DNA of 64,000 bases, from positions 144,524 through 208,523 of the forward strand of contig JANLHP010000017.1 in assembly GCA_024654445.1 (NCBI GenBank). The letters run 5' to 3'. The number at the start of each line of letters is the position of its first letter. The first letter of the stretch is position 1. The position numbers and the translations under genes were made by a program. The DNA is from Candidatus Curtissbacteria bacterium. GTDB taxonomy: Bacteria > Patescibacteriota > Microgenomatia > Curtissbacterales > GWA2-41-24. Positions 1 through 64,000 of this stretch are shown here, one piece after another. Below the pieces are notes generated by a model, which did not search any database, was not told the origin of the DNA, and was given only the letters and a program-made list of their open reading frames with translations.

Positions 1-2517
1 TATTTTCTCATGAGTGAATTTAAAAGGTTCTTCCACTACTACGTTGTCAACATCTTGGCTTTTTTCTCTTTCATAGAAGTCACTGATAACTTTGCGAGCT
101 TTTGTTAGAACCAGTTTTTCATGCTCAGAACTGATAAAACCTTCGCTAACCCAGGCATTCTCTAGAACAGTGATTAAGTCGGAAAGGGGTAAAAGTTGAC
201 CACGGATTCTATAGCGATAAAATTCTTCAACAGCCTTGTGAAGGGCTATGCCATAAACTAGATTAAACGCACGAGGAACTTGGAGTTTAACAATATGTCC
301 ATACCAATACTGAAGAGCGCATGAAAGATAGCTTTCAACATCTATTCTGGAAAGATCTAATATTCTGTCTTGAAAAGACACCGTTTTCTTTTCGAAATCA
401 AGAGTCATCTGAGCAGCGTTATCAGGTTTAAATCTTTCAATTTGTTCTATTGCTGAAGACTTTTGAGGCATCCCTTCTACTTGTGTCACATCTAGTGTTT
501 CAAGAACAAAAGGTGAGACTTTGCGGGTTTTTTTCCCGCCATAATCTCTTGCATATGTAAGGTAGAGAAAATCCTTTGCACGAGTAAGACCAACATAAAA
601 CAAGCGCCTTTCTTCCTGGATGTGAAAATTACCACTTGGTAAACTTTCTTTTATTAGACTGTCGGGAAGAGGTATGGGCTCTGAACGGTCACGAACAGGA
701 AACTTATCAGTTACGAGGCTGACGAGAAAGATTACCTTGTACTCAAGGCCTTTGGCTGAATGTATGCTCATAATATTTACTGCGTCAAGGTCGGGATCGA
801 TTTGTGCCGTTGAAGGATTTTCACCTGACTCCTGCATAACTTCTAGAAAGTTTGAGAAATTTATGGTGGATTGATCGTTCGTTACTTCATCAAACTCAGA
901 AATTCTCTTGAAAAACTTTGCGATATTCGCAATTTTTCCTTGAGTATCTTCAGGGTCTTCTTCTTTTAGTTTTTTTAAATAACCTGATTCTTCAAGGTAT
1001 GCATAAAGCGTTTTACCGGCATTTTGCTTGAGAGATAATTTTACGTACGTTTCTAAATCACTCTTTAGTTTTTCTAAAGCAATTTTTGAGTCGTCTGATA
1101 TTTCCATTTCGTCAATGTTGGAGCCGGTGATAATTTTATAGAGGCTTAGGTTTGTTCTTCTGGAAAAATCATTCAATACTATCATGTCTTCCGGCGGGAT
1201 ATTGTAAAGTTCAGAAGTTGCAAGATAATATAGATTTAAATTGTCATCAAATGTTGAAAGGGCACGTAAAAATGCAATTAAAGATTTTATTTCTTCTCGG
1301 TCGTATAGGCCGAAAGACCCCACAAATGTTGATGGTATCGAGAGTATATTTAGGGCTTGGATAAATGGCCGTGCGCTACTATTTGCTCTAAGCAGTATTG
1401 CAATATCTCGATACATAATTTTTTTATCTTTGACTAATGCGTTTATTTCTTGAGCTACGATATCGGTTTCCTCAGACAATGTTGCGCCAAAAATGTTCTT
1501 TGGTTCTTGGCCGGGCTCCTTCCGTTCACTTATCAGTTTTTTGTTAATCTTATTTTTGATCTCAAGACGGTCCGGATTGTTATGACTAATTAATTTGTAA
1601 GCAGCGTCGAGAATTGGTTGGGTGGAACGATAATTTTTGGTTAAGACAACTTGAATGGCTTTTGGATAGATTTTTTTAAATTCCAGGATGTTAGAAATTG
1701 CGGCGCCGCGGAATTTGTAAATAGATTGATCATCATCACCGACAACACAGACGTTTTTATGTTTAGCTGCCAGGAGTTTCACGAATTCATTTTGAGCGTA
1801 GTTTGTGTCTTGGTACTCATCTATCAAAATGTACTTAAATTTGTTTTGATAAGTTTCTAAAACTTTAGGATGTCTACGGAATAAGTCTAAAACAAGATTT
1901 ATCTGGTCGGAAAAATCCGCTAGGCCTGCCTTTCTTTTTAATTCTTCATATTTTGCAAAAAAATTAGCTAATTCTAATTGTCGTTGACGCTCTTCTTCGT
2001 CTTTTAGAGATGTTGCGTAAGCCATATATTGATCCGGTGTTAAATCTTCATCTTTCGCGCGGGAGACTAGCGAAAGCGCAGCTTCTATGAACTTATACGG
2101 ATTAGATAAGGGTTTGTAATGATTTAGATTGAAGTCAAATAAATTTTGCTTAACGAATAGAATCTGCTCAGGTTTTGTTAGAACTCGAAACACTGGATTC
2201 AGTCCCATTTCTAGTGCATTGTCACGAAGAACTCTATCCCCAAAAGCGTGAAAGGTAGAAATCCATGTATCGATGAAACCATAAGGCACAAGAATATCTA
2301 CCCTTCTTTCCATTTCTTCGGATGCTTTATCTGTAAAAGTGAGCGCTAAAATCTCAGAGGGTTCTGCAAGTTTCTTTTCGATAATGTATGCAATGCGATG
2401 CGTGATAACCGTCGTTTTACCAGTTCCTGCGCCGGCGATGATCAGCAGCGGGCCTTCTGTAGTCGTTACTGCTTTAAGTTGTTCAGGGTTGAGGTATTTT
2501 AAGACTTGGCTTGTCAC
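1..2517 (-). CDS. uvrD: ATP-dependent DNA helicase, UvrD/PcrA (SF1) family; C-terminus lies beyond window start
   Basis: Minus-strand frame open from GTG at 2517 to the window edge. Reverse translation of 2400-2517 gives MTSQVLKYLNPEQLKAVTTTEGPLLIIAGAGTGKTTVITHRIAYII (SF1 Walker A GAGTGKT). Spot checks at ~1200 and ~30 show the same frame open. Confidence 0.85.
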   Translation of the reverse strand, partial: MTSQVLKYLNPEQLKAVTTTEGPLLIIAGAGTGKTTVITHRIAYIIEKKLAEPSEILALTFTDKASEEMERRVDILVPYGFIDTWISTFHAFGDRVLRDNALEMGLNPVFRVLTKPEQILFVKQNLFDFNLNHYKPLSNPYKFIEAALSLVSRAKDEDLTPDQYMAYATSLKDEEERQRQLELANFFAKYEELKRKAGLADFSDQINLVLDLFRRHPKVLETYQNKFKYILIDEYQDTNYAQNEFVKLLAAKHKNVCVVGDDDQSIYKFRGAAISNILEFKKIYPKAIQVVLTKNYRSTQPILDAAYKLISHNNPDRLEIKNKINKKLISERKEPGQEPKNIFGATLSEETDIVAQEINALVKDKKIMYRDIAILLRANSSARPFIQALNILSIPSTFVGSFGLYDREEIKSLIAFLRALSTFDDNLNLYYLATSELYNIPPEDMIVLNDFSRRTNLSLYKIITGSNIDEMEISDDSKIALEKLKSDLETYVKLSLKQNAGKTLYAYLEESGYLKKLKEEDPEDTQGKIANIAKFFKRISEFDEVTNDQSTINFSNFLEVMQESGENPSTAQIDPDLDAVNIMSIHSAKGLEYKVIFLVSLVTDKFPVRDRSEPIPLPDSLIKESLPSGNFHIQEERRLFYVGLTRAKDFLYLTYARDYGGKKTRKVSPFVLETLDVTQVEGMPQKSSAIEQIERFKPDNAAQMTLDFEKKTVSFQDRILDLSRIDVESYLSCALQYWYGHIVKLQVPRAFNLVYGIALHKAVEEFYRYRIRGQLLPLSDLITVLENAWVSEGFISSEHEKLVLTKARKVISDFYEREKSQDVDNVVVEEPFKFTHEKI

Positions 2518-2570
2518 GCGGCTATTTTAGCATGAAAGGTTTTAACAAAAGGATTAAAATTAGTGCGGAG

Positions 2571-4427
2571 ATGAAAAAATATTTTTTTGTTGTTTTGGTC
2601 TTTGCATTTTTGTTTTTTCCGCAAGAGGTTTTTGCAAAAGATTATTATTTTCCTAGTGTTGAGGTGACTTATGATATTAACGTTGATGGTTCCATAGATG
2701 TCGTTGAAAAAAGGACTTATGAATTCGACGGAGGTTTTTCGTGGGCAGATATTTATATTCCCCTAAAGGTTTCGAGAAAAGGGACAAATTACAACGCTTC
2801 GATTACCAACTTTAAGGTTTCTGAAAATGGCGAAGAGATTGTACCGACGGAAGCTGGCCTTAAAGCAGGGAAATTTTACGCGATGTGGGGATATTCTGCC
2901 CTTGACGAGACCAGAACGTTTGAGCTTTCTTACACACTTTCTAATGCTTTGACTTCCGGACGTGATTTTGACGAATTTTATTGGCAGGTTATTGGGGACG
3001 AATGGGATAAGAGAACGGAAGCTGTCGATGTTACTGTAAATTTCCCGGGGGATATTGATAAAAACCAAGTTTATGCTTTTGCGCATGGCCCGACTAATGG
3101 AAAATACGATTTCGTCGATGACGATAGTGTCAGATTCCAGGTTGCTAATGTCCCGCCTAAACAATTTGTTGAAGTAAGACTCGTTTTTCCCAAGGGTACT
3201 CTTGCCGCTACTAACAGCTCAAACAAATCTTTGGAACAAATAATACGCGAAGAGGAGAATTACAGATCGCCGTTTCTTTGGAGAAAAATAGTTTTCCCCC
3301 TACTGCTTGTATTGACGGTAGGATGGTTGGTTTTCTGGATTTGGCAATGGCACAAATACGGAAAAGAACACGAGCAAGACCGGCCCAAATACGTACATGA
3401 ACCGCCTTCAGACTTGCAACCGGCTCTTGTCGAAATGCTACTTTCCCAAGAAAACACAATCACCCCAAAGTCTTTTGGTGCAACAATTTTGGATTTGGCG
3501 AGGAGAAGGTATCTGGACATTGCTGTTTACAGACAGCTGAGAAATTTTTTGATGATCACTTCGGAAAAGAAAGAATATGGGATTGTTTTTAGAAAGCCGC
3601 TTGAGGAACTTAAGAAAGATAAGCAGCTTTTAGACTTTGAGAAAAAGATGCTTGAGGAAATTAGCATATATCAGGAAGCTCCGAGTGACCAAGAAAGAGT
3701 TGGTTATGGCTTAAAACCTCTTGATTTTATTATCAAGCTGGATAATTTGAAGGCAGGGTTGAGACGGCATAGAGCTTTTTGGCCAGGTTGGCAAGCGGAG
3801 ATAAGAAAAGAAGCGAGCAAAAGGAACTTTGTAGAACAAGGGAGCGCGACGAGAAACACGTGGTTTTTTGGAAGTTTAGTATTAATTGTCGGAGTTTGGA
3901 TAATCGGGTTTCAGATAACAGATGATTTATTTGGAGCGCCCAAAGCATTTTTCGCTATTATTTTTTGGTTCTTGTTTATGATTATTTGGGTTTCAACGTT
4001 TGTTCTCTTACCTTTTGGAAGGAAAAAGGGTTCTTATTTTAGCTTTGCTTTTATGAAAAAGTGGACACATGCTTGGGGTAAAGAAGCGAGAAAGTGGCAG
4101 GGGTTTATAAATTTTCTAGATGATTTTTCGCATTTCAAGAGGACATTGCCGGAACAATTGCCCTTATGGGAAAAGTATTTAGTTTATGGTCTTTTGTTCG
4201 GTCAGACAAAAAAGATTTTAGAGCTAATGCCGGAGAAACTCGGTGACCAGGTTCCGGGTTGGTACGTGACGTCTCGTGGAGGTCACATTAGTTATTCTGA
4301 TTTTTCAGATGGAATCGGTAGTTTTAATTCAAGTTTTGCTTCGGCTCGCATTTCCGGCGGCTCAGGTGGAGGTTTCTCCGGCGGGGGTGGTGGAGGTGGA
4401 GGAGGCGGAGGCGGAGGCGCGGGTTAA
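2571..4427 (+). CDS. DUF2207-like membrane protein (signal peptide, ectodomain, TM helices, C-terminal poly-Gly tail)
   Basis: ORF 2511..4427. Best start ATG 2571 gives signal peptide MKKYFFVVLVFAFLFFPQEVFA. TM segments lie mid-protein. C-terminus SGGSGGGFSGGGGGGGGGGGGG is typical of DUF2207 proteins. Confidence 0.5.
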   Translation: MKKYFFVVLVFAFLFFPQEVFAKDYYFPSVEVTYDINVDGSIDVVEKRTYEFDGGFSWADIYIPLKVSRKGTNYNASITNFKVSENGEEIVPTEAGLKAGKFYAMWGYSALDETRTFELSYTLSNALTSGRDFDEFYWQVIGDEWDKRTEAVDVTVNFPGDIDKNQVYAFAHGPTNGKYDFVDDDSVRFQVANVPPKQFVEVRLVFPKGTLAATNSSNKSLEQIIREEENYRSPFLWRKIVFPLLLVLTVGWLVFWIWQWHKYGKEHEQDRPKYVHEPPSDLQPALVEMLLSQENTITPKSFGATILDLARRRYLDIAVYRQLRNFLMITSEKKEYGIVFRKPLEELKKDKQLLDFEKKMLEEISIYQEAPSDQERVGYGLKPLDFIIKLDNLKAGLRRHRAFWPGWQAEIRKEASKRNFVEQGSATRNTWFFGSLVLIVGVWIIGFQITDDLFGAPKAFFAIIFWFLFMIIWVSTFVLLPFGRKKGSYFSFAFMKKWTHAWGKEARKWQGFINFLDDFSHFKRTLPEQLPLWEKYLVYGLLFGQTKKILELMPEKLGDQVPGWYVTSRGGHISYSDFSDGIGSFNSSFASARISGGSGGGFSGGGGGGGGGGGGGAG

Positions 4428-4517
4428 AGTTTTGTCTTTAAACTTTTGGTTGCTTTTGCTTCGATTGTTTGGACCCCACTTCGTTCTGCTACGCAGAACT
4501 TCGAGGGTAAACTGTTT

Positions 4518-5513
4518 TTAGGTTTTTGATTTTAAACTTTTGACTGTACGATCTTCGATAGTTTGTACTGTTGATATTTTTGACGAAAGGCGGGCGAAGC
4601 GGGTGTTGACGTCGTCGCTGGAATTTGCGGCGTTTTTGATGTGTTTTGTGAGAAGCGAGAGTGAGCCACTAAATTTTTCTGTTTCGTCGGCGATTTCTCG
4701 AAGGGCTGCCAAAATTTGGCCGGCCTGTCTTTCGATCTTATTGCCTTCAAGCGACATAATGATTGCGCGTAAATATGCGTAGAGGGTGTTGGGGGAAACC
4801 GGGCGGACGCGCTTTCTGTAAGCGTATTCTTCGAGTTCCGGACTTTCGGTGAGAATTTCGTAGTAGACGACTTCGGAAGGAATATACATGAGGGCAAAAT
4901 CAATTGTTCCTTCCTGCGGTTTGATATATTTACTGGAAATGGCGTCTATGTGTTTTTTGACATCGTTTATAAATGCTTTTCTGTAAAGAAGTTTTTCCTT
5001 TTCGTCCTGGGCTTTGGACATTTTGCGGATATTTTCCATTGGGAATTTGGCGTCAATTGGAATAATCCCTTGTTCTAACTTTAGAGCGGCATCCACAATT
5101 TCTCCGGATTTAAAAGCGTACTGAAGATGGAAATTTTGTTTCGGGAGGGATTGGCCTAAAAGATCTTTCAGTCCTGCCTCCCCCATTTGGCCACGCATCT
5201 TTGGAGACCTCAGAAACTCCTGCAGGTCTTTCATTCCCCTGCCAAGTTCTGTCATTTCGCCTACGGATTTGGAGACTTCAGAAATTACTTGCGCGGCTCT
5301 ATCCAGTCTTTCATTGATTGCTTTTGTTTGCCGAACCATCGAATCTGTCGTGTTGTCCATAGAACCGCGCATGTCGGAAACAAGTTGTGAGAGGAGCTTG
5401 GTAGTTTCGTCGCTCTTTTTGTTGTCTGCGAGTTTTTTGATCTGCAAGTAGAGGAGCCCCATTGTGGCTAAAACTAGAACACCAACTACAAGCAGAATAG
5501 TCTGGGAATCCAT
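4518..5513 (-). CDS. rmuC: DNA recombination protein RmuC
   Basis: 331-aa ORF with N-terminal TM, a coiled-coil region and a C-terminal block IDAKFPMENIRK...FALMYIPSEVVYYE characteristic of the RmuC family. Confidence 0.8.
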   Translation of the reverse strand: MDSQTILLVVGVLVLATMGLLYLQIKKLADNKKSDETTKLLSQLVSDMRGSMDNTTDSMVRQTKAINERLDRAAQVISEVSKSVGEMTELGRGMKDLQEFLRSPKMRGQMGEAGLKDLLGQSLPKQNFHLQYAFKSGEIVDAALKLEQGIIPIDAKFPMENIRKMSKAQDEKEKLLYRKAFINDVKKHIDAISSKYIKPQEGTIDFALMYIPSEVVYYEILTESPELEEYAYRKRVRPVSPNTLYAYLRAIIMSLEGNKIERQAGQILAALREIADETEKFSGSLSLLTKHIKNAANSSDDVNTRFARLSSKISTVQTIEDRTVKSLKSKT

Positions 5514-5560
5514 CTGGTAGATTCTACCAAATTCGAAGCACGAAATCCGAACCGGTAATC

Positions 5561-5676
5561 GTCATTCTGGGGAACGGAGCGACTCCAGAATCTGATTAAG
5601 GCTGATTCTGGACAAGCCCTTCGACTTCGCTCATGGCCTATTAAGGGCCGTGAGTTTATCGAACGGCCAGAGTGAC
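5561..5676. repeat. GC-rich palindromic repeat element, copy A1 (MITE/RPE-like), intergenic
   Basis: Terminal inverted repeats gtcattctgg...ccagagtgac. Internal hairpins gagcgactccagaatc/gattctgga. Core motif cccttcgacttcgctca shared with 12743-12849, 27139-27160 and 10172-10196. Confidence 0.6.
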
Positions 5677-5725
5677 AGTTTTGTTTCGAGTTTCGAAATT
5701 CTAATTTCGAGTTTACAATGTATTT

Positions 5726-6100
5726 GTGGTCAAACTTTTACCTGTAGCGGCATTGATTGCTTTTCTATCTCTATTTGGACTTTCTTGGATAATTGTCGTA
5801 GTAGATCCAACTGCTGCACCATGGTTTATTTTTGCGTCCTTTGTTTTTTTAGTATTTTCTTTTAGTTTTAGTTTTCTGAGTCTCGTTCTTTATTTTGTTA
5901 GGACCAGGTTTTATAAGCGCTATAGCGCAAGTTGGTATGTTAAAACGTCTTTTAAGATGTCACTTTTTATTTCCATTTTTATCGCGATTTGTGCTGCTCT
6001 TGCGATTTTAAAACAGGTGACAGTAATTAATATTGGACTTGGAATTGTCGCAGTTGTTCTTTTTGCCGTTTGGAGTTATTTGGGAAAGAGAGAAGGGTAA
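5726..6100 (+). CDS. hypothetical small multi-pass membrane protein
   Basis: 124-aa ORF (GTG start) with 3-4 hydrophobic helices. No recognisable family. Confidence 0.4.
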   Translation: MVKLLPVAALIAFLSLFGLSWIIVVVDPTAAPWFIFASFVFLVFSFSFSFLSLVLYFVRTRFYKRYSASWYVKTSFKMSLFISIFIAICAALAILKQVTVINIGLGIVAVVLFAVWSYLGKREG

Positions 6101-6116
6101 ATTTCTAATTTCTAAT
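6100..6116. repeat. conserved intergenic motif AATTTCTAATTTCTAAT (copy 1 of 4)
   Basis: Also followed by ttaggtcaattag, as at 54410. Confidence 0.5.
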
Positions 6117-6191
6117 CAATTCCTAAATTGAAGAATTTCTAAAATTTTTAGGTCAATTAGTAATTAGGTTAATTAGAAATTAAACTTGTCG

Positions 6192-6671
6192 TTACTCTGA
6201 GAGAATTATAATTCCTTCTCTCCAACCGCCGGGGTCTTTGATAACGTTGCCGTCTTTTTGAAGAATGTGCGAGGTGATGGCAATCGCCTTATTTTCAAAT
6301 TGTGGTGGTATTTGCCAATCCAGTTTGTAGGGAGATTTTTGAACCTTACCAATCATTTGCCATTTATTGTCGGCGTAAGTTTTTGCCCAGAACTGAACTT
6401 CTTGAGCAGAGCTAGGTTGGTCTACGGAAAGTTCTAAGTTAAGGGTCCCACCTCTTACAATTTCCCCGGCTTCCGGACTGGTGAGCCGTCCTCCGCTTGC
6501 GTTTCCTTGTTCATTTGTGATTTGAGTGGTTTGTCGGGAAAGGAGTGGTTTGCCAATTAAAAACAACGCAATTAGTCCAAGAATAATTAGAGCGGCAACT
6601 CCAAATGGATTAACTGGCCACCCTTTTTTACTTTTTTCTATAGGGCCTCGTTTTTCTGAGGATTCTTCCAT
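6192..6671 (-). CDS. hypothetical membrane-anchored protein
   Basis: 159-aa ORF with a single N-terminal TM (VAALIILGLIALFLI) and a soluble C-terminal domain. Confidence 0.45.
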   Translation of the reverse strand: MEESSEKRGPIEKSKKGWPVNPFGVAALIILGLIALFLIGKPLLSRQTTQITNEQGNASGGRLTSPEAGEIVRGGTLNLELSVDQPSSAQEVQFWAKTYADNKWQMIGKVQKSPYKLDWQIPPQFENKAIAITSHILQKDGNVIKDPGGWREGIIILSE

Positions 6672-7001
6672 TGTTCTTTATTATAACGGATTGGCATAAA
6701 TGCGAATTTTTCGCAATTTGTGCCAAACGGCTACATACTTCTCTTGGGTAGGAATTTGGAGAAGTCTATATCGCAATTAGCCTACTGTCAAATTGAATTG
6801 TTTTGAGATAGAATGGCTTTACTTTAAGGGGACACTAAAAGTTTCCCCTTAATATTCCTCTTCCCAAGAGGACGATTTCGGACTGGCGGAGCCAGTTCCA
6901 AAATCAATATTAGACAAAATTCGCCTAGCGAATTTTGAAGAGGAGGAACAAATTAAAATTTGATTTAGGGTTGAAATTTCTTCTGTTTTGAAAGCTGCTG
7001 T

Positions 7002-9305
7002 ATGAAAATCTTAAAAGTATTTACTGCCTTCCTTACCCTTTTTATTAATCTTGTCACTTTTGTCGGAGACGTAACTATTTGGGGGTTTCGAGGGATTTTT
7101 ATTTGGGTTGAGGGCTTAAGAAGAGTTCTGCGGATTCCAAAGAGGATGCCCAGTAGATTCAAGGGTGTTACTAAGGTCTTCCGACATCCCGTTATCCGTG
7201 AAGATTTCAGTTTTAAGGTGGGGCTTTTAATGATTTTTGTTTCAATGGGATTAATTTGGTTTGCGACAAAAGATCTTCCAAGCCCAAGACAGCTCGAAAC
7301 TAGAGAAGTGCCATTGACAACTAAAATATACGATAGAAATGGAGAACTACTTTTTAATGTGTACACAGACCAAAACAGAACTGTTGTTCCACTTTCCGAA
7401 ATTCCAGACAATTTAAAATACGCAACGATTGCGATTGAGGATCAGGATTTTTATAAACATAAAGGCTTCGATGTCTACGGCATTATAAGAGCAGCTAGAG
7501 AAACAGTGTTCCAAGGAGATATCCAAGGTGGTTCGACGATAACGCAACAGTTAGTTAAAAGCGCCTTTTTGACGCCGGAGCGAACTATAACAAGAAAGGT
7601 TAAAGAATTATATTTGGCTTTCCGGGTAGAAATGGCATACCCCAAAGACAGGATACTTGAAATGTATCTCAACCAAGTTCCGTATGGCGGAACGGCCTGG
7701 GGAGCAGCCGCAGCTGCCGAGCAATATTTCGGGAAAGATGTTAAGGATTTGACGCTCGCGGAATCCGCGCTTCTTGCGGGATTGCCCCAAGCACCAACTT
7801 ACTATTCCCCGTTTGGGCAAGATAAACAAAGGTCAGTCGAAAGACAGAGGCAGGTTTTGACAAGAATGGTTGAAGAAAATTACATCACAAGAGAGCAAGC
7901 CGAAGAAGCCGCAGCGCAACCGTTGGAATACAGGTCCGCGGCAACCGACATTAGGGCGCCTCATTTTGTAATGTTCGTCCGTGAATACTTGGCTGAAAAA
8001 TATGGCGAGGCTGCTGCCGCGCAAGGCGGGTTAAAGGTGACTACAACTCTTGAGTTGAAAGTTCAAGAGATGGCCCAAGGCCAAGTAACGGAAAACATCG
8101 ACAAGCTGAAAGCATTAAGAGTTGGAAACGGGGCTGCCGTAGTTACTAAACCACAAACCGGTGAAATCTTAGCGATGGTAGGGTCAAAAGACTTTTTCGA
8201 TACAGAAAATGACGGTAATGTAAACGTAACTGTTGCCAATAGACAACCAGGGTCTTCCATTAAACCAATTAATTACGCGACAGCGCTCGCAAAAAGACTT
8301 ATTACGCCGGCTACCGTGATTATGGACGTGCCAACTACTTTTTCGGGAGGACCACAACCTTACAGGCCTGTCAATTACGATGGTAAATTTCATGGTCCTG
8401 TTCAGGTAAGGTTCGCGCTTGCTAATTCTTACAATATTCCGGCTGTAAAGGTTTTAGGGTTAGTTGGCGTCGGCGAGATGATAAAAATGGCCAGGGAAAT
8501 GGGTATTACTACTTTTGAGGATGAGTCGCGATATGGGCTTTCTTTAACTTTAGGAGGAGGAGAGGTTAAGATGACAGAAATGGCGACTGCGTTTGGCGTT
8601 TTTGCCAACGAAGGTGTCCGCGTAGATCTTGTCCCCGTTTTGAAGGTTGAGGATTCCAACGGCAGAGTTCTTGAAGAGTTCAAGCCAAAAGCGGGTAGGC
8701 GAGTTCTTTCTCCGGAGATTGCATTTTTGATTTCTTCGATACTTTCCGACAACGGCGCAAGAAGTGCTGCTTTTGGCGCAAACAGCATGCTTAATATTAG
8801 AGGAAAGACTGTCGCTGTAAAAACCGGGACTACAGATGATAAGAGAGATAACTGGACGATTGGTTATAACCCTAGCTTTTTGGTTGTAACTTGGGTCGGC
8901 AATAATGACAACTCTCCGATGCATCCTTCACTTTCTTCCGGTGTAACCGGTGCTGCTCCTATTTGGAACGGAATAATGACGGCGCTTTTGAATGACAAGG
9001 TGAATGAAGCATTCAAAGTACCTTCGGGTGTTGTTGGCAAAGAAATTTGCACCTTGACCGGGGGGACAAAAAACGAGGGATGCAATAATCGATTTGAATA
9101 TTTCTTAGCTGGGACAGAGCCAACTAAAGATACATTCGCGAGATCTAAAGTGTGGATAGACAAGGAAACGGGAAAGGTTGTTCAGTCGGGATCACCAAAC
9201 GCGGAAGAGAAAGACGAAGTTATTATTTCGGACCCCTACTCTAAACAAGACTTCTGTGCGAGTTGTCCTAGGCCGGAGGCTTCCCCAAGTCCGCCCCCTA
9301 CATGA
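7002..9305 (+). CDS. class A penicillin-binding protein (GT51 transglycosylase + transpeptidase), PBP1A-like
   Basis: GT51 motifs EDQDFYKHKGFD and GGSTITQQLVK. Transpeptidase motifs SSIKP (SxxK) and KTGTT. N-terminal TM anchor. Confidence 0.85.
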   Translation: MKILKVFTAFLTLFINLVTFVGDVTIWGFRGIFIWVEGLRRVLRIPKRMPSRFKGVTKVFRHPVIREDFSFKVGLLMIFVSMGLIWFATKDLPSPRQLETREVPLTTKIYDRNGELLFNVYTDQNRTVVPLSEIPDNLKYATIAIEDQDFYKHKGFDVYGIIRAARETVFQGDIQGGSTITQQLVKSAFLTPERTITRKVKELYLAFRVEMAYPKDRILEMYLNQVPYGGTAWGAAAAAEQYFGKDVKDLTLAESALLAGLPQAPTYYSPFGQDKQRSVERQRQVLTRMVEENYITREQAEEAAAQPLEYRSAATDIRAPHFVMFVREYLAEKYGEAAAAQGGLKVTTTLELKVQEMAQGQVTENIDKLKALRVGNGAAVVTKPQTGEILAMVGSKDFFDTENDGNVNVTVANRQPGSSIKPINYATALAKRLITPATVIMDVPTTFSGGPQPYRPVNYDGKFHGPVQVRFALANSYNIPAVKVLGLVGVGEMIKMAREMGITTFEDESRYGLSLTLGGGEVKMTEMATAFGVFANEGVRVDLVPVLKVEDSNGRVLEEFKPKAGRRVLSPEIAFLISSILSDNGARSAAFGANSMLNIRGKTVAVKTGTTDDKRDNWTIGYNPSFLVVTWVGNNDNSPMHPSLSSGVTGAAPIWNGIMTALLNDKVNEAFKVPSGVVGKEICTLTGGTKNEGCNNRFEYFLAGTEPTKDTFARSKVWIDKETGKVVQSGSPNAEEKDEVIISDPYSKQDFCASCPRPEASPSPPPT

Positions 9306-9454
9306 CTTGAGGAGGATGATGATTCATTTAAAAAAAGCACACGATTTCGTAATTAACAAACAACTAATTTCATCACAATTTTCGCCATTGCGTATTTTGT
9401 GATGATTTTTCTATTTCGAGCACGCGGAACCTCAGCTTTCAAGCCGTGGGTAGT

Positions 9455-9832
9455 TTATTTCAAATGTTCTTTTATCCAGTCAGCGATTTCTTCAATCGTA
9501 GGTTTTTTGTTTTCGACCCAAAGAGCGAAGATAACGATCTCTTTGTTTGTCGCCTTAAAGCTTTTGCCGTTTAGTAACAAAAACTCAATCATCGAAATCG
9601 TTGCGGTTCTTTTATTGCCGTCTACAAATACATGATTTAGAAGTAAGGAATGAACAAGAGCTGCTGCTTTTAGGACTAGGTTTGGATAAAGATCTTTCCC
9701 CCCAAAGCTTGCTCGTGATCTTAAGACCGCAGATTCTAAAAGGCCTAGATCGCGAAGCCCTTGTAAACCACCGGTTGCCTCGACTAATTCAAAATGGATT
9801 TGGATAATATTTTGTGGCGTTAAAAACTTCAC
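9455..9832 (-). CDS. doc: Doc (death-on-curing) family toxin, Fic fold
   Basis: Motif HVFVDGNKRTA (Fic/Doc HxFxDGNKR). Matches the Doc pattern LLESA..R...FGG...YP......AAL. Overlaps the upstream gene by 4 bp. Confidence 0.8.
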   Translation of the reverse strand: MKFLTPQNIIQIHFELVEATGGLQGLRDLGLLESAVLRSRASFGGKDLYPNLVLKAAALVHSLLLNHVFVDGNKRTATISMIEFLLLNGKSFKATNKEIVIFALWVENKKPTIEEIADWIKEHLK

Positions 9833-10032
9833 TTTGAAGCGAGTTCTTCGAGGGCCGGTCGGTATTGATCTATCAACTTTTTCGTCAGATCGTGGATTTC
9901 ACGATCAGCAGTAAAAACTGGATCTACAGAGAAATTTACAGGATCGCCTACTTTGATACCTTTTTCTTCAAGAACTTTCTTCGGGATAGTCACGGCAACA
10001 GAATTGCCGACCTGAAAAGTTTTTTGGATCAT
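9829..10032 (-). CDS. AbrB/MazE/SpoVT-type (Phd-like) antitoxin
   Basis: 67-aa protein MIQKTFQVGNSVAVTIPKKVLEEKGIKVGDPV (swapped-hairpin DNA-binding fold pattern). A 4-bp overlap with doc gives a type II TA operon. Confidence 0.65.
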   Translation of the reverse strand: MIQKTFQVGNSVAVTIPKKVLEEKGIKVGDPVNFSVDPVFTADREIHDLTKKLIDQYRPALEELASK

Positions 10033-10216
10033 GTTAGTACAATGTTATAACACTGCGTCGATTTTGTCAACCTGTTTTATTAACTCGTTTTTGTCCTGGT
10101 GATTCGAATCAGCAGGACAAAATTGCTGTGCACTCTTACAATTCAACAATTTAACGATTAAACAATTTATTCTGTGAATTTGCCCTTCGATTTCACTCAG
10201 GGTAAATTTGTTGAGC

Positions 10217-10876
10217 CTATTCAACAAATTTAAAGGTTGAGAGCATTTGGTCGAAGATTTTTTCCGATTCAGCAGAGTACTCTATCTCTGAACCAATACC
10301 ACTTGAAAGAATGAATTCATAAACATTACCTTTTTGAGAAGAAAATACGTGTTTACTTGGTGTTTCTCCCAATGTCCCGACAAATACGAGCGATCTAGGC
10401 AATGGCGATTGAGTTTGTTTGAGGTTTGCTTTAAGAATTGAGATCACTGGTGTTTTTCCATCGACCCCAGTCTGTGTGAATACAGTCTCTAGAAATTCTT
10501 CCAGAGGAATATTCTGAGGGTTCGGATAAACATTTATAAGTATATTCTTGCTATTTACTGTTTCATCACTTGGATTATTAAAACTAACGATGTTCGATTT
10601 TTCCGAAAAGTTTGTCGGGCTAATTACTTTAAGGTCTGGGGGGTATTTCAAAGAAAAATTATATTCGGTATTTGTATATGTTATCCAGTTGGCAGGAACG
10701 TCCATAACTACATCTACGGGTACTGCTGATTTATCAGTAGGTTGTTCGTGGGCTTTTCGGATCAGGTTAGAGTTGACGTAGATAGTTGCTGCTGTGATTA
10801 GCAGAATCACGGCAAGGCCGATCATTACTGGGGCAGGAATGAAGCCCCGCCTACCGGCGGGCAAGACTTTTCTCAT
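10217..10876 (-). CDS. hypothetical secreted/membrane-anchored protein
   Basis: 219-aa ORF with N-terminal TM (IGLAVILLITAATIYV). No family recognised. Confidence 0.4.
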   Translation of the reverse strand: MRKVLPAGRRGFIPAPVMIGLAVILLITAATIYVNSNLIRKAHEQPTDKSAVPVDVVMDVPANWITYTNTEYNFSLKYPPDLKVISPTNFSEKSNIVSFNNPSDETVNSKNILINVYPNPQNIPLEEFLETVFTQTGVDGKTPVISILKANLKQTQSPLPRSLVFVGTLGETPSKHVFSSQKGNVYEFILSSGIGSEIEYSAESEKIFDQMLSTFKFVE

Positions 10877-10920
10877 ACTTTTATCATTTCATCTTTAAGA
10901 AAAAGAGTCAAAGGTAATAG

Positions 10921-11062
10921 ATCCTATCGCTTCGCTCCAGGATGACAACATTCAATTCTGATTGTCGTTCTGGAGGGAGTACTACGACCGATAAGAAAGC
11001 TTGTTTCTCGCAGACTCGAAATAGAATCTCGACTCGCTACGCTCGCTCGAAGAATATATAAT
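10921..11062. repeat. GC-rich palindromic repeat element, composite/degenerate copy B1
   Basis: Carries cgcttcgctccaggatgac (reverse complement of the TIR gtcatcctggagcgaag). Shares internal block tttctcgca.actc.aaatagaatctc with copy B2 (13493-13638). Confidence 0.5.
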
Positions 11063-11069
11063 TTAGGTC

Positions 11070-12488
11070 ATGAACAGAATTTATGTGACTACGGCTATTC
11101 CGTATGTAAATGCTGCGCCGCACATTGGGTTTGCCCTGGAAACAGTGCAGGCAGACGCAATCGTACGGTTTTACCGTGCACAGGGATGGGATGTATTGTT
11201 TTCTTCCGGAACAGACGAAAACAGTCTTAAAAATGTACAGGCGGCGAAAGCAGAAGGACTAAAAGTTCAGGAACTGGTCGACAAATACGCAAGGCAGTTT
11301 GAAAATCTAAAAGATGCGCTTAATCTTTCATGGGACGTTTTTAATAGAACTAGCCAAAAACATCATTTTGAGGGAGCACAAAAATTCTGGAGTTTATGCC
11401 GGAGCGAAGATATATATAAAAAGAAGTATCGTGGCCTTTACTGCGTTGGGTGCGAAGCGTTTTATACGGCAGCCGAGATCGCGGATGGTAAATGTCCTGA
11501 TGGACATTCGAACATAGAGGAAATCGAGGAAGAAAATTATTTTTTTAAACTTTCAAATTACCAAAAGTTCCTTGAGGATCTAATTTCTAAAGATAAACTG
11601 AAAATTGTTCCCCGGACCAAAAAGCATGAGGTTCTTTCCTTTATTAAAGGTGGGCTTGAGGATTTCAGCATCTCGAGGTCTGTCGAGAGAGCGAGGGGTT
11701 GGGGTGTTCCTGTTCCAGGAGATGAATCTCAAGTGATGTACGTTTGGTTCGACGCGCTGACTACTTATTTAACTGCTCTAGGGTTTGGAACAGACGACGA
11801 TTTATACAAAAAATATTGGGTGGAAAACCCTAACCGTCTGCATGTAATTGGTAAAGGGATAATAAGATTCCACGCAGTTTATTGGCCGGCAATACTTGCT
11901 TCTGCTGGGATAAAACTTCCGACAGAAGAATTTGTTCACGGATATATAACCGTTGAAGGGCAAAAGATTTCGAAAACTTTGGGGAATGTAATTGACCCAT
12001 TTGATTTGGTAGAAAAATTTGGGGTTGAAGCAGTCAGGTACTACTTGTTGCGCGAGATTCCGTCTTGGGGAGACGGAGATTTTTCGATCACTAGATTTAA
12101 GGATTTGTATAACGGAGAACTCGCTAACGGAATTGGTAATTTGGTGGCGAGAGTTGCAAGACTTGCAGCAGACACAAATCTGAGTTTGCCGGAAAAAAAG
12201 AATTTTACATTTAAAAAAGCAGTTTCTGATAATCTTAAAACCTTTCGGTTCGACCAGGCAATAATGGCTCTTTGGAATGAGGTCTCGATTTTGGATAAGA
12301 AAATTAACGACGAAAAGCCTTGGGAGTTAGAAGGCGAAGAGCTTAAAAAATCCATTACCCCGATAGCGCAAGAGATAAGAGAAATCGCGTTTAATCTTTC
12401 GCCATTCTTGCCTCAAACGAGTGGGAAAATTTTGAATCAATTCACCGGAAGAATTTCCGCAGAAAAACCAATTTTCCCAAGGATTTAA
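11070..12488 (+). CDS. metG: methionyl-tRNA synthetase (short form)
   Basis: Class I aaRS. N-terminal YVTTAIPYVNAAPHIGFA (HIGH region). KMSKS-like KISKTLGN. Zn knuckle CVGCE...CPDGH. Confidence 0.9.
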   Translation: MNRIYVTTAIPYVNAAPHIGFALETVQADAIVRFYRAQGWDVLFSSGTDENSLKNVQAAKAEGLKVQELVDKYARQFENLKDALNLSWDVFNRTSQKHHFEGAQKFWSLCRSEDIYKKKYRGLYCVGCEAFYTAAEIADGKCPDGHSNIEEIEEENYFFKLSNYQKFLEDLISKDKLKIVPRTKKHEVLSFIKGGLEDFSISRSVERARGWGVPVPGDESQVMYVWFDALTTYLTALGFGTDDDLYKKYWVENPNRLHVIGKGIIRFHAVYWPAILASAGIKLPTEEFVHGYITVEGQKISKTLGNVIDPFDLVEKFGVEAVRYYLLREIPSWGDGDFSITRFKDLYNGELANGIGNLVARVARLAADTNLSLPEKKNFTFKKAVSDNLKTFRFDQAIMALWNEVSILDKKINDEKPWELEGEELKKSITPIAQEIREIAFNLSPFLPQTSGKILNQFTGRISAEKPIFPRI

Positions 12489-13483
12489 TGAAATTAATTG
12501 ATACTCATGCCCATTTGGACCTGCCTGCCGGCAGGCAGGTTTCTGATTTGGATGGGTGGCTTTCGCGTGCAAAAGAAGCAGGAGTTGGAAAAATAATTTG
12601 TGTGGGGACTTCGATTGATGCTTCTAAAAAGTGTATCGAGATCGCGGAAAAACATTCAGATGAAGACTTAGAGATTTTTGCCAGCTGCGGGATTCACCCG
12701 GAAGATGGAAAAGACGACATTAAAAAATATGGCCACTCCTCTGTCATTCTGAGGAGCGAAGCGACTCCAGAATCAGATTCTGGACAAGCCCTTCGACTTC
12801 GCTCAGGGCCTATCAAGGGCCGTGAGTTTACCGAATCGGCCAGAATGACGGATAGTCTGGCTGGTTGCATGGCTGAGTTAAAAAAGGTAGCTCAATCGTC
12901 GAAAAAAGTTGTGGCAATTGGAGAGTGCGGATTGGATTACCGTTTAACAACTGACAACGAACAACTGACAACTGACGAAGAGAAAGAGTTTCAGAGAAAG
13001 CTTTTTAAAGACCAGATAAAACTCGCAGCTGATCTGAATTTACCTTTAATTATTCATTGCCGTAATGGCTGGGATGAAATATTCGACCTATTAACAATTA
13101 ACGATAGACAGAGTCCTGCGGTCCTCGCTAACGCTGCGGGCTTACAACAATCAACACTAAAGGGCGTTTTTCACTCCTGGACTGGAGACTGGACTGCTGC
13201 CGAAAAAGCGCTCGGTTTGGGTTTTTACATTTCTTTTTCTGGAATTTTAACTTTTCGGAACGCTCCTCTTATCCAAGAGGTCGCAAGAAAGGTGCCGCTT
13301 GAAAGGGCTGTTGTGGAAACGGATTCCCCTTTCCTTTCGCCAGAACCTTTGCGCGGCAAGAAAAATGAACCTAAAAATGTTAGAATTACAATCGAGTTTC
13401 TAGCCGAACTGCGAAATACTTCCCTTGAAGAAATTGCTGACGTGACGGCTCGAAATGCCGAAAAGTTATTCGGGTTAAGTTAG
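12488..13483 (+). CDS. tatD: TatD-family metal-dependent hydrolase/DNase carrying an in-frame repeat-element insertion
   Basis: MKLIDTHAHLD..., IGECGLDY, ETDSPFLSPEPLRGKKNEP and FYISFSGILTFRN match TatD. An extra ~40-aa segment (VILRSEATPESDSGQALRLRSGPIKGREFTESARMTD) is encoded by repeat copy A2. Confidence 0.8.
   Translation: MKLIDTHAHLDLPAGRQVSDLDGWLSRAKEAGVGKIICVGTSIDASKKCIEIAEKHSDEDLEIFASCGIHPEDGKDDIKKYGHSSVILRSEATPESDSGQALRLRSGPIKGREFTESARMTDSLAGCMAELKKVAQSSKKVVAIGECGLDYRLTTDNEQLTTDEEKEFQRKLFKDQIKLAADLNLPLIIHCRNGWDEIFDLLTINDRQSPAVLANAAGLQQSTLKGVFHSWTGDWTAAEKALGLGFYISFSGILTFRNAPLIQEVARKVPLERAVVETDSPFLSPEPLRGKKNEPKNVRITIEFLAELRNTSLEEIADVTARNAEKLFGLS
12743..12849. repeat. GC-rich palindromic repeat element copy A2, inserted in-frame within tatD
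   Basis: gtcattctgaggagcgaagcgactccagaatcagattctggacaagcccttcgacttcgctcagggcctatcaagggccgtgagtttaccgaatcggccagaatgac. Near-identical to copy A1 (5561-5676) with the same TIRs. Confidence 0.65.
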
Positions 13484-13492
13484 CCCATCCAT

Positions 13493-13638
13493 GTCATTCC
13501 GGAGCGAAGTTCTGCAATTTGGCAGAACGAAGTGAAACGAGAACGTATTTCTCGCAAGCTCAAAATAGAATCTCTAGTTTCAGATCCTATTCGAAGAAAA
13601 GCTTTGCTTATCGGTCGCTTCGCTCCCTCCAGGATGAC
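13493..13638. repeat. GC-rich palindromic repeat element copy B2
   Basis: Clear TIRs gtcattccggagcgaag ... cttcgctccctccaggatgac. Internal hairpin gttctgc/gcagaac. Shares a middle block with B1. Confidence 0.6.
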
Positions 13639-13650
13639 ATCAAATTAAAT

Positions 13651-15144
13651 ATGGTTAAACAGTTCGTTGAACGGTACGACCGTCAAGTTCATAGGTTCTT
13701 GGAAATTTTACCTGGGACCTTTTCGTGGAGTTTAATTTTATTTCCCGTTTGGGGCTCTTTCTGGATTCCTCATTACGTTGCTTATTACATAATACTTTTT
13801 GACATTTTGTGGTTTTACAAATCGGGATCTTTGGCGATAACTTCTGTAATGTCCCACTTAAAATTGAATGCCGCTAAAAGATACAACTGGCTTTCGGACG
13901 CAAAAAAGCAGCCGGGATTTAATAAGCTGCATCATCTGATTGTTATTCCAACATACAAAGAACCTCTCCATACAATAGAAAAGGGGCTTGAATCTCTGGC
14001 TAATCAAGACGTTCCCAAAAGCGCGATTTCGGTAATTCTTGCTTTTGAAGAACGAGAGGGAGATGACGCGAAAGAAAAAGCAAAGGCGCTTGTTAAAAAG
14101 TTCGAAAAGAGATTTGCAAACCTTTTGGTTTCTTATCACCCCGATATTGCGGGAGAAGTTAAAGGAAAATCGAGTAACGAGGCGCATGCCGGGAAATACG
14201 CGAAAAGGGTTTTAGTAAATGAGCAAAAAAGAGACATAAATTACATTACAGTGACTTCAAAGGACGCTGACGGGATATTCCACGAAAAGTTCTTGTCTTG
14301 TCTTTCTTATAAATTCTTATCCGATGAAAGCGGGAGGCATCTTACTTTTTGGCAGCCGGTCATTCTTTTTTACAATAATATTTGGAGAGTCCCAGTTCCG
14401 ATACGAGTGATGAACAGTTTAAGTTCCGTTTGGCAAACTGGTCAGAACAGTAGAACGGACAGGCTTATTAACTATTCTATGTACTCGCTTTCTCTAAAGC
14501 TTTTGGACGATGTTGGTTATTGGGACGTAGATGTTATTCCCGAAGATTATAGAATTTTCTTCAAGAGCTATTTTGCAAAAGACGGTAAAGTAGATGTTGA
14601 CCCGATATTTTTGCCCGCGATGGCAGATGCCGCGGAATCAACGACGTATATAAAGTCGCTAACCAATTTTTACGAACAGGAAAAAAGGTGGGCTTGGGGA
14701 GTAAGTGACGACGCTTACATTATTAAAAAATGGTTAACGCATAGCCACATTCCTTTCTGGCAAAGAACAGTCAGGGTTTTTAAGGTCTTGGAAGATCACT
14801 TTCTTTGGCCGGTTAATTGGTTCGCGATAACGTTGGGGGCGACAATTCCTGTTCTTTTGAACCCTGTTTTCGCGCAAACTGTGATGGGACAAAATCTGCC
14901 GAGGATTTCTTTCGGGATACTTTCTGTCTGTTGGGTATTTTTGGCGATTATCTTAATTGTTGATTTTAGGCAGAGACCAAAAAGAGAAGGGCAGGTTTCT
15001 TTTATTAAAAAGGCAGTTATGCCTCTTGAATTTGCCCTGATGCCTGTTGTGACATTTATATTCACCGCCCTGCCGGGGATCGACGCTCATACAAGGCTGA
15101 TGCTTGGAAAATACTTGGAATATAGGGTCACGGAAAAAGTATAG
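13651..15144 (+). CDS. processive family-2 glycosyltransferase-like integral membrane protein
   Basis: IVIPTYKE (GT2 N-terminal motif), DAD (DxD-like), QEKRW (QxxRW) and multiple C-terminal TM helices. The ORF-track start at 13519 lies inside repeat B2, so ATG 13651 (MVKQFVERYD) is preferred. Confidence 0.5.
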   Translation: MVKQFVERYDRQVHRFLEILPGTFSWSLILFPVWGSFWIPHYVAYYIILFDILWFYKSGSLAITSVMSHLKLNAAKRYNWLSDAKKQPGFNKLHHLIVIPTYKEPLHTIEKGLESLANQDVPKSAISVILAFEEREGDDAKEKAKALVKKFEKRFANLLVSYHPDIAGEVKGKSSNEAHAGKYAKRVLVNEQKRDINYITVTSKDADGIFHEKFLSCLSYKFLSDESGRHLTFWQPVILFYNNIWRVPVPIRVMNSLSSVWQTGQNSRTDRLINYSMYSLSLKLLDDVGYWDVDVIPEDYRIFFKSYFAKDGKVDVDPIFLPAMADAAESTTYIKSLTNFYEQEKRWAWGVSDDAYIIKKWLTHSHIPFWQRTVRVFKVLEDHFLWPVNWFAITLGATIPVLLNPVFAQTVMGQNLPRISFGILSVCWVFLAIILIVDFRQRPKREGQVSFIKKAVMPLEFALMPVVTFIFTALPGIDAHTRLMLGKYLEYRVTEKV

Positions 15145-15274
15145 ATTTTAAGGAAGTAACCCTGTTCCTTGCTTCGCTTACGCTACGCAAGCAAATACGT
15201 GTAACCGAAAAGGTCTGATCGTCCCCTATCAAACTTGACTTTGGAATTTTCACTTGGTACCCTACTTGCTTCTG

Positions 15275-16513
15275 ATGCCAACTGTTCTTTCTGATCCTCT
15301 CCGGCGTAAGTTTACCGCTTCCCTCATGTGGGGAATTTTTGGGGCCCTAATTTTAGGGGTCTTTTTTTTAGGTCTTTTTTTGACCAACAACAGCCAGGGG
15401 TTTAAAAAATTCATCTCTCCGATTGTGGAGCGAGAATCTCCTTATGAAGTTTTTGGGTTTGCTCCATTTTGGACCTTATCCAAGATGGACAACATTGATT
15501 GGGACGTTTTAACAACCTTTGCTTATTTTTCTCTGCCATTGAATGCTGACGGGACAATCGACAAAAATTCACATGAGTGGAGCGTTTTCGAGGGTGATAA
15601 ATTAAGTTCTCTGTTCCAGAAGGCAAAAAACCATCAGGTAAAAAGGGTGGTCACTTTAACACAGATGGACGCCTCAACTATCGAAGTGTTTCTTGAGAAT
15701 CCTGAGGCTTGGAACAAACTCGCTTATGAGAGCGTCGACGTTATTAAGAGTCGGGATCTTGACGGAGTGAACATAGACATAGAATATATTCCTTCAAACA
15801 ACCACCTCAAAGATCAATTTTCCCAGTTTGTCCAAATATATTCAGGTATTTTAAATAAAAATCTGGACGATCCTTATATTACCGTTTCCGTACTTGCTTC
15901 TTCTGCGAGGTTTAACAGAATTTATGACGTCGGAAAATTGGCTGAAGCGACGGATGGCGTTTTTATGATGGCTTACGATTTCTACTACCCTGGTTCGGAA
16001 ACAATAGGTCCTTCGGCTCCCCTTTACGGCTACAACGGAGGCAAGGGTCCTTTCTGGTACGACGTTTCGACAGCAGTTGACGATTTTTTGAAAGTCGCGA
16101 GCGCCGACAAAATTATCATGGGAGTTCCCTATTATGGTTGGACTTATCCAGCTGCTGCTGAGGCCGCGCCGAAATCGGATAGAAATCTTGGTTTAAAAGC
16201 GTTCGCTACAACACTCGAAAAAGCTCAAAACAACAAGCTCCTTTCGACAACACCTATTGGAGGCTGGGACAGTCAAGCGCAAGTTGCCTGGAGAGGTTAC
16301 TGGGACGACAATGGCTGGCACGTGGTTTACATGGAGGACGAAAAGTCGCTTTCGATCAAATACGATTTTGCCAAAGAGAAAAAGCTTGCGGGCGTCGGTA
16401 TGTGGGCGCTGGGATTTGACGCGGACAGCGACAATATGTGGTCTGTGCTCGCCGGCAAATTCGATGATGAATTCTTAAGCTCAAACAACACCAATCAATC
16501 TTGGATATTTTAA
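15275..16513 (+). CDS. GH18-like glycoside hydrolase-like protein, membrane anchored
   Basis: Motif DGVNIDIEY resembles the GH18 DGxDxDWE catalytic motif (second Asp is Asn). C-terminal MWALGFD. Start ambiguous (TTG 15254, ATG 15275 or ATG 15326). Confidence 0.45.
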   Translation: MPTVLSDPLRRKFTASLMWGIFGALILGVFFLGLFLTNNSQGFKKFISPIVERESPYEVFGFAPFWTLSKMDNIDWDVLTTFAYFSLPLNADGTIDKNSHEWSVFEGDKLSSLFQKAKNHQVKRVVTLTQMDASTIEVFLENPEAWNKLAYESVDVIKSRDLDGVNIDIEYIPSNNHLKDQFSQFVQIYSGILNKNLDDPYITVSVLASSARFNRIYDVGKLAEATDGVFMMAYDFYYPGSETIGPSAPLYGYNGGKGPFWYDVSTAVDDFLKVASADKIIMGVPYYGWTYPAAAEAAPKSDRNLGLKAFATTLEKAQNNKLLSTTPIGGWDSQAQVAWRGYWDDNGWHVVYMEDEKSLSIKYDFAKEKKLAGVGMWALGFDADSDNMWSVLAGKFDDEFLSSNNTNQSWIF

Positions 16514-17586
16514 ATTTGTTAAGAAAAATACCACAGTTACTCGGCTCGGTCTTTAAAGTCGAAAAAAGGATAATTTTAATAGCCTTTATTGTTGCTCTTA
16601 TGGTTCTTTTTTATCGTTCAGAGAGCGATCTTTCCGCGAGCTCTCAACAAACATATGCAGACCCAAAAAGGACGGCTTTCGTTGAAGCGTCTAAAAAACT
16701 TACTGCCGGGAGTAACTGGACTCCAAAGGGATATGGGTCCGGCGAATACCTTGAGACGATTCCGAGAATCAAGGCAGGGGCGGTTATCGATTTTGATAGT
16801 GGGGAAGTAATCTGGTCGCAGAACTTAAAGAATAGAATTTCCCCCGCTTCTATTACTAAAGTCGCGACGGTGATGACTGCTCTTGATATAGCTTCAAAAG
16901 ACAAGGTAATTTCCGTTTCTGTAAAAGCCGCAGAGCAAATTCCAACGAAACTGGGGCTTGAGTTTGGCGAAAGGCTGACACTCGAGGAAGCTATCAAAGC
17001 ATCAATGCTAACTTCGGCAAACGACGCAGCGGAAGCAATTGCTGATTATTTGGGCAGTGATATCGGAGACGGTTCTGGGGCCTTTATGAATTTGGTAAAT
17101 TTGAAGCTTGAAAAGATCGGCGCGCTGGATTCGAACTTCGAAACTCCCACTGGTCTTGATGGCAACAACCATTATTCTACTGTTTACGACCTGGCAATTC
17201 TTGCCCATGAAGCAAAAGCAAACTATCCTTTTATAAACCAAATCGCGTCTAGTGAGTACATTAGGTTGGCGCCTAATGGAAATCATCGGTTGTTTGATCT
17301 CCCTAACTGGAACGCGCTTCTTGGTACTTATCCCGGTGTGGACGGGCTGAAAATAGGATATACGGAAAACGCGGGTCATGTTACTGCGGTTACGGCAGAG
17401 CGTGAAGGTAAAAAACTGATAGTTATCGTGATTGGTGCGAAGTCTCTCGAAGACCGAGAAATTGCAGCCGCAACGCTTCTTAATTACGGATTCGAAAAAA
17501 GAGGAGTGGAACCTTATTCTGTCGACGATCTAGATTTGGTGGAAAGATTTCAGGACTGGAAAAGACAGCTGACAATGCTACCCTAA
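16501..17586 (+). CDS. D-alanyl-D-alanine carboxypeptidase (peptidase S11, PBP5/DacA-like)
   Basis: Motifs SITK (SxxK), SANDAA (SxN) and KIGYT (KTG-like). N-terminal TM. Confidence 0.75.
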   Translation: MDILNLLRKIPQLLGSVFKVEKRIILIAFIVALMVLFYRSESDLSASSQQTYADPKRTAFVEASKKLTAGSNWTPKGYGSGEYLETIPRIKAGAVIDFDSGEVIWSQNLKNRISPASITKVATVMTALDIASKDKVISVSVKAAEQIPTKLGLEFGERLTLEEAIKASMLTSANDAAEAIADYLGSDIGDGSGAFMNLVNLKLEKIGALDSNFETPTGLDGNNHYSTVYDLAILAHEAKANYPFINQIASSEYIRLAPNGNHRLFDLPNWNALLGTYPGVDGLKIGYTENAGHVTAVTAEREGKKLIVIVIGAKSLEDREIAAATLLNYGFEKRGVEPYSVDDLDLVERFQDWKRQLTMLP

Positions 17587-17587
17587 A

Positions 17588-18318
17588 CTAGGTTTTGGGG
17601 ATTTTCGCGCTTACAACGTGAGCGGCATTAGTTTTTAAGATTGGTGCACGATTTGACGCTGTCACTCCTTTTATGACAGGTTGTTTTCTGTCTGTTCTTA
17701 CAGTGTATCTCCAAGAGAGATATACCGAAGGGTCATGTCCGTCTACAAGCCCGATACTAACTCCGCCTGCTCCGGGCAAACGCGTTAAATAGGGAACGCC
17801 CATTTCTTTTTGAGAACCGGTTAAAAGGAGCCCCGTGGAATTTAAGACGTTTGGATTTTGAAAAAAAAGGTTCAATCCTTCAACAAGACTCAGGCCGGCT
17901 TCGTTTGGGCTTACAGATTTATTGTCTTTAACTTCTTGCGAGATAACATACGGGCCGGTGCTTGCAGGCGGATCAAAACTAAGAATATTAATTCTCCTTG
18001 CTTCCTGTGTTATAAGCTCTCTCGGAACTTTTCCCTTTTCTATTAATTTTAAGGGGGCGTTTGGGTCTACAACAACGGCATGAGGCCTTGCTCTTGAAGA
18101 GAAGTGAACTGACTTTTTAATGAAGAATACGAATCAACACTTGAAGCACAACCTAATTCCACTAGGTTTTCCGCCTGATTTTGCCATAACACTTCCGGTG
18201 TTATCTCTTTTTTCTGTCTTTCTCTTCTTTTAAAGAATCGTCTAAAGAGTCCGGGTTTGGGTTCTTCCAGAGAAGACTCCATAACTTGATGGTATTTGGC
18301 TATGTGGCTATTTGTCAA
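17588..18318 (-). pseudogene. 3D/DPBB-like (MltA/RlpA-like) domain gene apparently split by a frameshift (ORFs 18067..18318 and 17588..17875 plus open upstream frame)
   Basis: The frame of ORF 17588..17875 stays open for 63 more codons upstream with no start codon. It encodes AVVVDPNAPL...NEAGLSLVEGLNLFF, resembling 3D-domain VDP...DTGxAIKGNxIDLFF. The upstream ATG ORF 18067..18318 is in another frame and overlaps it. Confidence 0.3.
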
Positions 18319-18343
18319 TTTGGACCTGTGACCCTATACTAAA

Positions 18344-19663
18344 ATGGAAATGTTTTCCCTTGCCCAAAACTACGTAACTCGAGGTTTTTGGGGAGACGAG
18401 GCGTGGACTTCTTTAATTTCTCAACTCCCGTACTCGCAAATGCTTAAAACTACGGCTGCGGATTTTCATCCTCCGGGTTACTATACGGTTGTCGGCCTCG
18501 TTTATAGGTTTTTTCCTCCTACCGAAATCGCCACAAGGCTCATTTCCGTCTTTTTTTATCTTCTGACAATTTTGGTCGTTTACAAGTTTGCCAGTGAATT
18601 TAAGGGTAAAACATTCGGACTACTGTCTGCTCTTGTTCTTCTTGTTAACCCCATATTTTTAACTTACGCGTTTGAAGCGCGCAACTATACGATGTTTGCT
18701 TTTGCCTCGGTTTCTTCTGTTTACTTTTTGAACCGGCTTTCTTCAAAATTTAATTTTGTTAACGTAATCGGCTTCGTATTATTTTCGGCTCTGGGCTTGT
18801 ACACGCATTATTACATGCTTTTTGTACTTGCGGCAGAAGCGTTTTATATTCTTCTTTTTGACCGCAAAATTTTAATTAAGTCTGTAGGCCTTTTTGCCGT
18901 CGTCGGCGCTTTGTTTTTACCTTGGGTACCTTTCTTGCTTTCGCAGGTTACTTCGGTCGGAGAGAGTTATTGGATTGGAGGAATCGACGAGAGGACGCAC
19001 TTTGAAGCGGTTTTGAGGATACTTGCCGGAGAACATTTTAATCCATTTCAGATGATTTTATTTGCTGTTTCGACGGCGCTTATTGTGCTTGGCCTTGTGC
19101 AGCACATAAGACGCAGGTCTTTTGAAAAGCCGTACGCCTTAATCTGGCTTTGGGCAGTTATGCCGCTAATTCTGGCTTCACTGCCGGGACTTAAGGTCGG
19201 CGAATTTCGGCTGCCATTCAGACCCATTTTTTTCTGGCGCTATTTGATACCTGCGGCGGTTCCTTTTTCGATGATCATCGTACACAGCGCCCAGAAATTT
19301 CCCGGGCCTTTTTATAAGCTATCGATTACTGCGGTGATCGTTTTGAGCCTGGCGATAGATTACCTGACATTAAGTCGTTATCCTCTTACGTTCAAACAAA
19401 TTTATGCTCAAGAGGTTGTCCCGCAAATTCAACAGGGCGACAAGATAGTAACGGTTCTTCCTTCTTTTGCAGAAGTTTTGTATTACAGAAACAGGAATGG
19501 TCTCACTAATGAACTTGTTGTGCTTTCCGTGGGTCTTGTACAATTTTCCGGCAAAAGTTTGCTAGATGCATACGTTGCAAATGGGGTTGTTAAAATTCAA
19601 GAAAATGTAGAGGAGCCTTATTTTTATCTTTCGCCAGGACCAAAAATTGAAGTTCGGAGGTAA
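18344..19663 (+). CDS. GT-C fold glycosyltransferase (ArnT/PMT_2, GT39/GT83-like)
   Basis: About 11 TM helices. First-loop motif GDEAWTS (DE motif). Overall ArnT-like topology. Confidence 0.55.
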   Translation: MEMFSLAQNYVTRGFWGDEAWTSLISQLPYSQMLKTTAADFHPPGYYTVVGLVYRFFPPTEIATRLISVFFYLLTILVVYKFASEFKGKTFGLLSALVLLVNPIFLTYAFEARNYTMFAFASVSSVYFLNRLSSKFNFVNVIGFVLFSALGLYTHYYMLFVLAAEAFYILLFDRKILIKSVGLFAVVGALFLPWVPFLLSQVTSVGESYWIGGIDERTHFEAVLRILAGEHFNPFQMILFAVSTALIVLGLVQHIRRRSFEKPYALIWLWAVMPLILASLPGLKVGEFRLPFRPIFFWRYLIPAAVPFSMIIVHSAQKFPGPFYKLSITAVIVLSLAIDYLTLSRYPLTFKQIYAQEVVPQIQQGDKIVTVLPSFAEVLYYRNRNGLTNELVVLSVGLVQFSGKSLLDAYVANGVVKIQENVEEPYFYLSPGPKIEVRR

Positions 19664-19665
19664 TT

Positions 19666-21144
19666 ATGAAAAAAGTATTCGCTGACTTTAGACGCCACCA
19701 TATTATTTTTCTTTTAATTCTCGGTGCTATTTTTCTGTTTAGGCTCCCTTCTCTGTTTGAACCTTTTTGGTATGGAGATGAGGGAATTTTTGCGGCAGTT
19801 GGGCGAAACTTAAATTTTGGTGGGACTTTGTACCAAACTGCCTGGGACAATAAACCCCCAATGATTTATTTGACTTATGCTGCGATTTTTAAAACGTTTG
19901 GTGTCTCGATGTTTTGGTTAAGGTTGGTTACCCTAGTTGTCGCACTTGTTACAGCTGCTGCGATTTACGAAATTGCGCAGAAAGTACTGGGAGAAAAAAG
20001 GGCACTTTTGGCGACTGGGATTTTTGGGGTTTTGTCGTCTCTGCGGATCATTGAGGGCAACTTGGCTCTAACAGAAATTTTTATGATTCTGCCGATTTCT
20101 CTTGCATTTTTGGTTGCCATCAAGAGAAATTTTGATTATCTTTCTCTTTTTGCTGCAGGTCTACTTTTTGCACTAGGTTCTCTTTACAAGCAAGTCGGGG
20201 CACTAGAAGCTGCAGCCCTTGGTATTTTCTTGTTCGTCTACACAAAAAGGTTTTTAGAGTTTGTTAAAAAGGGTTTTGTGCTGACACTGGGTTTTCTAGT
20301 CCCATATCTTTTCTTTATTCTTTACTTTGCTCAAAAAAATCTTGTGGGGGAATATATTTTTGCGGCTTACACTTATTACCAAATTTACCTTAACGAAAGC
20401 CCACAGTATCAGATTTTTATAAATATTTTGAAGTTTATGCCAATTGTTGCAAGCATTGCTTTTGCAATTTATCAAAAGAAAAAAGGGCAGGTAAGTCTTT
20501 TAAATCTTTTTTTCCTCTGGGGTGCTTTTTCGTTTCTTGGTAGCTTTTTTTCGGGCCGAACTTATGGTCACTATTTGGTCCAGGGAGTCCCTGCGCTTTC
20601 ACTTCTTCTTGCGTCCATTCCAAGAAAAATAGACTTCAGACGGAGCTTTGTTGTTTTTCTTGTTTTTTTCGCACTTCCCTTACTTTTGCTTTTTAAATTT
20701 CTTTTTGCCGACTACGGTGTAGTGGAACTGAGGACGCAGGTTAAATACTGGAAGAACTTTTTTAGTTTTGCTTCGGACGGTAGAACTTTAAGCCAATACA
20801 ACGATTCGTACGATTCTAACGTTAACAAGATAATGGCGCTTGATAATTTCATAAGGAGCCGGGAAGCGAGAGGTAAAACTGTGTATGTGTGGGGGGACAT
20901 TGCTTGGCTTTATGCAATTTCTGATCTTAACAACCCCTCGAGATACGTTACATCCTTCCATGTTTTTGGCGTACCAGGCGGACGGGAAGAAGTAATAAAT
21001 AATTTGCGCGAAAACCCCCCTGTTTACATAATCCTCGCACCCAGCTCGATCGGTTATTTTGACGAACTTGAGAAGTTACTTGCAACTTCGTATACTCATA
21101 CCTCAACTGTTGAAGATTCACGAATTTTTCAAAGAAAGGATTAA
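19666..21144 (+). CDS. GT-C fold glycosyltransferase (ArnT/PMT_2-like), second tandem copy
   Basis: FWYGDEGIFAAVGRNL (DE motif in first periplasmic loop). Polytopic membrane N-terminal half and a soluble C-terminal domain. Confidence 0.55.
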   Translation: MKKVFADFRRHHIIFLLILGAIFLFRLPSLFEPFWYGDEGIFAAVGRNLNFGGTLYQTAWDNKPPMIYLTYAAIFKTFGVSMFWLRLVTLVVALVTAAAIYEIAQKVLGEKRALLATGIFGVLSSLRIIEGNLALTEIFMILPISLAFLVAIKRNFDYLSLFAAGLLFALGSLYKQVGALEAAALGIFLFVYTKRFLEFVKKGFVLTLGFLVPYLFFILYFAQKNLVGEYIFAAYTYYQIYLNESPQYQIFINILKFMPIVASIAFAIYQKKKGQVSLLNLFFLWGAFSFLGSFFSGRTYGHYLVQGVPALSLLLASIPRKIDFRRSFVVFLVFFALPLLLLFKFLFADYGVVELRTQVKYWKNFFSFASDGRTLSQYNDSYDSNVNKIMALDNFIRSREARGKTVYVWGDIAWLYAISDLNNPSRYVTSFHVFGVPGGREEVINNLRENPPVYIILAPSSIGYFDELEKLLATSYTHTSTVEDSRIFQRKD

Positions 21145-21147
21145 GTT

Positions 21148-21540
21148 ATGAGGGTAGGTAATCTGTCTGGCGCGAGGATAGAATTTACACAAAATGCTCA
21201 GAAGAACATCGCTGGAGATAGGCTTTCATTTTTTTCGTTCTCTTTCTTTCTGTTCTCGATTTTGATTCAGTCGATGTTAATTTTGCTCGTATGGTCGAAA
21301 CTGCCTCCGCAATTGCCTATCTTTTTTTCAAGGCCTTGGGGGGAGAACGTTCTCGCGCCTAAGCTTTTCCTGTGGTCGCTGCCTATTATTACAGTTCTGT
21401 TTTTTTTCGTAAACTATTTCGCTTCGTTGACTTTGGCGAGGGGAAATTTATTTCTTTTTAGAATTATTGTGGTTTTTAGTTTCATTGTTTCCCTTCTTAC
21501 ACTTTACGACACTCTCAAAATTGTTACGCTTTTAACATGA
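21148..21540 (+). CDS. hypothetical small membrane protein (3-4 TM)
   Basis: 130-aa hydrophobic ORF sitting between the GT-C and WecA-like genes. A 4-bp overlap with the downstream gene suggests one operon. Confidence 0.35.
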   Translation: MRVGNLSGARIEFTQNAQKNIAGDRLSFFSFSFFLFSILIQSMLILLVWSKLPPQLPIFFSRPWGENVLAPKLFLWSLPIITVLFFFVNYFASLTLARGNLFLFRIIVVFSFIVSLLTLYDTLKIVTLLT

Positions 21541-22622
21541 CGTTCACGCTGACATTTTTAGCTGCCTTTTTAGTTTCTTTAATCTTAACCCCAATTACAA
21601 TTGTGCTCGCTAAAAAATTTAAATTCGTTGATGACCCGAAGCTTAGAAAGCATCCGGCTCTTATTCATAAAGTTGTAACCGCAAGAGCTGGTGGTGTGCC
21701 AATTTTTCTTGCTTTTTTGTTGGTGAGCATTCTTTTAGTTGAACCGAGTAAAAAATTAGCGGGGATCCTGCTTGGAGGTTGGATTCTTGTTTTGGTCGGT
21801 TTAATTGACGATAAAGCGGAATTGCCGAGTATCGTAAGACTTCTTTTCCAATTTCTAGCAGCGCTGGTTGTTGTTGCCAGCGGTGTCGGTATCGCTTTTA
21901 TCCCAAACCCGGTTTCAGCGCTACTCGGTCAGGGTTACGATGTTATTAGACTCGATACTATTCGTTTGTCTTTTGAGTTTTTTGGTAATCATTCACTTTT
22001 ATTGCTCGCTGATCTTTTTGCGCTTTTTTGGATCGTTTGGGTAATCAACATGGTTAATTTTTCGAGTGGCGTCGATGGACAAATGCCGGGAATAGTAATT
22101 GTTACTCTAATGGTAATTTTTGTCGCGTCACTCCGATTTTATCCTCATGATCCGAGCCAGACCGTTGTGAGTCAACTGGCTTTAATTGGAGCTGGATCAG
22201 CGCTTGGATTTTTAATTTTTAATTTTTATCCTGCAAAAATTTTCCCCGGCGATTCCGGCTCTTATTTTCTGGGGTTTTTAGTCGCGGTCGTTGCAATCCT
22301 TTCGGGAGCAAAAGTGGGGACTGCGATTTTAGTAATGGCCATCCCGCTTATTGACGGTGTATTTACTATTATAAGAAGATTAGTAAGTGGTAAGTCTCCT
22401 TTTCTTGGAGACAGGAAACATTTACACCACAGGTTGATAGAGTTGGGTTGGTCGCAGAGAAGAGTAGCATTGTTTTATTGGTTTCTGTGTGCTATTTTAG
22501 GTGCGGCTGCATTGCAACTTGCCTCTATTGAAAAACTTTTTGCAGCAGTAGTTGTCGCTGTTATTGTCTTAGGAGGACTAGTTTGGCTAAATATGAATTT
22601 ACCACAAAAGGCCCGCAGATAA
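21537..22622 (+). CDS. polyprenyl-phosphate N-acetylhexosamine-1-phosphate transferase (GT4 MraY/WecA family)
   Basis: Motifs NMVNFSSGVDGQ (NxxNxxDGxDG) and PGDSGSYFLGF. About 10-11 TM helices. Confidence 0.75.
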   Translation: MTFTLTFLAAFLVSLILTPITIVLAKKFKFVDDPKLRKHPALIHKVVTARAGGVPIFLAFLLVSILLVEPSKKLAGILLGGWILVLVGLIDDKAELPSIVRLLFQFLAALVVVASGVGIAFIPNPVSALLGQGYDVIRLDTIRLSFEFFGNHSLLLLADLFALFWIVWVINMVNFSSGVDGQMPGIVIVTLMVIFVASLRFYPHDPSQTVVSQLALIGAGSALGFLIFNFYPAKIFPGDSGSYFLGFLVAVVAILSGAKVGTAILVMAIPLIDGVFTIIRRLVSGKSPFLGDRKHLHHRLIELGWSQRRVALFYWFLCAILGAAALQLASIEKLFAAVVVAVIVLGGLVWLNMNLPQKARR

Positions 22623-23593
22623 TCTGGTTGCCCTTTTGGATTTTTGTTAGCGCACGCCCGCGTCAATGGCTTAAAAATTTAGCACTTTTTGCTCCACTTG
22701 TTTTTGAAGGCGTTTTTTTTGACCCCATTAAATTTTGGCTCGTCGTTTTAGGCTTTTTTATTTTTTCGCTTGCAACTTCTTCCATATATATAATCAACGA
22801 TGTAATTGACGTCGAAAAAGACAGGGCTCATCCATTTAAGAGGAAACGCCCAATTGCAGCCGGAAGGATACATCCTAACGTTGCTCTTATTATTGCGATT
22901 TTGGGACTTGCGCTGGCGATATTTGTTTCGAGCCGTTTTTCGCCATTTTTTACTTTGGCGCTTTCCGCCTACGCAATTTTGCAGATACTTTACTCGCTAT
23001 TTTTAAGGTCGATTATTCTAATCGACGTTATGGCGATTGCGTCGGGATTTTTGCTAAGAGTTTTCGCCGGAGCGGTTTTGATCGACGCGCACGTTACTGT
23101 TTGGTTTATTTTGACGGTTGCAAGTCTGGCGCTATTTTTGGCTATCGGAAAAAGAAGGTCGGAACGGACTCTTTTGATGGGTTCGGAGGAGAAGTCGCTT
23201 GCGACAAGATCTATTCTTCTTCATTATCCCGAGTCACTTCTGGATTCGTTGACAGTAATGTTTGCAACGGCTACGTGGTTTTCTTATACGATGTTTACTT
23301 TTTTGCAGCCGCCGCCAGGTTCCGGCGCACAGGTTTTGGTGTTGTTTGGAGATTATCTGCCTAGGACGTTTTTGGCTTCTAAATGGCTGATGGTGACTGT
23401 GCCTTTTGTTATTTATGGGGTAATGAGATACATGTACGTCATTCACGAAAAAAAAGAAGGGGAATCACCGGAGCGAGTATTATTGTCTGATATTCCTTTA
23501 CTTTCGACAGTGCTGTTCTGGATCGTAATCGTCTTTTTTGTAATCTACGGCGGAGAATTCTTACCTCAAAAGTTAATTCAGTATTTGCAGTAA
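22583..23593 (+). CDS. UbiA-family prenyltransferase, decaprenyl-phosphate phosphoribosyltransferase (DPPR synthase)-like
   Basis: RPRQWLKNLALFAPL and NDVIDVEKDRAHPFKRKRPIAAG (UbiA NDxxDxxxD motif in a DPPRS-like context). Start uncertain (ATG 22583 overlaps the upstream gene by 40 nt). Confidence 0.65.
   Translation: MAKYEFTTKGPQIIWLPFWIFVSARPRQWLKNLALFAPLVFEGVFFDPIKFWLVVLGFFIFSLATSSIYIINDVIDVEKDRAHPFKRKRPIAAGRIHPNVALIIAILGLALAIFVSSRFSPFFTLALSAYAILQILYSLFLRSIILIDVMAIASGFLLRVFAGAVLIDAHVTVWFILTVASLALFLAIGKRRSERTLLMGSEEKSLATRSILLHYPESLLDSLTVMFATATWFSYTMFTFLQPPPGSGAQVLVLFGDYLPRTFLASKWLMVTVPFVIYGVMRYMYVIHEKKEGESPERVLLSDIPLLSTVLFWIVIVFFVIYGGEFLPQKLIQYLQ
23549..23593. repeat. direct repeat DR1 (3' end of UbiA-family gene)
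   Basis: ggcggagaattcttacctcaaaagttaattcagtatttgcagtaa. Repeated at 24245-24289 (about 38/45 identical). Both encode GEFLPQKL(I/L)QYLQ*. Confidence 0.7.
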
Positions 23594-23596
23594 TTA

Positions 23597-24208
23597 TTGT
23601 TTATCAAATTCATGAAAAAAGGTTTCGCTCCTGTAGTTTTGCTCTTATGCGTTTTGTTTGTCGTTGTTACGGTTTTTGGAACTCACAAAATTATGGAATG
23701 GCAGCAACCCAAAGATCAATCAATCTCACAAGATGATATTCAAAATACTTCTGCCTGGACAACACAAGAGACTGTTTTAGGTTTTTCGATAACATTTCCC
23801 AATACTTGGCGTTTAGAGGCAGGTGACTCAAAGACCGTTGTTTTGCGAAATTACTTTGACGCGAATCTTGCTGAATCAGACTTTCAGGGTCCTATCCTTT
23901 TAAAACCGGACAAAATATCCATCACAATTGGTCAATATGACGAATCACTTGAGGAAGACCTATCACTTTTAGATTGGCTCGAGAAGGAGAACCGATATAG
24001 TAGCGCTCAACAAGATGATCCAACTAAGGTAGAACAAAAAACAATAGCAGGTAATCCTGCTTTAGTTCTGTTCCATAGTAATCCTGATGCACCTTTTTAC
24101 GTTTTTAACAATCAAAAACGTGTTTATTTTGCTTACTTTAGTCCTTCTAACTCAGACTATACTCCTCTAGTTATTCCAATACTTGATTCAATTAAATTCT
24201 TACAGTAA
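23597..24208 (+). CDS. hypothetical secreted protein inside a direct-repeat-flanked insertion
   Basis: 203-aa ORF with N-terminal TM/signal (VVLLLCVLFVVVTVFG). Lies between DR1 and DR2. Confidence 0.45.
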   Translation: MFIKFMKKGFAPVVLLLCVLFVVVTVFGTHKIMEWQQPKDQSISQDDIQNTSAWTTQETVLGFSITFPNTWRLEAGDSKTVVLRNYFDANLAESDFQGPILLKPDKISITIGQYDESLEEDLSLLDWLEKENRYSSAQQDDPTKVEQKTIAGNPALVLFHSNPDAPFYVFNNQKRVYFAYFSPSNSDYTPLVIPILDSIKFLQ

Positions 24209-24244
24209 GGGGACTTTTCTATGTACAGCTATCTTGATGGGGGC

Positions 24245-24289
24245 GGCGGGGAATTTTTACCTCAAAAGTTACTTCAGTATCTTCAGTAG
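24245..24289. repeat. direct repeat DR2 (relic copy of UbiA-gene 3' end)
   Basis: ggcggggaatttttacctcaaaagttacttcagtatcttcagtag. Matches DR1. Confidence 0.7.
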
Positions 24290-24290
24290 T

Positions 24291-24602
24291 TTATCTATGA
24301 GATTCGACTATTTTTCTCCCTATTTCTCCTGATTGATAAGCTTTCAATAGGTTATTTCTTCCCCTAAATCCCATTCTGTCTAAGGCCGCGAGTAGTTCTC
24401 TTTCTTCTTTCCGTGGGTTTTGTGTTGTTAAGGAAACAGTTAGCGGTACAGACACTTCCGCATGTCTATTTATTCTGGTGCGTAACTGAAATGGTAGGTC
24501 AAACTCGCTGCCTAACTGTTTACCAAACTTAACCATTGCTGGTCTTGCAAGATGTCTAAGAAGAAGATTGTCGTTATTTATGACTGTTGATGGCATGAAC
24601 AT
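24291..24602 (-). CDS. hypothetical protein
   Basis: 103-aa ORF, no family recognised. Lies 8 bp downstream of the 24611..25189 gene on the same strand. Confidence 0.35.
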   Translation of the reverse strand: MFMPSTVINNDNLLLRHLARPAMVKFGKQLGSEFDLPFQLRTRINRHAEVSVPLTVSLTTQNPRKEERELLAALDRMGFRGRNNLLKAYQSGEIGRKIVESHR

Positions 24603-24610
24603 ACTATCAT

Positions 24611-25189
24611 CTACATGATTGTAGTCTGGAGTCCAATGATGCGGATTTTGCAGCCTTTTTCTTTTATGTATTGAATTGCTGCTTCAAGGTCGGTTTCTGT
24701 TACTATTCCTGTTAACGTTTGTCGGTAACTGGCTGTCGTCGAATCGACCGCTAGTTTGGTTGCTGTTTCCGATTCGACATTGACAATTTCCGTCCCTAAA
24801 AGTACTGTAGCATCGATACTATCCATACCTATTCCAAAATATCCTGCTACCTTATTTTTTCTCAGATCTTCTACAACCCTGTAATCAAAATAAATGCTGT
24901 TAGAGTCTCTATCTACCCATGATCGAGCTCCTGGTGGAGCACCCACTACTACCTTGCCTTTAATTTTTTCTAAAAAGAAAGGGTGTAGGCTTGCTAGGTT
25001 GATTGCTGTCTCTGTGTCATTAAGATCTGGGACAACCTTTACTTGGTCTACACTCAATTCTGGTGCGTCTGGGTAGTGCCTTCGAAGGTTGGTATTTACC
25101 CAGGATACGATTCGTGCAATATCTGCCTGATCCTCGGGTGCGAGCAAAATTTCTTGCGGCTGACTAGGGCCTGCTTCTTGATCTTTCAT
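24611..25189 (-). CDS. hypothetical protein (soluble)
   Basis: 192-aa ORF (VVVGAPPGARSWVDRDSNSIYFDYR...GYFGIGMDSIDATVLLG). No family recognised. Confidence 0.4.
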   Translation of the reverse strand: MKDQEAGPSQPQEILLAPEDQADIARIVSWVNTNLRRHYPDAPELSVDQVKVVPDLNDTETAINLASLHPFFLEKIKGKVVVGAPPGARSWVDRDSNSIYFDYRVVEDLRKNKVAGYFGIGMDSIDATVLLGTEIVNVESETATKLAVDSTTASYRQTLTGIVTETDLEAAIQYIKEKGCKIRIIGLQTTIM

Positions 25190-25239
25190 AATCTCGGATT
25201 ATACTCCTCTCCCTGTGTGTTTGTAAACTATGGGTCGGA

Positions 25240-25686
25240 TTATTGAGCTTTGATCTTGAAGCTAACGTTTGAGGAAGCGGAGGCTTCTTCGGAGAGAAGG
25301 CTGAGAGTTGTGGATGTTTGAGGTGAAAGAGTGGCAGTTATGTCTGGATTTTTGAAGTCCTGGCCGAAAAAGACTTTGGCCTCCCCTGCTGTTTTTTCGA
25401 TTGAGTAAGTTTTAGTCTCCTCTGTCGGGTTATTTAGGATCAAAATACCCAAGAATGCTTGGCTCTCTCCGAATTTCGTGGCTGTTAGCTTGTAGGTTTC
25501 GCCCTCCTGGGAAAAGCTTACGTTCGGGAATTTGTCTATCTGGGGCACGATAAGGTAGTGTGAAGCGCTTTTTACGCCCGCAACTTGGGCGAATTTCGAG
25601 GCAAAATAGAAGGGGAAGGCCAAAAGCGCTAAAAGCAGGACTACGGCTGAGAAGTTGGCAAAGGTCCGAAATAGTGAGTGTTTCAT
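25240..25686 (-). CDS. hypothetical secreted protein
   Basis: 148-aa ORF with signal peptide/TM (AVVLLLALLAFPFYFA). A 4-bp overlap with the upstream gene suggests an operon. Confidence 0.4.
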   Translation of the reverse strand: MKHSLFRTFANFSAVVLLLALLAFPFYFASKFAQVAGVKSASHYLIVPQIDKFPNVSFSQEGETYKLTATKFGESQAFLGILILNNPTEETKTYSIEKTAGEAKVFFGQDFKNPDITATLSPQTSTTLSLLSEEASASSNVSFKIKAQ

Positions 25687-26222
25687 GCTTGTTTTGATAT
25701 TTCTATCTCGTTTTCGATATCCACCGACAGGATCCAGGTAAAGTTAGCAGCAATTAGTAACGCGGCTATGGAGATCATGGGGTGCGTAACTTTCAGGATG
25801 ACGGTGGAAACGAGGAGAAATCCAGTCGTTAGCCACAGAAATGCGAGCCAAATGACGGCCTGGTGGTATAGATGGTAGGTAGGAGCTACAAACCCTTCCA
25901 TGTTCATAGAGGCTAACTTGGCATGAAAAGATGGCTTTATATGGCTTTCGTGGAAAAAATGGGCACGAACCAGAACATATAAGTTCCCGACGACGACGAC
26001 GGTTAGCATAGTGATATTCGAGTAGTTTTCCGCTATTATGTAGTCTTTGAGCGAGCCGAAGCTAATTGAGGGTAAGACGCCTAACACTGTGCCTCCGGCA
26101 ACCGTGAAAGACAGCCCGAGGGCGTAAGTCGCTATAAAAAAGCCGATCATTTTACCCACAATTAAGGCTGCGGCGGGCACTATTGCTTCGTCTATTAACT
26201 TTATAATGGATTTTGACAGCAT
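25683..26222 (-). CDS. hypothetical polytopic membrane protein
   Basis: 179-aa ORF with about 5 TM helices. Confidence 0.45.
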   Translation of the reverse strand: MLSKSIIKLIDEAIVPAAALIVGKMIGFFIATYALGLSFTVAGGTVLGVLPSISFGSLKDYIIAENYSNITMLTVVVVGNLYVLVRAHFFHESHIKPSFHAKLASMNMEGFVAPTYHLYHQAVIWLAFLWLTTGFLLVSTVILKVTHPMISIAALLIAANFTWILSVDIENEIEISKQA

Positions 26223-26262
26223 AGATACATATTATCAGAATTACAGGGAAATTTGATCGGGA

Positions 26263-27084
26263 TTAATTCCTGGGCAGTTTCTTTGTGTATTCCGTTGAGA
26301 CCCAGCCTTGTTTCCCCTCGAATTTTATCTGAACCCAACCTTGAATTTCTTGTAATATTTCAAGCTGGTCGCCTGTTTTTACTCTGCCTATTTCCGGGCT
26401 GGTGAGCGTAGATTCACGCCTGACGCGAAGGAACCCAAGCGGAGTCGCCAAAATTTCAACTTTCTCAGGCTCTTCCGGGAGTCCGGGAGCAGCTGTAACT
26501 CCTTTGGCTATTTCGGACGCGAGAGTTACGTGCGCGACAACTTGGAAATCTGGGGACGTTTTAACGGTTATCGTTCTTTCTAAATAGCCACGATGGGAAA
26601 GTATTAATTTATGCTCTCCTTCTTCTATTTCTTCAATCTGGATGGGTGTCTTCCCATATGATTTGCCGTCGATGGCAACATCAGCCTCGTCAGGCGTGGA
26701 TGTAACAAAAATACCCTTTTTACCAGGCTGGAGGCTAAGTATTTCGCCGGATTGGGCTAAAAAGTTGTTATTGAGTTCGCGATTGACGACTGTGAGGGTA
26801 TTTTCGACCAAAGTTACCTTTTCTACGTATGTCGCCTCGCCCGCGGTTATTTTAACCATATACTCCTGGTCTTTGAGTTGGTCAGAGAAAAAGGGGGTTT
26901 TGCCGACATGTTTCCCGTCCAGGAATATTGAAGATTGGGGCGTTGAGGTTACTTTTAAGGCTGCGGCTTTGGGGCCACCCACGACTGTGCAGCCAGTTAG
27001 GAGTGTAACAAGTGTCAGGTAACATGTGACATGTAGGAGCTTTCTTGACACCTGACACTTGATACTTGATACATACTCAGGCAT
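26263..27084 (-). CDS. PEGA-domain lipoprotein with C-terminal SH3b-like domain
   Basis: Lipobox LLTGC. Two PEGA-like repeats (IFLDGKHVGKTP, VAIDGKSYGKTP). C-terminal GWVQIKFEGKQGWVSTEY (SH3b-like). True start probably downstream of the annotated M. Confidence 0.55.
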   Translation of the reverse strand: MPEYVSSIKCQVSRKLLHVTCYLTLVTLLTGCTVVGGPKAAALKVTSTPQSSIFLDGKHVGKTPFFSDQLKDQEYMVKITAGEATYVEKVTLVENTLTVVNRELNNNFLAQSGEILSLQPGKKGIFVTSTPDEADVAIDGKSYGKTPIQIEEIEEGEHKLILSHRGYLERTITVKTSPDFQVVAHVTLASEIAKGVTAAPGLPEEPEKVEILATPLGFLRVRRESTLTSPEIGRVKTGDQLEILQEIQGWVQIKFEGKQGWVSTEYTKKLPRN

Positions 27085-27117
27085 TGGATTAAAGGTACCA
27101 CCTAGCTGAGCTTCGGT

Positions 27118-27270
27118 GCAAGCGTGAGCCCTTCGACTTCGCTCAGGGTCATGACTATTTGAGGCTAATTCCTGCGGCGGGAGCTCATGTGAAAAGATTA
27201 TAGGTCTGCTTCGAGGCTGGAAGGTAATTCGAGGCTATTTGTGCTCAGGCTCGAGCGTGAGATTGAAGCT
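27118..27270. repeat. GC-rich repeat element (family C1) carrying core motif cccttcgacttcgctcaggg
   Basis: 27139-27160 gagcccttcgacttcgctcagggtc matches the core of copies A1/A2. Followed by internal direct repeats cttcgaggct / attcgaggct / gctcgagcgtgag. Confidence 0.5.
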
Positions 27271-27435
27271 ATCCCCTAGCCACGATTTTTAGCTCCATTT
27301 AGGCCTCATTTAGCTTACTATGGGACTTGACAAAGGAGCCTTACTATGCTATACTTCACGCTTGTAAGATCTCCACTATGGGCTTCTGCCCAGGATTCCC
27401 ACAAATATATATGTGGGTTTTTAGTGGGAAAATAT

Positions 27436-28167
27436 ATGAAAAACATACAAATACTACAACCTGCCATATCTGAGCTTAAAGTCCAGGCTCAGGCACAAGC
27501 TGAAAAGGCTCTCAAAAGGGCTCGTCAAATCGAGGCTAAACAAATAGCCCTTAACGGCTTAAAGTTCACCAAGTTTCAACTTTCTATTAGACCAAGGCTT
27601 AGATTGCTTGCCAAGGTACTTCCTGTACTTACCATTGCTTTTATAGCGACAAGCCAAATTGCTTCATTTGTTGAGCCTAAGACCGCTGAAGTAAAAATCA
27701 ACGGCCAGCCTATTTTGGTTGCTGAGCACGTTGAAGGCGATGCCAACGTTGTTGAGATTGCACAAAGTGTAGGCGCTAAGTTGTCTCCTTTTGAGTTCAG
27801 AATGCCTGTTGGCGGAAATATTTCACAAGGATTTAGTGGATACCATAGAGCTTTCGACATTACGTCCCCTCTTGGTACGCCTATTAAGCCAGTTGGTGCT
27901 GGTACAGTTGAGTTTGCCGGCTTCGTTTCCGACGGTAAAGGTAACTTAGTTGTTATTGACCACGGTGACGGGCTTAAAACTGCTTATGCTCACATGGGTA
28001 AGATTTACGTTAAACCTGGTTCTACAGTTAATACGCAAACTGACCTTGGTACTATTGGTCTTACGGGTCGTACTACAGGAGCCCATGTCCACTTTGAGCT
28101 TTACGATAATGGTGTTGCGGTAAACCCTGGAAACTTACTCCCGAGCGCAGAAGGCAACCTAAAGTAA
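27436..28167 (+). CDS. M23 family peptidoglycan metalloendopeptidase (LytM-like)
   Basis: HRAFDI, DHGDGLKTAYAHM and GAHVHFEL (M23 HxxxD ... HxH). TM anchor. The ORF track extends upstream to 27346; ATG 27436 (MKNIQ) is preferred. Confidence 0.75.
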   Translation: MKNIQILQPAISELKVQAQAQAEKALKRARQIEAKQIALNGLKFTKFQLSIRPRLRLLAKVLPVLTIAFIATSQIASFVEPKTAEVKINGQPILVAEHVEGDANVVEIAQSVGAKLSPFEFRMPVGGNISQGFSGYHRAFDITSPLGTPIKPVGAGTVEFAGFVSDGKGNLVVIDHGDGLKTAYAHMGKIYVKPGSTVNTQTDLGTIGLTGRTTGAHVHFELYDNGVAVNPGNLLPSAEGNLK

Positions 28168-28174
28168 GCGCGAT

Positions 28175-28753
28175 TTAAAGCTTGCGGATAGGGGTATCGT
28201 CTTCCTCTTTGGTATCGTCTCTGTCTGATAGTTCCTCGATCATAATCTTAAATTTCACTGGGTCTCCTATATTTTCGATAACAATTTCTCTTTGATCGTA
28301 GCCAGCGGTAATTACTACTAAATTTCCATTATTATAAAGGTACCGCTGCGCTACTGATTGTTCCACTGTCACGTGCGTAATACGCTCGAGTGGAGCGCTT
28401 AGGATTTTTCTGGAAAATATGCCCGTTATTATCAAAAGGCGTTTATTTGTCAGGGCGTAAATATACGATTGTTTTTGCCTGATAAGCTGGCTGGAGCTTT
28501 TTAGTTTTGCGATCAACACAAAAAGCGGGAAGATTCCAAAGTATTTTAGGTACGAATAACCTTGGATATCAAAAAAGCCAAGGAGCATTAAAAAAGAAGC
28601 GTAAAACCAGATTAATGGGATTATGAAGATTAGAATAACCTTGATCCAGAAATAGCGTTTCCCTATAGATGAGACTAGCTCTGGCTTTTCATCGCTCGTC
28701 AAGAACTTGGCGAGTCTTTTTTTTTGCTTTTCGGAGGGGGATTTATTGGCCAC
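28175..28753 (-). CDS. membrane protein with bacterial PH-like (bPH_2/YdbT-like) domain
   Basis: Two TM helices then NKRLLIITGIFSRKILSAPLERITHVTVEQS...LVVITAGYDQREIVIENIGDP, which fits the bPH_2 pattern. Confidence 0.4.
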   Translation of the reverse strand: MANKSPSEKQKKRLAKFLTSDEKPELVSSIGKRYFWIKVILIFIIPLIWFYASFLMLLGFFDIQGYSYLKYFGIFPLFVLIAKLKSSSQLIRQKQSYIYALTNKRLLIITGIFSRKILSAPLERITHVTVEQSVAQRYLYNNGNLVVITAGYDQREIVIENIGDPVKFKIMIEELSDRDDTKEEDDTPIRKL

Positions 28754-28796
28754 GTTTCCAGTTTATCACAATATTTTTTGCTATCATGGAGATCGT

Positions 28797-29420
28797 ATGG
28801 GTTCTAGGATACTAGGCAAAATTATCGCCGCGATTTTTATAATTGCTCTTCTCGACCTCGTTTATTTGAACTGGTGGGTGGTGCAAAATCAAAGTTCAAA
28901 GATCAAAGATCAAAATTTAGAAGCCGATCGGAAGATTGAAATAAGTCCAACTCCCCTTGCTTCAGCTTCCCCGACTCCGCCACCTGCGGGTATTAAAACG
29001 GTCGAAACTAAGACGGTTGTCGAAAAAGAAACACAAATCATAGTTCAGACTGCGCAAAAAGAGATATTTGTTCCTGTTGGTTCGGGCACAACAAATAGCA
29101 ATAGTTATGCAGATGTTGCGGGAATGGAAGTGACGATTGATACCGGGAAATATGGGCAGATTGACTCTGTGTTTTTTGAGGCTTCTGTGTGGGTAACTGG
29201 CGGAAACGGCAGAGGTTATGCCCAGCTTAAGAATATTTCGGACAATAATCCTTTTATCGAGAGCACAATTTCCAGTGCGAGCGGGACGGGAGATGTCCAA
29301 ACTTCAGGCAAGATTCCGCTTCCAAGCGGAAACAAGAAGTACGGAGTGCGGGGCAAAACGGATATAACCGAGTTTGCCGTGCACATAGATAACGCACGAA
29401 TTAAAATTACATTAAAGTAA
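28797..29420 (+). CDS. hypothetical secreted/membrane-anchored protein
   Basis: ATG 28797 gives MGSRILGKIIAAIFIIALLDLVYLNWW (TM) then a soluble domain. No family recognised. Confidence 0.45.
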   Translation: MGSRILGKIIAAIFIIALLDLVYLNWWVVQNQSSKIKDQNLEADRKIEISPTPLASASPTPPPAGIKTVETKTVVEKETQIIVQTAQKEIFVPVGSGTTNSNSYADVAGMEVTIDTGKYGQIDSVFFEASVWVTGGNGRGYAQLKNISDNNPFIESTISSASGTGDVQTSGKIPLPSGNKKYGVRGKTDITEFAVHIDNARIKITLK

Positions 29421-29519
29421 GGTAAAAGAGATTAGAGTTAAGAGTTTAGGGGAAAAGACGGCAGTCGGTTTGTTTTTGGGGACAAAGAGACAGAGTTGGA
29501 AAGGGTAACAGAAACTGAA

Positions 29520-29650
29520 AATAAGGCTCTTCGACTCACTTCATTTGCTCCGGGGAATATTGACTGAGCTTGTCGTACTTCGATTTCGCTCAGTACGACC
29601 TCCTCGAGTCTGAGCGACTTCGGAGTCGAAGACCTGAGTGTAAACCGAAT
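29520..29650. repeat. degenerate GC-rich repeat element (family C2)
   Basis: Contains cttcgatttcgctcag (core variant) and hairpins gtcgtac/gtacgac and cgacttcggagtcg. The start ctcttcgactcacttcatttgctccgg is the reverse complement of a TIR-like ccggagc.aag. Confidence 0.35.
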
Positions 29651-29714
29651 GGGTCGAAGTCAATATGAACTAACAAACGGCAATTTTTGATGGGTGAGAC
29701 CTTTTTTGTTTGGT

Positions 29715-29744
29715 TTGACATCGATGCTGCCCGTCTCGTAAAAT
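29715..29744 (+). promoter_or_regulatory. sigma70-like promoter (TTGACA-N18-TAAAAT) giving a leaderless or near-leaderless transcript of the 29754 ORF
   Basis: ttgaca at 29715-29720 and taaaat at 29739-29744. ATG at 29754 is about 3-5 nt past the predicted TSS. Confidence 0.4.
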
Positions 29745-29753
29745 ACGACACTC

Positions 29754-30002
29754 ATGACCAAGGGGTTCAGGAGAGAACTATTGAAACAACTTGTTACGTT
29801 GTCTACTTCCGGGTTCGGAGTAGTGGCTGCTCTTGCGTGGAACGAGGCCATCCAAACTTTTATCAATGACTATATTGTAGGTTATTTGACCATTGGGTCC
29901 GGACTTGCTTCGAAGTTTATCTATGCAATTTTAGTCACAACTTTCGCCGTTCTGGTCACATATCAGCTGAGCATGTTGGTGAGGGAAGAAGAGAAGAAAT
30001 AA
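29754..30002 (+). CDS. hypothetical small membrane protein (2 TM)
   Basis: 82-aa ORF with helices VTLSTSGFGVVAALAW and IYAILVTTFAVLVTYQL. Confidence 0.45.
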   Translation: MTKGFRRELLKQLVTLSTSGFGVVAALAWNEAIQTFINDYIVGYLTIGSGLASKFIYAILVTTFAVLVTYQLSMLVREEEKK

Positions 30003-30048
30003 TTAAGTGCTAAATTGTTGAATTGTTAAATTGGAGAGAAGCCTCCTT

Positions 30049-31996
<1,948 letters not shown>

Positions 31997-32068
31997 GACA
32001 ATCGTTTATCGTTAATTGTTGATCGTAATTGATCAGAGCAGAATTATAAGGATAAATTACAAAAAGCG

Positions 32069-32124
32069 CAAGCACTATGTGATTGCGATTGCTAATATGA
32101 TAGCAAAAATTTATGGTTTGTCAA
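32069..32124 (-). promoter_or_regulatory. groES promoter (TTGACA-N16-TATCAT) with a downstream CIRCE-like inverted repeat
   Basis: Minus strand reads ggTTGACAaaccataaatttttgcTATCATatTAGCAATCgcaatcacaTAGTGCTTg. The IR TTAGCAATC-N9-TAGTGCTTG resembles CIRCE TTAGCACTC-N9-GAGTGCTAA (about 5 mismatches). Confidence 0.4.
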
Positions 32125-32509
32125 CCCCGTCTTCTTCGAGCCCTCTTCCTTGAAGAGCAATCTCGAGAAACAGAGCAGTTCCGGGGCCTATCCTTCCGTT
32201 TTTATTTAATGTCGCAAGGTCAAATTTTTCAGAATCGGACAGGATGTAGAAAGGGGTATGGCTGACAGAGAGAAGGGCGTCGAGGGTGATTGTTATATTT
32301 CGGCGCTCATTTGGATTTGAGCTTTCTCTAAAATCGTTCCATGATGTCAATTCTTGACCATTGCTGCGTCTGCCGATGAAAAGTTCTGCTGGTGTAACAT
32401 CAAACGGTTGATCGTGAAGAGCATTGTAAAGTATGCTTGCAAAGGCAAGCCTTTCTGGGGACAAAGTAGCCTTTCTTTCTTTTGGTAAGCGAGGTCTGCG
32501 TTCAGCCAT
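32111..32509 (-). CDS. hypothetical protein
   Basis: 132-aa ORF. Not recognisable as HrcA. Confidence 0.4.
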   Translation of the reverse strand: MAERRPRLPKERKATLSPERLAFASILYNALHDQPFDVTPAELFIGRRSNGQELTSWNDFRESSNPNERRNITITLDALLSVSHTPFYILSDSEKFDLATLNKNGRIGPGTALFLEIALQGRGLEEDGVDKP

Positions 32510-32573
32510 GGGCGGAAATTATATTCGAAGAATTTAAAAAAGTCTAATTCTTGCGATAGATTAGATGATTGTT

Positions 32574-34196
32574 TTATTGACGCTTGCTGACCGCTTCCAT
32601 GAAGGCCATGTAAAGTGGGTGTGGGTTAAGTGGGCGGGATTTAAGTTCGGGGTGGAATTGCGTGCCGAGGAAGAACGGGTGGTCTTTGAGCTCGAGAGCT
32701 TCGACAAGTTTACCGTCTTTTGTGGTTGCCGCGATCTGCAAGCCGTTTTTCTCGAATACTTCTTTATATTTATTATTAAATTCGTATCGGTGACGATGGC
32801 GGTCGGAACCTGTAAGCTTTTTGTAGGCTCTCGCGAATTTTGTGCCAGGTTTGGCCTTCCACTCCCAAGCGCCTAGTCTCTGAGTTCCTCCGAGGTCTTG
32901 CTTCTCTACTTTGTCTTTTTGCGTTTCCATTACGTGAATGATTGGATGTTTTGTTTTGGGGTTAATCTCTGTTGTGTTGGCGTCTTTGTAGCCGCAAACG
33001 TTTCTGGCAAATTCGATAGCGGCAAGCTGCATGCCGTAGCAAAGGCCAAAATAAGGAACGTTGTTTTCGCGCGCGTACTTAATAGATTTAATGATGCCTT
33101 CTACCGCCCTTGAGCCATAACCGCCAGGAACTATAATTCCATCAAACCCTTCGAGGATTTTTGTACCCTCTTTTTCTACATCCGCGCTGTCGATCCAGAC
33201 AATTTTAGGTTTGATGCCGAATTTGGTTGCAGCGTGTTTTATCGATTCGATTACCGAAAGATAAGCGTCTGAAAGCGTGAAGTCGCCGGTTGAGAAGTAC
33301 TTGCCAACCATAGCGATTTTGGCGGTATTTGGAGCAATTAGCGAATCATTGACCATGACTTTCCAATCTGAAAGGTCTGTTTTTCTCGGCTTGACGAAGA
33401 GTTTTTTGAGAATCTTGTCAGAAAGGTTCTGGTTTTCGAAGTTGAGTGGAACCTGATAAATGTTTTCGACGTCTGGAGCTGAAATTATGTCTTCAGGCTG
33501 AAGCCCACAAGCAATGGCGATTTTTTCTTTACGCTTTGCATCGACCGCGACGTTTGCGCGAGCAAGGACAAAGTCCGGCTGGATTCCAGCTTGGGCAAGC
33601 TGAAGGATCGACATTTGGGCAGGTTTACTCTTCATTTCCCCTATCGATGAAGGAATAGGTAAGTAAGTTAAGTGGATGTGTAGAACATCGCGGGGATATT
33701 TAAGTTTCAACAGGCGATTGGCTTCGAGGAACAAAAGGTTTTGGTACTCCCCTACTGTTCCGCCGACTTCGAAGACTACGAACTCGGCGCGATTCCTTTT
33801 GGCGCATTTTATTATCCTTTCTATGATTTCTTCCGGAGGATGCTGGAAGAATTCGACGGTTTTGCCGTCGTAGCCGAGCGCGCGTTCGCGGTCGATAATC
33901 GACTTGAAGACTTGGCCCGTGGTCATGTAGTTTGTGGCGTTGAGGTCTTGGTCGAGGAATCTTTCGTAATTACCGAGGTCTTGGTCGCATTCCATGCCGT
34001 CATCGAGGACGAAGACTTCGCCGTGTTCGATGGGGTTTAGGGTGCCGGCGTCAACGTTGAGGTAAGGGTCGGCTTTCATCGCGGTTGCCGTAAAACCGCG
34101 GGATTTAATAAGAAGAGCAATAGAAGAGGTGGCAATCCCCTTCCCTATCCCGGAAATGACACCACCTGAAACGAAAATGAACTTTGTTCTTGTCAC
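32574..34196 (-). CDS. pyrG: CTP synthase
   Basis: MTRTKFIFVSGGVISGIGKGI... then a glutamine amidotransferase domain GLCYGMQ...FHPE, 540 aa. Confidence 0.95.
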   Translation of the reverse strand: MTRTKFIFVSGGVISGIGKGIATSSIALLIKSRGFTATAMKADPYLNVDAGTLNPIEHGEVFVLDDGMECDQDLGNYERFLDQDLNATNYMTTGQVFKSIIDRERALGYDGKTVEFFQHPPEEIIERIIKCAKRNRAEFVVFEVGGTVGEYQNLLFLEANRLLKLKYPRDVLHIHLTYLPIPSSIGEMKSKPAQMSILQLAQAGIQPDFVLARANVAVDAKRKEKIAIACGLQPEDIISAPDVENIYQVPLNFENQNLSDKILKKLFVKPRKTDLSDWKVMVNDSLIAPNTAKIAMVGKYFSTGDFTLSDAYLSVIESIKHAATKFGIKPKIVWIDSADVEKEGTKILEGFDGIIVPGGYGSRAVEGIIKSIKYARENNVPYFGLCYGMQLAAIEFARNVCGYKDANTTEINPKTKHPIIHVMETQKDKVEKQDLGGTQRLGAWEWKAKPGTKFARAYKKLTGSDRHRHRYEFNNKYKEVFEKNGLQIAATTKDGKLVEALELKDHPFFLGTQFHPELKSRPLNPHPLYMAFMEAVSKRQ

Positions 34197-34266
34197 GAAA
34201 AAACCCTCCTTAGGCTAACTGCTTGGGGAGGGCACGCGCCCTTTTTGATATTTTTAAGGGCCCACC

Positions 34267-34938
34267 ATGATTTTCTCAAAGGGAAGTTGCGCTTGTCAAG
34301 CGAGGGTTTTTTGTTTTGTTTACGCATATAGTATAATTTGCAGCATTGTGAGCTGGGAAAAATACAAATTTCGTCCAAGACCGGACCCTAAGGAGTTGAA
34401 TAGTAATGCTAGACAATTATGTGAAATGCTCCCTCGTGAAATTACTTTGACCGGGGATGATTTCCCTTCCAGTGCGGAGGATCTGATGGAAAGGTTTGAG
34501 AGTAATTCGTTTGTAAGTCTGAGGAGGTCAAGGTCGGAAATGAATTGGTTGTTATTAGTGAAACTTTGGAGTTTATTAAACCATTCTTCTGGGACGTATA
34601 GTTTTAAAACCTTTATTTTGAGAGAATTTTCAGACGCTTCAATAAGCGGCGTGAGAAAAAATGATGGAGTTAGGGGAAGAATTTCTTGGGTTTTTGACGA
34701 TGAAGATGGGGGTATTTTTGACCATGAAAAAGTAGAGACGCTAGAGAAGAGAGCTTATGGGCAGGTATCTGAATACTCCCCTGTCACGAGGGGGCTTTTT
34801 GATTCAATAAATGATGTGCTTGTTAGTCGTGGCCTACAATCTCAAACAATGGGGAGTCCTAGTGATAATGAGGATATTCGACTATTTTTGGATCAATGGA
34901 GGGGTGAATTTGTACAACGGTATGGTGAGGAAATCTAG
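34267..34938 (+). CDS. hypothetical protein
   Basis: 223-aa ORF with no family recognised. Start position uncertain. Confidence 0.35.
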   Translation: MIFSKGSCACQARVFCFVYAYSIICSIVSWEKYKFRPRPDPKELNSNARQLCEMLPREITLTGDDFPSSAEDLMERFESNSFVSLRRSRSEMNWLLLVKLWSLLNHSSGTYSFKTFILREFSDASISGVRKNDGVRGRISWVFDDEDGGIFDHEKVETLEKRAYGQVSEYSPVTRGLFDSINDVLVSRGLQSQTMGSPSDNEDIRLFLDQWRGEFVQRYGEEI

Positions 34939-34945
34939 ATCTCAT

Positions 34946-35950
34946 TCACGGCAACTTTCTTAACCTTTTTTCGTATTCTGTGATAACCCACGATTGAGTG
35001 TCTTTAGGATGAAAAAACAGTTGTTTGTCCCCTATCTTTTCGGTCGAAATTTTTTCCTTCATGTACCATAATTGAAACTTCTTGAGTAAAATTTCGACTA
35101 GTGTTGAGTGATATACAGTGCCATGCGGTCCTCGTCCTTCGGACTGCGGGCCTAGAGTGTTGAGTGATGAGTCTTTTTTGGCTGCTCCCCTACTTTGATG
35201 ATTTTCCATTTTCCATTTTCCACTTTCCATCTCTTGAGGTCTCCAATTTGGCATATATTTGTATATCCATTGATTACTGTTGATAAATCTACTATAGGTT
35301 TCATTTCTATCCCATAGTGGTTTCATTTGGCAAATTTCGTGAGCGATGTAGATATTTTGATCTTTTATCGTGAGGCTCGACTCGTCTATAAAAATATTCA
35401 GGCATGCTTTGTTTGAAGTTTTAGGGGACTGAGGGTTTCTTTTTACGTTGAAAAGTAGGGTATTTGCCAGAAAGCGGGTAGTCCATAGCGTACCTTTTTT
35501 TGAAACTAAAACAAGATCGATATCGTCATCTTTTTGTGAATTTCGCATGGAAAGAGCGCCGGAAAGGGCAACGAGTTTGAGGAAGGGGATGGTTTTGAGG
35601 ATTTTGGCATAAAGGAGGGCTCTTTTGTATTTAGCCTCGGAGTGTTTGGTCCTTTGGATTCGCGTTTTTATGATTTTGCTCCTCTTGGGTAGGGAATAGT
35701 AGCTTTTTCCGTGAAATATCTTTTTGTTTCTATTCAGGTTCGCCAGCTCTTTTTCGACTGACCCCAGAGACGACTTCTTCTCTATTAAATAGCGGTAAAT
35801 TTCATCTTGAGGGAGAGGGTAGTCGAAGAGGTCGTGGTAAGCTAAAGTAGCAATTATAGATTCTCCCAAATTTAAGGTATTTAGCTTGCGGCCCTCACTT
35901 CGTTGCGGGCCTAAGGCAAGCGTCGCAATTATTGCAGATTTAAGCGTCAT
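34946..35950 (-). CDS. nucleotidyltransferase (Pol-beta superfamily)-domain protein
   Basis: LVALSGALSMRNSQKDDDIDLVLV fits the GS...DhD NTase motif. N- and C-termini both carry a GC-rich-encoded peptide LGPQ(R)SEGR. Confidence 0.45.
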   Translation of the reverse strand: MTLKSAIIATLALGPQRSEGRKLNTLNLGESIIATLAYHDLFDYPLPQDEIYRYLIEKKSSLGSVEKELANLNRNKKIFHGKSYYSLPKRSKIIKTRIQRTKHSEAKYKRALLYAKILKTIPFLKLVALSGALSMRNSQKDDDIDLVLVSKKGTLWTTRFLANTLLFNVKRNPQSPKTSNKACLNIFIDESSLTIKDQNIYIAHEICQMKPLWDRNETYSRFINSNQWIYKYMPNWRPQEMESGKWKMENHQSRGAAKKDSSLNTLGPQSEGRGPHGTVYHSTLVEILLKKFQLWYMKEKISTEKIGDKQLFFHPKDTQSWVITEYEKRLRKLP

Positions 35951-35997
35951 TTTCTTAGAAAACTATATATCAGAAAGTGGGAAGTGTAAACAAAAAA

Positions 35998-37326
35998 TTA
36001 CTTTGCTGGTGCCGGCGCGGTGAATCTTGCCAGAATTGTTGCGACGTTGTTAGCCGTAGATTCTAAGGCCAGGTTGGCGGGGGAGCCAGCAAGGCTTCGG
36101 TTAATAGCATCTTCGTAAGCTTTGATTATTTGATCGTTGAGGCCATTATCGAATGTACGTGACGCTATTGGGGCGGATCTTGCGTATGGAGCTTGAGCAA
36201 CGTATGCACCCGCAAATGGGTCGGCGGCGATTTTGGCGGCTAGTGAGATTTTAGAATAAGGCTCTCCTAAGAATCTTCCTTGAGTGCTGGCTGCCTGAGA
36301 ATAGAGTTTTATTTGAGTTTCGTCTTGTTGCAGATATTTAACGAATTCCCAGGCTGCTTCTTTTTTGGTGCTTTTTGCGGAAACTCCTTCGGCCCAATAG
36401 CTAGCCCAAGTAACCCATGTATTTTTATTTGCTTCAAGTTGAGGAACAGCTGTGACCTTGAATTTAAGAGTTGGATTCGCGTTTTTGATTTCTATTGCTC
36501 TCCAACTAGGACCAAAGTACATGGCTAGATTTCCGCCTGTAAATGCAACCGTCGAGGCTGGCATTGTTTCGTCCCAAATACGGTTCTGCCCTTGAGCGAA
36601 GCGGGTGTAGTATTCCAGAGCATCGGCTGTTCGTTTGTCTTTGGGTGATTTGGGATCGCCGCCGTTTTGAAGAATCATTAAACCGAGAATGTCAGAAAAA
36701 TGGTCTATATTACTTGCTGTGCCAATACCTCCGCCTGCTGTCTGAATGTTTCCGGCTGTGTCTTTGACCGTTAATTTGGCGGCAATTTGGGCAAATTCAC
36801 TCCATGTTTTTGGTGGAGCGGTAATGCCTGCTGCAAGGAGGATATCTTCGTTGTAAAAAAGCGCGAGGCCATCAATTTCAAGAGGTACTCCAACGTATTT
36901 ACCCGATTGTTTAAGGTCACTGGAAACAACGGGGTAGAAGTTTTTGGCGAATTCTGAGTTCGAGACTACGCTCGATGGCACCGGATCAAGTTCTTCTTTG
37001 AGCATGGGAGTCCAAGTGTTATGAAACCTAAATACGTCGGGGCCTTTGCCTGCTTGTATTTGGCTCTCGAGAGTTTCCCTATATTGCTGAGGGGTTCTTT
37101 TTTTATAGGTGATTGTGACGTTGGGTTTGATTTTTTGATAATCTTTTATCACCGCGTCCATGACTGTAGGTGACTCCCACAGTCCCCAGTATTCGATTTC
37201 TACAGGTCCCTGGCTTTTTTTACCAAAGGGAAGGTATGAGCACGCGGAGAGGGTGATACTTATTATAATAAGAAAGGCGAAAACTGTAAGTAATTTTGGC
37301 AGCTTCGAAAATTTCGATTTGGGCAT
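35998..37326 (-). CDS. ABC transporter substrate-binding lipoprotein (SBP_bac_1, sugar-type)
   Basis: Lipobox ITLSAC. Family-1 solute-binding fold pattern (YWGLWES...GKGPDVF...). Internal ATG 37326 (MPKSKF) is preferred over ORF start 37395. Confidence 0.65.
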   Translation of the reverse strand: MPKSKFSKLPKLLTVFAFLIIISITLSACSYLPFGKKSQGPVEIEYWGLWESPTVMDAVIKDYQKIKPNVTITYKKRTPQQYRETLESQIQAGKGPDVFRFHNTWTPMLKEELDPVPSSVVSNSEFAKNFYPVVSSDLKQSGKYVGVPLEIDGLALFYNEDILLAAGITAPPKTWSEFAQIAAKLTVKDTAGNIQTAGGGIGTASNIDHFSDILGLMILQNGGDPKSPKDKRTADALEYYTRFAQGQNRIWDETMPASTVAFTGGNLAMYFGPSWRAIEIKNANPTLKFKVTAVPQLEANKNTWVTWASYWAEGVSAKSTKKEAAWEFVKYLQQDETQIKLYSQAASTQGRFLGEPYSKISLAAKIAADPFAGAYVAQAPYARSAPIASRTFDNGLNDQIIKAYEDAINRSLAGSPANLALESTANNVATILARFTAPAPAK

Positions 37327-37398
37327 GTGGTTAATTGGACTTTTGTGGCTCTTTTCTATGATATCATAATGCGTACAAATGGCTACTAAAATCAAGAG

Positions 37399-39261
37399 AT
37401 GAATATTGATTTAAGACAAGATAAGATTAGATTCTTTCTGATTTTGACTGTTGCTCTTATTCTTTTGGGCGTTTTTGTTTATTCTTTTTGGCGTGACCGC
37501 GTACTGTTTAACACTTATTTTGCTGGAGAAAACGTGTCAAATAAAACGAGGGTGGAGATTGAAGACTCGATCGAGTCTAGACTGTCTGGCTTTAAGAATA
37601 AGCCTGTTTCTTTTAAGATCGAGGATAGCAATCGTGTCGTTGATCTTACTTGGGAAGAAATAGGTGTTACTTTTGACTACGATAAGACGACTTTTGAAGC
37701 GGTTGCTGCTGGTAAACCGAAAGGACTTGACGATTTGTTTGAGTCACTGCTATTTTTATTCACAAAAAAAGATGTTGCTCCATCGTTTGAAGTCGATTTT
37801 GACAAGTTGACCCAACTTGAATCTCGGCTTAAGAGTGATGCTGGAGCGGATTTGGCATTAAGGGAAGTTAGTAACGCAACAATTGTTCCAGGGCAAAAGG
37901 GATCTGTTGTCAAAAACGGAGAAGGGGGAAGGACCATCGATTCGTCGAAACTAAATCGCGACTTGGCTATGGCGCTTAATTCTTTGGATCCCGACCCAAT
38001 AGAGGTTGTGATTATTACTACTGAGCCTAAGGTTGATTTTGAGGGAGCGCAGAAAGCCCTATCTAAGGTTAATGCCCTTTCCGGTCAAAGGATTACTCTT
38101 AAATTTCAGGCGGACTTGTGGACGCTATCTGGTTCAAACTTCATTAATATTCTCGAGTTTGGACCTAGTGGTCAGGAAGGCGGACGTTTCGCCGGAATGA
38201 ACTTGGGGCAAGAAGTAACAATTGTGGATTTGGCGATTGGAAGTATAGGGAAAAGAGAATTAGATGTGGGGGTTAATCAGGAGCAGCTCGACAAGTTTGT
38301 TGGTGGTATTGCGTCATCTGTTAACAAAGAAACGGTCGACGCAACACTTTCTTTCGATGGGGAGAGGGTTCAAAACTTCATACCAGCGCAGGATGGTCAA
38401 GCACTTGACGAGGTGGAGACCAAACGTCTTCTGCTAAGTCATGTTTCCACACAAAGCAATGTAACTGACAAGGAAATCGTAATTGATTTGCCGGTTCTTG
38501 TTACGCGAGCAAAAATCGCTAGCGATGAAATAAACACGCTGGGAATTAAAGAATTGGTCGGAAGGGGCGTTTCTTACTATTCAGGATCGATTGCAAATAG
38601 AATTTATAATTTGAGCTTGGGAGCATCGAGAGCAAGCGGGACGATAGTAAAACCTGGTGAGAGTTTTTCTTTCAACAAGGCAGTGGGTGAGGTTTCCGGA
38701 GCAACAGGATACAAACCTGCTTACGTGATCTCTGGAGGAAGAACTGTGCTGGACGACGGAGGCGGAATTTGCCAGGTATCAACGACTATTTTTAGAGCTG
38801 CCCTAAACTCTGGACTTCCAATCACTGCGAGGACGGCACACGCCTACAGGGTTGGTTACTATGAACAAAGAGGGTTTAAGCCTGGACTGGATGCTACTGT
38901 TTGGTCTCCGGCTGTTGATCTAATTTTCAAAAATGACACGAAGCATCATATTTTGGTACAAGCGATTGTGGACCCTTCTAACGCCAGACTTCAGGTTGAT
39001 ATATATGGAACAAGTGACGGCAGAACCGTGGAATTAGGAGAGCCGGTGGTTACAAATATTAGGCCAGCACCAGAGCCTAAATATCAAGATGACCCAAGTT
39101 TACTGAAGGGCACGGTGAAACAAGTGGATTTCGCGGCCCCTGGGGCTAACTCTGTTTTTACCAGAAAAGTGTTTCGAGGGGGAGAAACAATTACAGATGA
39201 ATCCTTTAAATCTAACTATCGTCCATGGCAAGCGGTATACTTAGTAGGAACAGGAACTTAA
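37399..39261 (+). CDS. VanW-family protein (membrane-anchored)
   Basis: C-terminal VanW domain pattern YYSGSIANRIYNLSLGASRASGTIVKPGESFSFNKAVGE...GGGICQVSTTIFRAALNSGLPI. N-terminal TM. Confidence 0.65.
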   Translation: MNIDLRQDKIRFFLILTVALILLGVFVYSFWRDRVLFNTYFAGENVSNKTRVEIEDSIESRLSGFKNKPVSFKIEDSNRVVDLTWEEIGVTFDYDKTTFEAVAAGKPKGLDDLFESLLFLFTKKDVAPSFEVDFDKLTQLESRLKSDAGADLALREVSNATIVPGQKGSVVKNGEGGRTIDSSKLNRDLAMALNSLDPDPIEVVIITTEPKVDFEGAQKALSKVNALSGQRITLKFQADLWTLSGSNFINILEFGPSGQEGGRFAGMNLGQEVTIVDLAIGSIGKRELDVGVNQEQLDKFVGGIASSVNKETVDATLSFDGERVQNFIPAQDGQALDEVETKRLLLSHVSTQSNVTDKEIVIDLPVLVTRAKIASDEINTLGIKELVGRGVSYYSGSIANRIYNLSLGASRASGTIVKPGESFSFNKAVGEVSGATGYKPAYVISGGRTVLDDGGGICQVSTTIFRAALNSGLPITARTAHAYRVGYYEQRGFKPGLDATVWSPAVDLIFKNDTKHHILVQAIVDPSNARLQVDIYGTSDGRTVELGEPVVTNIRPAPEPKYQDDPSLLKGTVKQVDFAAPGANSVFTRKVFRGGETITDESFKSNYRPWQAVYLVGTGT

Positions 39262-39349
39262 GCATGCTTAAGTAATTTCAAACAATTACCAATGTCAAAT
39301 TTCAAATTCAAATGGCTATGAAAAATTGAAAAGAAACATGAAGTAGTTT

Positions 39350-39856
39350 ATGAAGAAGGATTTATCGATTATTTTCGGATTATTTTTGCTTGTGATAGGT
39401 TTACTCGTTTTCGGCCAAGGTTTTACTACCACGACTTTTCTTAAGCCTGCCCGTGATACTGGTTCCCAAAACGGCCCGAAGGAAAGTGCGCAAGTTACTA
39501 TCAAGACGCTCTCTGTGAATGCAAAGATAGCAGCAGATGAAGAAAGCCGAAAGAATGGGTTGAGCAAACGGGATTCTTTGCCGCTAAACGAGGGCTTGTT
39601 GTTTGTTTTCCCTGAAAAAGGCAACTTCACATTCTGGATGAAAGACATGAAATTTGCGATAGACATAATTTGGCTGGACGAAAATAAGAGAGTGGTTCAT
39701 ATAGTTCATAATGCTCCTCCGGAGCCTGACAGCAGTGACCGCGAGTTGACTAAGTATAGCCCACCGACGCCCGCTGTTTACGTTCTGGAAGTAAATGCCG
39801 GTCTTGCCAATCTTAATGGCGTGCAAATAGACGACCAGGCAAACTTCGAACTATAA
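39350..39856 (+). CDS. DUF192 (COG1430) domain protein, secreted
   Basis: Signal/TM then LPLNEGLLFVFPEKGNFTFWMKDMKFAIDIIWLDENKRVVHI, typical of the DUF192 core. Confidence 0.55.
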   Translation: MKKDLSIIFGLFLLVIGLLVFGQGFTTTTFLKPARDTGSQNGPKESAQVTIKTLSVNAKIAADEESRKNGLSKRDSLPLNEGLLFVFPEKGNFTFWMKDMKFAIDIIWLDENKRVVHIVHNAPPEPDSSDRELTKYSPPTPAVYVLEVNAGLANLNGVQIDDQANFEL

Positions 39857-39879
39857 CTCTTAAGTGATAGAATTCCCTC

Positions 39880-39933
39880 ATGAACATTTTAGGCGTTGAA
39901 ACGACCCGTTCGATTAAACTCAGGGTTGTTTCT
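39880..39933 (+). other. relic duplicate of the tsaD 5' end (17-codon ORF MNILGVETTRSIKLRVVS*)
   Basis: atgaacattttaggcgttgaaacgacc encodes MNILGVETT versus tsaD MNVLGIETT at 40019. Similarity is at protein level with synonymous differences. Confidence 0.4.
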
Positions 39934-40018
39934 TAACTATGTTAATACTTGGAATATCAGCAGTTCGCCATTCTGGCGCTCCTCTGATATTCCTCAAACA
40001 AAATTTATATAAAATAAT

Positions 40019-40996
40019 ATGAATGTTCTCGGAATCGAAACAACTTGCGATGAAACAAGTGCTTCTGTCGTTTCGAATGGAACAAGAATAATTACGAATG
40101 TCGTATCTACCTCGCTTGAACTCCAGAGCAAATATGGCGGTATCGTTCCGGAAGTAGCCGCGAGAGAACAGGTTAAGTTGATTGTGCCCGTTATCGATGA
40201 GGCTGTAGGGGAAAATAAGGTTGATGCAGTTGCTGTTGCGTACGGACCGGGACTTGCAGGGTCACTTCTAGTCGGTGTAGAAGCAGCGAAGACTTTATCT
40301 TTAGCCTGGAACGTTCCGCTTATTCGTGTAAATCATCTTTTTGGTCACATATACGCGAATTGGGTCGGTGAAAACGTTCCGAAATTTCCGCTAATAGCGC
40401 TTATTGTTTCCGGAGGTCACACGGATTTGCTTTTGATGAAGGGTCATGGAAAGTTTAAGTGGCTTGGGGGAACAAGAGATGACGCAGCAGGTGAAGCATT
40501 TGATAAGATCTCACGGCTTTTGGGGCTTGGGTACCCGGGTGGGCCGGGGATTGAGAAAGAAGCTGCAAAATGGAAGGGCAAAACTTCTCTAAAATTCCCC
40601 AGACCTTTAAAAAACAGTGGTGATTTTGACTTTTCTTTTTCGGGTTTAAAAACGGCTGTTGCTTATTTAGTAGAAAAGAGTGGTAAGGACGCCAGTAAAG
40701 CTCCAATTACTTTTGAAGCTCAGGAGGCGATTGTCGATGTTTTAACTACAAAGGCAGTTTTAGCTGCGAGGAAATTTAAGGTAAAGAATATAGTTGTAGG
40801 CGGGGGAGTTAGCGCAAATTTCAGACTTAGGGATGTGATGAAAAGGGCCGGGGAAAAAGAAGGCCTTCGGTTTTATTTCCCGGAGAAGAGACTCTCAACA
40901 GACAACGGAGCAATGATCGCGTCCGCGGCGTATTATAATCAGGAAAAAATTGATCCTCTTAAGCTTACTGCCAGACCTGATCTTTACTTCGACTAA
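40019..40996 (+). CDS. tsaD: tRNA N6-adenosine threonylcarbamoyltransferase TsaD (Kae1/Gcp/YgjD)
   Basis: MNVLGIETTCDETSASVV... with metal-binding HxxGH context (LFGHIYANW). 325 aa. Confidence 0.9.
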   Translation: MNVLGIETTCDETSASVVSNGTRIITNVVSTSLELQSKYGGIVPEVAAREQVKLIVPVIDEAVGENKVDAVAVAYGPGLAGSLLVGVEAAKTLSLAWNVPLIRVNHLFGHIYANWVGENVPKFPLIALIVSGGHTDLLLMKGHGKFKWLGGTRDDAAGEAFDKISRLLGLGYPGGPGIEKEAAKWKGKTSLKFPRPLKNSGDFDFSFSGLKTAVAYLVEKSGKDASKAPITFEAQEAIVDVLTTKAVLAARKFKVKNIVVGGGVSANFRLRDVMKRAGEKEGLRFYFPEKRLSTDNGAMIASAAYYNQEKIDPLKLTARPDLYFD

Positions 40997-41175
40997 ACTT
41001 TACCCGAAAGAAAGTTTCTGAAGTTCGAGGTAATACTTCTAAATCTTGTGAGATAACAAAATTGCGAAAAAAAACTTTTTATCCGCAACTTCTATCGGGG
41101 TTTACAAAACTTCTATTATAGGTTAAAATAGACAAAATTTACCGATGGCAGAGGCCTCGGTTTTTTGGTGGAAAA

Positions 41176-41562
41176 ATGATAGACAGATCTGAAAACAGAG
41201 TTAATTTATTTGTCGAGGCCAGGGGTACGCTTGAGCGATTAAAGCAGACCGCAGAGGTAATTTTTATTGCTGCGAACTCAGGTATTTCGAGACGACGTGT
41301 CTATACCAGCGAGATGAGGAGAGTAATTCTGGAAAGGGACTTTCTAATTCGCGACTTGGTTCAGGCTCTTGGAGGAGATTATTCTCCTAGAACTAAGAAG
41401 CTCGAGGCAATGTTTGATGATGAGGGACGCTCAACATGCATTCCGCACGACGAAGCCGAGGCGTTTTTCGCGGAACTGAAAATTTCTGATGAAGAAAAGG
41501 TACTAAGCCAAACATCTTTTGATTTTCGAACGCTTGGTCATCCACAGCAGCTTTATACATAA
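41176..41562 (+). CDS. hypothetical protein
   Basis: 128-aa ORF with no family recognised. Followed 6 bp later by a second small ORF. Confidence 0.35.
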   Translation: MIDRSENRVNLFVEARGTLERLKQTAEVIFIAANSGISRRRVYTSEMRRVILERDFLIRDLVQALGGDYSPRTKKLEAMFDDEGRSTCIPHDEAEAFFAELKISDEEKVLSQTSFDFRTLGHPQQLYT

Positions 41563-41567
41563 GTAAA

Positions 41568-41900
41568 ATGGAAAGAATTCACCCGGATGTTAAAAAGACA
41601 ATAGCTGAAAAAATTTATGATAACTATGCTGGCATAAATTTTTATAACTTTCAAAGACAACTCGGCTGGGTTAAAGAAGAAGAACACGACCGCGGCATCG
41701 GAAAGCTGAATGGTGAGCGAGATCGGGTTGTTCGTCAATTTGCAGAGTATGTAAATGAGACCTGCCACCCTGGAATAGAAAGTGCAACTAGAGTCCTAAG
41801 TGAACTCCGCGAGGGCTGCATTACTGAAGAGTCCGTTTTGGAGTTCTTTGTCGACACTGGAGTCATGGATAGTTTGGCAAGAATCGCTCCCGAAAAATAG
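41568..41900 (+). CDS. hypothetical protein
   Basis: 110-aa ORF with no family recognised. Adjacent to 41176..41562. Confidence 0.35.
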   Translation: MERIHPDVKKTIAEKIYDNYAGINFYNFQRQLGWVKEEEHDRGIGKLNGERDRVVRQFAEYVNETCHPGIESATRVLSELREGCITEESVLEFFVDTGVMDSLARIAPEK

Positions 41901-42027
41901 GTTTTTATTTTCATTAAAATTCTTTTGTCTCACGTGGTACTTTGACTTGTTGACTGAGTTATCAACAGGACTCAGATTTTGGAACTTTTTACACGTGGGA
42001 GAAAAAGGGTAAAATGTTAGTGCTCAC

Positions 42028-44127
42028 GTGAAAGACGAAATGATTACACAAAAACCACAGACGGAAAATTCGGAAAAAAATCTTTACGATTTTTGGCAGA
42101 AGGAAAATTTATTTGCCGCTGATCCGTCGTCTTCTAAGAAACCGTATTCTCTTTTAATACCTCCGCCAAACTTAACCGGTGAACTTCACTTAGGACATGC
42201 GATGCAACATTCTATTCTCGATGCACTTGCTCGTTTCAAAAGATTGCAGGGTTTTGACGTTTTGTTGTTGCCGGGAGTGGACCATGCTGGTATTCAATTC
42301 GAAACAACCTTCGATAAAAAACTTGCCAAAGATGGTTTGTCTAAACAAAAGCTTGGTCGGGAAGAGTGGATGAAAAAAGCTTGGGAATTTAAAGAGGAAA
42401 TTTACAAAGCGGTCTCTTCTAGCTGGCGCTTAATGGGTCTGTCTGCGGATTGGAATAGAGAGGTTTTCACACTAGACCCGGGTCCACAAAAAGCTGTCTT
42501 TGAAGAATTCAAAACCTACTTTGACCGCGGTCTGATTTACAAAGGTCCTTACATTGTTCAATGGTGTCCTAAAGACAAGACTGCGATTGAAGATGTTGAG
42601 ATGGACTACGAAGAGAGGAAAGAGAATCTTTATTACATCAAATATAAATTAGTTGGAGAGAAAGACAAAAACATAACGATCGCGACTGTTAGACCGGAGA
42701 CGATGTTTGCGGATGTCGCTGTTGCTGTTAATCCAAAAGATAAAAGATACAAAGATCTAATAGGCAAAAAGGTTCTGGTCCCTTTTGTTAATCGTGAGGT
42801 TCCAATTGTTGCTGATGATGGCATAGACATTAAATTTGGTAGCGGGGCTCTCAAGGTGGACCCAGCGCATTCAATAACAGATTACGAAATTGGAATGAAA
42901 CATGATCTGGAAGTTATATCCGTTATCAGAAAGGACGGAAAACTTAATGAGAATGCAGGAAAGTTCGCGGGGCAAAATGCCCAGGAGGTCAGGAGAGTGA
43001 TTGTCGAAGAGTTAGAAAAGAAGGGGGCGTTCGAAAGGATTGAGGAAATCGTTCATTCTGTGCCGGTTTGTGAAAGATGCAGAACGACCATAGAGCCTTT
43101 AATTTCGGAGGAATGGTTTTTGAAGGTTGACGATCTAGCAAAAGGTGCTATAGAGGCGATCAAAAATGGCGAGATTAAATTCTTGCCGAAAAACTACGAA
43201 AAGATCTTGACAGACTGGTTGGAGAATATCCATGATTGGTGCATTTCAAGATCTCTTTGGTGGGGACACAGGATTCCTGTCTGGTACAAAGATGGAGAGC
43301 AAAAGGTTTCTTTGCATTCACCGGGTGAAGGCTGGAAGCAGGACGAGCAAGTTTTGGACACTTGGTTTTCTTCTGGTCTTTGGCCGATGTCGACTCTCGG
43401 CTGGCCTGACAAAACAAAGGAGTTCGAGAGGTATTTTCCTTGGGATTTTGAAATTTCGGCGCCAGAGATCAAATATCTTTGGATCGCCAGAATGATAATG
43501 ATTTCTAAATACTTTACGGGAAAATCTCCGTTTAAAACTATGTTCTTCCATGGCATGTTGAGAGACCTGGAAGGCAGAAAGTTTTCAAAATCGCTTGGAA
43601 ATGGGATAGAGCCGACATATTTGATTGATAATTGGGGAGTGGACGCGACAAGGATGGCGCTCTACACGTACAGCGTCCCAGGAAGAGACGGAAGAGTTTC
43701 CAAACAGATAACGGATGAGCGCGGGAAAAATTTCAGGAATTATGCGACAAAAATCAGAAACATTGCAAGATTTATTTTGGAGCTTAAGCCGGAGGGTACC
43801 AGCGATAAACTTTCCTTTAGCCATGCCGATGATAAACATATAAAGAAAATGTTTGATGAAGCTTTAAAGAAGTTGACGAGTCATTTGGAAAGGGCTGAGC
43901 TGCATTTGGCGGTTGATGTTCTTTACAACTTTGTCTGGCATGATTTTGCCGATGTTTATATCGAAAAGACTAAAAATAGAAGGGTAGAGTCGCAACCTGT
44001 TTTGGAGTATATTCTGAGAAGCTCGGTTATAGTCCTGCATCCGTTCATGCCTTTCGTTACCGAAGAGATATATCAAAAGTTCGAAAATAAGAAAAAATCT
44101 ATAATGCTCGAGGAATGGCCAAAGTAG
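42028..44127 (+). CDS. valS: valyl-tRNA synthetase (short form lacking long C-terminal coiled coil)
   Basis: PPPNLTGELHLGHA (HIGH), GVDHAGIQ and KFSKSLGN (KMSKS). GTG 42028 or ATG 42040 start. 699 aa. Confidence 0.85.
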   Translation: MKDEMITQKPQTENSEKNLYDFWQKENLFAADPSSSKKPYSLLIPPPNLTGELHLGHAMQHSILDALARFKRLQGFDVLLLPGVDHAGIQFETTFDKKLAKDGLSKQKLGREEWMKKAWEFKEEIYKAVSSSWRLMGLSADWNREVFTLDPGPQKAVFEEFKTYFDRGLIYKGPYIVQWCPKDKTAIEDVEMDYEERKENLYYIKYKLVGEKDKNITIATVRPETMFADVAVAVNPKDKRYKDLIGKKVLVPFVNREVPIVADDGIDIKFGSGALKVDPAHSITDYEIGMKHDLEVISVIRKDGKLNENAGKFAGQNAQEVRRVIVEELEKKGAFERIEEIVHSVPVCERCRTTIEPLISEEWFLKVDDLAKGAIEAIKNGEIKFLPKNYEKILTDWLENIHDWCISRSLWWGHRIPVWYKDGEQKVSLHSPGEGWKQDEQVLDTWFSSGLWPMSTLGWPDKTKEFERYFPWDFEISAPEIKYLWIARMIMISKYFTGKSPFKTMFFHGMLRDLEGRKFSKSLGNGIEPTYLIDNWGVDATRMALYTYSVPGRDGRVSKQITDERGKNFRNYATKIRNIARFILELKPEGTSDKLSFSHADDKHIKKMFDEALKKLTSHLERAELHLAVDVLYNFVWHDFADVYIEKTKNRRVESQPVLEYILRSSVIVLHPFMPFVTEEIYQKFENKKKSIMLEEWPK

Positions 44128-44441
44128 TTTCCCCGCATATTTTCCGCATTATTTCCCGCATATTTTTAGTACTTTTGCTTCTGGTGTTGTTTTTCATCGT
44201 ATTTCTATTGCCAAATATCAAAGTTTTTGACTCAACTGAAAAAGTACAAGGGGGCAGTATTACAGATGAGGATAGGGAGTATTTAAACGGTGAAATTGAG
44301 AAAACTTTGGATATTGTTAGCGCACGACCCGATTATTCTCAGGCTTGGCTACGGTTGTCAGTGTTGTACGAGCGAGTGGGGGACATGGATTCTTCAAAAA
44401 GGGCGCTTGATGAGTCTAAGAGGTTAAATCCTGACCTTTAG
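44115..44441 (+). CDS. hypothetical membrane-anchored protein
   Basis: 108-aa ORF with N-terminal TM (IFLVLLLLVLFFIVFLL). The C-terminus has a helical, TPR-like character. Confidence 0.35.
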   Translation: MAKVVSPHIFRIISRIFLVLLLLVLFFIVFLLPNIKVFDSTEKVQGGSITDEDREYLNGEIEKTLDIVSARPDYSQAWLRLSVLYERVGDMDSSKRALDESKRLNPDL

Positions 44442-45106
44442 GTTTGAGGTGGTTTTTCTACAAATTTAAATTTCATTTTTAATATTCCTGCTTCGGAAAT
44501 AACTAGGTCTGGTCCTTGCCACACAAATGTTAAATTTGGTCCAAAAACATACATTAACTCTTGGTTGAGCTGGGGGGTAAGAGTGTACGAAAAAGACGTC
44601 CCGTAGAATTCACCATCCCACATTTTTGAAGCAGTAGAATACGCCTGCTCCAGGCTCAATGTGGCATCACTATTTGGTTTTTCAAATTTATTTATAGATT
44701 CTTCAACATTGAAATTTTCATCATAAGGCACGAAGCCAAAGACTGGTTCTTCAAGCAGGAGTTGTTCTCTTTCAGTCTTAGTAAGTAAAATTGCGCTATT
44801 GGAAGCTTTCATGCCAAGGAATGTCAAGCCCGTCTTCGAGTCTTGATAGATCCTGAGCTCATTCACTCCGATGTCGGTTGTCGAATTTTGCTTTACATTA
44901 ACTTTAATCACTTTATCTGGAGGAATTTTGACCTCGGGTATTTGAGGAATAGTTTCTTTTAACTGTGGTGTTGGGTTTGGAGTTAAAACTGGCCTAACTA
45001 TCGGCGTTATAGTTACGTCTGGTTGCTGATTTTCAGCACATGAGATGGCAGAGATTCCGAGCACTCCCACGAGGAGAGATTTTCTAAGGAAGTTTCTTTC
45101 AGACAT
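44438..45106 (-). CDS. hypothetical lipoprotein
   Basis: Internal ATG 45106 gives MSERNFLRKSLLVGVLGISAISCAEN (lipobox ISC). The ORF-track start 45202 would overlap rplY. Confidence 0.4.
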   Translation of the reverse strand: MSERNFLRKSLLVGVLGISAISCAENQQPDVTITPIVRPVLTPNPTPQLKETIPQIPEVKIPPDKVIKVNVKQNSTTDIGVNELRIYQDSKTGLTFLGMKASNSAILLTKTEREQLLLEEPVFGFVPYDENFNVEESINKFEKPNSDATLSLEQAYSTASKMWDGEFYGTSFSYTLTPQLNQELMYVFGPNLTFVWQGPDLVISEAGILKMKFKFVEKPPQT

Positions 45107-45116
45107 AAGAGGATAA

Positions 45117-45866
45117 TTATTCTTTTGCTTCTTCTGGAGGTTTATCTTCTTTGCCGCCGCCTTGATCTTTTTGTTCTCCTTCAGGTTTTTTCTCGCCTTC
45201 ACCTTCGGTTCCAGCTTCTGCGCCTTCCACAGGAGCTTCGGCGGCGGCTTCTGCCTCGACTTCAGCTTGTTCGGCTTCGATTTCTGCCTCGACTTCTTCC
45301 ATTTCTTTAGTTACAAGTTCACCAATTTGGGCAACAACGAGCTCTTCGTCTGACATAACTTCGACCTTGTCTCGGTCTATTGGAAGATCTTTAATCTTAA
45401 TTTCGTCCCCAATTGCGGCAAGCCTAGAAACATCTACTTCGAGGTTCTCCGGAATATCTGTCGGAAGAGCTTCAACTTCTATTTCGGAAACTGGAGTCAG
45501 AAGAAGACCAACTTTCTTTTCCTCTGCGGGAGCTTCACCTACAATTTCAAGAGGGACGTTGACGTTTACCTTTTCCGTCAGATTTACTTGGTAAAAATCG
45601 ATGTGCAGAGGGTCATCTGTCATCGGGTGAACTTGAATGGCGCGAACCATAACTGGTCTTTTGTCTTTGTCTATTGAAAGGTCGATTATCCCGGTTTCAC
45701 CAGCTTTTTCGAAAACTTTTTTAAAGTCCTCCGCGTTGACTTGAACGTGTATTGTTTCTATTTTGTGACCAAAAACATGAGCAGGGATGACGCCTTCCTT
45801 ACGGAGGGTTTTAACTTTTTTGCCGAGCACTGTTCTTGGTTGTGCGGAAAGCGGGATTTGCTCCAT
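45117..45866 (-). CDS. rplY: 50S ribosomal protein L25 / general stress protein Ctc, with acidic C-terminal extension
   Basis: N-terminus ...RTVLGKKVKTLRKEGVIPAHVFGHK...IDLSIDKDKRPVMVRAIQVHP (L25/Ctc fold pattern). About 60-aa E/A-rich tail. Confidence 0.8.
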   Translation of the reverse strand: MEQIPLSAQPRTVLGKKVKTLRKEGVIPAHVFGHKIETIHVQVNAEDFKKVFEKAGETGIIDLSIDKDKRPVMVRAIQVHPMTDDPLHIDFYQVNLTEKVNVNVPLEIVGEAPAEEKKVGLLLTPVSEIEVEALPTDIPENLEVDVSRLAAIGDEIKIKDLPIDRDKVEVMSDEELVVAQIGELVTKEMEEVEAEIEAEQAEVEAEAAAEAPVEGAEAGTEGEGEKKPEGEQKDQGGGKEDKPPEEAKE

Positions 45867-45935
45867 AGCGGAAATGGTAGCAGAAATCGGTAAGCTTGGT
45901 CAATTATTGTTGGATCTGGGGAGAAATAAGCTCTG

Positions 45936-48809
45936 TCATTTTTCTCCGATCTCTACTTTAAACTCGCGGTCCCTTGAAAGGTCGGTTGTGATTTGCGCAT
46001 TTTGCGATTTTGAGTAAGTTTCATCCCCGTTTATAGATTTAAGAATTAAGTACCCTGGAAGATTGAGTTTAAACTCGAGTGGATCTTTTTCGGTGCCCGG
46101 TTGTTTTTGAATATAGAGAGAATAAACCGGTGCAGATTCGAGTTTTATGTTTTTCGGAACGTGATAGGTGAAGATGATTTCTTTTTCGGATTTTATGGGG
46201 ACTTCGACAAATGTCGAAAAAACTGTGTAGTTTCCGGTTGAGGTTGTATTTACCTCGGAAGTACGCGTTTGGCCTGCATCTTTAAACTCATTGAGCCCGG
46301 CTGAAAACGGAACTACGACTCTTAGAAAGTTCGTGTATCTGCCTGCAGGCCATGTTTCTGCTGGGCTGTTGTTTTTGTAATTAATCTTTAACTTACCAAC
46401 TAAGTCGGCGTCTTTGCCGATTGTCATTTCGTATGAAACTTTCCTTTCTATAAATCTATTTACTTTGTTTGCTCCTAAGTTTGCTTCCGAAAGTGCCAAG
46501 AAATCACGAGTTTGACCAGAAGTGTCGGCTGGATTATAGGTGAGCGGGGGAAGAGGATTATTCCATCCTTTGGTTTTAACAAAGGTTGAGAGTGTTGGGC
46601 TATCAAATGAAAGCATTAAGTGTTTTTCCGAAAGTGCTTCTGAGGTCGCTTCTACTAGCGCGAGCCAAGGACTCGTGTTTTCTTGATTATTTGCTGCCTC
46701 AGTTTTGATGCTGCCCAGAGTTTTGTCGATGAGTGTCCTGGTCAAAGAGCCGAAGAAATCGCGTTTTTGAGTTGAACCTGGAAAGAACCCTACTTCACTA
46801 TGGTATTCTCCTCTTTCGAAGAGATTATCTGCGCTGATCTCTTCGTTGTAATCTGTAAGCTTGACCGGCCCCATTTTTGAAAGAATATTTTGAACGTAAG
46901 TTAGATCTATCGCTATGACACCATCAACGTCTTTGCCCGTTTCTTTTTTAAAAAAATCTCGAGCGGTTTTTGCGTTAACTTCAAAATCTACGGTCCAGTT
47001 TGAATCTCTTAGATAAAGATTTTGCGTACCAAGTTTTTCTGTGAGTTCTGGCGGGGGTTTTATTGATTCTTTTAACTGACCGTCTATCGTGTAGACGTCT
47101 TCGACTGAAATGTTTTTTAATTGGCCGCCGTCAAATTCGACCTGTGCGACGTTTCCGATAAACCCCCCGCCCGGCCGAAGTTCGGTATTATTCTGAATTA
47201 AAACGAGGTAGGTTTTTTTAGCACCATTTCCTGTCAGCTCTTCCATCAGAAGTGTCATCTCGAGGGCTGAATTGGAAATTGCATTTAATTTTTGGGCGTT
47301 TTGTTGGGATATTGAAAGAGTACCCTTGAAGGGTAGGCTTTTGGAGTTTTCCAGCAGGTTTTTGGCGCGTGAAGATTCTATGTAAGCCTTTCTAAAATTA
47401 GCCGTTGGTGTCTCGACGTCAAAGTCGCCTTTTTGTGTGTCGCTCGAGATTATTGTTTGTAAGTTTTTTTGCAGAGACTGGCTGCCTTCTGTAAACGAGA
47501 GCGTTGCCGCTGATGCGTAATGCGCAGCCTCTAGAGAATTATTGATGCTGTCTATCTGGTTTGGAAGAATAAAGGAAAATGGGTAGGTAGCGGCTTTGAC
47601 CAGGTTGCGAGCTGAAGCAAATGAATTTTTAGCTCGCGTTGCATTTTCTTTGGCCTCTTGAAAGTTTCCTGCAGTCAGGTTCGTTCTTGCTCCTTTAAGA
47701 CCACTGGCCCCAAAAAACAGATCCAGGCTCATTTTTGCGAAAAATAGAGTAATTAAAATTAGCGCAATAAAAAGAGGTCTTTTGCGAAAAGATTTGTAAG
47801 AGGCGAAGCTTGGTCTTGGTACATGGGCCTTAATTCTTTTGTGCTTTTCTTCCTTTTCTCTGACTACTTCGTCTTGTTTGTCTGTGTACGTGGGTTGGGG
47901 TTTGTTTTCGGGCTTGGGTTCCTGAACATGCACTTCTTCTTTGTCAACGAAATAATCGATTGTGTTCTTGAGACCTTCTTGTAGTTTGACCTTGGGATTT
48001 ACGTGGTCAGCATGCTCTCTTGCTATGATTTCCGGCTCGTGGACTCCATGACCTTCGGGGCCGGAAAAATAAAGTCCAATTTCTTTTCCGGTTGTAACTC
48101 TCATTACGTTTTGAATTTCATAAGCGGTAGAGAGCGACGTTTTTGCGCCTTCAGAAAGGAGGAAGTGGACTTTTTTTGAATTTTCTGAAAATGCAATTTT
48201 GATTACCGCATAAATTACGTCTGTTATGTAAGCGGGGTAGACCTGACGCAGCCCTTCATTGTCGAGAATAATCTTGTCGCTTTTTATCGCCTGAAAGATT
48301 AATTTGGACAGCTCGTTATTTTCGTGATCCGGCATCTCGGGGCCATAAAGATCGCCCAAGAGAAGCAGATTTACCCTTTTTTTGAGATCTTCCTGGTGAT
48401 TGCGATCGCTGGCACTTCTTAAGATTAAATGATCAAGAAAATCAGGGCTCGTTCTTACTGGGGAAACTACAAAGACACCAGAACTATCCCTTTGTGAAAG
48501 ATGGATTATGTTCGCGGTTTGAGGAGAAATGTGAGGAATGTGAGACGGCGCGACCTTAGCTGTATTTAAAACTGAAAGATCGAAAATTACGTTAAATGGA
48601 GGCAAATAATCAGGTAAGGGTTGGCCTAGATCAATTTCGAGGAGCGTGAAATCATGGTTTGCCAAAACAGCGTGGGGAAGATGAGAGGAGCCTACGCCGT
48701 AGACGACGCAATTTTGTGCAAGAAGGGATTTGGCGAGTTCGGTTCCCAAAAACGAGCCGACTTCTGTTATTAAGACATGAATTTTCTTTGTGTGGTGGGC
48801 AGGTTCCAT
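45936..48809 (-). CDS. fusion protein: N-terminal NAD(P)-binding Rossmann (epimerase/dehydratase-like) domain, TM, large DUF4012-like ectodomain
   Basis: N-terminus KKIHVLITEVGSFLGTELAKSLL (GxxGxxG-like). TM around residue 330. Ectodomain carries TELRPGGGFIGN, reminiscent of the DUF4012 RPxGGF motif. Confidence 0.5.
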   Translation of the reverse strand: MEPAHHTKKIHVLITEVGSFLGTELAKSLLAQNCVVYGVGSSHLPHAVLANHDFTLLEIDLGQPLPDYLPPFNVIFDLSVLNTAKVAPSHIPHISPQTANIIHLSQRDSSGVFVVSPVRTSPDFLDHLILRSASDRNHQEDLKKRVNLLLLGDLYGPEMPDHENNELSKLIFQAIKSDKIILDNEGLRQVYPAYITDVIYAVIKIAFSENSKKVHFLLSEGAKTSLSTAYEIQNVMRVTTGKEIGLYFSGPEGHGVHEPEIIAREHADHVNPKVKLQEGLKNTIDYFVDKEEVHVQEPKPENKPQPTYTDKQDEVVREKEEKHKRIKAHVPRPSFASYKSFRKRPLFIALILITLFFAKMSLDLFFGASGLKGARTNLTAGNFQEAKENATRAKNSFASARNLVKAATYPFSFILPNQIDSINNSLEAAHYASAATLSFTEGSQSLQKNLQTIISSDTQKGDFDVETPTANFRKAYIESSRAKNLLENSKSLPFKGTLSISQQNAQKLNAISNSALEMTLLMEELTGNGAKKTYLVLIQNNTELRPGGGFIGNVAQVEFDGGQLKNISVEDVYTIDGQLKESIKPPPELTEKLGTQNLYLRDSNWTVDFEVNAKTARDFFKKETGKDVDGVIAIDLTYVQNILSKMGPVKLTDYNEEISADNLFERGEYHSEVGFFPGSTQKRDFFGSLTRTLIDKTLGSIKTEAANNQENTSPWLALVEATSEALSEKHLMLSFDSPTLSTFVKTKGWNNPLPPLTYNPADTSGQTRDFLALSEANLGANKVNRFIERKVSYEMTIGKDADLVGKLKINYKNNSPAETWPAGRYTNFLRVVVPFSAGLNEFKDAGQTRTSEVNTTSTGNYTVFSTFVEVPIKSEKEIIFTYHVPKNIKLESAPVYSLYIQKQPGTEKDPLEFKLNLPGYLILKSINGDETYSKSQNAQITTDLSRDREFKVEIGEK

Positions 48810-48865
48810 TTTGGTTTAAATTCTAAATCACAAGCACCAAATTACAAACGGTTAAAGTAATTTTC

Positions 48866-48884
48866 AATTTCTAATTTCTAATTA
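48866..48884. repeat. conserved intergenic motif CAATTTCTAATTTCTAATT (copy 2)
   Basis: Upstream (minus strand) of the epimerase-DUF4012 gene. Confidence 0.5.
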
Positions 48885-48937
48885 AGAATTTAAAATTTAT
48901 TTGTTTGGTATTAGTAATTTGCGATTTGGTCATTTGT

Positions 48938-49492
48938 TTACACCTTAAAGTAAGTTTTTAAACTAATTGCAAAAATCGCCATTGCGGCACCTGCTAGTAG
49001 TCCTGCTGTAACGAAGACTATTTTGTTTGCTTTTGTGAAAGCGGGTTCTGGCGCAGTGCCTAGGGGTTGCAAAGTTGATTTTTGGTTTGAAACTTCTAAG
49101 GCTGCGACTTTGGTATTGTACGAATCCTGGATTTTTTGCATCAGAGATGTGCTAGCTTCTTTGCTTTTGGAAAATGTGGTTATTTGCAACACTTGAGGCG
49201 CTAACTTTTTAACACTGATCGACTCGCCACTATTCATAACTTCGGTTTTAAAATCCGCACTTTCTATTATGGCTTGGGCTGTATCTGTAAAGTTGCGTGT
49301 TTTTTCCTGAACGAAAAATGCTTCTGTATTGTTTGCTTCGACGCCCGGTTTGATGAAAAAAGTTTTACTGTATTTATACCCGGAAGGGATTTTGACAGTG
49401 ACAAGAATTGCGATCACTGCTCCAAAAAGCATGAGGATTAAAACGAAGGTTGCGTTTTTTCTAAGGATTTTTAAGTAATCTTTAAGTTCCAT
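48938..49492 (-). CDS. Wzz-like polysaccharide chain-length determinant-like protein
   Basis: 184 aa with N-terminal LKDYLKILRKN, a TM, a periplasmic segment and a C-terminal TM. This is the Wzz topology. Confidence 0.4.
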   Translation of the reverse strand: MELKDYLKILRKNATFVLILMLFGAVIAILVTVKIPSGYKYSKTFFIKPGVEANNTEAFFVQEKTRNFTDTAQAIIESADFKTEVMNSGESISVKKLAPQVLQITTFSKSKEASTSLMQKIQDSYNTKVAALEVSNQKSTLQPLGTAPEPAFTKANKIVFVTAGLLAGAAMAIFAISLKTYFKV

Positions 49493-49516
49493 TACAAATT
49501 GTTAATTGTTGATTGT

Positions 49517-49912
49517 TTATTGGGCATCGAGTGCGATATTTACTTGTGTGTCTGCTTCTTTGTTTTTTTCTCTTGGAATGTGTATGTAATTAACTTTTCC
49601 GAAGCTTGCTTCAAGACCTCTCACTTCTAGAACAAGCTCGCGAATTTTTGCGTTTTTTATCTTGTAAAGACCTGAGAGCTGATAAACAACGAGTTGAGAA
49701 TCCAAAAAAACATTAAGGTCTTTCCCTTCGAATTCTTTTTTTGCCCACCCAAGAGCCTTGATGAGGGCAGTATACTCGGCAAAATTATTGGTTGCAATTC
49801 CAAGATATCCGCCTTCTTTCTTGACCGTTTTATCGTCGACTTTGACGACGAACCCGTAAGCTGCAGGACCAGGATTTCCTCGTGCACCTCCATCTGTAAA
49901 AATTTTTATCAC
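49517..49912 (-). CDS. rnhA: ribonuclease HI
   Basis: IFTDGGARGNPGPAAYGFVV and conserved acidic residues (D, E, D...D). 131 aa. Confidence 0.85.
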   Translation of the reverse strand: MIKIFTDGGARGNPGPAAYGFVVKVDDKTVKKEGGYLGIATNNFAEYTALIKALGWAKKEFEGKDLNVFLDSQLVVYQLSGLYKIKNAKIRELVLEVRGLEASFGKVNYIHIPREKNKEADTQVNIALDAQ

Positions 49913-51150
49913 TTTTTACCTACTTTCAAGGCAAGTAGGGAGAGCGCGAGAACTAAGGCTTCGGAAATTACGGTAACGGTGCTTGCGGCAATGAAGCCGT
50001 ATTTTGGGATGAAAATCAGATTGGCTGCTACGTTGAATACTGCGCCTAATGCATAAACTGCAATGAGGTACTTCTGTTTGTTGTGGATTATTAACACATG
50101 CCAGACGAGTGCCGAGAGGAAAAAGAAAGGCATGCCAAGGGCAAGAATTTGGAGGGATATTTTAGACTGAGCAAATTCTTCACCGAAAAGCGTTGGAATA
50201 AAAAGCGACACGGCCATCAAAGAAACTCCAAGAAGTATTGAAAATCCTACGAGAGAGATAGACCAGAATCTTATTTGTTTTTTAAACTCGGCTAAATTTT
50301 CTTTGAATACTTTCTGCAACAGGGGATAGAGCGCATTTGCAAAGAATATCGGCACTGCAAGAGCTGCTTGGAAAAACTGGTAAGCAAGGCCATAAATACC
50401 GACTTCTACAGTTGTTCTTGTTGTGGAAAGGATAAGAACGTCTACGCGGAAGTAGATAAGATTGAGAAGCAATGCGAGGCCCACCGGCCAAGATGATAAA
50501 AGAAGAGACTTGGAGTTTTCCATGTCGAAAATAGGTGCTAGTGACTGGTTGAATTTTTTTGCAATGAGAATAAATGACACTAAGGTGTAAACTGCGCTTC
50601 CTAGAATGAAAAGGACAACAAATGGCATCAGCGAATTTGAAAGCGAGGAAAGCAAGAAGACCCCAACTAACGTCGCTAATGATCCGACGACGGTTGCGAT
50701 TGCCGAAAGGTCGTAGCGCAGGTGTTTTTGGAAAAGGGCATTTGCGGTCGTGAAGAGGGCCTGTGTGATTATAGTTAGCGAAGCGACTGAGATCCCTAAC
50801 TTTACGAGCGGGCTGAATCCCGTTGAGGTGTTGTGGTCGTATGGAAGAAAAAAGGTGACCAAAATAGCAATGAGCGCTAGGGCAATTGAGAGCAATATCC
50901 TTAAGCCGATTAGGGCTCTAAACAGTCTGCTTTCGTCTGGTGCTGCTGCGTCTTTTACAAAGAAAGCATTTAACCCGAAATCAGCAAGAGTGTAAAAATA
51001 TCCGACAAAAACGAAAATTTTAGTGAATTCTCCGTAGCCTCGAGCGCCGAGAGTTCTGGCGATTATTAAGGTGACGATGAGTGTCGTTGTCGCAGAAACT
51101 CCCTTGGCAATTACTTGCGCGCCAGTATTGTAAATGACTTTTTTGAACAC
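49909..51150 (-). CDS. Wzx-like oligosaccharide flippase (polysaccharide biosynthesis protein, MOP superfamily)
   Basis: 413 aa with about 12 TM helices. N-terminal YNTGAQVIAKGVSATTTLIVTLIIARTLG is typical of Wzx/RfbX. Confidence 0.6.
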   Translation of the reverse strand: MFKKVIYNTGAQVIAKGVSATTTLIVTLIIARTLGARGYGEFTKIFVFVGYFYTLADFGLNAFFVKDAAAPDESRLFRALIGLRILLSIALALIAILVTFFLPYDHNTSTGFSPLVKLGISVASLTIITQALFTTANALFQKHLRYDLSAIATVVGSLATLVGVFLLSSLSNSLMPFVVLFILGSAVYTLVSFILIAKKFNQSLAPIFDMENSKSLLLSSWPVGLALLLNLIYFRVDVLILSTTRTTVEVGIYGLAYQFFQAALAVPIFFANALYPLLQKVFKENLAEFKKQIRFWSISLVGFSILLGVSLMAVSLFIPTLFGEEFAQSKISLQILALGMPFFFLSALVWHVLIIHNKQKYLIAVYALGAVFNVAANLIFIPKYGFIAASTVTVISEALVLALSLLALKVGKK

Positions 51151-51198
51151 GAGAATATTTTACATTGAAAGCTAGCTAAATTGTTAGATTGGGGAGTG

Positions 51199-52440
51199 TT
51201 ATTTTTCCTGACTGACGATGTAGGCTGCTGCAAACCAAAACATCAGGCGGCCTTGTTGAAGCGTCCACAGGAAATGATCTGTTGTTGAAAAGATAAGGAT
51301 CGCCGCAAAAAGCGCAAGTTTAATTTTGTCGTTTATGCTCTTCGAAATAACCAGTAGTAGCGTCGCGAAGAGTAAGAGCCCGACGATTCCGTTTTCGGCG
51401 AGTATTAACAAGAAAACATTATGAGCGGGTTGGAGAAGTCTGGTTTCTGAAAGCGCGAATAGGTTTAGTCTGGAGAGCTCGAGAATAAAATTGTTGCTTC
51501 CAACGCCAAAAAGTGGATTTAAAAGCGTGATGTTGAGAGCGGCTTGAGCAAGAGTAAGCCTTTCGGCGATTGGCGCGACGTCGAGGCTTTGCGAAATTAT
51601 GAGAGTGGTTCCTGCGATGATCGCAATCAGGAGTAAGAGTGTCGTGAATTTAAATTTGTTGGCGATAATTACCAGCCCTACTATAGACGCAATAATTGCG
51701 GTTCTTGAAAAGGTTAGGGTAAGTGCGAGTGTTGATATTACTAGGGGAAGCAAATTGGCGGTTTTTCTTCTGAACTGCGATCCTATTAGGAGGATCAATG
51801 AAAAGGAGAGATAAGCTCCTGCGACGTTGGGGTGAGGAAAAGTTCCGTAAGGCCTCAAAAGTTGGTTGCCTAAGAACTGTAGATGGGCAATAAGGGGTGT
51901 TGTCGAATCGAATGCTCTTTCCCCTAATATCCACAGACCAAGGGACTTTTGGAGTGCGAATTGAGCGAATATTACTAAGGATTCCACCGCTGAGGTTACC
52001 GTAATAACAAGCAGAGCCATTTCCCTAATTTTCTTTTTGGAAAGAGAGTGCGCAGCAAATATTGCAAACATGCTAAAGGTTAAGGTTTTTAAATTAAAGA
52101 TTATTGATATTTGATTGTCGTTAGAGGTCAGCAAGCTAGATCCTATCAAGTAAAGATTCAGGACAAGTAGAACCGAGATAAAACTTTTGTACTTTTCCCA
52201 GATCGACTTTAGGTTTTTTCTGTTTTCCCATAAGAATGCGGGTATGAATAGGGAAACGACAATGTCAGACAGATAAATGCTGGCAGCGCGGTAGTCTATT
52301 GGAATCCCAAGGACGTATGAAGAGTCGCTAAAAAAATATTTGCCAAGCTGAATAGGGATTATTGCGATTGTTGTCAGAAAAAGGAGGTCTGACAGGTGAA
52401 AGGATAGTGGGATTGTAGGATGGTGGGATTTAACTTTCAA
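51199..52440 (-). CDS. O-antigen ligase/polymerase (Wzy_C)-like membrane protein
   Basis: 413 aa polytopic protein with TFSRTAIIASIVGLVII and a large periplasmic loop. TTG start at 52440. Confidence 0.5.
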   Translation of the reverse strand: MKVKSHHPTIPLSFHLSDLLFLTTIAIIPIQLGKYFFSDSSYVLGIPIDYRAASIYLSDIVVSLFIPAFLWENRKNLKSIWEKYKSFISVLLVLNLYLIGSSLLTSNDNQISIIFNLKTLTFSMFAIFAAHSLSKKKIREMALLVITVTSAVESLVIFAQFALQKSLGLWILGERAFDSTTPLIAHLQFLGNQLLRPYGTFPHPNVAGAYLSFSLILLIGSQFRRKTANLLPLVISTLALTLTFSRTAIIASIVGLVIIANKFKFTTLLLLIAIIAGTTLIISQSLDVAPIAERLTLAQAALNITLLNPLFGVGSNNFILELSRLNLFALSETRLLQPAHNVFLLILAENGIVGLLLFATLLLVISKSINDKIKLALFAAILIFSTTDHFLWTLQQGRLMFWFAAAYIVSQEK

Positions 52441-52484
52441 TTTCTAATTTCTAATTCTTAATTTCTAATAAGAGAGCTTATTTT
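52438..52484. repeat. conserved intergenic motif CAATTTCTAATTTCTAATTCTTAATTTCTAAT followed by ATAAGAGAGCTTATTTT (copy 3)
   Basis: Immediately upstream (minus strand) of the TTG start of the Wzy-like gene. Confidence 0.5.
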
Positions 52485-52537
52485 CTCGACAAGCTCGAAA
52501 ATCAAATTTTAATGACAAATTAAAAATTATTCTTTTA

Positions 52538-53017
52538 TTAACCTTCTCGTGGCTTGACTACGAGATGTCTTTCCTGGCCTTCGCCTTGCGATTCGGTTAT
52601 TACGTCAGGATGATCGGTAAGGACCATGTGCACAACTCTTCTTTCAGAAGCCTTTAAGTTGTAAAGAGGCTCGGGTTTTTTACTTTCTGCAACTTCACGG
52701 GCTACAGAAAGCGCCATCGATTTGAGCTTTTCTTCTTTTTGTTTACGCCACCCGTCGATATCGACAAATACTTCAAAATCTTCATCGCCCGTTAATGTTT
52801 TTAAGCGTACGACGAGAACGAACTGGAGGCTTTCGAGATTTGTGCCGTATTTTCCTATTAAAAGAGACGAGTCTTCGGAGTCGATATCGACAGAGTACGT
52901 GTTGTCTACTTTTGAAACTTCTGCTGTTGCAGAGACTCCGAGTTTTTCGATTATTTGTCTTACTTGCTCTGCTACGAAATTCTCGTCTAAAGTTTGTTTT
53001 TTCGCGTCGGTTGTCAT
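52538..53017 (-). CDS. jag: Jag/KhpB RNA-binding protein (KH + R3H domains)
   Basis: KH-like LLIGKYGTNLESLQFV. R3H LYNLKASERRVVHMVLTDHPDVITESQGEG. Immediately downstream of yidC. Internal ATG 53017 preferred. Confidence 0.7.
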   Translation of the reverse strand: MTTDAKKQTLDENFVAEQVRQIIEKLGVSATAEVSKVDNTYSVDIDSEDSSLLIGKYGTNLESLQFVLVVRLKTLTGDEDFEVFVDIDGWRKQKEEKLKSMALSVAREVAESKKPEPLYNLKASERRVVHMVLTDHPDVITESQGEGQERHLVVKPREG

Positions 53018-53021
53018 TTGG

Positions 53022-53852
53022 TTAAACACCTTTTTGCAGACCTTTAGGTAGATACTTATTAAGCTGTCCAGCCCCAGTGATAACATACTGCTGGATTGCG
53101 CCAATTATAGTAAAAGTATTCCAGTAAAGCGAAAGGCCGAAGGGAAAGCCGTAAGAGAAAAAGGCAATTAAAAGCGGCATGATAAAAACCATCTGGGTCT
53201 GCATTTGAGCCATTGAGTCTTCGAAACCTTGCTTTTGTTCTTTCTTGGATTCCTTTTTTCCACTTGTTTGGACTTTTGGCGGAGCCATCATTAATGATTG
53301 GACAAGCTGCAGTAGACCGGTTACGACTGGAACCAGCAGGATGAGAACGCCGACTTGCTGCCATTCGTTGGGCCTTATCCCTAAATTAAGGCCCAAAAAT
53401 GATGTTTCTGGAATTTTGTCGAGGTGAAGTGAGGGAAAATAGAGCTTACTATTTATATTTGTTAGGAAGTCTGCGCTACTAAACTGAACAACGTGTTGGA
53501 GCACGTTATAAAGAGCTAAAAATACGGGTATCTGTAAAAGGAGAGGCAAACAACCAGCTAAGGGGTTTACGCCGTGCTCTTTGTAAAGTTTGGATACTTC
53601 TTGCTGGTGCCTTGCTTTGTCGTGACCATGTTGCTCTTTTATGCGCGAAAGGTGAGGCTTCAGGGCTGCCATCTTTTGTGTGCTTCTTAGTTGAGCAGTA
53701 GTCAATGGCCACATAATCATGCGGATTATTATGCTCAAGAGAATAATTGCAAAACCAAGCGCGCCGGGAATGCCTGCGCCCTCAAGCACTTTATATATTG
53801 CAATGAGTATGTTTAGTATTGGGTTGGTTAAAAAAAGTTCAAATGGGTTCAT
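53022..53852 (-). CDS. yidC: membrane protein insertase YidC (short form)
   Basis: PLAGCLPLLLQIPVFLALY and the 5-TM Oxa1 core. 276 aa. Confidence 0.85.
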   Translation of the reverse strand: MNPFELFLTNPILNILIAIYKVLEGAGIPGALGFAIILLSIIIRMIMWPLTTAQLRSTQKMAALKPHLSRIKEQHGHDKARHQQEVSKLYKEHGVNPLAGCLPLLLQIPVFLALYNVLQHVVQFSSADFLTNINSKLYFPSLHLDKIPETSFLGLNLGIRPNEWQQVGVLILLVPVVTGLLQLVQSLMMAPPKVQTSGKKESKKEQKQGFEDSMAQMQTQMVFIMPLLIAFFSYGFPFGLSLYWNTFTIIGAIQQYVITGAGQLNKYLPKGLQKGV

Positions 53853-54061
53853 TAAACGGGGTCAATGTAAGGTCTTTTTGAAAGTGGATGACAACTTAAG
53901 ATTCTCATGATTGCTTTCGCGCCTCCCCTTAAAAGGCCATATTTTTCTATAGCTTCAAGCGCGTACTGTGAACAAGTTGGGGAGTACCTACATGTTGCAA
54001 CTACGTTTCTGGTTAGTCCTTGGTAAAGGAAGAAAGAAATTTTAAATAAGTTAATGGTCAT
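53852..54061 (-). CDS. yidD: membrane protein insertion efficiency factor YidD
   Basis: [36 protein letters not shown], the canonical YidD sequence. Confidence 0.85.
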
Positions 54062-54366
54062 TTTAAAAGGTCTTTGAGTGCTTCTTTAACTTTTTCAGTT
54101 TTTTGCTCTGAAATATTATTTTTTACTATTACAGTCAGTTCGCAATTCTTCAAACCTAACTCTTTAATCGCTTCTGTCGTTATTCTTCTTATCCTGTTTC
54201 TGTCGACTGCCTTTTTGGCGGTTTTTTTTGAAACAACAACTGCTGCCTTAAAAACTTCCTGATTCTTGTGCAGTACTATCGTAAAGTCGTTATTTGCTCT
54301 TTTGGTTACCGAGCTATTTAACTTTTTGCCAAAAGGTAATTTTAAGCGATTTTTCGAAGGCAACAT
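54058..54366 (-). CDS. rnpA: ribonuclease P protein component
   Basis: [13 protein letters not shown]...[16 protein letters not shown] matches RnpA (RNR motif). Position between rpmH and yidD. The ORF track extends to 54384. Confidence 0.8.
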
Positions 54367-54388
54367 TTTTTCGAATGATACCATTCTC

Positions 54389-54423
54389 GAATTTCTAATT
54401 TCTAAATTATTTAGGTCAATTAG
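54389..54423. repeat. conserved intergenic motif GAATTTCTAATTTCTAAATT + TTAGGTCAATTAG (copy 4)
   Basis: Between rpmH and rnpA. Confidence 0.5.
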
Positions 54424-54439
54424 GCTCTTTTTAAATTAC

Positions 54440-54577
54440 CTAAGGTGTCAGCTTTTTGCGGCCTTTTGCTCTTCTTCTTTTGAGAACTGCGCGTCCATCT
54501 GTTGTCCTCATACGAATTCTAAAACCGTGGGTTTTGGCCTTTTTTCTTTTTTTCGGTTGATAAGTTCTTTTTGGCAT
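54440..54577 (-). CDS. rpmH: 50S ribosomal protein L34
   Basis: Not in the ORF track (under 60 aa). Hand translation of the minus strand gives [45 protein letters not shown]. Confidence 0.9.
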
Positions 54578-55238
54578 AAGAGAGCTTGTATTTTCGTTTC
54601 ACTCAAATATAAGAGAGCTTGTATTCTAAATTTCATTAGAATATAGAGGTAGAGTACTAAAAAAGCGATGATATATCAATAATTAACAAATTTGACACCT
54701 ACTTTGAATAGATTTACTACATGCTCACTATGCGTGCGGAAGTTAATACAGAAGGTGCGGCTCAAGAGCAAGTTCGAGCACAAGAACGGCTTCGGTTGGC
54801 ACTAGAAGTGGAATCAGTTGCGAACGGAATAGGTGCTTTTATACTTCAACCAACCCAGGATAATCATGACAAACTTTTAGAGAGTATCGAAGAACTGCCG
54901 CCAACACTGAAGAGTTACCTTGATGTGTCAACTCCTTCAGAGCCAACTTCTTAACAGATTTTTCAGGAATAACAAACAAGCATACAGAGTAAGCTCTGTG
55001 GATTTTAGCCTCAAGTTTTGGAGTTTATCAACATAAATTTTGGGTCCTTGACAATTGTGGAAAATTTCTGCAATGATGGATTTCAGCTCTAAAAATTCAA
55101 GAGGTGTCCTACAATTTCTGCCAAATTGTATGACCCTTTGTAAGATCTTCTTTCAGTCAGATCTCTTCGCAAAGAACGCGAAAAATAAGCTAGCCTGCTT
55201 AGAGCTAAATTTAATCATACTTAGGTGTAAGTTTTATT
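54578..55238. other. dnaA upstream region: AT-rich stretch, direct repeats and degenerate DnaA boxes
   Basis: ataagagagcttgtatt twice (54576, 54609). DnaA-box-like tgtggattt (54996), tttatcaac (55026) and tgtggaaaa (55046). Confidence 0.4.
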
Positions 55239-56597
55239 ATGAACGGCCAAAAAGTTTGGGCTAGTATATTGTCTGGCGTAAAATCGCAAGTTTCTTCTTC
55301 TACATTTAAGACCTGGTTTTCAGGATCGTATGTAATGGACTTTCGAGAAGAGGAATCGAGGCGGCTTCTGGTAGTAGGTGTTAAGAACAACTTCCTTAAA
55401 GAGCAAGTTGAAACCAGATACCAAACAGTAATCAATGACATCATCCGCAAAAAAGGATTTTCCGACTGCGAAGTTACTTTTGTCGTTTCTGAGCAAACAG
55501 ATTCGAGTTCACAAATTTCCGATGCTCCTCTTTTTTCCGGCGAAGCGCCTACTTTTATTAATAGCTTCAAAAAGATAGACAACTTAAACCCTCTTCACAC
55601 TTTTGATAACTTTGTCGTTGGGGCCTCTAACAACTTGGCATTTTTGGCCTTCAAGCAAGTTTCTGAAAATCCTGGCACATCTTATAATCCTCTTTTTGTT
55701 TATGGCGCAACGGGCGTAGGCAAAACTCATCTTTTGCAATCATGTGGTAACGAAATACTAAACAAAATTCCCGATGCCAAAGTTTTGTACGCAAGCGCGG
55801 AAAAATTCACTAATGACTACATAGAATCGCTGAACAACAGGACCCAATCTCACTTTAGGCATAAATACCGAAACGTCGACGTTTTGTTGGTTGACGACGT
55901 TCAATTTTTAGCAGGCAAAGAAAGCACTCAAGATGAATTTTTCTATACATTTAACGAACTTTATCTTGCGGGTAAACAAATTGTTCTTGCTAGCGATCAC
56001 CACCCTAGAGATCTTGGAAAGTTAAAAGACAGACTTGTGAGTAGGTTTTTGGGAGGAATGGCTGTTGATATTTCACGTCCTGATTTGGAACTGCGGGTTG
56101 CGATACTGAAGGCAAAATGCAAAGAGAAAAATGTTGTTTTGGGAGATGGCGTTCTCAACTTTATCGCAGATTCTTCACAGGGTGGGGTAAGAGAGCTTGA
56201 AGGTCTTCTGCTTCAGGTGTTGTCTCTGTCTAAATTAACTTCCGGGGGAATAACTCTCGATGAAATTAAAAGGGCAATTGAAAGAAACAAAAGGCCGAGC
56301 GTGGCTCCTCCAAGTCCTGGGAAAATAATCGATTCGGTTTCAAGACACTTTAGGGTTCCGAGAGAAGAATTGTGCGGGCCAAAAAGGAAGGCGAATATTG
56401 TTTTTGCGAGACAAATTTTGATGTTTATTTTAAGAGAGGATCTTGGGCTTGCCTTGGAGGCAATCGGAGAGCTCGTTGGAGGGCGTGACCATTCTACAAT
56501 TATTTACGGCGTTGAAAGGGTAAATAAGCTTATCGGCGAAAATCAAAACACGAGAGACGAAGTTGCTAGAATCCGCGCCAATTTTCAACAAAATTAA
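55239..56597 (+). CDS. dnaA: chromosomal replication initiator DnaA
   Basis: GATGVGKTHLLQ (Walker A), LLVDDVQFLAGK (Walker B) and a C-terminal DNA-binding domain ...FARQILMFILRED. 452 aa. Confidence 0.95.
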   Translation: MNGQKVWASILSGVKSQVSSSTFKTWFSGSYVMDFREEESRRLLVVGVKNNFLKEQVETRYQTVINDIIRKKGFSDCEVTFVVSEQTDSSSQISDAPLFSGEAPTFINSFKKIDNLNPLHTFDNFVVGASNNLAFLAFKQVSENPGTSYNPLFVYGATGVGKTHLLQSCGNEILNKIPDAKVLYASAEKFTNDYIESLNNRTQSHFRHKYRNVDVLLVDDVQFLAGKESTQDEFFYTFNELYLAGKQIVLASDHHPRDLGKLKDRLVSRFLGGMAVDISRPDLELRVAILKAKCKEKNVVLGDGVLNFIADSSQGGVRELEGLLLQVLSLSKLTSGGITLDEIKRAIERNKRPSVAPPSPGKIIDSVSRHFRVPREELCGPKRKANIVFARQILMFILREDLGLALEAIGELVGGRDHSTIIYGVERVNKLIGENQNTRDEVARIRANFQQN

Positions 56598-56898
56598 CTT
56601 AGTTTTCCACAATATAAAAATTGTTTTTAACAATAATGTTTTTGTTTTAAACAAATGTTTAAACAACTCTTTACGCTGCTTGTTGAGCTTATTCGTCAAG
56701 ATATAAACAATGTTATTATTGCTACTACTTTTATATAAATACCTTTTAATAGGGCACTTGTTGAAAACGTGTGGATTATTTATAATCGCTCGCAGGCGCT
56801 CGCTTTTATATGCTTGCGAGTACATACTTGTGAGCCCTGGTGAGCAAGTATATAATCGGTTCACTTCTGCCCTAACTACAAATTGAGGAGAATATACG
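56598..56898. other. putative oriC (dnaA-dnaN intergenic) with DnaA-box-like sites and an AT-rich unwinding region
   Basis: ttttccaca at 56604 (TTATCCACA, 1 mismatch). tgtggatta at 56771 (TGTGGATAA, 1 mismatch). A 60-nt stretch over 85% AT at 56615-56675. Confidence 0.55.
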
Positions 56899-58038
56899 TT
56901 GAAGTTTAAGATTGAACAGGGCCAACTGACCAAAACATTACTTTCTGTTAACAAATCTCTTCTTTCGAAGGTAAATCTTCCTATTCTTTCTAATGTTTTG
57001 TTTTCTGTTTCCGGCAACAAGCTGGAAGTTCTTTCAACAAACCTCGAAACAGCAACCAAGGTAGTTGTTGATTGTACCGGTGAAGCTGACGGAAAAACGA
57101 CTCTTCCGGGCAAAACCCTTCTGGAGTTTGTTTCACAGTTGCCTGAGGGGGAGATACTTTTGGAGAAACTTGGTGAAGAGGTGATTGTTTCTACAAAGGG
57201 ATACAACGCAAGGTTTGCGACTCTCGCGGTCGAGGATTTTCCGGCAATTCCGAAGATAGAAAAAGGAAAGCATATAAAGCTCGACCCGAAGGATTTTATG
57301 AGGGCTGTCTCGAGGGTGGCGATGAGTGCCGCACAAGACGAAGGAAGGCCCATTTTAACCGGAGTCCTTTGTGAATTTGAGAAAAAAACCCTTTCTTGTG
57401 TTGCGACAGATGGTTACAGGTTAAGTTTCCAATCCGTGCCTTATGAGGGGGATATTCCCTCCTCGCTTAAAATTGTCGTCCCTTCAAAGTCTTTAATTGA
57501 AGCAGCCAAAATTGTCTCCGAGCTTTCTAGCGAAATAGGAGAAAACAAGATTGAGCTTTTGATAGCTGATGGTTTGAATCAGGTCAATTTTAAGATTGGA
57601 AATGTGGAGTTTACTTCCAGACTCATCGAAGGAGAATTTCCTAATTGGCAGAAAATTATCCCCAGCACGTTTGCTTCGAAGGCTAGGGTTTCCAAAGAGG
57701 ACTTTATTAAGGTGATTAGAATCGCGTCAATTTTTGCGCGGGACTCAGGAAACATAATCCGCTTGCAGCTTTTGGCAAATGGCGCAAAAGGTGCAGTACT
57801 CAAGGTTTTTGCAAACAATGTGCAAGTAGGGTCGAATGAAGCCGAAGCCGAGGTTGAGCTTACCGGCAAAGGTGGGGAAATCGCATTTAATTTTAAGTAT
57901 CTGCTGGAGATGCTTTCTTCTATTGAATCTTCTGATGTCGAATTTGAGATGATAGAAAGCTTAAATCCTGGAAGGCTGACGGTTCCCGAAGACAAGAGTT
58001 ACTTTCATATCGTGATGCCAGTTAGATTGCAGACATAA
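56899..58038 (+). CDS. dnaN: DNA polymerase III beta sliding clamp
   Basis: MKFKIEQGQLTKTLLSVNKSL..., three-domain clamp, 379 aa. TTG start preceded by gaggag. Confidence 0.9.
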   Translation: MKFKIEQGQLTKTLLSVNKSLLSKVNLPILSNVLFSVSGNKLEVLSTNLETATKVVVDCTGEADGKTTLPGKTLLEFVSQLPEGEILLEKLGEEVIVSTKGYNARFATLAVEDFPAIPKIEKGKHIKLDPKDFMRAVSRVAMSAAQDEGRPILTGVLCEFEKKTLSCVATDGYRLSFQSVPYEGDIPSSLKIVVPSKSLIEAAKIVSELSSEIGENKIELLIADGLNQVNFKIGNVEFTSRLIEGEFPNWQKIIPSTFASKARVSKEDFIKVIRIASIFARDSGNIIRLQLLANGAKGAVLKVFANNVQVGSNEAEAEVELTGKGGEIAFNFKYLLEMLSSIESSDVEFEMIESLNPGRLTVPEDKSYFHIVMPVRLQT

Positions 58039-58119
58039 CAACTGACCACTGACATTTGACAACATGATGAAGTTCAGGTTCAGAGATTTTAAAGTTACAA
58101 AGACGCAGTCGTCTTCAGG

Positions 58120-58437
58120 ATGAGTATAAGGGTTCTTACTAAAAAGTATTTTCCGACCGAAGAAAAATATTTATTAATTGACCAGATTGTTAGGGCAGCA
58201 AACTCGATTGTTTTAAACATAGCAGAAGGGTCTGATCGTGGTACTGACAAAGACTTTGCGCTTTTTCTAAACCGTTCTCATACGTCTCTTAACGAGGTTG
58301 TTGCTTGTTTAGATATTGCCTTAGAAGAGGGATACATCACAATAAAAATTCACGAAGATTACTTAGGGCATGCAGCTGAATTGGGAGATCAAATTACTGC
58401 GTTTAGGAGAAAATTACTTATTAGTCCATCCAAATAA
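58120..58437 (+). CDS. four-helix-bundle protein (TIGR02436, 23S rRNA IVS protein family)
   Basis: LNIAEGSDRGTDKDFALFLNRSHTSLNEVVACLDIALEEGYI matches the family pattern AEG..R.s.kdF..Fl..a.gSl.E. Confidence 0.7.
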   Translation: MSIRVLTKKYFPTEEKYLLIDQIVRAANSIVLNIAEGSDRGTDKDFALFLNRSHTSLNEVVACLDIALEEGYITIKIHEDYLGHAAELGDQITAFRRKLLISPSK

Positions 58438-58500
58438 TAAGCAAAAGTTGTCAGTTGTCAGTGGTTATATGTCAGTTGTTTTTATTGTATTCTTAAGGTT

Positions 58501-58803
58501 GTGTTTACTCCGATTGGGACTCTTCTAAAAACTTTGCCAAAAAGATCAAGAACGCCCGAGGCGATTGTTGCGCTGCACGTGAGGCAAGTATTTGGGAGTT
58601 CGCTTAAAAAGGTTTGTGCCGACTTACCTGAGACTTCTTTGGTGCTTGTTCGCGCCTCTACTTTCAAGGGCGGAGTGCTTAATGTAATTGCACCCTCTTT
58701 GCTTTCCGCGGAGCTTCATATGCGCGCTGGGGGGCTAATACAAGACATTAATGAAGCCCTCGGACGGAAGGCAGTAAAGCGGCTAAAGTTTAGGCAGAGT
58801 TAA
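58501..58803 (+). CDS. DciA-like DUF721 protein
   Basis: 100 aa. C-terminus ...GGVLNVIAPSLLSAELHMRAGGLIQDINEALGRKAVKRLKFRQS is typical of DUF721. Located next to dnaN, as DciA often is. Confidence 0.55.
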   Translation: MFTPIGTLLKTLPKRSRTPEAIVALHVRQVFGSSLKKVCADLPETSLVLVRASTFKGGVLNVIAPSLLSAELHMRAGGLIQDINEALGRKAVKRLKFRQS

Positions 58804-59384
58804 AGGTCTTCATGGCTTGGTTCTGTTCTTAATTCCGGATGTTGTTGCAGAAAAGTCGCGAGGTTAGTGGTCGGAAAGTGCCATATTTCTACAATTAGAC
58901 TACTGATAGGATTACCGAAAACTATTACTCCTTTTGAGCCCCAGAAGTGACCGGGGGCTGCAAATCCGTGTTGGCCGTAGATGAGTGCCTCCGGTTGTCC
59001 GAATTTTGCGATGTATCCATTTAAAGATCCTTTTTCTTTGGCGATTACCGGCTCTTCAATGAGCTGAACCTTGTCGTTTTCTATCTCGACTGTTGTTTGC
59101 CTGTTTTCGTTAGTTGTCGGATAAACGTAGATTGTTTTGCCGTTCTGCTGCTCGATTTTAATTGGTTCGCCGACTGCTTGTCTTAGCTCTTCTTCAGTAG
59201 TTTTGCCGGGGGTTACTTTGCCGAGCCATTTTACTTCGTCGTCCGAAGGTTTTCCCAGCAGGTTAAATAAAAAGACTGATGTTATGAACAAAGATGCTAA
59301 ACCAAGCAGTAAGAGCGGAGACTCTTTTTTTAGAAAAATTGAAATTCTATTTAGTGAGCTTTCGGTCATATTAAAATTCCACAC
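58800..59384 (-). CDS. hypothetical membrane-anchored protein
   Basis: 194-aa ORF with an N-terminal TM (LLLLGLASLFITSVFLFNLL). Directly downstream of the giant gene. Possible alternative start ATG 59369. Confidence 0.4.
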   Translation of the reverse strand: MWNFNMTESSLNRISIFLKKESPLLLLGLASLFITSVFLFNLLGKPSDDEVKWLGKVTPGKTTEEELRQAVGEPIKIEQQNGKTIYVYPTTNENRQTTVEIENDKVQLIEEPVIAKEKGSLNGYIAKFGQPEALIYGQHGFAAPGHFWGSKGVIVFGNPISSLIVEIWHFPTTNLATFLQQHPELRTEPSHEDL

Positions 59385-62300
59385 CCCCCATTAGACTATG
59401 CGTGAAATTGTAATGTTTCGGGTAAGTTGAAGGGTAATTTATAGGACCGCACGTTCTGGAGTTGTGTGTCTTCCAGACGACGTGAATTGCGATTGCCTCC
59501 GCGAAATCTTCGGCTTGGCTTTTTTGAGCGGGGTAACTACATATATAGCCCTCTGTCCAAGGAGATTCGTTTAGAAAGTTTTGATACGCTTGCAGTCCGT
59601 AGCATTGGACGATGTGACCGGATTCGTGAGCCAATACGTAAAGGGTGTTGTCCGGGTTTCCGACGCCTAGGTTTGAGATTGCAATGTGGTTGGGGCAAGT
59701 AACAAAGTTGAAGCCGTCCGAATGGTCTCTATGAAGTATTACAGTCCCTTGTGAGCAGACAAGATTTAGGTAAGCGGGGGCGCGAGAAAGTGCAGTAATT
59801 GCCTCCATTTCCAGCGCTTTTTCGCTGTCTGTCCAAGGACCTTGAAAAGTGAAGCAGTTGATAGCAGCTGGCGAACCTACTCTGACTACAGTGGTCGCAA
59901 AGTCGGCAATAGGGTCTCCGCCTTCGGGCACGGCTGTTACCTTAATTGTATTTAAGATTACAGAGTCGTTGTAGCTTTCGTTAACTCCAATTGTAATTTG
60001 CGCTGTACAGCTTTCGTTTGGCGCGAGAGTGTCAGGGCAAGCCACCTGTGGGTTTGTGGGTGCAATAGCTTTACCCAAAACCTTTGTTTCGTCCAAATTT
60101 TGGATATTGTTTAATTTTACCTCTTTTGCCGTAAGGGTGATGGTGAATGTGATTTGTTGAGTTTGGCCTGGTGGTTGGTTCGAGATGACGTCGGGTTGGG
60201 CTGTTTTTGTAAGCGTAAAAAAGGTATTATCTCCAGCGATTGGCCCTTTTATATAACTGTTGTTGCTGGAAAATGCTGTCGATGTGACTATTCCCATCAG
60301 GATTCCGCCGATTCCGATTGCGCCTAATCCCCCGAATACTGAGATTGCCAGGAAAGGAGAGGAAACCGAAAGACTGCCCGCAAGCAGTGAGCTCGCGCCC
60401 GCGCTTAAGCCTCCGAAAAGTCCGCTTGCCGCGCCGGCGAAGCCTCCCCAGACAGCAGAACTTGCACCAGTGATGCCACTGCCTATGGATGAGAAGAGCC
60501 CGCCAATGGAGCCCCCGATCCCGTTAATGGCGCTTGTTATTGGTGCCCATGGGCGCGCAACAAAAGCCAGGGTTTTACCAGGGTTAAGAAAACCAATGGC
60601 TGCACCAATTGTTCCGCCGATGGCTCCCCCAATGAGCGCTCCGGGTATACCTCCAACGAAGAATCCTACGGTTGCTCCTATTGTTGCGCCTGCCGCAATC
60701 CCGGCGAGAAGCCCAAGCGCTTTAATGCCCATGCTTATGAGTAAGCCGGCAAGAAGAGCGCCCGCTACCATTGCTGCTTTTTTGATTAGGTTAATTAGTT
60801 TCGGCGCCGCGAGTAATGCCAGGCCTAATGGGTTAGCGGCAAAAGCAAGGCGGCCCAACTTCGCTATTTTCGTGATGGATTTGGCGGTACTTACGATACC
60901 CTTGCCCGTGTGGAATATGGACTTTGCCTGGTCCAAGCCGGAATAACTTGTTCCCAGAGAATAGACTAGCGAGGTGAACATCCTTTTGGGAGAAGCTTGA
61001 GTGCTCAAACTTACTGGTACAAAAATCCCGGGGCTTTGCCTGAAGATTGCGCGGTACGAATACCACATTGCGGCAGAAGATTGGACTAGAGTTCTGTGGT
61101 TGGGAAGCCCTCGCGCCCAACTTCTAAAGATGGCTGTTATTTTTGGCCTTTTGAGGGAAAGTTTTTGAGCTTCTTTAAGTGTTGTTAAATTTTTCCTGGC
61201 AAGGTTAAGCTTTTTTCTGTCTCGAAGACTCAACGAAGGGCGTGTTTCTAATGATTTTACTTCTCTTTCAGCTTTTTCCAGATTTGTTCTGAATCTTTGC
61301 TGATTAAATGTGAGAAGCGCGTAAGTTGCCTCTTTTTGTCCATTTTCTGTTCCCAGTCTTGCACCTGCTACCGCATTTTTAATGCCTGACACAAAAGTCA
61401 GATTTTTTGGCCGGATACCTGTTAGGCCAAGCGCGCTTATTTCATCGGGTGCCAGCGGTTTTAGGCCTAGATCTTTTGCTAACTCTCCCGCGATTTCTTT
61501 GAAAGGAAGAGTGCTTGGAGCTCTTGCTCCGGCGGTCGCGGTTCGCGCGATCGCCCTATTGTGGGCTACTTCTTTGATCCGCGCGAGTTGTTCTAAATTT
61601 GGCAAGTTGCGGGATTCAATAGATGGTTTTGTGGAACTCGCGATTTGCGCCTGATAATTTCCAAGATACGTTCCTAGATCTAGTTCCAGATCTACTTGTC
61701 GCGTTTGTGTTGTTAGGGGGGCTTGGCTTTGGATGACCTCTTCGACTGCGAGCTCTATTTTTTCAGGAATTTGAGAATTAGGGGCTGAGAGTTTCGCGAC
61801 TTTTTCAAGATTTCCTAAAACTGCAACTTGTTCCAGGTTCAGTGAAGGGTTCGTGGCTACGACTGTGGTTTCTTTTTCGATCATATCGTAAAGTTTTTCT
61901 TCCGGGATTTTTACTTGTTGGGTTTGAGGATGAACAAGTATGGTTTGGGTTACGCTATCAGCAACGACCTGGTTAATCTGTGCAGCATCCTGAATGGTCG
62001 CGAGGTTTTCAAAGATTTCCCTTGCGCTTTCCTGGCTAATTTCTGTGGCAACTTTTAATAACTCCTCGTGGTTTAAATTGGTGACGCCAATCGTAGGCAA
62101 CAGGGCGACAATTTTTTCTTGGAGGGCCCCGTTTAATTCAGGCTTGATTATTTCGGTGTGGTGTTTGAGTAATGGCTCAATTTCTTCTAGTTCTGCTAAA
62201 ACGCCGAGTGCCCCGATACGTTTGTCGTGCGCGAAAGGGGTAAGATGAGGGACTTGTGATTCAAGGTGATTTTCGCCCTCAACTTTTTTAATGGCTTCTT

Positions 62301-62520
62301 GGATTTTTTCCGGATCGTTCACGCTTTCGACTGCTTGGGTTCCGAGAATGTTTTCAAGCTGAACCATAATCGACTGGCGATTTATTTCGACGTCGCCAAA
62401 TTGTGCCTTGAGTTCTTCATCGGTGGGGAATCTGGTACCAGAACGAAGGCAGTTCAGGAATAAAAGAGTGGCTTCTTTCAGAACTTCTTGGTAAGACTTT
62501 GCGGTTATGTCGGCGGGCAT
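59371..62520 (-). CDS. giant (1049 aa) protein: ~520-aa N-terminal soluble region, glycine-zipper-rich polytopic membrane core, C-terminal HExxH zincin-like (DUF4157-like) domain
   Basis: No signal peptide. Residues ~540-760 are Gly/Ala-rich TM helices (GIAAGATIGATVGFFVGGIPGALIGGAIGGTIGAAIG...). C-terminus has YVLAHESGHIVQ, matching the DUF4157 LAHELxHVxQ signature. Confidence 0.6.
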   Translation of the reverse strand: MPADITAKSYQEVLKEATLLFLNCLRSGTRFPTDEELKAQFGDVEINRQSIMVQLENILGTQAVESVNDPEKIQEAIKKVEGENHLESQVPHLTPFAHDKRIGALGVLAELEEIEPLLKHHTEIIKPELNGALQEKIVALLPTIGVTNLNHEELLKVATEISQESAREIFENLATIQDAAQINQVVADSVTQTILVHPQTQQVKIPEEKLYDMIEKETTVVATNPSLNLEQVAVLGNLEKVAKLSAPNSQIPEKIELAVEEVIQSQAPLTTQTRQVDLELDLGTYLGNYQAQIASSTKPSIESRNLPNLEQLARIKEVAHNRAIARTATAGARAPSTLPFKEIAGELAKDLGLKPLAPDEISALGLTGIRPKNLTFVSGIKNAVAGARLGTENGQKEATYALLTFNQQRFRTNLEKAEREVKSLETRPSLSLRDRKKLNLARKNLTTLKEAQKLSLKRPKITAIFRSWARGLPNHRTLVQSSAAMWYSYRAIFRQSPGIFVPVSLSTQASPKRMFTSLVYSLGTSYSGLDQAKSIFHTGKGIVSTAKSITKIAKLGRLAFAANPLGLALLAAPKLINLIKKAAMVAGALLAGLLISMGIKALGLLAGIAAGATIGATVGFFVGGIPGALIGGAIGGTIGAAIGFLNPGKTLAFVARPWAPITSAINGIGGSIGGLFSSIGSGITGASSAVWGGFAGAASGLFGGLSAGASSLLAGSLSVSSPFLAISVFGGLGAIGIGGILMGIVTSTAFSSNNSYIKGPIAGDNTFFTLTKTAQPDVISNQPPGQTQQITFTITLTAKEVKLNNIQNLDETKVLGKAIAPTNPQVACPDTLAPNESCTAQITIGVNESYNDSVILNTIKVTAVPEGGDPIADFATTVVRVGSPAAINCFTFQGPWTDSEKALEMEAITALSRAPAYLNLVCSQGTVILHRDHSDGFNFVTCPNHIAISNLGVGNPDNTLYVLAHESGHIVQCYGLQAYQNFLNESPWTEGYICSYPAQKSQAEDFAEAIAIHVVWKTHNSRTCGPINYPSTYPKHYNFTHSLMGGVEF

Positions 62521-62796
62521 GGCTGGTTTAACTCTAATATAGCATTTGGGGAGGTATCACAAGTACGAAAAGTATCACAAGTATCAGAAGATTCAGAAAA
62601 CTCAGCCAAATCGGCATATCAGAAAGTCTGAAACTCGGATGTGATTTAAGGTGGCATCCTTGAGTCATCGAAAGGTGCCCTACCTTAAATCTTAAAAGTT
62701 CAAGGATGAGACCTTAATACAAGGATCTCACCTTGAACACAGACATTCAGGTTACCTGATACCCTGACCTTCTGAGTATTCAGAGTATTCTGAAAG
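62521..62796. repeat. repeat-rich intergenic region between VirB4-like gene and giant gene
   Basis: Direct repeats gtatcacaagta x2, caaggatgagacctt / caaggatctcacctt and ctgagtattcagagtattctga. Confidence 0.4.
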
Positions 62797-64000
62797 TTAC
62801 GGTAGATCTGGCTTGGGCTGAGTGGGAGCTTGAGCGAATTGATCAACTACTTGTTGAGACTTTTTTCGCATTTCCAGAAGCTCTTCCGGTTTTGTGGTAA
62901 CGAGATAGTGTTCGTCTTCTGAAGCGATTACTCTTATCGCGACGTGATTCGCGCCCGCGAAAAAAATTCCTTCACCGATATCAGCCGCGAGGAGTAAATG
63001 CTTTTCGCCTTCTGACAAATAAAAGGTGTCAGCGACCTTTTCGATCGCGGCTGGCGACTGTTTAAGGAGAATTTGGATGGAAGAGTTTGTAACTATTGCC
63101 CTGCCGTAATCTGTGTTTAAGAAATCTTCGACGTCTTGAGTGATGGTGGTCAAGCCAAGGAAATACTTTCTGGCGCGTTTGGCGATGCTGTACATAAACG
63201 TCGCGCTGTCGGGATACTGCATCATGTACCAGGCCTCATCGACGATGAGCAAGCGTTTCCTAATGTCGTTTTTGATTCTCGTCCAAATGAAATCAAGAAT
63301 GAGATACATTGCAATCGGTCGTAGTTCATCTTCGAGGTCTTTAATTGAAAAAACGGTGAACGTGTTTTTAAGGTCGATATTACTTTGCTGGTTAAATATT
63401 CCCAAAAGCGAGCCTTTGACGAATTTTTCGAGCCTGTCAGCGAGACCTTTGGCGGCTGTTTCTTCCATGCCTAGAAGTACTTTGTAGAGATCTTCCATCA
63501 GGGGCGGCTCGTTCTTTTGAGTGGCTGGGTCTGGCGTTATGCCCTTTGATTTATATGTCGCGACGAGCGCTTTATCTAGAATCGCGTCTTCCGTTGGCGA
63601 AAGTTCGCCCATGACAACTTTGAGGAAACCGTGGAGAGTAAGGATTTTAAGGCCGAGTTCGTTTTCGCCTTCTTCGTAAACGCCAGAAAGATCAAAGGGG
63701 TTAATTTTCGCGGGTGAACTGAAGCTGAAGGAGATGTATTCACCGCCAATTGCTTCGCAGAGGTTTTTATATTCCTGCTCGGGGTCGATAACGATTACTT
63801 CGGTCCCGAACATTAGGGATCTTAAGGCTTCGAGTTTGACGAGATAAGATTTTCCGGCGCCGGATTTGGCAAAGACTACGGAATTGGCGTTTTCTTGAGA
63901 GAACCTGTCGAAAATTACGAGCGATCCATTGTGTTCATTGATGCCGTACATAATGCCCGAGTTTGAGGTAAGAGCGGATGAAATGAATGGGAAAGTGGTC
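62797..64000 (-). CDS. VirB4/TrbE/CagE-family type IV secretion ATPase, C-terminal part (gene continues beyond window end)
   Basis: Walker A VVFAKSGAGKSYLVK. VIVIDPEQEY. Walker B LLIVDEAWYMM...KRARKYFLGLTTITQDVEDF. The frame stays open past 63951 to the window edge. Confidence 0.75.
   Translation of the reverse strand, partial: TTFPFISSALTSNSGIMYGINEHNGSLVIFDRFSQENANSVVFAKSGAGKSYLVKLEALRSLMFGTEVIVIDPEQEYKNLCEAIGGEYISFSFSSPAKINPFDLSGVYEEGENELGLKILTLHGFLKVVMGELSPTEDAILDKALVATYKSKGITPDPATQKNEPPLMEDLYKVLLGMEETAAKGLADRLEKFVKGSLLGIFNQQSNIDLKNTFTVFSIKDLEDELRPIAMYLILDFIWTRIKNDIRKRLLIVDEAWYMMQYPDSATFMYSIAKRARKYFLGLTTITQDVEDFLNTDYGRAIVTNSSIQILLKQSPAAIEKVADTFYLSEGEKHLLLAADIGEGIFFAGANHVAIRVIASEDEHYLVTTKPEELLEMRKKSQQVVDQFAQAPTQPKPDLP

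Follow-up and report, generated by a model that had tools for sequence, protein, structure and literature searches.

Tagged hairpin repeats in a Curtissbacteria genome segment: probable members of the CGTC-tagged REP/SRM superfamily

The dispersed palindromes in this stretch of Candidatus Curtissbacteria DNA (the window, 64,000 nt) are probably lineage-specific members of the CGTC-tagged REP/SRM (NTS-like) superfamily, built into larger composite units. They would represent the CPR version of a known class of hairpin repeat, the CGTC-tagged REPs or Ssn-related motifs (SRM), which includes some Rickettsia palindromic elements. The loci are composites of small hairpin modules of two types and not one MITE family. 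The REP-like or RPE-like reading offered by the first-pass annotation holds. The heads are (C/T)GTC-tagged palindromes with an A-T stem start, as in the definition of CGTC REPs; the one in-gene copy is in frame, like RPEs.

Module architecture and distribution of the repeats

The first module type, the head, reads (C/T)GTC-ATTCYG...CRGAAT-C. In this basic unit, a short palindrome is preceded by a 5' tag, (C/T)GTC, that stays unpaired; its stem starts A-T, T-A, and a C follows the stem directly. By reading, five hairpins in the window carry both the GTC tag and the C after the palindrome. The second type, the core, has the form stem-GAGCGAAGTCGA-stem (CCCTTCGACTTCGCTCAGGG on the + strand), in which a variable stem closes the loop GAGCGAAGTCGA and its variants, the loop being conserved base for base. 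Family A is a tail-to-tail dimer of 107-116 nt, in which a left hairpin is joined to a conserved right module of ~75 nt that nests a core hairpin; both outer ends of the dimer carry a tag, one on each strand. In family B, a palindrome of ~146 nt has a head at each end. The structure of the right module rests on five sequences and one compensatory pair in its helix (GGCAG/CTGCC to GGCCG/CGGCC). When folded as ssDNA, the hairpin of 5560..5677 leaves its 4-nt tag unpaired, 10920-10985 reaches -12.7 kcal/mol (z -4.4), and isolated core hairpins with a 4-bp stem are thermodynamically marginal.

Table 1. Repeat elements in the window, with their modules, surroundings and supporting evidence
Position	Strand	Element	Modules	Surroundings	Evidence
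5560..5677	+	Family A copy 1	Left module 5560-5594, CGTC-ATTCTGGGG..CTCCAGAAT-CTG, then 9-nt extra spacer; right module 5604-5677, head TGTCACTCTGG on - strand, core at 5615-5636	Between divergent rmuC (4518-5513, -) and ORF 5726-6100 (+)	blastn E 1.7e-29 vs copy 2; RNA fold z -5.9
10183..10202	-	Solitary core hairpin CCCT-GAGTGAAATCGA-AGGG	Degenerate loop	3' of PsbP_2-like gene 10217-10876 (-), upstream of antitoxin/Fic(Doc) operon	86% (family D1), 1 mismatch
10920..10947	-	REP hairpin TGTC-ATCCT-GGAGCGAAGCGAT-AGGAT-C	Head-to-head with 10963..11053 across a 17-nt spacer; jointly a 14-bp-plus hairpin		Head motif match
10963..11053	+	Family B half-element	TGTC-GTTCTGGAGGGAG..CGACCGATAAG..TTTCTCGCAGACTCGAAATAGAATCTC; end is -10-like GAATATATAATT	Just 5' of metG (11070)	Score 41, 0/300 shuffles
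12742..12850	+	Family A copy 2	Left module 12742-12776; right module 12776-12850, head CGTCATTCTGG on - strand, core hairpin at 12788-12809	In TatD (ORF 12488-13483)	84% to copy 1; RNA z -5.5
13492..13639	+	Family B full element, single long palindrome	TGTC-AT head at both ends, GTCATTCCGGAGCGAAG ... CTTCGCTCCCTCCAGGATGAC	Occupies whole TatD-GT2 spacer	z -3.1; head motif; alignment
27124..27155	-	Single tagged core hairpin	GTCATGA-CCCT-GAGCGAAGTCGA-AGGG-CTCAC	Between divergent PEGA/SH3 gene (26263-27084, -) and M23 peptidase gene (27346-28167, +)	Exact 22-mer
29525..29635	.	Composite palindromic cluster	Outer inverted repeat GGCTCTTCGACTC / GAGTCGAAGACC; inner hairpin 29572-29599 (-), GTCGTACT-GAGCGAAATCGA-AGTACGAC, core loop kept on a different 8-bp stem; second module 29608-29633 (+), GTCT-GAGCGACTTCGGAGTCGA-AGAC, loop expanded	Upstream of DUF5654 gene	RNA z -4.2; ssDNA z -2.9; score 27 vs family A
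39898..39932	-	Degenerate relative, membership uncertain	GAAACAACCCT-GAGTTTAATCGA-ACGGGTCGTTTC	Between DUF192 gene and tsaD	73% (D1)
52480..52502	-	Extra copy ATTTTC-GAGCTTGTCGA-GAAAAT	Loop variant TCGACAAGCTC	Between Wzy_C gene and R3H/KH (Jag-like) gene	Motif search

Seven of the eight loci originally claimed are non-chance repeats, and their similarities lie well above shuffled-sequence expectation. For instance, 5561-5676 and 12743-12849 are 84% identical over 117 columns. Loci 10921-11062 and 13493-13638 match over ~50 nt as inverted repeats and over 27 nt as direct repeats (local score 41; shuffles 16.3 +/- 2.2, none of 300 as high), and none of 300 shuffles matched the score of 29520-29650 against family A. 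Additionally, the 22-mer AGCCCTTCGACTTCGCTCAGGG has exact copies at 12787 and 27127, recurs with 1-3 mismatches at 5615 and 10181, and appears at 29572-29599 in a version with a covarying stem. Across the window, the head motif GTCRTYCYGRRG has six matches (chance expectation 0.15), strict stem + GAGC..CGA + stem modules number four (expected 0.15), and the loop motif with at most one mismatch has five (expected 1.2). Searching beyond 5561-29650 for extra copies yielded two, at 52480-52502 and, weak and degenerate, at 39898-39932. The stretch 15160-15195, also listed as a core fragment, is the one locus without support and was rejected as a copy (score 16, equalled in ~55 of 300 shuffles; RNA fold z -0.4). 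At 27118-27270 the claim stands for ~32 nt (27124-27155) and fails for the remaining stretch: by alignment 27155-27270 has no relation to families A and B, and 27118-27270 is unstructured as RNA (z +0.36).

The elements had been described as GC-rich islands; they are enriched, but only modestly (44-59% GC against 42.3% for the window). Their density, ~one element per 3.5-7 kb, had been called unusual for a small genome, and is similar to that of REP-rich genomes such as Neisseria or Rickettsia. The gene context given in the first-pass annotation was mostly borne out, with rmuC, metG, GT2 and M23 next to elements and TatD as the gene that contains the internal copy. The copy at 29520-29650, however, was placed upstream of the TA operon, whereas its downstream gene is DUF5654 and it is the 10181 copy that adjoins the Fic/Doc toxin operon.

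RNA folding against shuffles supports the proposed internal stem-loops at five loci (z -2.2, at 10921, to -5.9), but not at 15160 and 27118-27270. Such strong folds could indicate that the hairpins are transcribed and act in termination, in mRNA stabilisation or processing, or as small RNAs, which are functions proposed for many REPs. Copies at 10183, 13492, 29525 and 52480 do lie just 3' of genes or between same-strand genes, and many REPs have been argued to be transcribed (Di Nocera et al., PMC3733652). Nevertheless, a structured-RNA role is quite improbable and found no support here: no Rfam family was found in the 64 kb, even at E<=5, covariation evidence is minimal, a T-run follows none of them, and terminator-like sites are not centred on them. 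Of the seven intergenic copies, three are flanked by divergent genes; relative to transcription both orientations are represented, and one copy lies within coding sequence. The conserved parts are the unpaired tag and the loop, fitting protein recognition, and the SsnA protein does not bind RNA (PMC11893778).

In-frame insertion and turnover among related genomes

Essential genes can harbour in-frame copies, which then encode a loop of predicted disorder. The copy previously noted inside a gene lies in frame within TatD, where the 107-nt element adds 108 nt of coding sequence encoding V86-T121 (VILRSEATPESDSGQALRLRSGPIKGREFTESARMT), a segment missing from 17 homologs; related inserts occur at several different sites among TatD homologs. 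In the AF2 model the TIM barrel has high confidence and residues 85-114 have pLDDT < 50, and the insert is predicted to form a disordered loop that leaves the housekeeping gene unbroken. Similarly, MetG of the syntenic locus L127 has a 24-nt in-frame hairpin insert that is missing from MetG of the window, the smallest inserted unit seen.

Copies also vary in presence, position and orientation among related Curtissbacteria genomes. In L127 a related element upstream of metG is inverted, and the TatD-GT2 spacer is without an element like 13492..13639. L126 and L130 have the right module alone, at another TatD site, full dimers occur in L127 and L128, and the right module is kept across unrelated metagenomes. 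Most of the larger indels between orthologs are encoded by repeat modules. Between the two syntenic Curtissbacteria genomes, element positions and orientations differ at nearly every site, indicating turnover since these genomes split.

Classical MITEs, that is, internally deleted IS copies mobilised by a DDE transposase that is encoded elsewhere and binds GTCATTCTG.../...CAGAATGAC terminal inverted repeats, are a very unlikely explanation of the repeats. Families A and B do have terminal inverted repeats of 9-17 nt, short direct repeats surround L127 951-1039 (AAACT) and the L126 right module (AAAG), an 8-nt repeat, AGCGTGAG, lies at 27121 and 27254, and non-autonomy predicts a window without a transposase, as found. 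However, what had been annotated as terminal inverted repeats are complete tagged REP hairpins, found singly too (10920-10947, 27124-27155); in the tail-to-tail dimer they are two REP heads facing outward, not sites for transposase binding. Neither family A copy in the window has a flanking direct repeat, and the candidate duplications are unequal (4, 5 and 8 nt), leaving no consistent target-site duplication. The 24-nt hairpin acts alone as an insertion/deletion unit, a size below that possible for a TIR MITE. In four other taxa, the genes flanked by the same head and loop motifs encode GIY-YIG proteins and not transposases, and CGTC repeats were found to flank none of the IS200/RAYT transposase genes (Di Nocera et al., PMC3733652). 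The transposase-MITE reading lacks support.

The core hairpin across bacteria and a candidate nuclease partner

At least 120 species representatives from most bacterial phyla contain the exact 20-mer core, where ~4 would be expected by chance on our own estimate. Among the matches listed, loci with this core carry 62 further same-loop modules on other stems (shuffles, ~4), and these sequences indicate that the core loop is conserved while the stem covaries. A Sphingomonas ssn-like gene has the core hairpin on both sides, and GTCATTCTGAG.. / CCTCATCCTGAGG.. hairpins flank those of Planktothrix and of two Methylobacterium species. Module-encoded C-terminal tails are present in 33 of the best 120 Ssn-family proteins, and 18 of those 33 read LRLRSG, in the same frame as the TatD insert. 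Ssn-related motifs are ssDNA hairpins that serve as binding and cleavage sites for Ssn, a small GIY-YIG nuclease (Chenal 2025, PMC11893778). [quoted passage not shown] For the window repeats, the likely protein partner is not a transposase but a GIY-YIG single-strand nuclease of the Ssn type.

In agreement with the first-pass annotation, no transposase was found among the scanned non-overlapping ORFs of the 64-kb window, nor was an integrase or a GIY-YIG domain. No Ssn-like ORF was found in the window, in the 21 kb of the syntenic locus or in ~120 kb from other CPR loci, and none of the best 120 database Ssn matches carries a CPR label. This is consistent with inert relics of an old REP expansion that lost its nuclease partner; such relics would now be neither functional nor mobile, and would change only through ordinary mutation, slippage and recombination. 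The copies have diverged, with 84% identity in the family A pair, loops are degenerate at 10183 and 39898, and CGTC families were proposed to be heading to extinction without a dedicated enzyme (Di Nocera et al., PMC3733652). We consider relics unlikely, given that the core 20-mer is still exact at two window loci, that the right module is conserved between unrelated metagenomes and that nearly every site differs between the syntenic genomes, which implies turnover; the partner search in the source genome covered 64 kb only.

If the repeats belong to the CGTC-tagged REP/SRM superfamily, their hairpins would, as in Neisseria and Wolbachia, arise where DNA is single-stranded, either at replication or in transforming DNA that enters the cell. 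A GIY-YIG nuclease of the Ssn family, ~95 aa long, would bind them and nick a few nucleotides 5' of the tag. By analogy with REP/REPINs, which depend on RAYT, the repeats may have spread as non-autonomous elements carried along by an SRM-ssn-SRM unit, and an in-gene copy would survive only with a length divisible by three and no stop codon. Ssn cuts ssDNA but is not known to mobilise repeats.

Comparison with known repeat systems

CGTC REPs have been described as CGTC-1 to CGTC-4 in five phyla (Di Nocera, De Gregorio & Rocco 2013, PMC3733652), and in R. conorii CGTC-1 is equated with RPE-6 and CGTC-4 with RPE-4. Like the window elements, they have an unpaired terminal CGTC/TGTC tag and stems starting with complementary A-T, are often paired in inverted orientation with no transposase alongside, and are mostly intergenic, some units lying wholly inside ORFs, including tRNA synthetase and repair genes (PMC3733652). 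In contrast, the window elements have a longer inner stem/loop (an 8-nt loop or a nested 55-nt insert, against CGTC loops of 4-5 nt), a CTG/CAG tail in place of CCA, a tail-to-tail dimer in family A, which is an arrangement rare in CGTC families, and a CPR host, outside those five phyla (PMC3733652).

The left module at 5560-5594, CGTCATTC...GAATCTG, has flanks identical to those of Neisseria NTS, CGTCATTC...GAATCYR (NTS consensus CGTCATTCCCGCGMAVGCGGGAATCYRG; PMC11893778). The window heads also share the cleavage and binding determinants of NTS, namely the GTC tag and the C after the palindrome, and in Sphingomonas, Methylobacterium and Planktothrix these head and core motifs are found on the flanks of ssn-like genes. 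However, the published degenerate SRM pattern matches no window copy, inner stems and loops exceed those of the described families in length, the tail is again CTG/CAG and not CCA, and no ssn gene was seen in the window. The in-gene share of NTS is 2% in N. meningitidis 8013 (PMC11893778), whereas in-frame copies make up most larger ortholog indels in these CPR genomes.

Bacterial TIR MITEs such as Correia and Nezha are likewise non-coding elements of 100-150 nt with terminal inverted repeats, dispersed at gene boundaries, but the window elements are without consistent target-site duplication and without a parent IS, and their ends are autonomous hairpin units also found singly. REP/REPINs with their RAYT (Y1 HUH) share short tagged palindromes, inverted doublets that are likely to move as a unit, a single-copy protein gene with its own repeats on either side, and recognition of ssDNA hairpins; their tag is GTAG, whereas it is CGTC/TGTC here, and the protein family associated here is GIY-YIG (Ssn) in place of a Y1 transposase. 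The RPE families, with units of ~100-150 bp, are specific to Rickettsia, whereas the inserted unit here ranges from 24 nt to 108 nt and the host is a free-living or episymbiotic CPR lineage. By description, the two share in-frame palindromes in housekeeping genes that add a peptide while the protein is kept (Ogata et al. 2000).

Composite hairpin repeats and their anatomy

The dispersed family of GC-rich palindromic elements, for which the first-pass annotation had claimed eight or more loci between 5561 and 29650, is mostly real. When the window was aligned with itself, the two copies of family A, a composite element, were 84% identical over 117 columns (5561-5676 and 12743-12849; E 1.7e-29). 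Similarly, 10921-11062 and 13493-13638 have in common an inverted head region of about 50 nt and a direct block of 27 nt, with a score of 41 against 16.3 +/- 2.2 in shuffles (0/300 as high). The 22-mer AGCCCTTCGACTTCGCTCAGGG occurs exactly at 12787 and 27127 and near-exactly at 5615 and 10181, and the head motif GTCRTYCYGRRG has 6 matches in the window versus 0.15 expected. A strict scan for a complementary stem, GAGC-N2-5-CGA and the returning stem found 4 modules, again versus 0.15 expected, and one of these (52480-52502) extends the family beyond its previously described range. Additionally, the RNA folds proposed as a check were far stronger than those of shuffles at five loci (z -2.2 to -5.9). 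Locally, the elements number about 9 loci per 64 kb. Two of the originally listed loci fared less well: 15160-15195 is similar to no element and has no fold, and of 27118-27270 only a short tagged hairpin belongs to the family, the remainder being unrelated. The description as GC-rich islands is true only to a modest degree, with elements at 44-59% GC in a window of 42.3%.

Repeat features of the window. Strand is given as + or - where recorded.
Feature	Position	Length	Description
Family A		107-116 nt	left hairpin GTCATTCTG..CAGAATC plus ~75-nt right module GATTCTGG-ACAAG-core-..-CCAGAATGAC
Family A, copy 1	5560-5677
Family A, copy 2	12742-12850		inside TatD ORF 12488-13483
Family B	13492-13639		single long palindrome, one head per end
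Family B, half-element	10963-11053		upstream of metG
Facing heads	10920-10985		two heads face each other in a strong hairpin (ssDNA, z -4.4)
Tagged hairpin	27124-27155	32 nt
Core module	29572-29599		same loop, unrelated 8-bp stem
Core module	52480-52502
Element heads with YGTC	5560+, 10947-, 10963+, 12742+, 12850-, 13492+, 13639-
TCGA-type loops	5621-, 10187-, 12793-, 27133-, 29580-, 39904-, 52484-, 29608+		GAGC..TCGA on the strand shown
34-nt palindrome	10089-10122	34 nt	near-perfect, TTTTGTCCTGGTGATTCGAATCAGCAGGACAAAA; directly upstream of putative antitoxin/Fic(Doc) operon
22-nt palindrome	12519-12540	22 nt	perfect, ACCTGCCTGCCGGCAGGCAGGT; TatD N-terminus
Direct repeat	23548-23595 / 24244-24291	48 nt	88% identical, E 2e-9, spacing 696 nt; at the 3' end of a UbiA-family gene and past the next ORF
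ACAACTGAC-type repeat	58036-58063, 58446-58480		inverted arms around '23S rRNA-intervening sequence protein' gene (58120-58437)
Relative of ACAACTGAC-type repeat	12945-12976	31 nt	within TatD; encodes LTTDNEQLTTD
AT-rich TAATTTCTAATT-type short repeats	5681-5719, 48858-48896, 52431-52483, 54376-54409		several intergenic regions; one directly adjoins family A copy 1

The loci are composites of two kinds of small hairpin, here called heads and core. Each head consists of (C/T)GTC, a stem starting with AT (ATTCTG.., ATCCT..), an inner GAGCGAAGCGA-type loop, the return stem and a C; the stems (ATTCTG.../...CAGAAT and ATCCT/AGGAT) comprise 9-10 bp with one bulge. Besides the seven element heads with a YGTC tag, an eighth match at 25803 is not within any element. 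For family A, the left module is predicted to fold as ssDNA with only the 4-nt tag and the 3-nt tail left single-stranded; its loop is 8 nt long (CGAAGCGA), shrinking to a GAA triloop when the GC/GC and G.A pairs are included. The core is a variable stem of 4-8 bp closing the 12-nt loop GAGCGAAGTCGA, which has the variants GAGCGAAATCGA, GAGTGAAATCGA and GAGCTTGTCGA and reads CCCTTCGACTTCGCTCAGGG on the + strand. In the right module the insert is 55 nt, and the element tails are CTG/CAG. Read on the opposite strand, the right module gives GTC-ATTCTGG...CCAGAAT-C again, a tagged head; both outer ends of family A therefore carry tags, which makes it a tail-to-tail dimer. In a consensus fold of five right-module sequences the outer stem, the core hairpin and a third helix are kept; the third helix has one compensatory change (GGCAG/CTGCC to GGCCG/CGGCC), which is thin evidence at this number of sequences.

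Seven of the eight TCGA-type loops are read on the - strand, which may reflect a bias of the recognised strand and is not significant. The GC skew is positive on both sides of dnaA (55239-56597) and dnaN (56899-58038), and the cumulative skew runs without any turn; because there is no flip at dnaA, the loop bias, whose meaning depends on the replichore, is uninterpretable. Both genes lie next to 54-56 kb, where GC falls to its window minimum of 37%, a setting suggestive of an oriC near 54000-58100. Likenesses of the loop to hammerhead, tRNA T-arm and K-turn motifs had no support from Rfam and were set aside.

A role of the elements as structured RNA, one of the first-pass suggestions, is not supported. 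Rfam covariance models gave 0 matches at gathering thresholds over the 64 kb and 0 at E<=5 over 5000-30500, and a promoter and terminator scan stayed near shuffle expectation, with no T-tailed terminators at the elements. Copies occur in mixed orientation and at divergent promoter positions, and one occurs in a coding sequence.

In-frame copies and turnover between Curtissbacteria genomes

The TatD-like ORF (12488-13483) has an identical counterpart among NCBI proteins, from a 268-kb contig of a Candidatus Curtissbacteria MAG, which places the window in the Candidate Phyla Radiation (CPR; Microgenomates). By Pfam scan of non-overlapping ORFs, the window holds ordinary housekeeping and cell-envelope genes, including rmuC, a class A PBP, Fic/Doc, metG, TatD, GT2, GH18 and M23, as well as GroEL/ES, CTP synthase, LeuRS, YidC, dnaA and dnaN. 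A TraG/VirB4-like P-loop ATPase (62797-63951) stands beside a 1049-aa ORF (region 59371-63951) for which an exact-protein look-up gave no match, and the two may belong to a machinery for secretion or DNA transfer. The 34-nt palindrome upstream of the antitoxin/Fic operon could be an operator, or a hairpin outside the REP family.

Family A copy 2 begins at the first base of TatD codon 86 and, together with one following base, makes up 36 codons (V86-T121) without a stop (VILRSEATPESDSGQALRLRSGPIKGREFTESARMT). This segment is missing in 17 TatD homologs, and every invariant TatD residue flanks it. The AlphaFold2 model of the protein has a confident barrel (mean pLDDT 84, pTM 0.82), with residues 85-114 at pLDDT < 50; translation probably runs on through the insert, with the protein accommodating it as a disordered loop. 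In-gene copies would be expected to persist only with a length divisible by three and no stop codon, and simple arithmetic gives a random 36-codon insert in a random frame about a 6% chance of combining the two. Related inserts are found at other sites in further Microgenomates TatD proteins (SGQALRLHSGQLKGSESYRTARMTK, ..NPSTSSGQA.., ..LRSAQDDK.., ..GMTKE..). The 22-nt palindrome near the N-terminus is a second, different in-frame palindromic insert of TatD; it encodes an extra PAGRQ missing in most homologs and is terminator-like in a simple scan.

The repeats turn over between genomes. Locus L127, a syntenic 21-kb locus of another Curtissbacteria genome, has the order PBP-Fic-MetG-HAD-TatD-GT2. 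Its MetG is 78% identical to that of the window and longer by exactly 24 nt (CCTTCGACTTCACTCAGGACAGGT, encoding PSTSLRTG), placed where the window gene runs on unbroken, and most of the larger indels between orthologs of the two loci are module-encoded. Intergenic elements vary in presence or orientation as well: a family B-like element lies upstream of metG in both genomes and is inverted between them, a family A dimer near a Big_7 gene is likewise inverted between them, and the TatD-GT2 spacer is element-filled in the window but not in L127. Elsewhere, in CPR loci L126, L127, L128/L129 and L130, the right module is found again, either by itself or joined to another left hairpin; a metagenome scan for it returned only 3 loci, 2 of them unique, too few for insertion-site statistics. 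At 5075-5185 of L127, two tagged hairpins, GTCATTGCGAGG..GACGAAGCAATC / GATTGCTTCGC..CTCGCAATGAC, form a complete inverted pair, a REPIN-like doublet whose stem is unlike any in the window.

The first-pass annotation had stated that no transposase is nearby, and in the non-overlapping window ORFs scanned, Pfam detected no transposase, integrase or GIY-YIG domain. Its proposal of a non-autonomous MITE, here one moved by a DDE transposase, is unlikely. MITEs with terminal inverted repeats have a target-site duplication of fixed length, whereas none flanks 5561-5676 or 12743-12849, and the short direct repeats at other elements are inconsistent: AAACT (L127 951-1039), AAAG (L126 1921-1994) and AGCGTGAG (27121-27128 / 27254-27261) could be target duplications but differ in length. 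Moreover, the elements end in hairpins that are autonomous, and the smallest unit measures only 24 nt.

In these tiny genomes the hairpins are found between genes and also, as disordered loops that are tolerated, within housekeeping proteins (TatD, MetG and others in the sister genome). Gene calls in CPR MAGs are inflated and fragmented by them; they also give rise to spurious 'hypothetical proteins' and insert-bearing orthologs, and they are usable as markers of recent genome turnover. The precise in-frame gain or loss of 24 nt poses a concrete mechanistic question on how small hairpins move.

The core hairpin and Ssn nuclease genes

The exact 20-mer core is present in at least 120 species representatives, compared to a chance expectation estimated at about 4 in 596 Gb. 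Among the matches listed are Acidobacteriota, Sphingomonadaceae, Flavobacteriia, Cyanobacteria, Chloroflexota, Nitrospirales, Verrucomicrobiota, Spirochaetes and several CPR lineages. The loop GAGCGAAGTCGA is identical from Sphingomonas to Curtissbacteria and the stems covary; the listed core loci contain 62 further modules in which these loop types are closed by other stems (TCCT, GGCT, TGCT, TGGT...), versus about 4 in shuffles.

These motifs are physically associated with ssn genes, which encode small GIY-YIG ssDNA nucleases, in other taxa. Phage and plasmid blastn searches with the whole element matched the short core only. In a plasmid match from Sphingomonas parapaucimobilis, the core is at the 3' end of the gene for a 107-aa 'GIY-YIG nuclease family protein', and an inverted pair of the same hairpin lies upstream. 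In Planktothrix agardhii and two Methylobacterium species, GTCATTCTGAG... or CCTCATCCTGAGG... hairpins stand on both sides of homologous genes. Thousands of Ssn homologs of about 95 aa were obtained by profile search; among the best 120, 33 have a module-encoded tail directly past the domain, and 18 of these 33 tails read LRLRSG, the frame of the TatD insert. None of the best 120 bears a CPR label. Searches of the window, L126/L127 and about 120 kb of other CPR loci by HMM (with 3 sequences), phmmer, tblastn and signature regex revealed no ssn-like ORF, and positive controls were detected.

Strand-specific binding of ssDNA hairpins and nicking by Ssn are described in the literature (PMC11893778). 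By analogy, the Curtissbacteria hairpins may extrude in ssDNA and serve as substrates of an Ssn-type nuclease, and the copied unit would be the tail-to-tail dimer with its tags outward on opposite strands. A different reading joins several parts: that CPR hairpins multiply without Ssn or with an unrecognised partner, that they are a major source of in-frame indels in essential proteins, that units down to 24 nt enter or leave precisely and without target duplication, and that the loop is a recognition signal across bacteria. Taken jointly, this is improbable; if true, it would call for a reader and an insertion mechanism of GAGCGAAGTCGA beyond the demonstrated action of Ssn, which is cleavage only. 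That the hairpins are inert relics of a lost system is, in our estimate, improbable. If an Ssn nuclease is present, the system would bear on the handling of ssDNA by CPR cells, which are thought to depend on DNA uptake.

Relation to published repeat classes

Chenal et al. 2025 described the Neisseria hairpin motif NTS (CGTCATTCCCGCGMAVGCGGGAATCYRG, a dRS3 subset) and broader Ssn-related motifs (SRMs) flanking ssnA, whose product is a 94-aa GIY-YIG (cd10448) enzyme (PMC11893778). For SsnA to bind, the hairpin must be ssDNA, and the cut falls a few nt upstream of it; cleavage depends above all on the three nt that precede the palindrome, and binding on the C after it (PMC11893778). An SRM is nearby in 71% of ssn homologs, the Neisseria NTS/ssnA system modulates transformation, and the authors remark on the IS-like NTS-ssnA-NTS architecture and its parallel to REP/RAYT (PMC11893778). 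The left module of family A has exactly the NTS flanks (CGTCATTC ... GAATCTG), and GTC immediately 5' of the palindrome and C immediately 3' of it are both present at 5560-5594, 12742-12776, 12850-12774(-), 5677-5602(-) and 10947-10920(-). No window element matches the published SRM pattern HGTCWYN(0-2)YYVSBRHN(0-5)WNVSBRGN(0-2)RNCYNB, whose one match in the window (30756-30787, versus 0.17 expected) is unrelated to the elements. REP/REPIN-RAYT systems carry a GTAG tag instead of the CGTC/TGTC of the window, and no scanned window ORF matches Y1_Tnp (RAYT).

Di Nocera et al. 2013 had earlier defined CGTC-tagged REPs, with a CGTC, TGTC or CCTC tag and stems starting A-T, mostly dimers and some intragenic, in five phyla, and found no dedicated transposase for them (PMC3733652). 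Their unpaired terminal tag is common to the seven window heads, and their stems of 8-9 bp with complementary A-T at positions 1 and 2 start like those of the window, which are 9-10 bp long. In contrast, their loop of 4-5 nt and short CCA-like tail are not those of the window elements, which differ in loop and tail from all four CGTC families.

CPR hosts are mentioned neither by Chenal et al. (PMC11893778) nor in the phyla list of Di Nocera et al. (PMC3733652), and literature searches on the element peptide and DNA strings and on palindromic or MITE repeats of CPR found nothing relevant. The novelty is modest and lies in the CPR host, the composite dimers, the frequency with which insertions are in-frame, and the lack of a visible nuclease partner in the examined loci. 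As for RPEs (Rickettsia palindromic elements), they insert in-frame into genes with the host fold intact, and likewise the TatD barrel is predicted to be intact around V86-T121. The link to RPEs is by the published equation of CGTC-1 with RPE-6 and CGTC-4 with RPE-4 in R. conorii; in Neisseria, CGTC-1 is equated with dRS3 (PMC3733652). The initial guess of REP-like or RPE-like elements was essentially right: the feature is a real, lineage-specific member of a known repeat class, and the recently explained class of CGTC REPs and SRMs now extends to CPR.

Follow-up and report, generated by a model that had tools for sequence, protein, structure and literature searches.

An in-frame palindromic repeat in tatD of a Candidatus Curtissbacteria bacterium, probably a gene-less miniature of a GIY-YIG-bearing element

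Introduction

The CGTC-tagged REPs form a class of repeats that includes RPE-6 and RPE-4 of Rickettsia conorii and dRS3 of Neisseria (Di Nocera et al. 2013, PMC3733652). Their units carry a CGTC, TGTC or CCTC tag, unpaired at one unit end, a stem of 8-9 bp, a loop of 4-5 nt (some families have other loops) and a CCA consensus tail (PMC3733652). No dedicated transposase has been found for them, and other enzymes have been suggested as possible actors (PMC3733652).

Three further kinds of repeat are close enough to be compared. Rickettsia palindromic elements (RPEs; Ogata et al. 2000), in the accounts given by PMC10969869 and PMC3733652, are palindromes of ~100-150 nt that occur in frame in unrelated housekeeping genes, with one conserved peptide per family. 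In the REPIN/RAYT systems (Bertels and Rainey 2011, PMC3116915, PMC3337134), an inverted pair of GTAG-tagged REPs and its spacer form one non-autonomous unit, and the enzyme is an IS200/IS605-type tyrosine (HUH) transposase. Finally, MITEs are short and non-coding, with inverted ends, a longer gene-bearing relative and occasional in-frame fusions to host ORFs (PMC10969869).

Here we describe a repeat that is read as part of the tatD gene of a Candidatus Curtissbacteria MAG, in a 64-kb stretch of DNA that was analysed as a whole (the window). The host is an uncultured groundwater bacterium.

Results

The repeat lies in an ORF of the tatD/ycfH hydrolase type (12488-13483, plus strand; 331 aa), identified by Pfam, PDB, Foldseek and synteny. 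The product is a full-length TatD_DNase (PF01026, E = 1.6e-70, profile positions 1-253 of 253), the closest solved structures in a PDB search are YcfH/TatD, and Foldseek aligns the model with 6L25 and 2GZX at a TM of 0.90-0.91, normalised to the target. The protein is identical to one NCBI Curtissbacteria MAG protein, and the gene order metG-tatD-GT2 is syntenic with contig L002.

The initial annotation had a repeat copy sitting in frame within this ORF, adding about 40 aa between two conserved blocks, and this description stands. The insert comprises 40 codons (residues 83-122; 12734-12853, plus strand) and leaves the 331-aa frame open, and the peptide HSSVILRSEATPESDSGQALRLRSGPIKGREFTESARMTDS (residues 83-123, nt 12734-12856) is found between GIHPEDGKDDIKKYG and ...KKVVAIGECGLDY; a junction-spanning stretch of the protein includes HSSVILRSEATPESDSGQALR.... 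The span first given to the element, 12735-12860, brackets the actual one, which with its tag bases (TGTC...GACG) is 12742-12850 on the plus strand (hereafter A2). The repeat proper has 107 nt (12743-12849, GTCATTCTGA...CCAGAATGAC), and 13 nt of the 120-nt insert fall outside the element. As read from the sequence, the mRNA would be translated through the element with the frame kept and no stop in that frame.

In an alignment of 120 TatD orthologs including the query, the columns after position 82 hold residues in this TatD only, the insert being absent at that site from all 119 others, and query residues ~78-130 are unaligned against solved TatD/YcfH structures as well. These 119 orthologs without the segment, together with the presence of the element in more than 120 unrelated contigs of a metagenome scan and in other Curtissbacteria, in intergenic and intragenic positions, bear out the direction proposed at the outset, namely that the repeat entered tatD and not the reverse. 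Another TatD (P0061/L001) bears unit b of the same repeat family (described below) at a different site.

AlphaFold (mean pLDDT 86) returns an intact TIM barrel on which the insert is a low-confidence coil loop, in keeping with the surface loop first envisaged: residues ~82-115 are coil, with pLDDT ~48-68, between helices 74-81 and 116-135. The insert is thus predicted to be a disordered, Ser/Gly/Arg-rich loop of 40 residues between two helices after beta-strand 3. These odd residues are junk DNA read as protein, not a new domain.

Could the insertion have inactivated TatD, leaving a pseudo-allele that is still open? This was the alternative raised initially, and the size of the insert, 40 aa near the substrate face, would fit it, as would the two further lineage-specific inserts that the same tatD carries. 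Against it, the 331-codon frame is intact and H7, H9, E146, H190, H229 and D279, invariant or nearly so family-wide, are all kept; the whole barrel is modelled at high confidence, with TM 0.9 to solved enzymes; and comparable inserts occur in many TatD orthologs at about 10 loop sites, so these loops seem to tolerate length change. With ORF, family-wide motifs and predicted fold all intact, the pseudo-allele finds no support and we consider it improbable. Since the predicted barrel and the conserved motifs are unchanged, TatD with its insert is most likely still active.

Among the three lineage-specific inserts of this tatD, the third (residues 209-220) has no matching repeat in the data at hand. 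A second dispersed palindrome, unrelated to A2, is also read in frame in the gene: the perfect 20-nt palindrome CCTGCCTGCCGGCAGGCAGG (12520-12539; LPAGRQ), which recurs in at least nine other retrieved contigs and whose residues are shared, among the aligned TatD orthologs, with P0008 only.

A2 is a head-to-head dimer of CGTC-tagged hairpin units, that is, two inverted YGTC-ATTCTGG-loop-CCAGAAT units with the tags outside and an extra hairpin nested in one loop. Unit a, the unit found in the more than 120 metagenomic contigs, reads GTC-ATTCTGA-[GGAGCGAAGCGACT]-CCAGAAT-C (12743-12774, plus strand). Unit b begins with its 5' stem (GATTCTGG) and the canonical loop start ACAAG (12776-12788, plus strand), and ends with its 3' stem and tag (CCAGAATGAC; 12840-12849, plus strand); its 5' stem has compensatory changes across copies. 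Comparison of copies shows that the loop between them houses a 51-nt hairpin module (12789-12839, plus strand; core CCCTTCGACTTCGCTCAGGGC). This module is missing from minimal copies of 55-56 nt and is found in A1 (see below), L003, L041 and L001; its core also stands alone at 27129-27149 and 10183-10203. A contig scan with a 30-nt pattern taken from the module was too strict and gave 2 matches only.

The window holds one sister copy, A1 (5561-5676, plus strand; 116 nt), which is intergenic, between divergent RmuC (minus strand) and a small ORF (plus strand). A 32-nt probe matches exactly these two sites, where shuffled sequences are expected to give 0. A1 and A2 are 89-95% identical in ungapped blocks and 84% identical over 117 columns including a 10-nt indel; the extra 10-nt spacer of A1, CTGATTAAGG, brings a TAA into the frame that tatD uses. 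The tags of A1 are CGTC...GACA. A2 has a GC content of 54% against 42% for the window, and its predicted RNA fold reaches -48.5 kcal/mol (z = -5.5 against shuffles). A known RNA, an intron and a tRNA-derived repeat were ruled out, as Rfam (at gathering thresholds) and ARAGORN were empty across the window. In addition, a B-type element with inverted ends TGTCATTCCGGAGCGAAG... and ...CGCTTCGCTCCCTCCAGGATGACA, related to unit a, lies directly downstream of tatD (13493-13638, plus strand), and repeat comparison places B-type fragments upstream of metG (10927-11030).

Across the family, the anatomy resembles that of the CGTC-tagged REPs in several respects. In the tag, GTC is fixed; of 100 distinct copies, 56 have C and 37 have T immediately before it, and at the mirror position of the opposite end 48 have A and 37 have G. 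The stem ATTCTGG/CCAGAAT begins A-T, T-A, and its variants (ATGCTGG, ATCCTGG, ATTCCGG, ATTCCAG) keep the AT start; the described class likewise joins a terminal CGTC/TGTC tag to a short A-T/T-A stem (ATTC...GAAT; in dRS3, ATTCCC-N8-GGGAAT) and a 5-nt basic loop. The loops are of mixed length: the unit b loop has 5 nt (ACAAG/CTTGT) in 71 units and is widened in A2 by the 51-nt hairpin, and the loop of unit a has 14 nt. All 118 short copies are head-to-head dimers with the tags outside and spacers of 0 to ~30 nt, and described CGTC REPs too are mostly head-to-head dimers with variable spacers and with DNA inserted between partners; in both cases copies lie within genes for known proteins, notably those of replication and repair. 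There are also differences. Both stems have 7 bp, not 8-9 bp, and a single C (or G), not a CCA tail, separates stem from spacer, whereas the relatives in contig L011, S. meliloti and A. lipoferum have stems of 8-9 bp and a CCA(G) tail. Moreover, other hairpins are often nested in a loop, about half of the copies lie within genes, some copies carry a GIY-YIG gene between the units where PMC3733652 describes no associated enzyme, and the host phylum, Patescibacteria/CPR, is outside the five phyla covered there. In its sequence features, the element fits a head-to-head dimer of the CGTC-tagged REP superfamily, the class of RPE-4 and RPE-6.

The "RPE-like" label given initially is therefore apt, as the CGTC/TGTC tag that defines the RPE-4/RPE-6 superfamily is present on the hairpin units (PMC3733652). 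Like RPEs, insofar as PMC10969869 and PMC3733652 describe them, the element is palindromic, of similar length and in frame in unrelated housekeeping genes, and in RPEs, too, the insertion is considered to be accommodated by the host protein fold. The label does not extend to the single peptide per family that these accounts attribute to RPEs, as here several frames and both orientations are used; moreover, organism and sequence differ, and the likeness is one of architecture. The accompanying view that in-frame insertion is rare outside Rickettsia needs to be qualified, since GTAG and CGTC REPs, ERIC and BOX are among the repeats for which it is on record (PMC3733652, PMC10969869).

About 46 of the 101 distinct copies are read in frame within long ORFs, with hosts that include LeuRS, PolA, ClpB, RecG, RecJ and Fpg, and the ten in-frame hosts that were checked are genuine enzymes, with Pfam domains that extend across the insert. 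Out-of-frame genic copies number at most 31 candidates against these 46, where a 2:1 excess would be expected if frame were irrelevant. Orthologous insertions in L103 and L118 (73 and 55 nt) differ by a multiple of 3. A search among the in-frame copies for a rule on element length (mod 3) that could fix the inserted unit found none, the GTC-to-GAC length mod 3 being distributed 6/18/22 with no constant residue. Open frames per element are modestly above background (2.8 against 2.1 of 6).

The in-frame copies use at least five combinations of frame and orientation (VILGSEATPES..., HSGERSDSRI..., antisense HSGLSRIDSGVA...), which means that the DNA is conserved and not a peptide. Searches with the element-encoded peptide gave 1 and 9 candidates in two word-index protein searches and 3 significant matches in an exhaustive one, counts that come with no measure of rarity; the few significant matches reflect a 41-aa query too short to reach significance among 1.8 billion proteins. 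At the DNA level, 3 of the 7 pairs in the stem of unit b have undergone compensatory changes, a score reached by 0 of 500 shuffles. The search pattern had kept the 5' unit fixed and unit b still covaries, so the pairing is local.

Such a maintained hairpin, and the strong predicted structure of A2 (the z-score given above), could also mean that the insert has been co-opted, with hairpins acting in tatD mRNA or DNA (stability, pausing, termination, supercoiling) or with the peptide serving as a new TatD interaction surface; according to AlphaFold and general TIM-barrel topology, the insert starts where the helix after beta-3 has its N-terminus, on the barrel's catalytic face. We hold co-option to be improbable as well. 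The same DNA is found in dozens of unrelated genes, in differing frames and orientations, and between genes; the insert is in no ortholog and its peptide is predicted to be disordered; and maintenance of the hairpin is equally expected if a mobilising enzyme recognises it.

As for the traces of insertion, direct repeats at k = 1 to 8 occur at the junctions no more often than when the flanks are permuted, which gives no sign of a target-site duplication; an extension of the palindrome into the flanks was looked for and not found; and no empty-site (presence/absence) alleles were found among near-identical retrieved contigs. The ORF of contig L106 resembles a MurB-TatD fusion joined exactly at such an element. 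Repeats are known to cause misassembly, and this fusion is a reminder that a dispersed repeat might also have produced a chimeric join, or a misplaced copy, inside the tatD of a MAG. For the present locus we give this explanation hardly any credence: both flanks of A2 belong to one TatD, in one frame and in the right order, with no TatD residues lost or doubled, and independent assemblies supply 45 more in-frame cases.

Nine distinct contigs have a gene of the UPF0213/Slx1-like GIY-YIG type (~98 aa) bracketed by the two units. A tblastn search over 824 kb gave 14 matches, representing ~10 distinct GIY-YIG genes; nine of these have a plus head 41-65 nt upstream and a minus head 4-86 nt downstream, and the flanking hairpin of the tenth, in L011, is a different one of CGTC type. 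The bracketed genes encode PF01541 (E 1e-10 to 1e-13) as a minimal domain of ~95 aa with no extra domains, and the closest solved chains are the UPF0213 entries 1ZG2 and 1YWL. The whole gene-bearing element is ~400 nt long, the start codon follows unit a after a few bases, and in several copies the nuclease ORF stops at the TGA within CCAGAATGAC of unit b. The window itself contains no GIY-YIG gene; a weak tblastn match at 58800-59384 was rejected, as Pfam gave no domain there.

A similar layout is found outside the CPR. Of 12 homologues inspected there, nine have YGTC hairpins of their own on both sides and one has them on one side only; the bracketed ones come from Neisseria, Sinorhizobium, Azospirillum, Sphingobium, Aeromonas, Planktothrix and Spirosoma. 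The homologues of Rhizobium K1/93 and Radiobacillus, the other two of the 12, have no flanking hairpins, so the association between GIY-YIG gene and hairpin is not universal. Detection by YGTC and any 7-bp stem, one mismatch allowed, was not selective enough in GC-rich genomes, where shuffles would yield about half of the matches, and hairpin heads outside the CPR were counted by genome-specific head motifs instead. Counted in this way over 40 kb, 5 of 5 local heads in S. meliloti lie within 332 nt of the nuclease gene, and 4 of 4 in A. lipoferum within 109 nt. The A. lipoferum gene sits between sufB and sufC and that of S. meliloti between gltA and lpxB, and a further insertion is in a DISARM locus. 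Thus, the arrangement of hairpin, GIY-YIG gene and hairpin spans the CPR, Alpha-, Beta- and Gammaproteobacteria, Cyanobacteria and Bacteroidota. GIY-YIG members of the E. coli YhbQ type are housekeeping genes. For the stand-alone Slx1-like family of bacteria, vertical inheritance and a probable role in repair have been described (PMC1564403); unlike the Slx1-like/UPF0213 family so described, many members here behave as the cargo of a small mobile unit.

Discussion

Our preferred reading, to which we assign a probability of roughly 0.7, is that the tatD insert is a non-coding, selfish palindromic repeat, tolerated as a loop and derived as a miniature from a GIY-YIG-bearing element whose nuclease would spread it. 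The insertion would be tolerated because the frame is kept, no in-frame stop arises and the insert falls in a loop. Judged by shared architecture, in which the same units surround the GIY-YIG gene in the ~400-nt element, the tatD insert is probably its gene-less miniature. The structure-specific nuclease may act in trans on extruded hairpins and would thereby copy dimers both with and without the gene. Purifying selection would then spare only in-frame, in-loop insertions, which would account for about half of the surviving copies being inside conserved housekeeping genes.

The known systems resemble this proposal in different parts. As with REPIN/RAYT, an inverted pair of units and its spacer would form one non-autonomous unit, there is no target duplication, and a small gene flanked by matching hairpins is the proposed mobiliser. 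In contrast, the units here are tagged CGTC instead of GTAG, a GIY-YIG nuclease takes the place of the HUH transposase as candidate enzyme, and covariation favours two local hairpins over one long hairpin. Similarly, the element shares with MITEs its short length, non-coding nature, inverted ends, longer gene-bearing relative and in-frame fusions to host ORFs, and differs from them in having no target-site duplication, in ends that are hairpins and not simple TIRs, and in having no IS-type transposase.

One could also suppose that the GIY-YIG gene is a secondary, homing-type parasite of gene-less dimers, which would themselves have spread by an unknown transposase, a RAYT-like enzyme, or replication or recombination slippage at hairpins. 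GIY-YIG enzymes are classic homing endonucleases (PMC1564403), and homing into a 55-56-nt site made of units a and b would be expected to yield the same order of unit a, gene and unit b; for CGTC REPs, moreover, enzymes other than a dedicated transposase have already been suggested (PMC3733652). Yet the bracketed nucleases are minimal GIY-YIG domains without a DNA-binding module, and such minimal proteins are grouped with the structure-specific Slx1 type and not with sequence-specific homing enzymes (PMC1564403). The several nuclease ORFs that run into unit b and use its TGA argue for long co-evolution as one unit, and the hairpin sequence shifts together with the nuclease lineage across phyla. 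On this evidence we regard a secondary parasite as unlikely and favour the nuclease as the mobiliser of the dimers.

It is tempting to speculate further that the CGTC REPs as a class, including the tatD insert, RPE-4/6 and dRS3, are non-autonomous partners of an Slx1-like GIY-YIG hairpin unit that mobilises the dimers, and that these repeats are a main source in the CPR of lineage-specific loops in conserved housekeeping proteins; we offer this wider proposal tentatively, as a possibility that falls somewhat short of even odds. We found nothing relevant in the literature joining GIY-YIG genes to REPs or MITEs, nor on REP, MITE or palindromic elements in the CPR; most subscription journals were outside both searches, and an earlier description of either is possible.

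These results add the Candidate Phyla Radiation to the bacteria whose genes are colonised in an RPE-like manner; about half of the surviving copies there are intragenic, in conserved enzyme domains such as those of LeuRS, PolA, ClpB, RecG and RecJ. In TatD orthologs by themselves, palindrome-encoded inserts occupy about ten loop sites. Gene calling, alignment, protein-family clustering and structure prediction in the CPR are all affected by such inserts. Finally, the hairpin/GIY-YIG/hairpin layout provides a concrete candidate answer to the question of how CGTC REPs and RPEs move, and the candidate nuclease is open to testing in cultivable Sinorhizobium, Azospirillum, Neisseria and Aeromonas.

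The host gene and its insert

The window belongs to a metagenome-assembled genome (MAG) of Candidatus Curtissbacteria (CPR/Microgenomates). Its ORF at 12488-13483 encodes a complete TatD/YcfH-type hydrolase (Pfam PF01026, E 1.6e-70, profile positions 1-253 of 253), which an NCBI entry from a MAG of this kind matches at every residue; the second-best relative shares just 57% identity. The gene order is metG-tatD-glycosyltransferase, with PBP1 and Fic genes upstream, and metG-tatD-glycosyltransferase is likewise found in L002, a contig fetched from another Curtissbacteria genome. TatD proteins usually have 255-275 residues. Aligned with solved structures, the TatD of the window has three extra stretches, by far the largest of which, HSSVILRSEATPESDSGQALRLRSGPIKGREFTESARMTD (residues 83-122, nt 12734-12853), lies between GIHPEDGKDDIKKYG and the helix preceding VVAIGECGLDY. 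The initial annotation had placed an in-frame palindromic element here, and this finding is real and was correctly interpreted: a 107-nt core (copy A2, 12743-12849, with ends GTCATTCTGA...CCAGAATGAC) sits within the 331-aa ORF, and its sister copy A1 (116 nt, 5561-5676) lies between a divergent RmuC gene and a small ORF.

A 32-nt probe of the window hits only these two sites, and shuffled sequences give none. A1 and A2 are 89-95% identical in ungapped blocks, and the intergenic A1 alone has the 10-nt spacer CTGATTAAGG, which would bring TAA into the reading frame used by tatD. The element has 54% GC against 42% in the window and folds far better than shuffled sequence (z = -5.5); Rfam and tRNA scans gave no match. 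Within the unit b loop of A2 (see below) there is a nested 51-nt module (12789-12839), whose core, CCCTTCGACTTCGCTCAGGGC, also stands alone at 27129-27149 and 10183-10203. These lone cores (CCCTTCGAYTTCRCTCAGGGT) are intergenic, and the 260-nt spacer at 27085-27345 looks structured, with no Rfam match.

In an alignment of 120 homologues, the best TatD matches, no other sequence has residues in the columns that follow position 82; beyond the element, 9 nt on the 5' side and 4 nt on the 3' side of A2 are likewise missing from the orthologues. The same element family is found between rpsO and pnp in L003, from another Curtissbacteria genome, and in an intergenic position in L002, while the TatD orthologue P0061 (contig L001) has, elsewhere in the gene, a single unit together with this nested module, encoding the peptide SGQALRLHSGQLKGSESYRTARMT. 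Judged from these comparisons, it is the repeat that entered tatD and not tatD that gave rise to the repeat.

The AlphaFold model, built on the 120-sequence alignment, has a mean pLDDT of 86 and a normal (beta/alpha)8 barrel. Residues ~82-115 are modelled as low-confidence coil (pLDDT 48-68) between helices 74-81 and 116-135, which fits the loop suggested for the insert. Because the barrel model is normal, superposition on solved YcfH/TatD structures is good (TM 0.90-0.91, target-normalised) and the invariant or nearly invariant family motifs are all kept (HxH 7-9, E146 in GECGLD, H190, H229 and D279), tatD appears to be a functional gene to which the insert adds a disordered loop. The topology of the barrel places this predicted loop on the catalytic face, where the helix after beta-3 begins, and it may affect substrate access.

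Across the 120 orthologues TatD is a mosaic, with lineage-specific inserts at ~10 loop positions, many of them palindrome-encoded peptides such as STSLKELRGAS, PSTSSGQ and LKLRGAK. The third lineage-specific insert of the window's protein, SPAVLANAAGLQ (13112-13147, residues 209-220, low pLDDT), sits at the most variable loop, where 27 of the 120 orthologues carry other inserts; none of the repeats in the available data matched it. At 12520-12539, tatD also contains an in-frame perfect palindrome of 20 nt, CCTGCCTGCCGGCAGGCAGG (LPAGRQ), and only the distant orthologue P0008 shares extra residues at that site. This palindrome is found on at least nine other fetched contigs, once nested within an element (L112), and appears to be a separate dispersed family.

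Two further features of the window were noted. A 105-aa ORF (58120-58437) belongs to the 23S rRNA-intervening-sequence protein family (PF05635) and is flanked by inverted ACAACTGAC-rich repeats (58036-58063 and 58446-58480). DNA similar to those repeats (AACAACTGACAACGAACAACTGACAACTGAC) encodes LTTDNEQLTTD within tatD (12945-12976), a likeness that may be coincidental, since the TTD motif is conserved in many TatD orthologues.

Anatomy of the element family

Scanning a metagenome collection with the 5' module GTCATTCTGRGGARCGRAGCGACTCCAGAATC returned more than 120 contigs among the matches listed, and the copies among these matches, of 55-116 nt, share one plan: unit a (YGTC-ATTCTGG-[GGAGCGAAGCGACT]-CCAGAAT-C), a spacer of 0 to ~30 nt, and unit b (G-ATTCTGG-[ACAAG]-CCAGAAT-GACR). 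Apart from its loop, unit b is unit a in reverse complement, and the element therefore consists of a single hairpin unit present twice in inverted orientation, with the GTC tags at the outer ends. A1, A2 and other longer copies have further small hairpins nested in the unit b loop. GTC is preceded by C or T in 93 of 100 copies, and the mirror base is A or G in 85 of 100, again among the matches listed. No target-site duplication was found at the element junctions. Genome-resolved copies come from Curtissbacteria and one unclassified bacterium.

As the search pattern fixed unit a alone, the sample of unit b is unbiased. Its stem is kept by compensatory change, with double changes at three of the seven pairs (ATGCTGG/CCAGCAT, ATCCTGG/CCAGGAT, ATTCCGG/CCGGAAT and ATTCCAG/CTGGAAT); 95.6% of stem cells are paired, and the covariation score was reached by none of 500 shuffles. 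The 3' end thus co-varies with a local partner and not with the 5' end of the element, and on this covariation the conserved structures are best described as two local hairpins.

The 14-nt unit a loop GGAGCGAAGCGACT includes GCGAAGC (for example at 12755-12761), a DNA mini-hairpin of exceptional stability whose loop is GAA, a hint that the folded form that matters is single-stranded DNA rather than RNA; the variants GCGGAGC and GCGTAGC are also present. B-type elements, at 13493-13638 (B2, 146 nt) and 10927-11030 (a fragmented and rearranged copy), flank the metG-tatD pair; at their inverted ends, TGTCATYCYGGAG(G)GAGCGAAGCGAC, they are similar to the first half of unit a without the return stem.

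Elements inside genes

The family is dispersed, and its copies are often intragenic and in frame. Among the matches listed, 101 copies with distinct contexts were classified: 46 lie within an open frame running at least 50 codons on either side, 22 more are near an ORF end, 9 overlap one (the TGA of AATGAC being the stop for several ORFs), 12 are clearly intergenic and 12 are too near a contig end for judgement. Ten hosts were checked against Pfam (LeuRS in its editing domain, P-type ATPase, ClpB, DNA polymerase I, RecG, RecJ, CysRS, Fpg, FolD and RecR), and in most of them the domain alignment crosses the insert. The same DNA is read as VILGSEATPES-DSGQARM, HSGERSDSRI-DSGQARM or SFWGAKRLQN..., and on the opposite strand as HSGLSRIDSGVASLPRM; it is therefore the DNA that is conserved and not the peptide. 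In-frame copies show all three residues modulo 3 in their GTC-to-GAC length.

Were the reading frame of no consequence, twice as many genic copies would be expected to break the frame as to keep it, yet at most 31 candidates were observed against 46 in-frame copies. This shortage, together with orthologous insertions that differ by multiples of three (73 nt in L103 versus 55 nt in L118, at one site in an epimerase gene), argues for translation of the elements and against their removal from RNA. The fetched contigs yielded no empty-site allele.

Other sites deserve mention. In L002 (8395-8421), metG has an in-frame nine-residue insert, DPSTSLRTG, encoded by the same core hairpin (CCTTCGACTTCACTCAGGAC) and lacking in the MetRS of the window. 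In L106 (~1082-1137), a single open frame runs from a MurB-like N-terminal part into a TatD-like C-terminal one, with the junction precisely at an element copy: either a repeat-mediated gene fusion or a chimeric assembly at the repeat. A copy in L083 (~4615-4680) lies at the start of an apparent intein (C...HNT motifs) in a large surface protein, and many repeat-derived QDD/QND peptides are found in L020 and L083.

A GIY-YIG gene between hairpins

Screening the fetched contigs for ORFs bracketed by hairpin heads gave 11 candidates, five of which form one family of ~98-aa proteins. These are GIY-YIG domains (PF01541), closest among solved structures to the UPF0213 proteins 1ZG2 and 1YWL. With this family, tblastn gave 14 matches in 824 kb, reducing to ~10 distinct genes, and in nine of these a + head precedes the gene by 41-65 nt and a - head follows it at 4-86 nt. 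Gene-bearing versions of the element thus exist, with unit a ending a few bases 5' of the nuclease start codon and unit b following or overlapping the 3' end. Two of the ORFs (L080 and L092) end ...ILDKPE-TGA, with the TGA supplied by CCAGAATGAC, and the hairpin nested in unit b of L007 is of the type found in A2. L011, the CPR copy that diverges most, has another CGTC hairpin on its flanks, TGTC-ATCCCCAC-GAAG-GTGGGGAT-CCAG. No GIY-YIG gene was found within the 64-kb window. Tandem arrays of element copies lie beside a GIY-YIG gene in L034 and L109, with a constant short spacer (AACACCATCGACT and GAGGTC, respectively).

Outside CPR, plasmid and megaplasmid homologues come mainly from Rhizobium, Sinorhizobium, Sphingobium, Shinella, Neisseria, Azospirillum and Novosphingobium, and these genera overlap those with described CGTC REPs (PMC3733652). 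Nine of the 12 homologues inspected are bracketed by their own inverted YGTC hairpins (N. gonorrhoeae, S. meliloti, A. lipoferum, N. aromaticivorans, Planktothrix, Spirosoma, Neorhizobium, Aeromonas and Sphingobium), the Photobacterium one is flanked on one side only, and two have no flanking hairpins (Rhizobium K1/93 and Radiobacillus, the latter in a methyltransferase operon). Within 40-kb neighbourhoods, all five heads in S. meliloti lie within 332 nt of the nuclease gene and all four in A. lipoferum within 109 nt, and the Spirosoma heads are also found away from the gene, as gene-less pairs ~80 nt apart. The bracketed genes lie between gltA and lpxB in S. meliloti (L131), between sufB and sufC in A. 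lipoferum (L132), between GH43 and GH127 glycoside hydrolase genes of a polysaccharide-utilisation locus in Spirosoma (L133), and between MmeI and DrmA within a DISARM locus in Planktothrix (L134). From their positions, such sites are typical of small insertions. These four loci are otherwise conserved; the S. meliloti units are arrayed in tandem, with the 3' end of a second copy immediately upstream.

Discussion

REPs have been sorted by Di Nocera et al. into GTAG- and CGTC-tagged superfamilies (PMC3733652). CGTC REPs have a CGTC, TGTC or CCTC tag, stems of 8-9 bp almost always starting with A-T, T-A, 4-5-nt loops and a short CCA tail; they are mainly head-to-head dimers with the tags outside, also occur within known genes, and have no associated transposase (PMC3733652). 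The tatD insert is a head-to-head dimer of hairpins of this type: the units share the tag, the AT start and the dimer arrangement, with a 5-nt loop in unit b against a large one in unit a, and differ in their 7-bp stem and the lack of a tail. On these features we file the element as an added member of the CGTC-tagged REP or RPE-like in-frame class, now in CPR, which is absent from the phyla listed for CGTC REPs in PMC3733652. The likeness to Rickettsia palindromic elements noted initially is borne out, as this class holds R. conorii RPE-6 and RPE-4 along with Neisseria dRS3 (PMC3733652). The accompanying statement that in-frame insertion is rarely described outside Rickettsia goes too far: REP and MITE insertions that keep the frame are on record for several groups (PMC3733652; PMC10969869).

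The architecture suggests that the short dimers would be miniatures of the gene-bearing unit that lack the gene, in the way that MITEs relate to IS elements and REPINs to RAYT loci. A structure-specific nuclease would recognise the extruded hairpins and start their copying. The main rival for this copying step sees the nuclease gene as a homing-type element that invaded dimers already present. UPF0213-type proteins are minimal stand-alone bacterial Slx1-like nucleases, a group viewed by Dunin-Horkawicz et al. as vertically inherited repair enzymes (PMC1564403). Should the nuclease indeed copy the hairpins, selection would then purge the copies that break frames or structured protein parts. We found no literature linking GIY-YIG genes to REPs or describing such repeats in CPR; as the search was incomplete, novelty is uncertain.

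The scale of in-frame insertion in CPR housekeeping genes raises the value of the finding, and the recurrent hairpin-GIY-YIG-hairpin architecture provides a testable candidate for the enzyme behind the CGTC repeat class.

Follow-up and report, generated by a model that had tools for sequence, protein, structure and literature searches.

Extracytoplasmic pentofuranose glycosylation by three-component systems, made up of a PPPRS, a flippase and a GT-C glycosyltransferase, has been described for Citrobacter youngae O1/O2 (ORF15-ORF14-ORF12; Kelly et al., PNAS 2024, PMC11127046). The PPPRS product has a single known role, that of sugar donor to GT-C enzymes (PMC11127046, PMC10994848). The mycobacterial and corynebacterial set for arabinogalactan and DPA comprises WecA (Rv1302), GlfT2, UbiA (Rv3806c), Rv3807c, DprE1/DprE2, and GT-Cs of the Aft and Emb types. 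O-antigen assembly of the Salmonella O:54 type (WbbE/WbbF) is synthase-dependent and WecA-primed, with class I hyaluronan synthases as a related comparison. PPPRS genes are also carried by Lactococcus cremoris plasmid pF27D (NZ_CP068515.2), where annotation places a HAD-IB phosphatase and GtrA next, along with Wzx-like, Wzy-like and LCP genes, and by a Chondrinema plasmid, where FAD_binding_4 and adh_short genes follow and PMT_2-type GT-Cs lie on the flanks.

The locus analyzed here lies in a Curtissbacteria window, by which we mean the whole 64-kb stretch of DNA, and appears by analogy to be a Microgenomates variant of the three-component systems (PMC11127046). Shared with Citrobacter youngae are an Rv3806c-like PPPRS gene beside one or more ArnT-like GT-C genes in a glycan locus and the lack of a linked epimerase, with ribofuranose as the default sugar. 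Unlike the Citrobacter system, the CPR block lacks a HAD phosphoribose phosphatase, whether fused or adjacent, and also a flippase of the MATE or GtrA type; its GT-C is a PMT_2-type protein, it additionally encodes a HAS/BcsA-like synthase and a PNPT that has its own 3-TM partner, and it is a core locus, vertically conserved in its CPR class, rather than a variable serotype island. Four enzyme classes (PNPT, processive GT2, PPPRS and GT-C) are common to the block and to mycobacterial arabinogalactan assembly, but the GT2 is a predicted membrane-channel synthase whereas the GlfT2-type polymerase is soluble, the GT-Cs resemble ArnT and not the Aft/Emb enzymes, and neither DprE1/DprE2 nor a PAP2 phosphatase of the DPA pathway was found in the window or flanks. 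The Lactococcus locus, a wall-polysaccharide locus in a single-membrane bacterium, also encodes a PPPRS homolog without an epimerase, but there a phosphatase and a GtrA flippase adjoin the PPPRS gene and the CPR block has neither. Similarity of the window enzyme to the Lactococcus and Chondrinema proteins reaches E values of 3e-48 and 7e-48, respectively. As in the Salmonella O:54 type, a PNPT initiator is encoded together with a membrane-integrated processive QxxRW GT2. We consider it somewhat more probable than its opposite that the block is an ancestral Microgenomates/WWE3 envelope-glycan operon in which a PPPRS-made pentofuranose donor would serve transfer by GT-C enzymes.

Gene content and conservation of the block

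A check of open reading frames and Pfam matches across the window recovered all eight genes listed in the initial annotation, in the order given there and all on the plus strand, and its family calls were borne out by ORF positions and by Pfam and NCBIfam matches (Table 1). Genes of the block overlap or lie less than 25 bp apart, and a 757-bp gap (17587-18343) holding minus-strand ORF remnants parts GT2-GH18-DacA from GT-C1...UbiA. A ninth gene, for a 203-aa protein with weak PsbP_2 similarity, begins 3 bp past the UbiA stop codon; although it is genome-specific, with no homolog in the related loci compared (L001-L086), it is probably co-transcribed with the UbiA gene.

Table 1. Genes of the locus, with predicted product, position in the window, strand and supporting evidence.
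Processive GT2 synthase, membrane-integrated, HAS/BcsA-like	13651-15144 (ORF opens TTG 13519)	+	Pfam PF13632, QxxRW
GH18-family glycoside hydrolase, N-terminal membrane anchor	15254-16513	+	Pfam PF00704, 124 bits
DacA-like serine D-Ala-D-Ala carboxypeptidase (Peptidase_S11)	16501-17586	+	Pfam PF00768, 131 bits
GT-C1, PMT_2-type glycosyltransferase	18344-19663	+	Pfam PMT_2, 45.5 bits (cut-off 26.1)
GT-C2, ArnT-like fold plus C-terminal alpha/beta domain	19666-21144	+	Pfam PMT_2, 38.6 bits (cut-off 26.1)
130-aa 3-TM membrane protein	21148-21540	+	Loop motif; no Pfam/NCBIfam match
PNPT, WecA/TagO-like	21537-22622	+	Pfam PF00953 Glycos_transf_4, 118 bits
PPPRS, UbiA superfamily, Rv3806c/DPPR-synthase-like	22583-23593	+	Pfam UbiA, 62.6 bits; NCBIfam NF008977, 214 bits
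203-aa membrane-anchored protein	23597-24208	+	PsbP_2, 17.5 bits, below cut-off

Synteny was counted in 68 non-redundant Microgenomates/WWE3 loci whose upstream sequence was long enough. PNPT lay directly upstream of the UbiA gene in 67 of them and the 3-TM protein was likewise encoded upstream in 67; the counts were 61 for GT2 and 43 for a GT-C, and 37 loci had all five. The arrangement exceeds chance. The conserved block consists of the HAS/BcsA-like GT2, an optional ArnT-like GT-C, the 3-TM protein, PNPT and the UbiA enzyme. Together with its housekeeping neighbors it spans Curtiss-, Davies-, Levy-, Beckwith-, Collier-, Gottesman-, Pace- and Cerribacteria as well as WWE3. The cluster had been called unexpected in a minimal CPR-like genome; its distribution contradicts this, and the block is apparently an ancestral trait of the CPR class Microgenomates/WWE3 that was expanded in this Curtissbacteria lineage.

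The boundaries first drawn around the cluster also require revision. Among related loci, GH18 and a DacA-like gene adjoining the block occur in L008 and L010 only, and GT-C1 is present in 10, mainly from Curtissbacteria; all three are Curtissbacteria-specific insertions outside the widely conserved block. The GH18 protein has the catalytic stretch DGVNIDIE, and the DacA-like protein has a SITK motif and NCBIfam DacD/DacA/VanY-D matches. GT2, correctly described at the outset as processive with a QxxRW motif but treated merely as the first gene in the list, is a core member. Other lineages carry an Acyl_transf_3 or DUF2079 gene inserted in the block, as would be expected at a polysaccharide locus.

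Adjacency without functional coupling is unlikely, but it has evidence in its favor. According to this explanation the region is frozen, PNPT and GT2 make a polymer, the GT-Cs add hexose, from a donor made elsewhere, to proteins or lipids, and the UbiA product has a separate purpose. Synteny runs over the whole MetRS...GroEL neighborhood and takes in unrelated housekeeping genes (MetRS, TatD, GroEL), and some of the proximity may therefore reflect inheritance of gene order and not a functional link. Of the 67 PNPT-bearing loci, 24 have no GT-C in the block, for example in Daviesbacteria and Collierbacteria, and its absence from about one third of loci means that PPPRS/GT-C coupling in cis is not obligatory; L001-3, moreover, retain GT-C1...UbiA without GT2 in the 10 kb upstream flank. 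Against this, the shared strand and gene overlaps indicate co-transcription, all members work on polyprenyl phosphate or membrane-associated glycans, and the block is intact where its flanks have been rearranged (L005, L079 and L080 versus others; L001-3). The restriction of the PPPRS product, as far as it is known, to GT-C donation (PMC11127046, PMC10994848) likewise favors coupling.

Synthase, initiating transferase and GT-C enzymes

The GT2 protein matched Pfam Glyco_trans_2_3 (PF13632) with 30.5 bits, and its family-invariant residues include D249/D251 (DxD), D343 of the ED motif (P-E-D343-Y, PEDYR) and Q387xxR390W391 (QEKRW). Its likely translation start, from comparison with homologs, is the ATG at 13651 rather than the TTG that opens the ORF, giving 497 aa in agreement with homologs of 496-500 aa. 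No solved synthase matched at the sequence level, but the closest folds to its AF2 model (pLDDT 90.8) in Foldseek were hyaluronan synthase 7sp7 (E 5e-10), BcsA 4p00/9b8v (TMq 0.55) and chitin synthases. The modeled fold shows GT2 as a predicted membrane-embedded processive synthase of the hyaluronan/cellulose/chitin-synthase type.

For PNPT, NCBIfam models scored 100.9 bits (WecA) and 67.9 bits (MraY), both under their cut-offs, and PDB matches were to MraY (58 bits) and GPT (24 bits). Its product is predicted to be a polyprenyl-phosphate N-acetylhexosamine-1-phosphate transferase that is WecA/TagO-like and not MraY. The 3-TM protein, which has no match in Pfam or NCBIfam, shares the loop motif LPPxxPxFYSxPWGExQL across its family alignment. 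A family HMM located it in 84 loci, always immediately 5' of PNPT, and in four WWE3 loci (L071, L075, L076 and L084) it is fused to the PNPT N-terminus (E about 1e-10). This pattern identifies it as a putative partner module of PNPT.

Of the two GT-Cs, GT-C2 is the one that is widely conserved in the block. Invariant in its family are D38 and E39 (loop), D61, K63, P65, E130, G131, R298, Y300, H302 and Y303. Its AF2 model (pLDDT 91.0) has a predicted ArnT-like fold, nearer by far to ArnT than to AftA, AftB or AftD; the best Foldseek match was ArnT 5f15 (E 1.7e-6, TMq 0.54), followed by STT3/AglB/PglB, Pmt4 and AftA. In GT-C1 the first TM helix is missing, and a loop has the motif WGDEAW. Over 208 aa the protein shares 26% identity with GT-C2, in an alignment that begins 19 residues earlier, and an in-frame stop at 18329-18331 lies ahead of it. 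No sequence similarity was detected between GT-C1 or GT-C2 and the GT-Cs of the Lactococcus and Chondrinema clusters; the 462-aa membrane protein neighboring the pF27D PPPRS gene has no Pfam match and likewise no detectable similarity to either. The idea that GT-C enzymes use the UbiA product is plausible given this fold and given that roughly two thirds of related loci have a GT-C positioned between GT2 and the UbiA gene, and it also fits the Chondrinema plasmid, where PMT_2-type GT-Cs flank a PPPRS gene with DprE1/DprE2-like genes.

The acceptor could instead be protein, with the GT-Cs O-glycosylating surface proteins (type IV pilins, S-layer or wall-bound proteins) from a lipid-linked pentose in the manner of P. 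aeruginosa TfpW. We regard this as decidedly unlikely. The matched Pfam family, PMT_2, is the protein O-mannosyltransferase family, STT3, PglB and Pmt4 are among the structural matches, and pilin arabinosylation provides a precedent (cited in PMC11127046). Yet ArnT, the top structural match, modifies lipid A, the block's universal partners are a glycan synthase and PNPT rather than a protein substrate, and no linked pilin gene is present in the window or flanks.

The UbiA-family enzyme and the donor sugar

Placement of the UbiA homolog with DPPR synthases, as opposed to menaquinone-, ubiquinone- or chlorophyll-type enzymes (MenA, UbiA, ChlG), withstood comparison with profiles, structures and substrate residues. 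It scored 214 bits with the DPPR-synthase model NF008977 (cut-off 234) and 195.6 bits with NF008978 (cut-off 207), narrowly missing both equivalog cut-offs, and 143 bits with a third DPPR-synthase model. PRK08238 ("UbiA family prenyltransferase", 482 residues) gave 153 bits, aligning through its C-terminal part only, and all other UbiA-subfamily models gave 54 bits or less, including 53.6 for the prenyltransferase PRK12884. The sole PDB matches were the Rv3806c entries 8J8J/8J8K (E 8e-33), and the previously quoted motif NDVIDVEKDRAHPFKRKRPIAAG was located at residues 72-94. Ten of the 12 residues that contact the substrates PRPP and polyprenyl phosphate in M. tuberculosis Rv3806c (PMC10994848) are identical in the window enzyme and two are conservatively replaced: R25, K31, Y69, N72, D76, D80, K86 and R89 are invariant among 70 diverse homologs (representatives at 50% clustering), Q134 and Y137 are the same as in Rv3806c, and R142 and F156 are the replacements. 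The phosphoribose-contacting residues, which are not conserved in other UbiA enzymes (PMC10994848), are retained. The product is thus a predicted polyprenyl-phosphate 5-phosphoribosyltransferase look-alike of the Rv3806c type, and its lipid carrier is probably other than decaprenyl phosphate.

The initial annotation had proposed an arabinose (DPA) pathway and a search for DprE1/DprE2-like epimerases or phosphoribosyl-phosphatases. Run on the 64-kb window and the 10-kb flanks on either side of related loci, that search returned no FAD_binding_4/DprE1-like, SDR/DprE2-like, PAP2, HAD or GtrA gene, nor did a MATE flippase turn up in the window or in 10 kb of flank at related loci. With no linked epimerase, the donor is more likely to be ribofuranose than arabinofuranose. 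That the cluster starts a decaprenyl-phosphoarabinose-type pathway, its GT-Cs being arabinofuranosyltransferases as in Corynebacterineae or P. aeruginosa pilin glycosylation, is very unlikely, even though the first enzyme is identical in kind, the Chondrinema PPPRS is accompanied by both PMT_2-type GT-Cs and DprE1/DprE2-like genes, and epimerase genes could sit elsewhere in a genome of roughly 1 Mb of which 64 kb is visible. No FAD_binding_4/ALO or SDR gene is present among the scanned window ORFs, and phmmer searches with the Chondrinema DprE1/DprE2-like proteins found no match in six-frame ORFs of the window and 88 related loci (L001-L088). Where epimerases are used elsewhere they adjoin the PPPRS gene (Chondrinema plasmid; PMC11127046), and in predicted structure GT-C2 is much nearer to ArnT than to AftA, AftB or AftD. 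Prenylation of an aromatic or heme substrate by an enzyme of the MenA, UbiA, CyoE or ChlG type, despite Pfam UbiA membership, is effectively refuted by scores of 20 to about 30 bits with the ubiA, cyoE and ChlG models against 214 for DPPR synthase, by the exclusive PDB match to Rv3806c, and by the retained phosphoribose contacts (PMC10994848).

Proposed pathway

In the pentofuranose-donor pathway that we favor, the UbiA enzyme would transfer ribose-5-phosphate from PRPP to polyprenyl phosphate at the cytoplasmic face, an unlinked phosphatase would take off the 5-phosphate, and the lipid-linked ribofuranose would then be flipped outward. The required phosphatase and flippase were not found in the window and the 10 kb flanks searched. 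GT-Cs would then attach the pentofuranose to an acceptor outside the cytoplasm, most likely a glycan that PNPT begins and/or that the GT2 synthase polymerizes and exports. The GH18 hydrolase and the DacA-like carboxypeptidase are later insertions and probably act in that envelope compartment as well, trimming peptidoglycan or a polymer that contains GlcNAc. A pathway of this type was already described in 2024 (Kelly et al.), and hence the idea is not wholly new; if true, it suggests that a five-carbon sugar is part of the envelope decoration of these very small CPR bacteria.

A five-gene block conserved across Microgenomates-type CPR and WWE3

Nine tightly packed plus-strand genes occupy the interval from 13.5 to 24.2 kb. 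Pfam and NCBIfam bore out the family calls that the initial annotation had made for all eight of its genes; the ninth is a previously unlisted ORF just beyond the UbiA gene, and its product had no counterpart among related loci L001-L086. This protein and one on the other side of the region are weakly PsbP_2-like and membrane-anchored.

Features of the window, with family assignments
Feature	Position	Strand	Assignment or remark
PsbP_2-like membrane-anchored protein	10217-10876	-	weak, 27.3 bits
GT2	13651-15144	+	Glyco_trans_2_3; QEKRW present
GH18	15254-16513	+	124 bits
DacA-like	16501-17586	+	Peptidase_S11, 131 bits
DacA/GT-C1 gap	17587-18343		757 bp
Open frame in gap	17588-18121	-	177 codons
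GT-C1	18344-19663	+	PMT_2
GT-C2	19666-21144	+	PMT_2
Small membrane protein	21148-21540	+	130 aa, without family match
PNPT	21537-22622	+	Glycos_transf_4; WecA model 101 bits, MraY 68 bits, both sub-threshold
UbiA gene	22583-23593	+	UbiA superfamily
Unlisted ORF	23597-24208	+	203 aa, starts 3 bp past UbiA stop; PsbP_2-like, weak, 17.5 bits
Second polysaccharide locus	45936-52440	-
Wzx-type MOP flippase	49909-51150
Replication-origin-type set	52538-58038
DnaA	55239-56597	+
DnaN	56899-58038	+
23S rRNA intervening-sequence protein homolog	58120-58437
1049-aa protein and TraG/VirD4-like ATPase	59371-63951	-

For synteny, we sampled 80 species-level genomes with close relatives of the UbiA protein and compared their ORFs with the window proteins. 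All 80 were Microgenomates-type CPR or WWE3, and synteny was class-wide. The recurrent order is MetRS-TatD-GT2-(GT-C)-small protein-PNPT-UbiA, after which a PEGA/SH3 protein is encoded on the opposite strand, and then come an M23 peptidase, a bPH protein and GroEL. Among 68 non-redundant loci with enough DNA upstream of the UbiA gene, PNPT and the small protein were each found upstream of it in 67, GT2 in 61 and a GT-C in 43, and 37 carried all five block genes. Variants include three Curtissbacteria loci (L001-3) in which the stretch from GT-C1 to UbiA lies behind a transketolase gene, without GT2, and those of Daviesbacteria (L013-L015, L018-L023 and others), which have no GT-C between GT2 and the small protein. 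Elsewhere, the block has an inserted gene, for a DUF2079 protein in L004 and L010 and for an Acyl_transf_3 protein in L043.

GH18 and DacA adjoin the block, among the related loci compared, only in the window and in two other Curtissbacteria (L008, L010), and GT-C1 is a paralog found mostly in Curtissbacteria. From these distributions, and from the presence of GT2 in 61 of the 68 loci, it follows that the cluster proposed in the initial annotation, whose eight genes and families are real, is not itself the unit: it represents an older block of five genes, GT2 being one of its core members, that was expanded in a particular lineage. The view that such a cluster is unexpected in a CPR genome was wrong, as the block recurs across Microgenomates-type CPR and WWE3.

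Immediately 3′ of DacA, the gap before GT-C1 has a terminator-like hairpin; it also holds remnants of minus-strand ORFs, and a promoter-like site precedes the GT-C1 ATG by 4 nt, although neither the pattern scan that found this site nor the hairpin scan is significant in itself. Because of these three features, the sequence suggests two transcription units, split at the gap. In the open frame on the minus strand, ATG, GTG and TTG are all missing before the last 95 codons. This frame has no match in Pfam, and it may be a decayed gene or use an unusual start.

Many MAGs labeled "uncultured Gammaproteobacteria" or "Pseudomonadales" (binchicken assemblies, HK-STAS-PATE-15; L011, L015, L016, L018, L019, L026, L028, L035 and others) carry the MetRS-TatD-GT2-...-GroEL order, with proteins about 50% identical to those of the window. 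Since this gene order is of the Microgenomates type, the labels are probably wrong.

The UbiA homolog as a predicted phosphoribosyltransferase

The UbiA homolog scored 214.2, 195.6 and 143.3 bits against three NCBIfam DPPR-synthase models, the first two scores falling narrowly below the equivalog cut-offs of 234 (NF008977) and 207 (NF008978). In contrast, the ubiA, cyoE, ChlG and GGGP models gave at most 30 bits, and any other UbiA subfamily at most about 54 bits. PRK08238, a 482-residue "UbiA family prenyltransferase" model, reached 153 bits over the C-terminal part of the model only. When all PDB sequences were searched, the only relatives were two entries for M. tuberculosis Rv3806c (8J8J and 8J8K, E 8e-33).

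The Rv3806c residues that contact PRPP, Mg2+ and decaprenyl phosphate are R22, K28, Y70, N73, D77, D81, K87, R90, Q135, Y138, K143 and Y157, and other UbiA enzymes do not conserve its phosphoribose contacts (PMC10994848). Ten of the 12 are identical in the window protein (R25, K31, Y69, N72, D76, D80, K86, R89, Q134 and Y137), the other two are conservatively replaced (R142, F156), and eight are invariant across 70 diverse UbiA homologs. Because the HMM scores, the restriction of PDB matches to Rv3806c and the conservation of contact residues agree, we take the protein to be a polyprenyl-phosphate 5-phosphoribosyltransferase (PPPRS), as the initial annotation had proposed in assigning it to the DPPR-synthase type. 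In NCBI the identical protein, from a Curtissbacteria MAG, goes by "UbiA prenyltransferase family protein"; among the matches listed, the next 119 are almost all from Curtissbacteria, and some proteins of the group are already labeled phosphoribosyltransferases in databases. At 50% identity and E ≤ 1e-30, the large PPPRS family falls into 1,478 clusters.

Predicted glycan-building enzymes and a candidate PNPT partner

The GT2 family is strongly conserved, with a mean column identity of 72% over 121 sequences, and D249xD251 (DxD), E-D343 (ED) and Q387xxR390W391 (QxxRW) are invariant. PDB sequence and profile searches gave no sequence-level match, but the AlphaFold (AF2) model (pLDDT 90.8) matched hyaluronan synthases (HAS), BcsA and chitin synthases (Chs) in Foldseek over its whole length, in about 530 aligned columns. 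On the strength of these invariant motifs and the whole-length match, GT2 is predicted to be a membrane-channel processive synthase of the HAS/BcsA/chitin synthase type. The GT2 genes of Daviesbacteria (L013-L015, L018-L023 and others) encode about 590-605 aa, with an N-terminal extension of about 90 aa that contributes further hydrophobic helices.

PF00953 matched the PNPT protein at 118 bits, placing it in the PNPT superfamily. Scores against the equivalog models fell short of the cut-offs for both WecA (100.9 bits; cut-off 326) and MraY (67.9 bits; cut-off 192), WecA being the closer. The small protein combines three TM helices with a loop whose motif, LPPxxPxFYSxPWGExQL, is conserved, and a family HMM built for it detected the protein in 84 loci. 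It is fused to PNPT in four WWE3 genomes, as the N-terminal part of a protein of 501-505 aa. Because of this fusion, the best reading of the small protein is as a putative PNPT partner rather than a donor flippase. A flippase role, as a GtrA/SMR analog, was rejected as the preferred reading on the same fusion, the presence of three rather than four TM helices, the conserved loop motif and the lack of a family match. In WWE3 loci L071, L075, L076 and L084, the fused PNPT is separated from the UbiA gene by an OmpR-type winged-helix response-regulator-like ORF (222-229 aa, about 9280-9975; read by eye from the sequence).

GT-C1 and GT-C2 share 26% identity over their N-terminal halves, and GT-C1 lacks TM1; for both, PDB sequence and profile searches returned nothing useful. 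The AF2 model of GT-C2 (pLDDT 91.0) matched ArnT best, then STT3/AglB/PglB, Pmt4 and AftA. In the family, D38-E39 of the first outer loop is invariant, and DNKPP, EGN and RxYxHY motifs are retained as well. A GT-C-fold transferase encoded with the PPPRS, a feature of the systems described by Kelly et al., is thus present, as judged by two PMT_2 matches, the ArnT-like model and the 43 of 68 loci with a GT-C in the block. Precomputed annotation assigns PF27757 to many GT-C2 relatives (for example the homologs P0392 and P0397); a Pfam copy without PF27757 gave no match to the same proteins.

Phosphatase, flippase and epimerase functions

Known pentofuranose systems also need a 5-phosphatase (a HAD PRP domain or Rv3807c) and a flippase (MATE, GtrA or SMR), and sugars other than ribose need epimerases (DprE1/DprE2 or ORF13) (Kelly et al. 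2024; PMC11127046). Apart from a Wzx-type protein, Pfam scans of essentially all sizeable ORFs in the 64-kb window detected no 5-phosphatase, dedicated flippase or epimerases. For the phosphoribose 5-phosphatase, no window ORF matched HAD or PAP2 families, and the block encodes no GtrA or MATE protein. The HAD protein of a Lactococcus PPPRS locus, used as a phmmer query, had no match in the window or in 88 related loci (L001-L088), nor did the Lactococcus and Chondrinema accessory proteins when searched against six-frame ORFs of the same sequences. TatD was considered as the missing phosphatase and dropped, since nothing speaks for it beyond its adjacency to MetRS, a pairing found in bacteria generally.

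The window yielded a single flippase candidate, the Wzx-type protein, encoded 26 kb from the block. It belongs to a second polysaccharide locus that also encodes a DUF4012 protein (957 aa), a Wzz-like protein, an RNase H/RVT_3-like ORF and a Wzy_C/O-antigen-ligase-like protein; its family matches are Polysacc_synt/MatE. This locus could share the block's PNPT as its initiating enzyme.

Further along the window is a replication-origin-type set comprising Jag/KhpB-like, YidC and RnpA genes on the minus strand, followed by DnaA and DnaN; cumulative GC skew shows no visible turn there. Beyond it lie a homolog of the 23S rRNA intervening-sequence protein and, on the minus strand, genes for a 1049-aa protein and an adjoining TraG/VirD4-like P-loop ATPase; the latter two are possibly a DNA-uptake or secretion module.

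Discussion

The explanation that we consider best, and hold with modest confidence, is that the UbiA homolog makes a polyprenyl-P-ribofuranose donor used by GT-C enzymes to pentofuranosylate an envelope acceptor. The PPPRS would load ribose-5-phosphate from PRPP onto a polyprenyl phosphate carrier, and a phosphatase and flippase encoded outside the block would bring polyprenyl-P-ribofuranose to the outer face, where one or both ArnT-like GT-Cs would attach the pentofuranose. The most economical candidate for the acceptor is a glycan started by the PNPT, made by the GT2 synthase, or both. In Curtissbacteria of this lineage, GH18 and DacA may trim a nearby GlcNAc-containing polymer or peptidoglycan.

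That the genes are neighbors without functional coupling seems rather unlikely; packing is operon-like, with block genes overlapping or nearly abutting, and the block stays intact despite rearranged flanks in L005, L079 and L080. It is quite improbable that the acceptors are proteins rather than polysaccharides. Arabinose in place of ribose would be a considerable surprise: the window, and the 10 kb on either side in related loci, yielded neither member of the DprE1 (FAD oxidase) and DprE2 (SDR reductase) pair. An ordinary prenyltransferase role for the UbiA homolog merits virtually no credence, and by HMM score contrast and residue comparison the protein does not group with the quinone or chlorophyll prenyltransferases.

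Judged from its genes, the block is alike in function to the three-component pentofuranose systems of Kelly et al. (2024), and its enzyme classes are those of arabinogalactan assembly. Unlike both, it has no linked phosphatase, flippase or epimerase, and its GT-Cs are ArnT-like, whereas those of arabinogalactan assembly are Aft/Emb-like. In annotated comparators, PPPRS-HAD-GtrA adjoins Wzx, Wzy-like and LCP genes on a Lactococcus cremoris plasmid, and PPPRS-FAD_binding_4-adh_short (DprE1/DprE2-like) is flanked by PMT_2 GT-Cs on a Chondrinema litorale plasmid. What is unusual here is that a vertically conserved core locus brings together a PPPRS, a PNPT with its putative subunit, and a HAS-like synthase. 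Our literature search found no description of this cluster in CPR/Patescibacteria, and the supplement to Kelly et al. (PMC11127046) makes no mention of CPR taxa.

A more far-reaching proposal, which we offer tentatively and regard as doubtful, is that the block specifies an ancestral, near-universal Microgenomates/WWE3 envelope polymer: the PNPT, a new 3-TM "PWGE" subunit and the HAS-like synthase would build a glycan that is ribofuranosylated extracellularly from polyprenyl-phosphoribose. If so, the polymer would correspond, in CPR, to arabinogalactan or wall teichoic acid, and it might be essential to ultra-small, host-dependent cells and to their surface recognition.

Microgenomates are uncultivated, tiny and probably attached to other cells, and to our knowledge almost nothing has been learned experimentally about their envelope glycans. 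For work on the envelope chemistry of CPR, the block offers a useful starting point but no surprise in principle. With it, the pentofuranose pathway that was defined recently would reach into CPR, in a version that lacks linked genes for phosphatase, flippase and epimerase. The block also provides concrete, testable enzymes, for one of which, the PPPRS, an assay already exists. The 3-TM protein, which four WWE3 genomes encode as a PNPT fusion, may represent a new accessory subunit in an enzyme family that is widely studied and a drug target, and ribofuranose is suggested as a chemical signature for labeling or detecting these cells. Retention of the block from Curtissbacteria to WWE3, despite the shedding of most biosynthesis, marks a polymer that may be indispensable.
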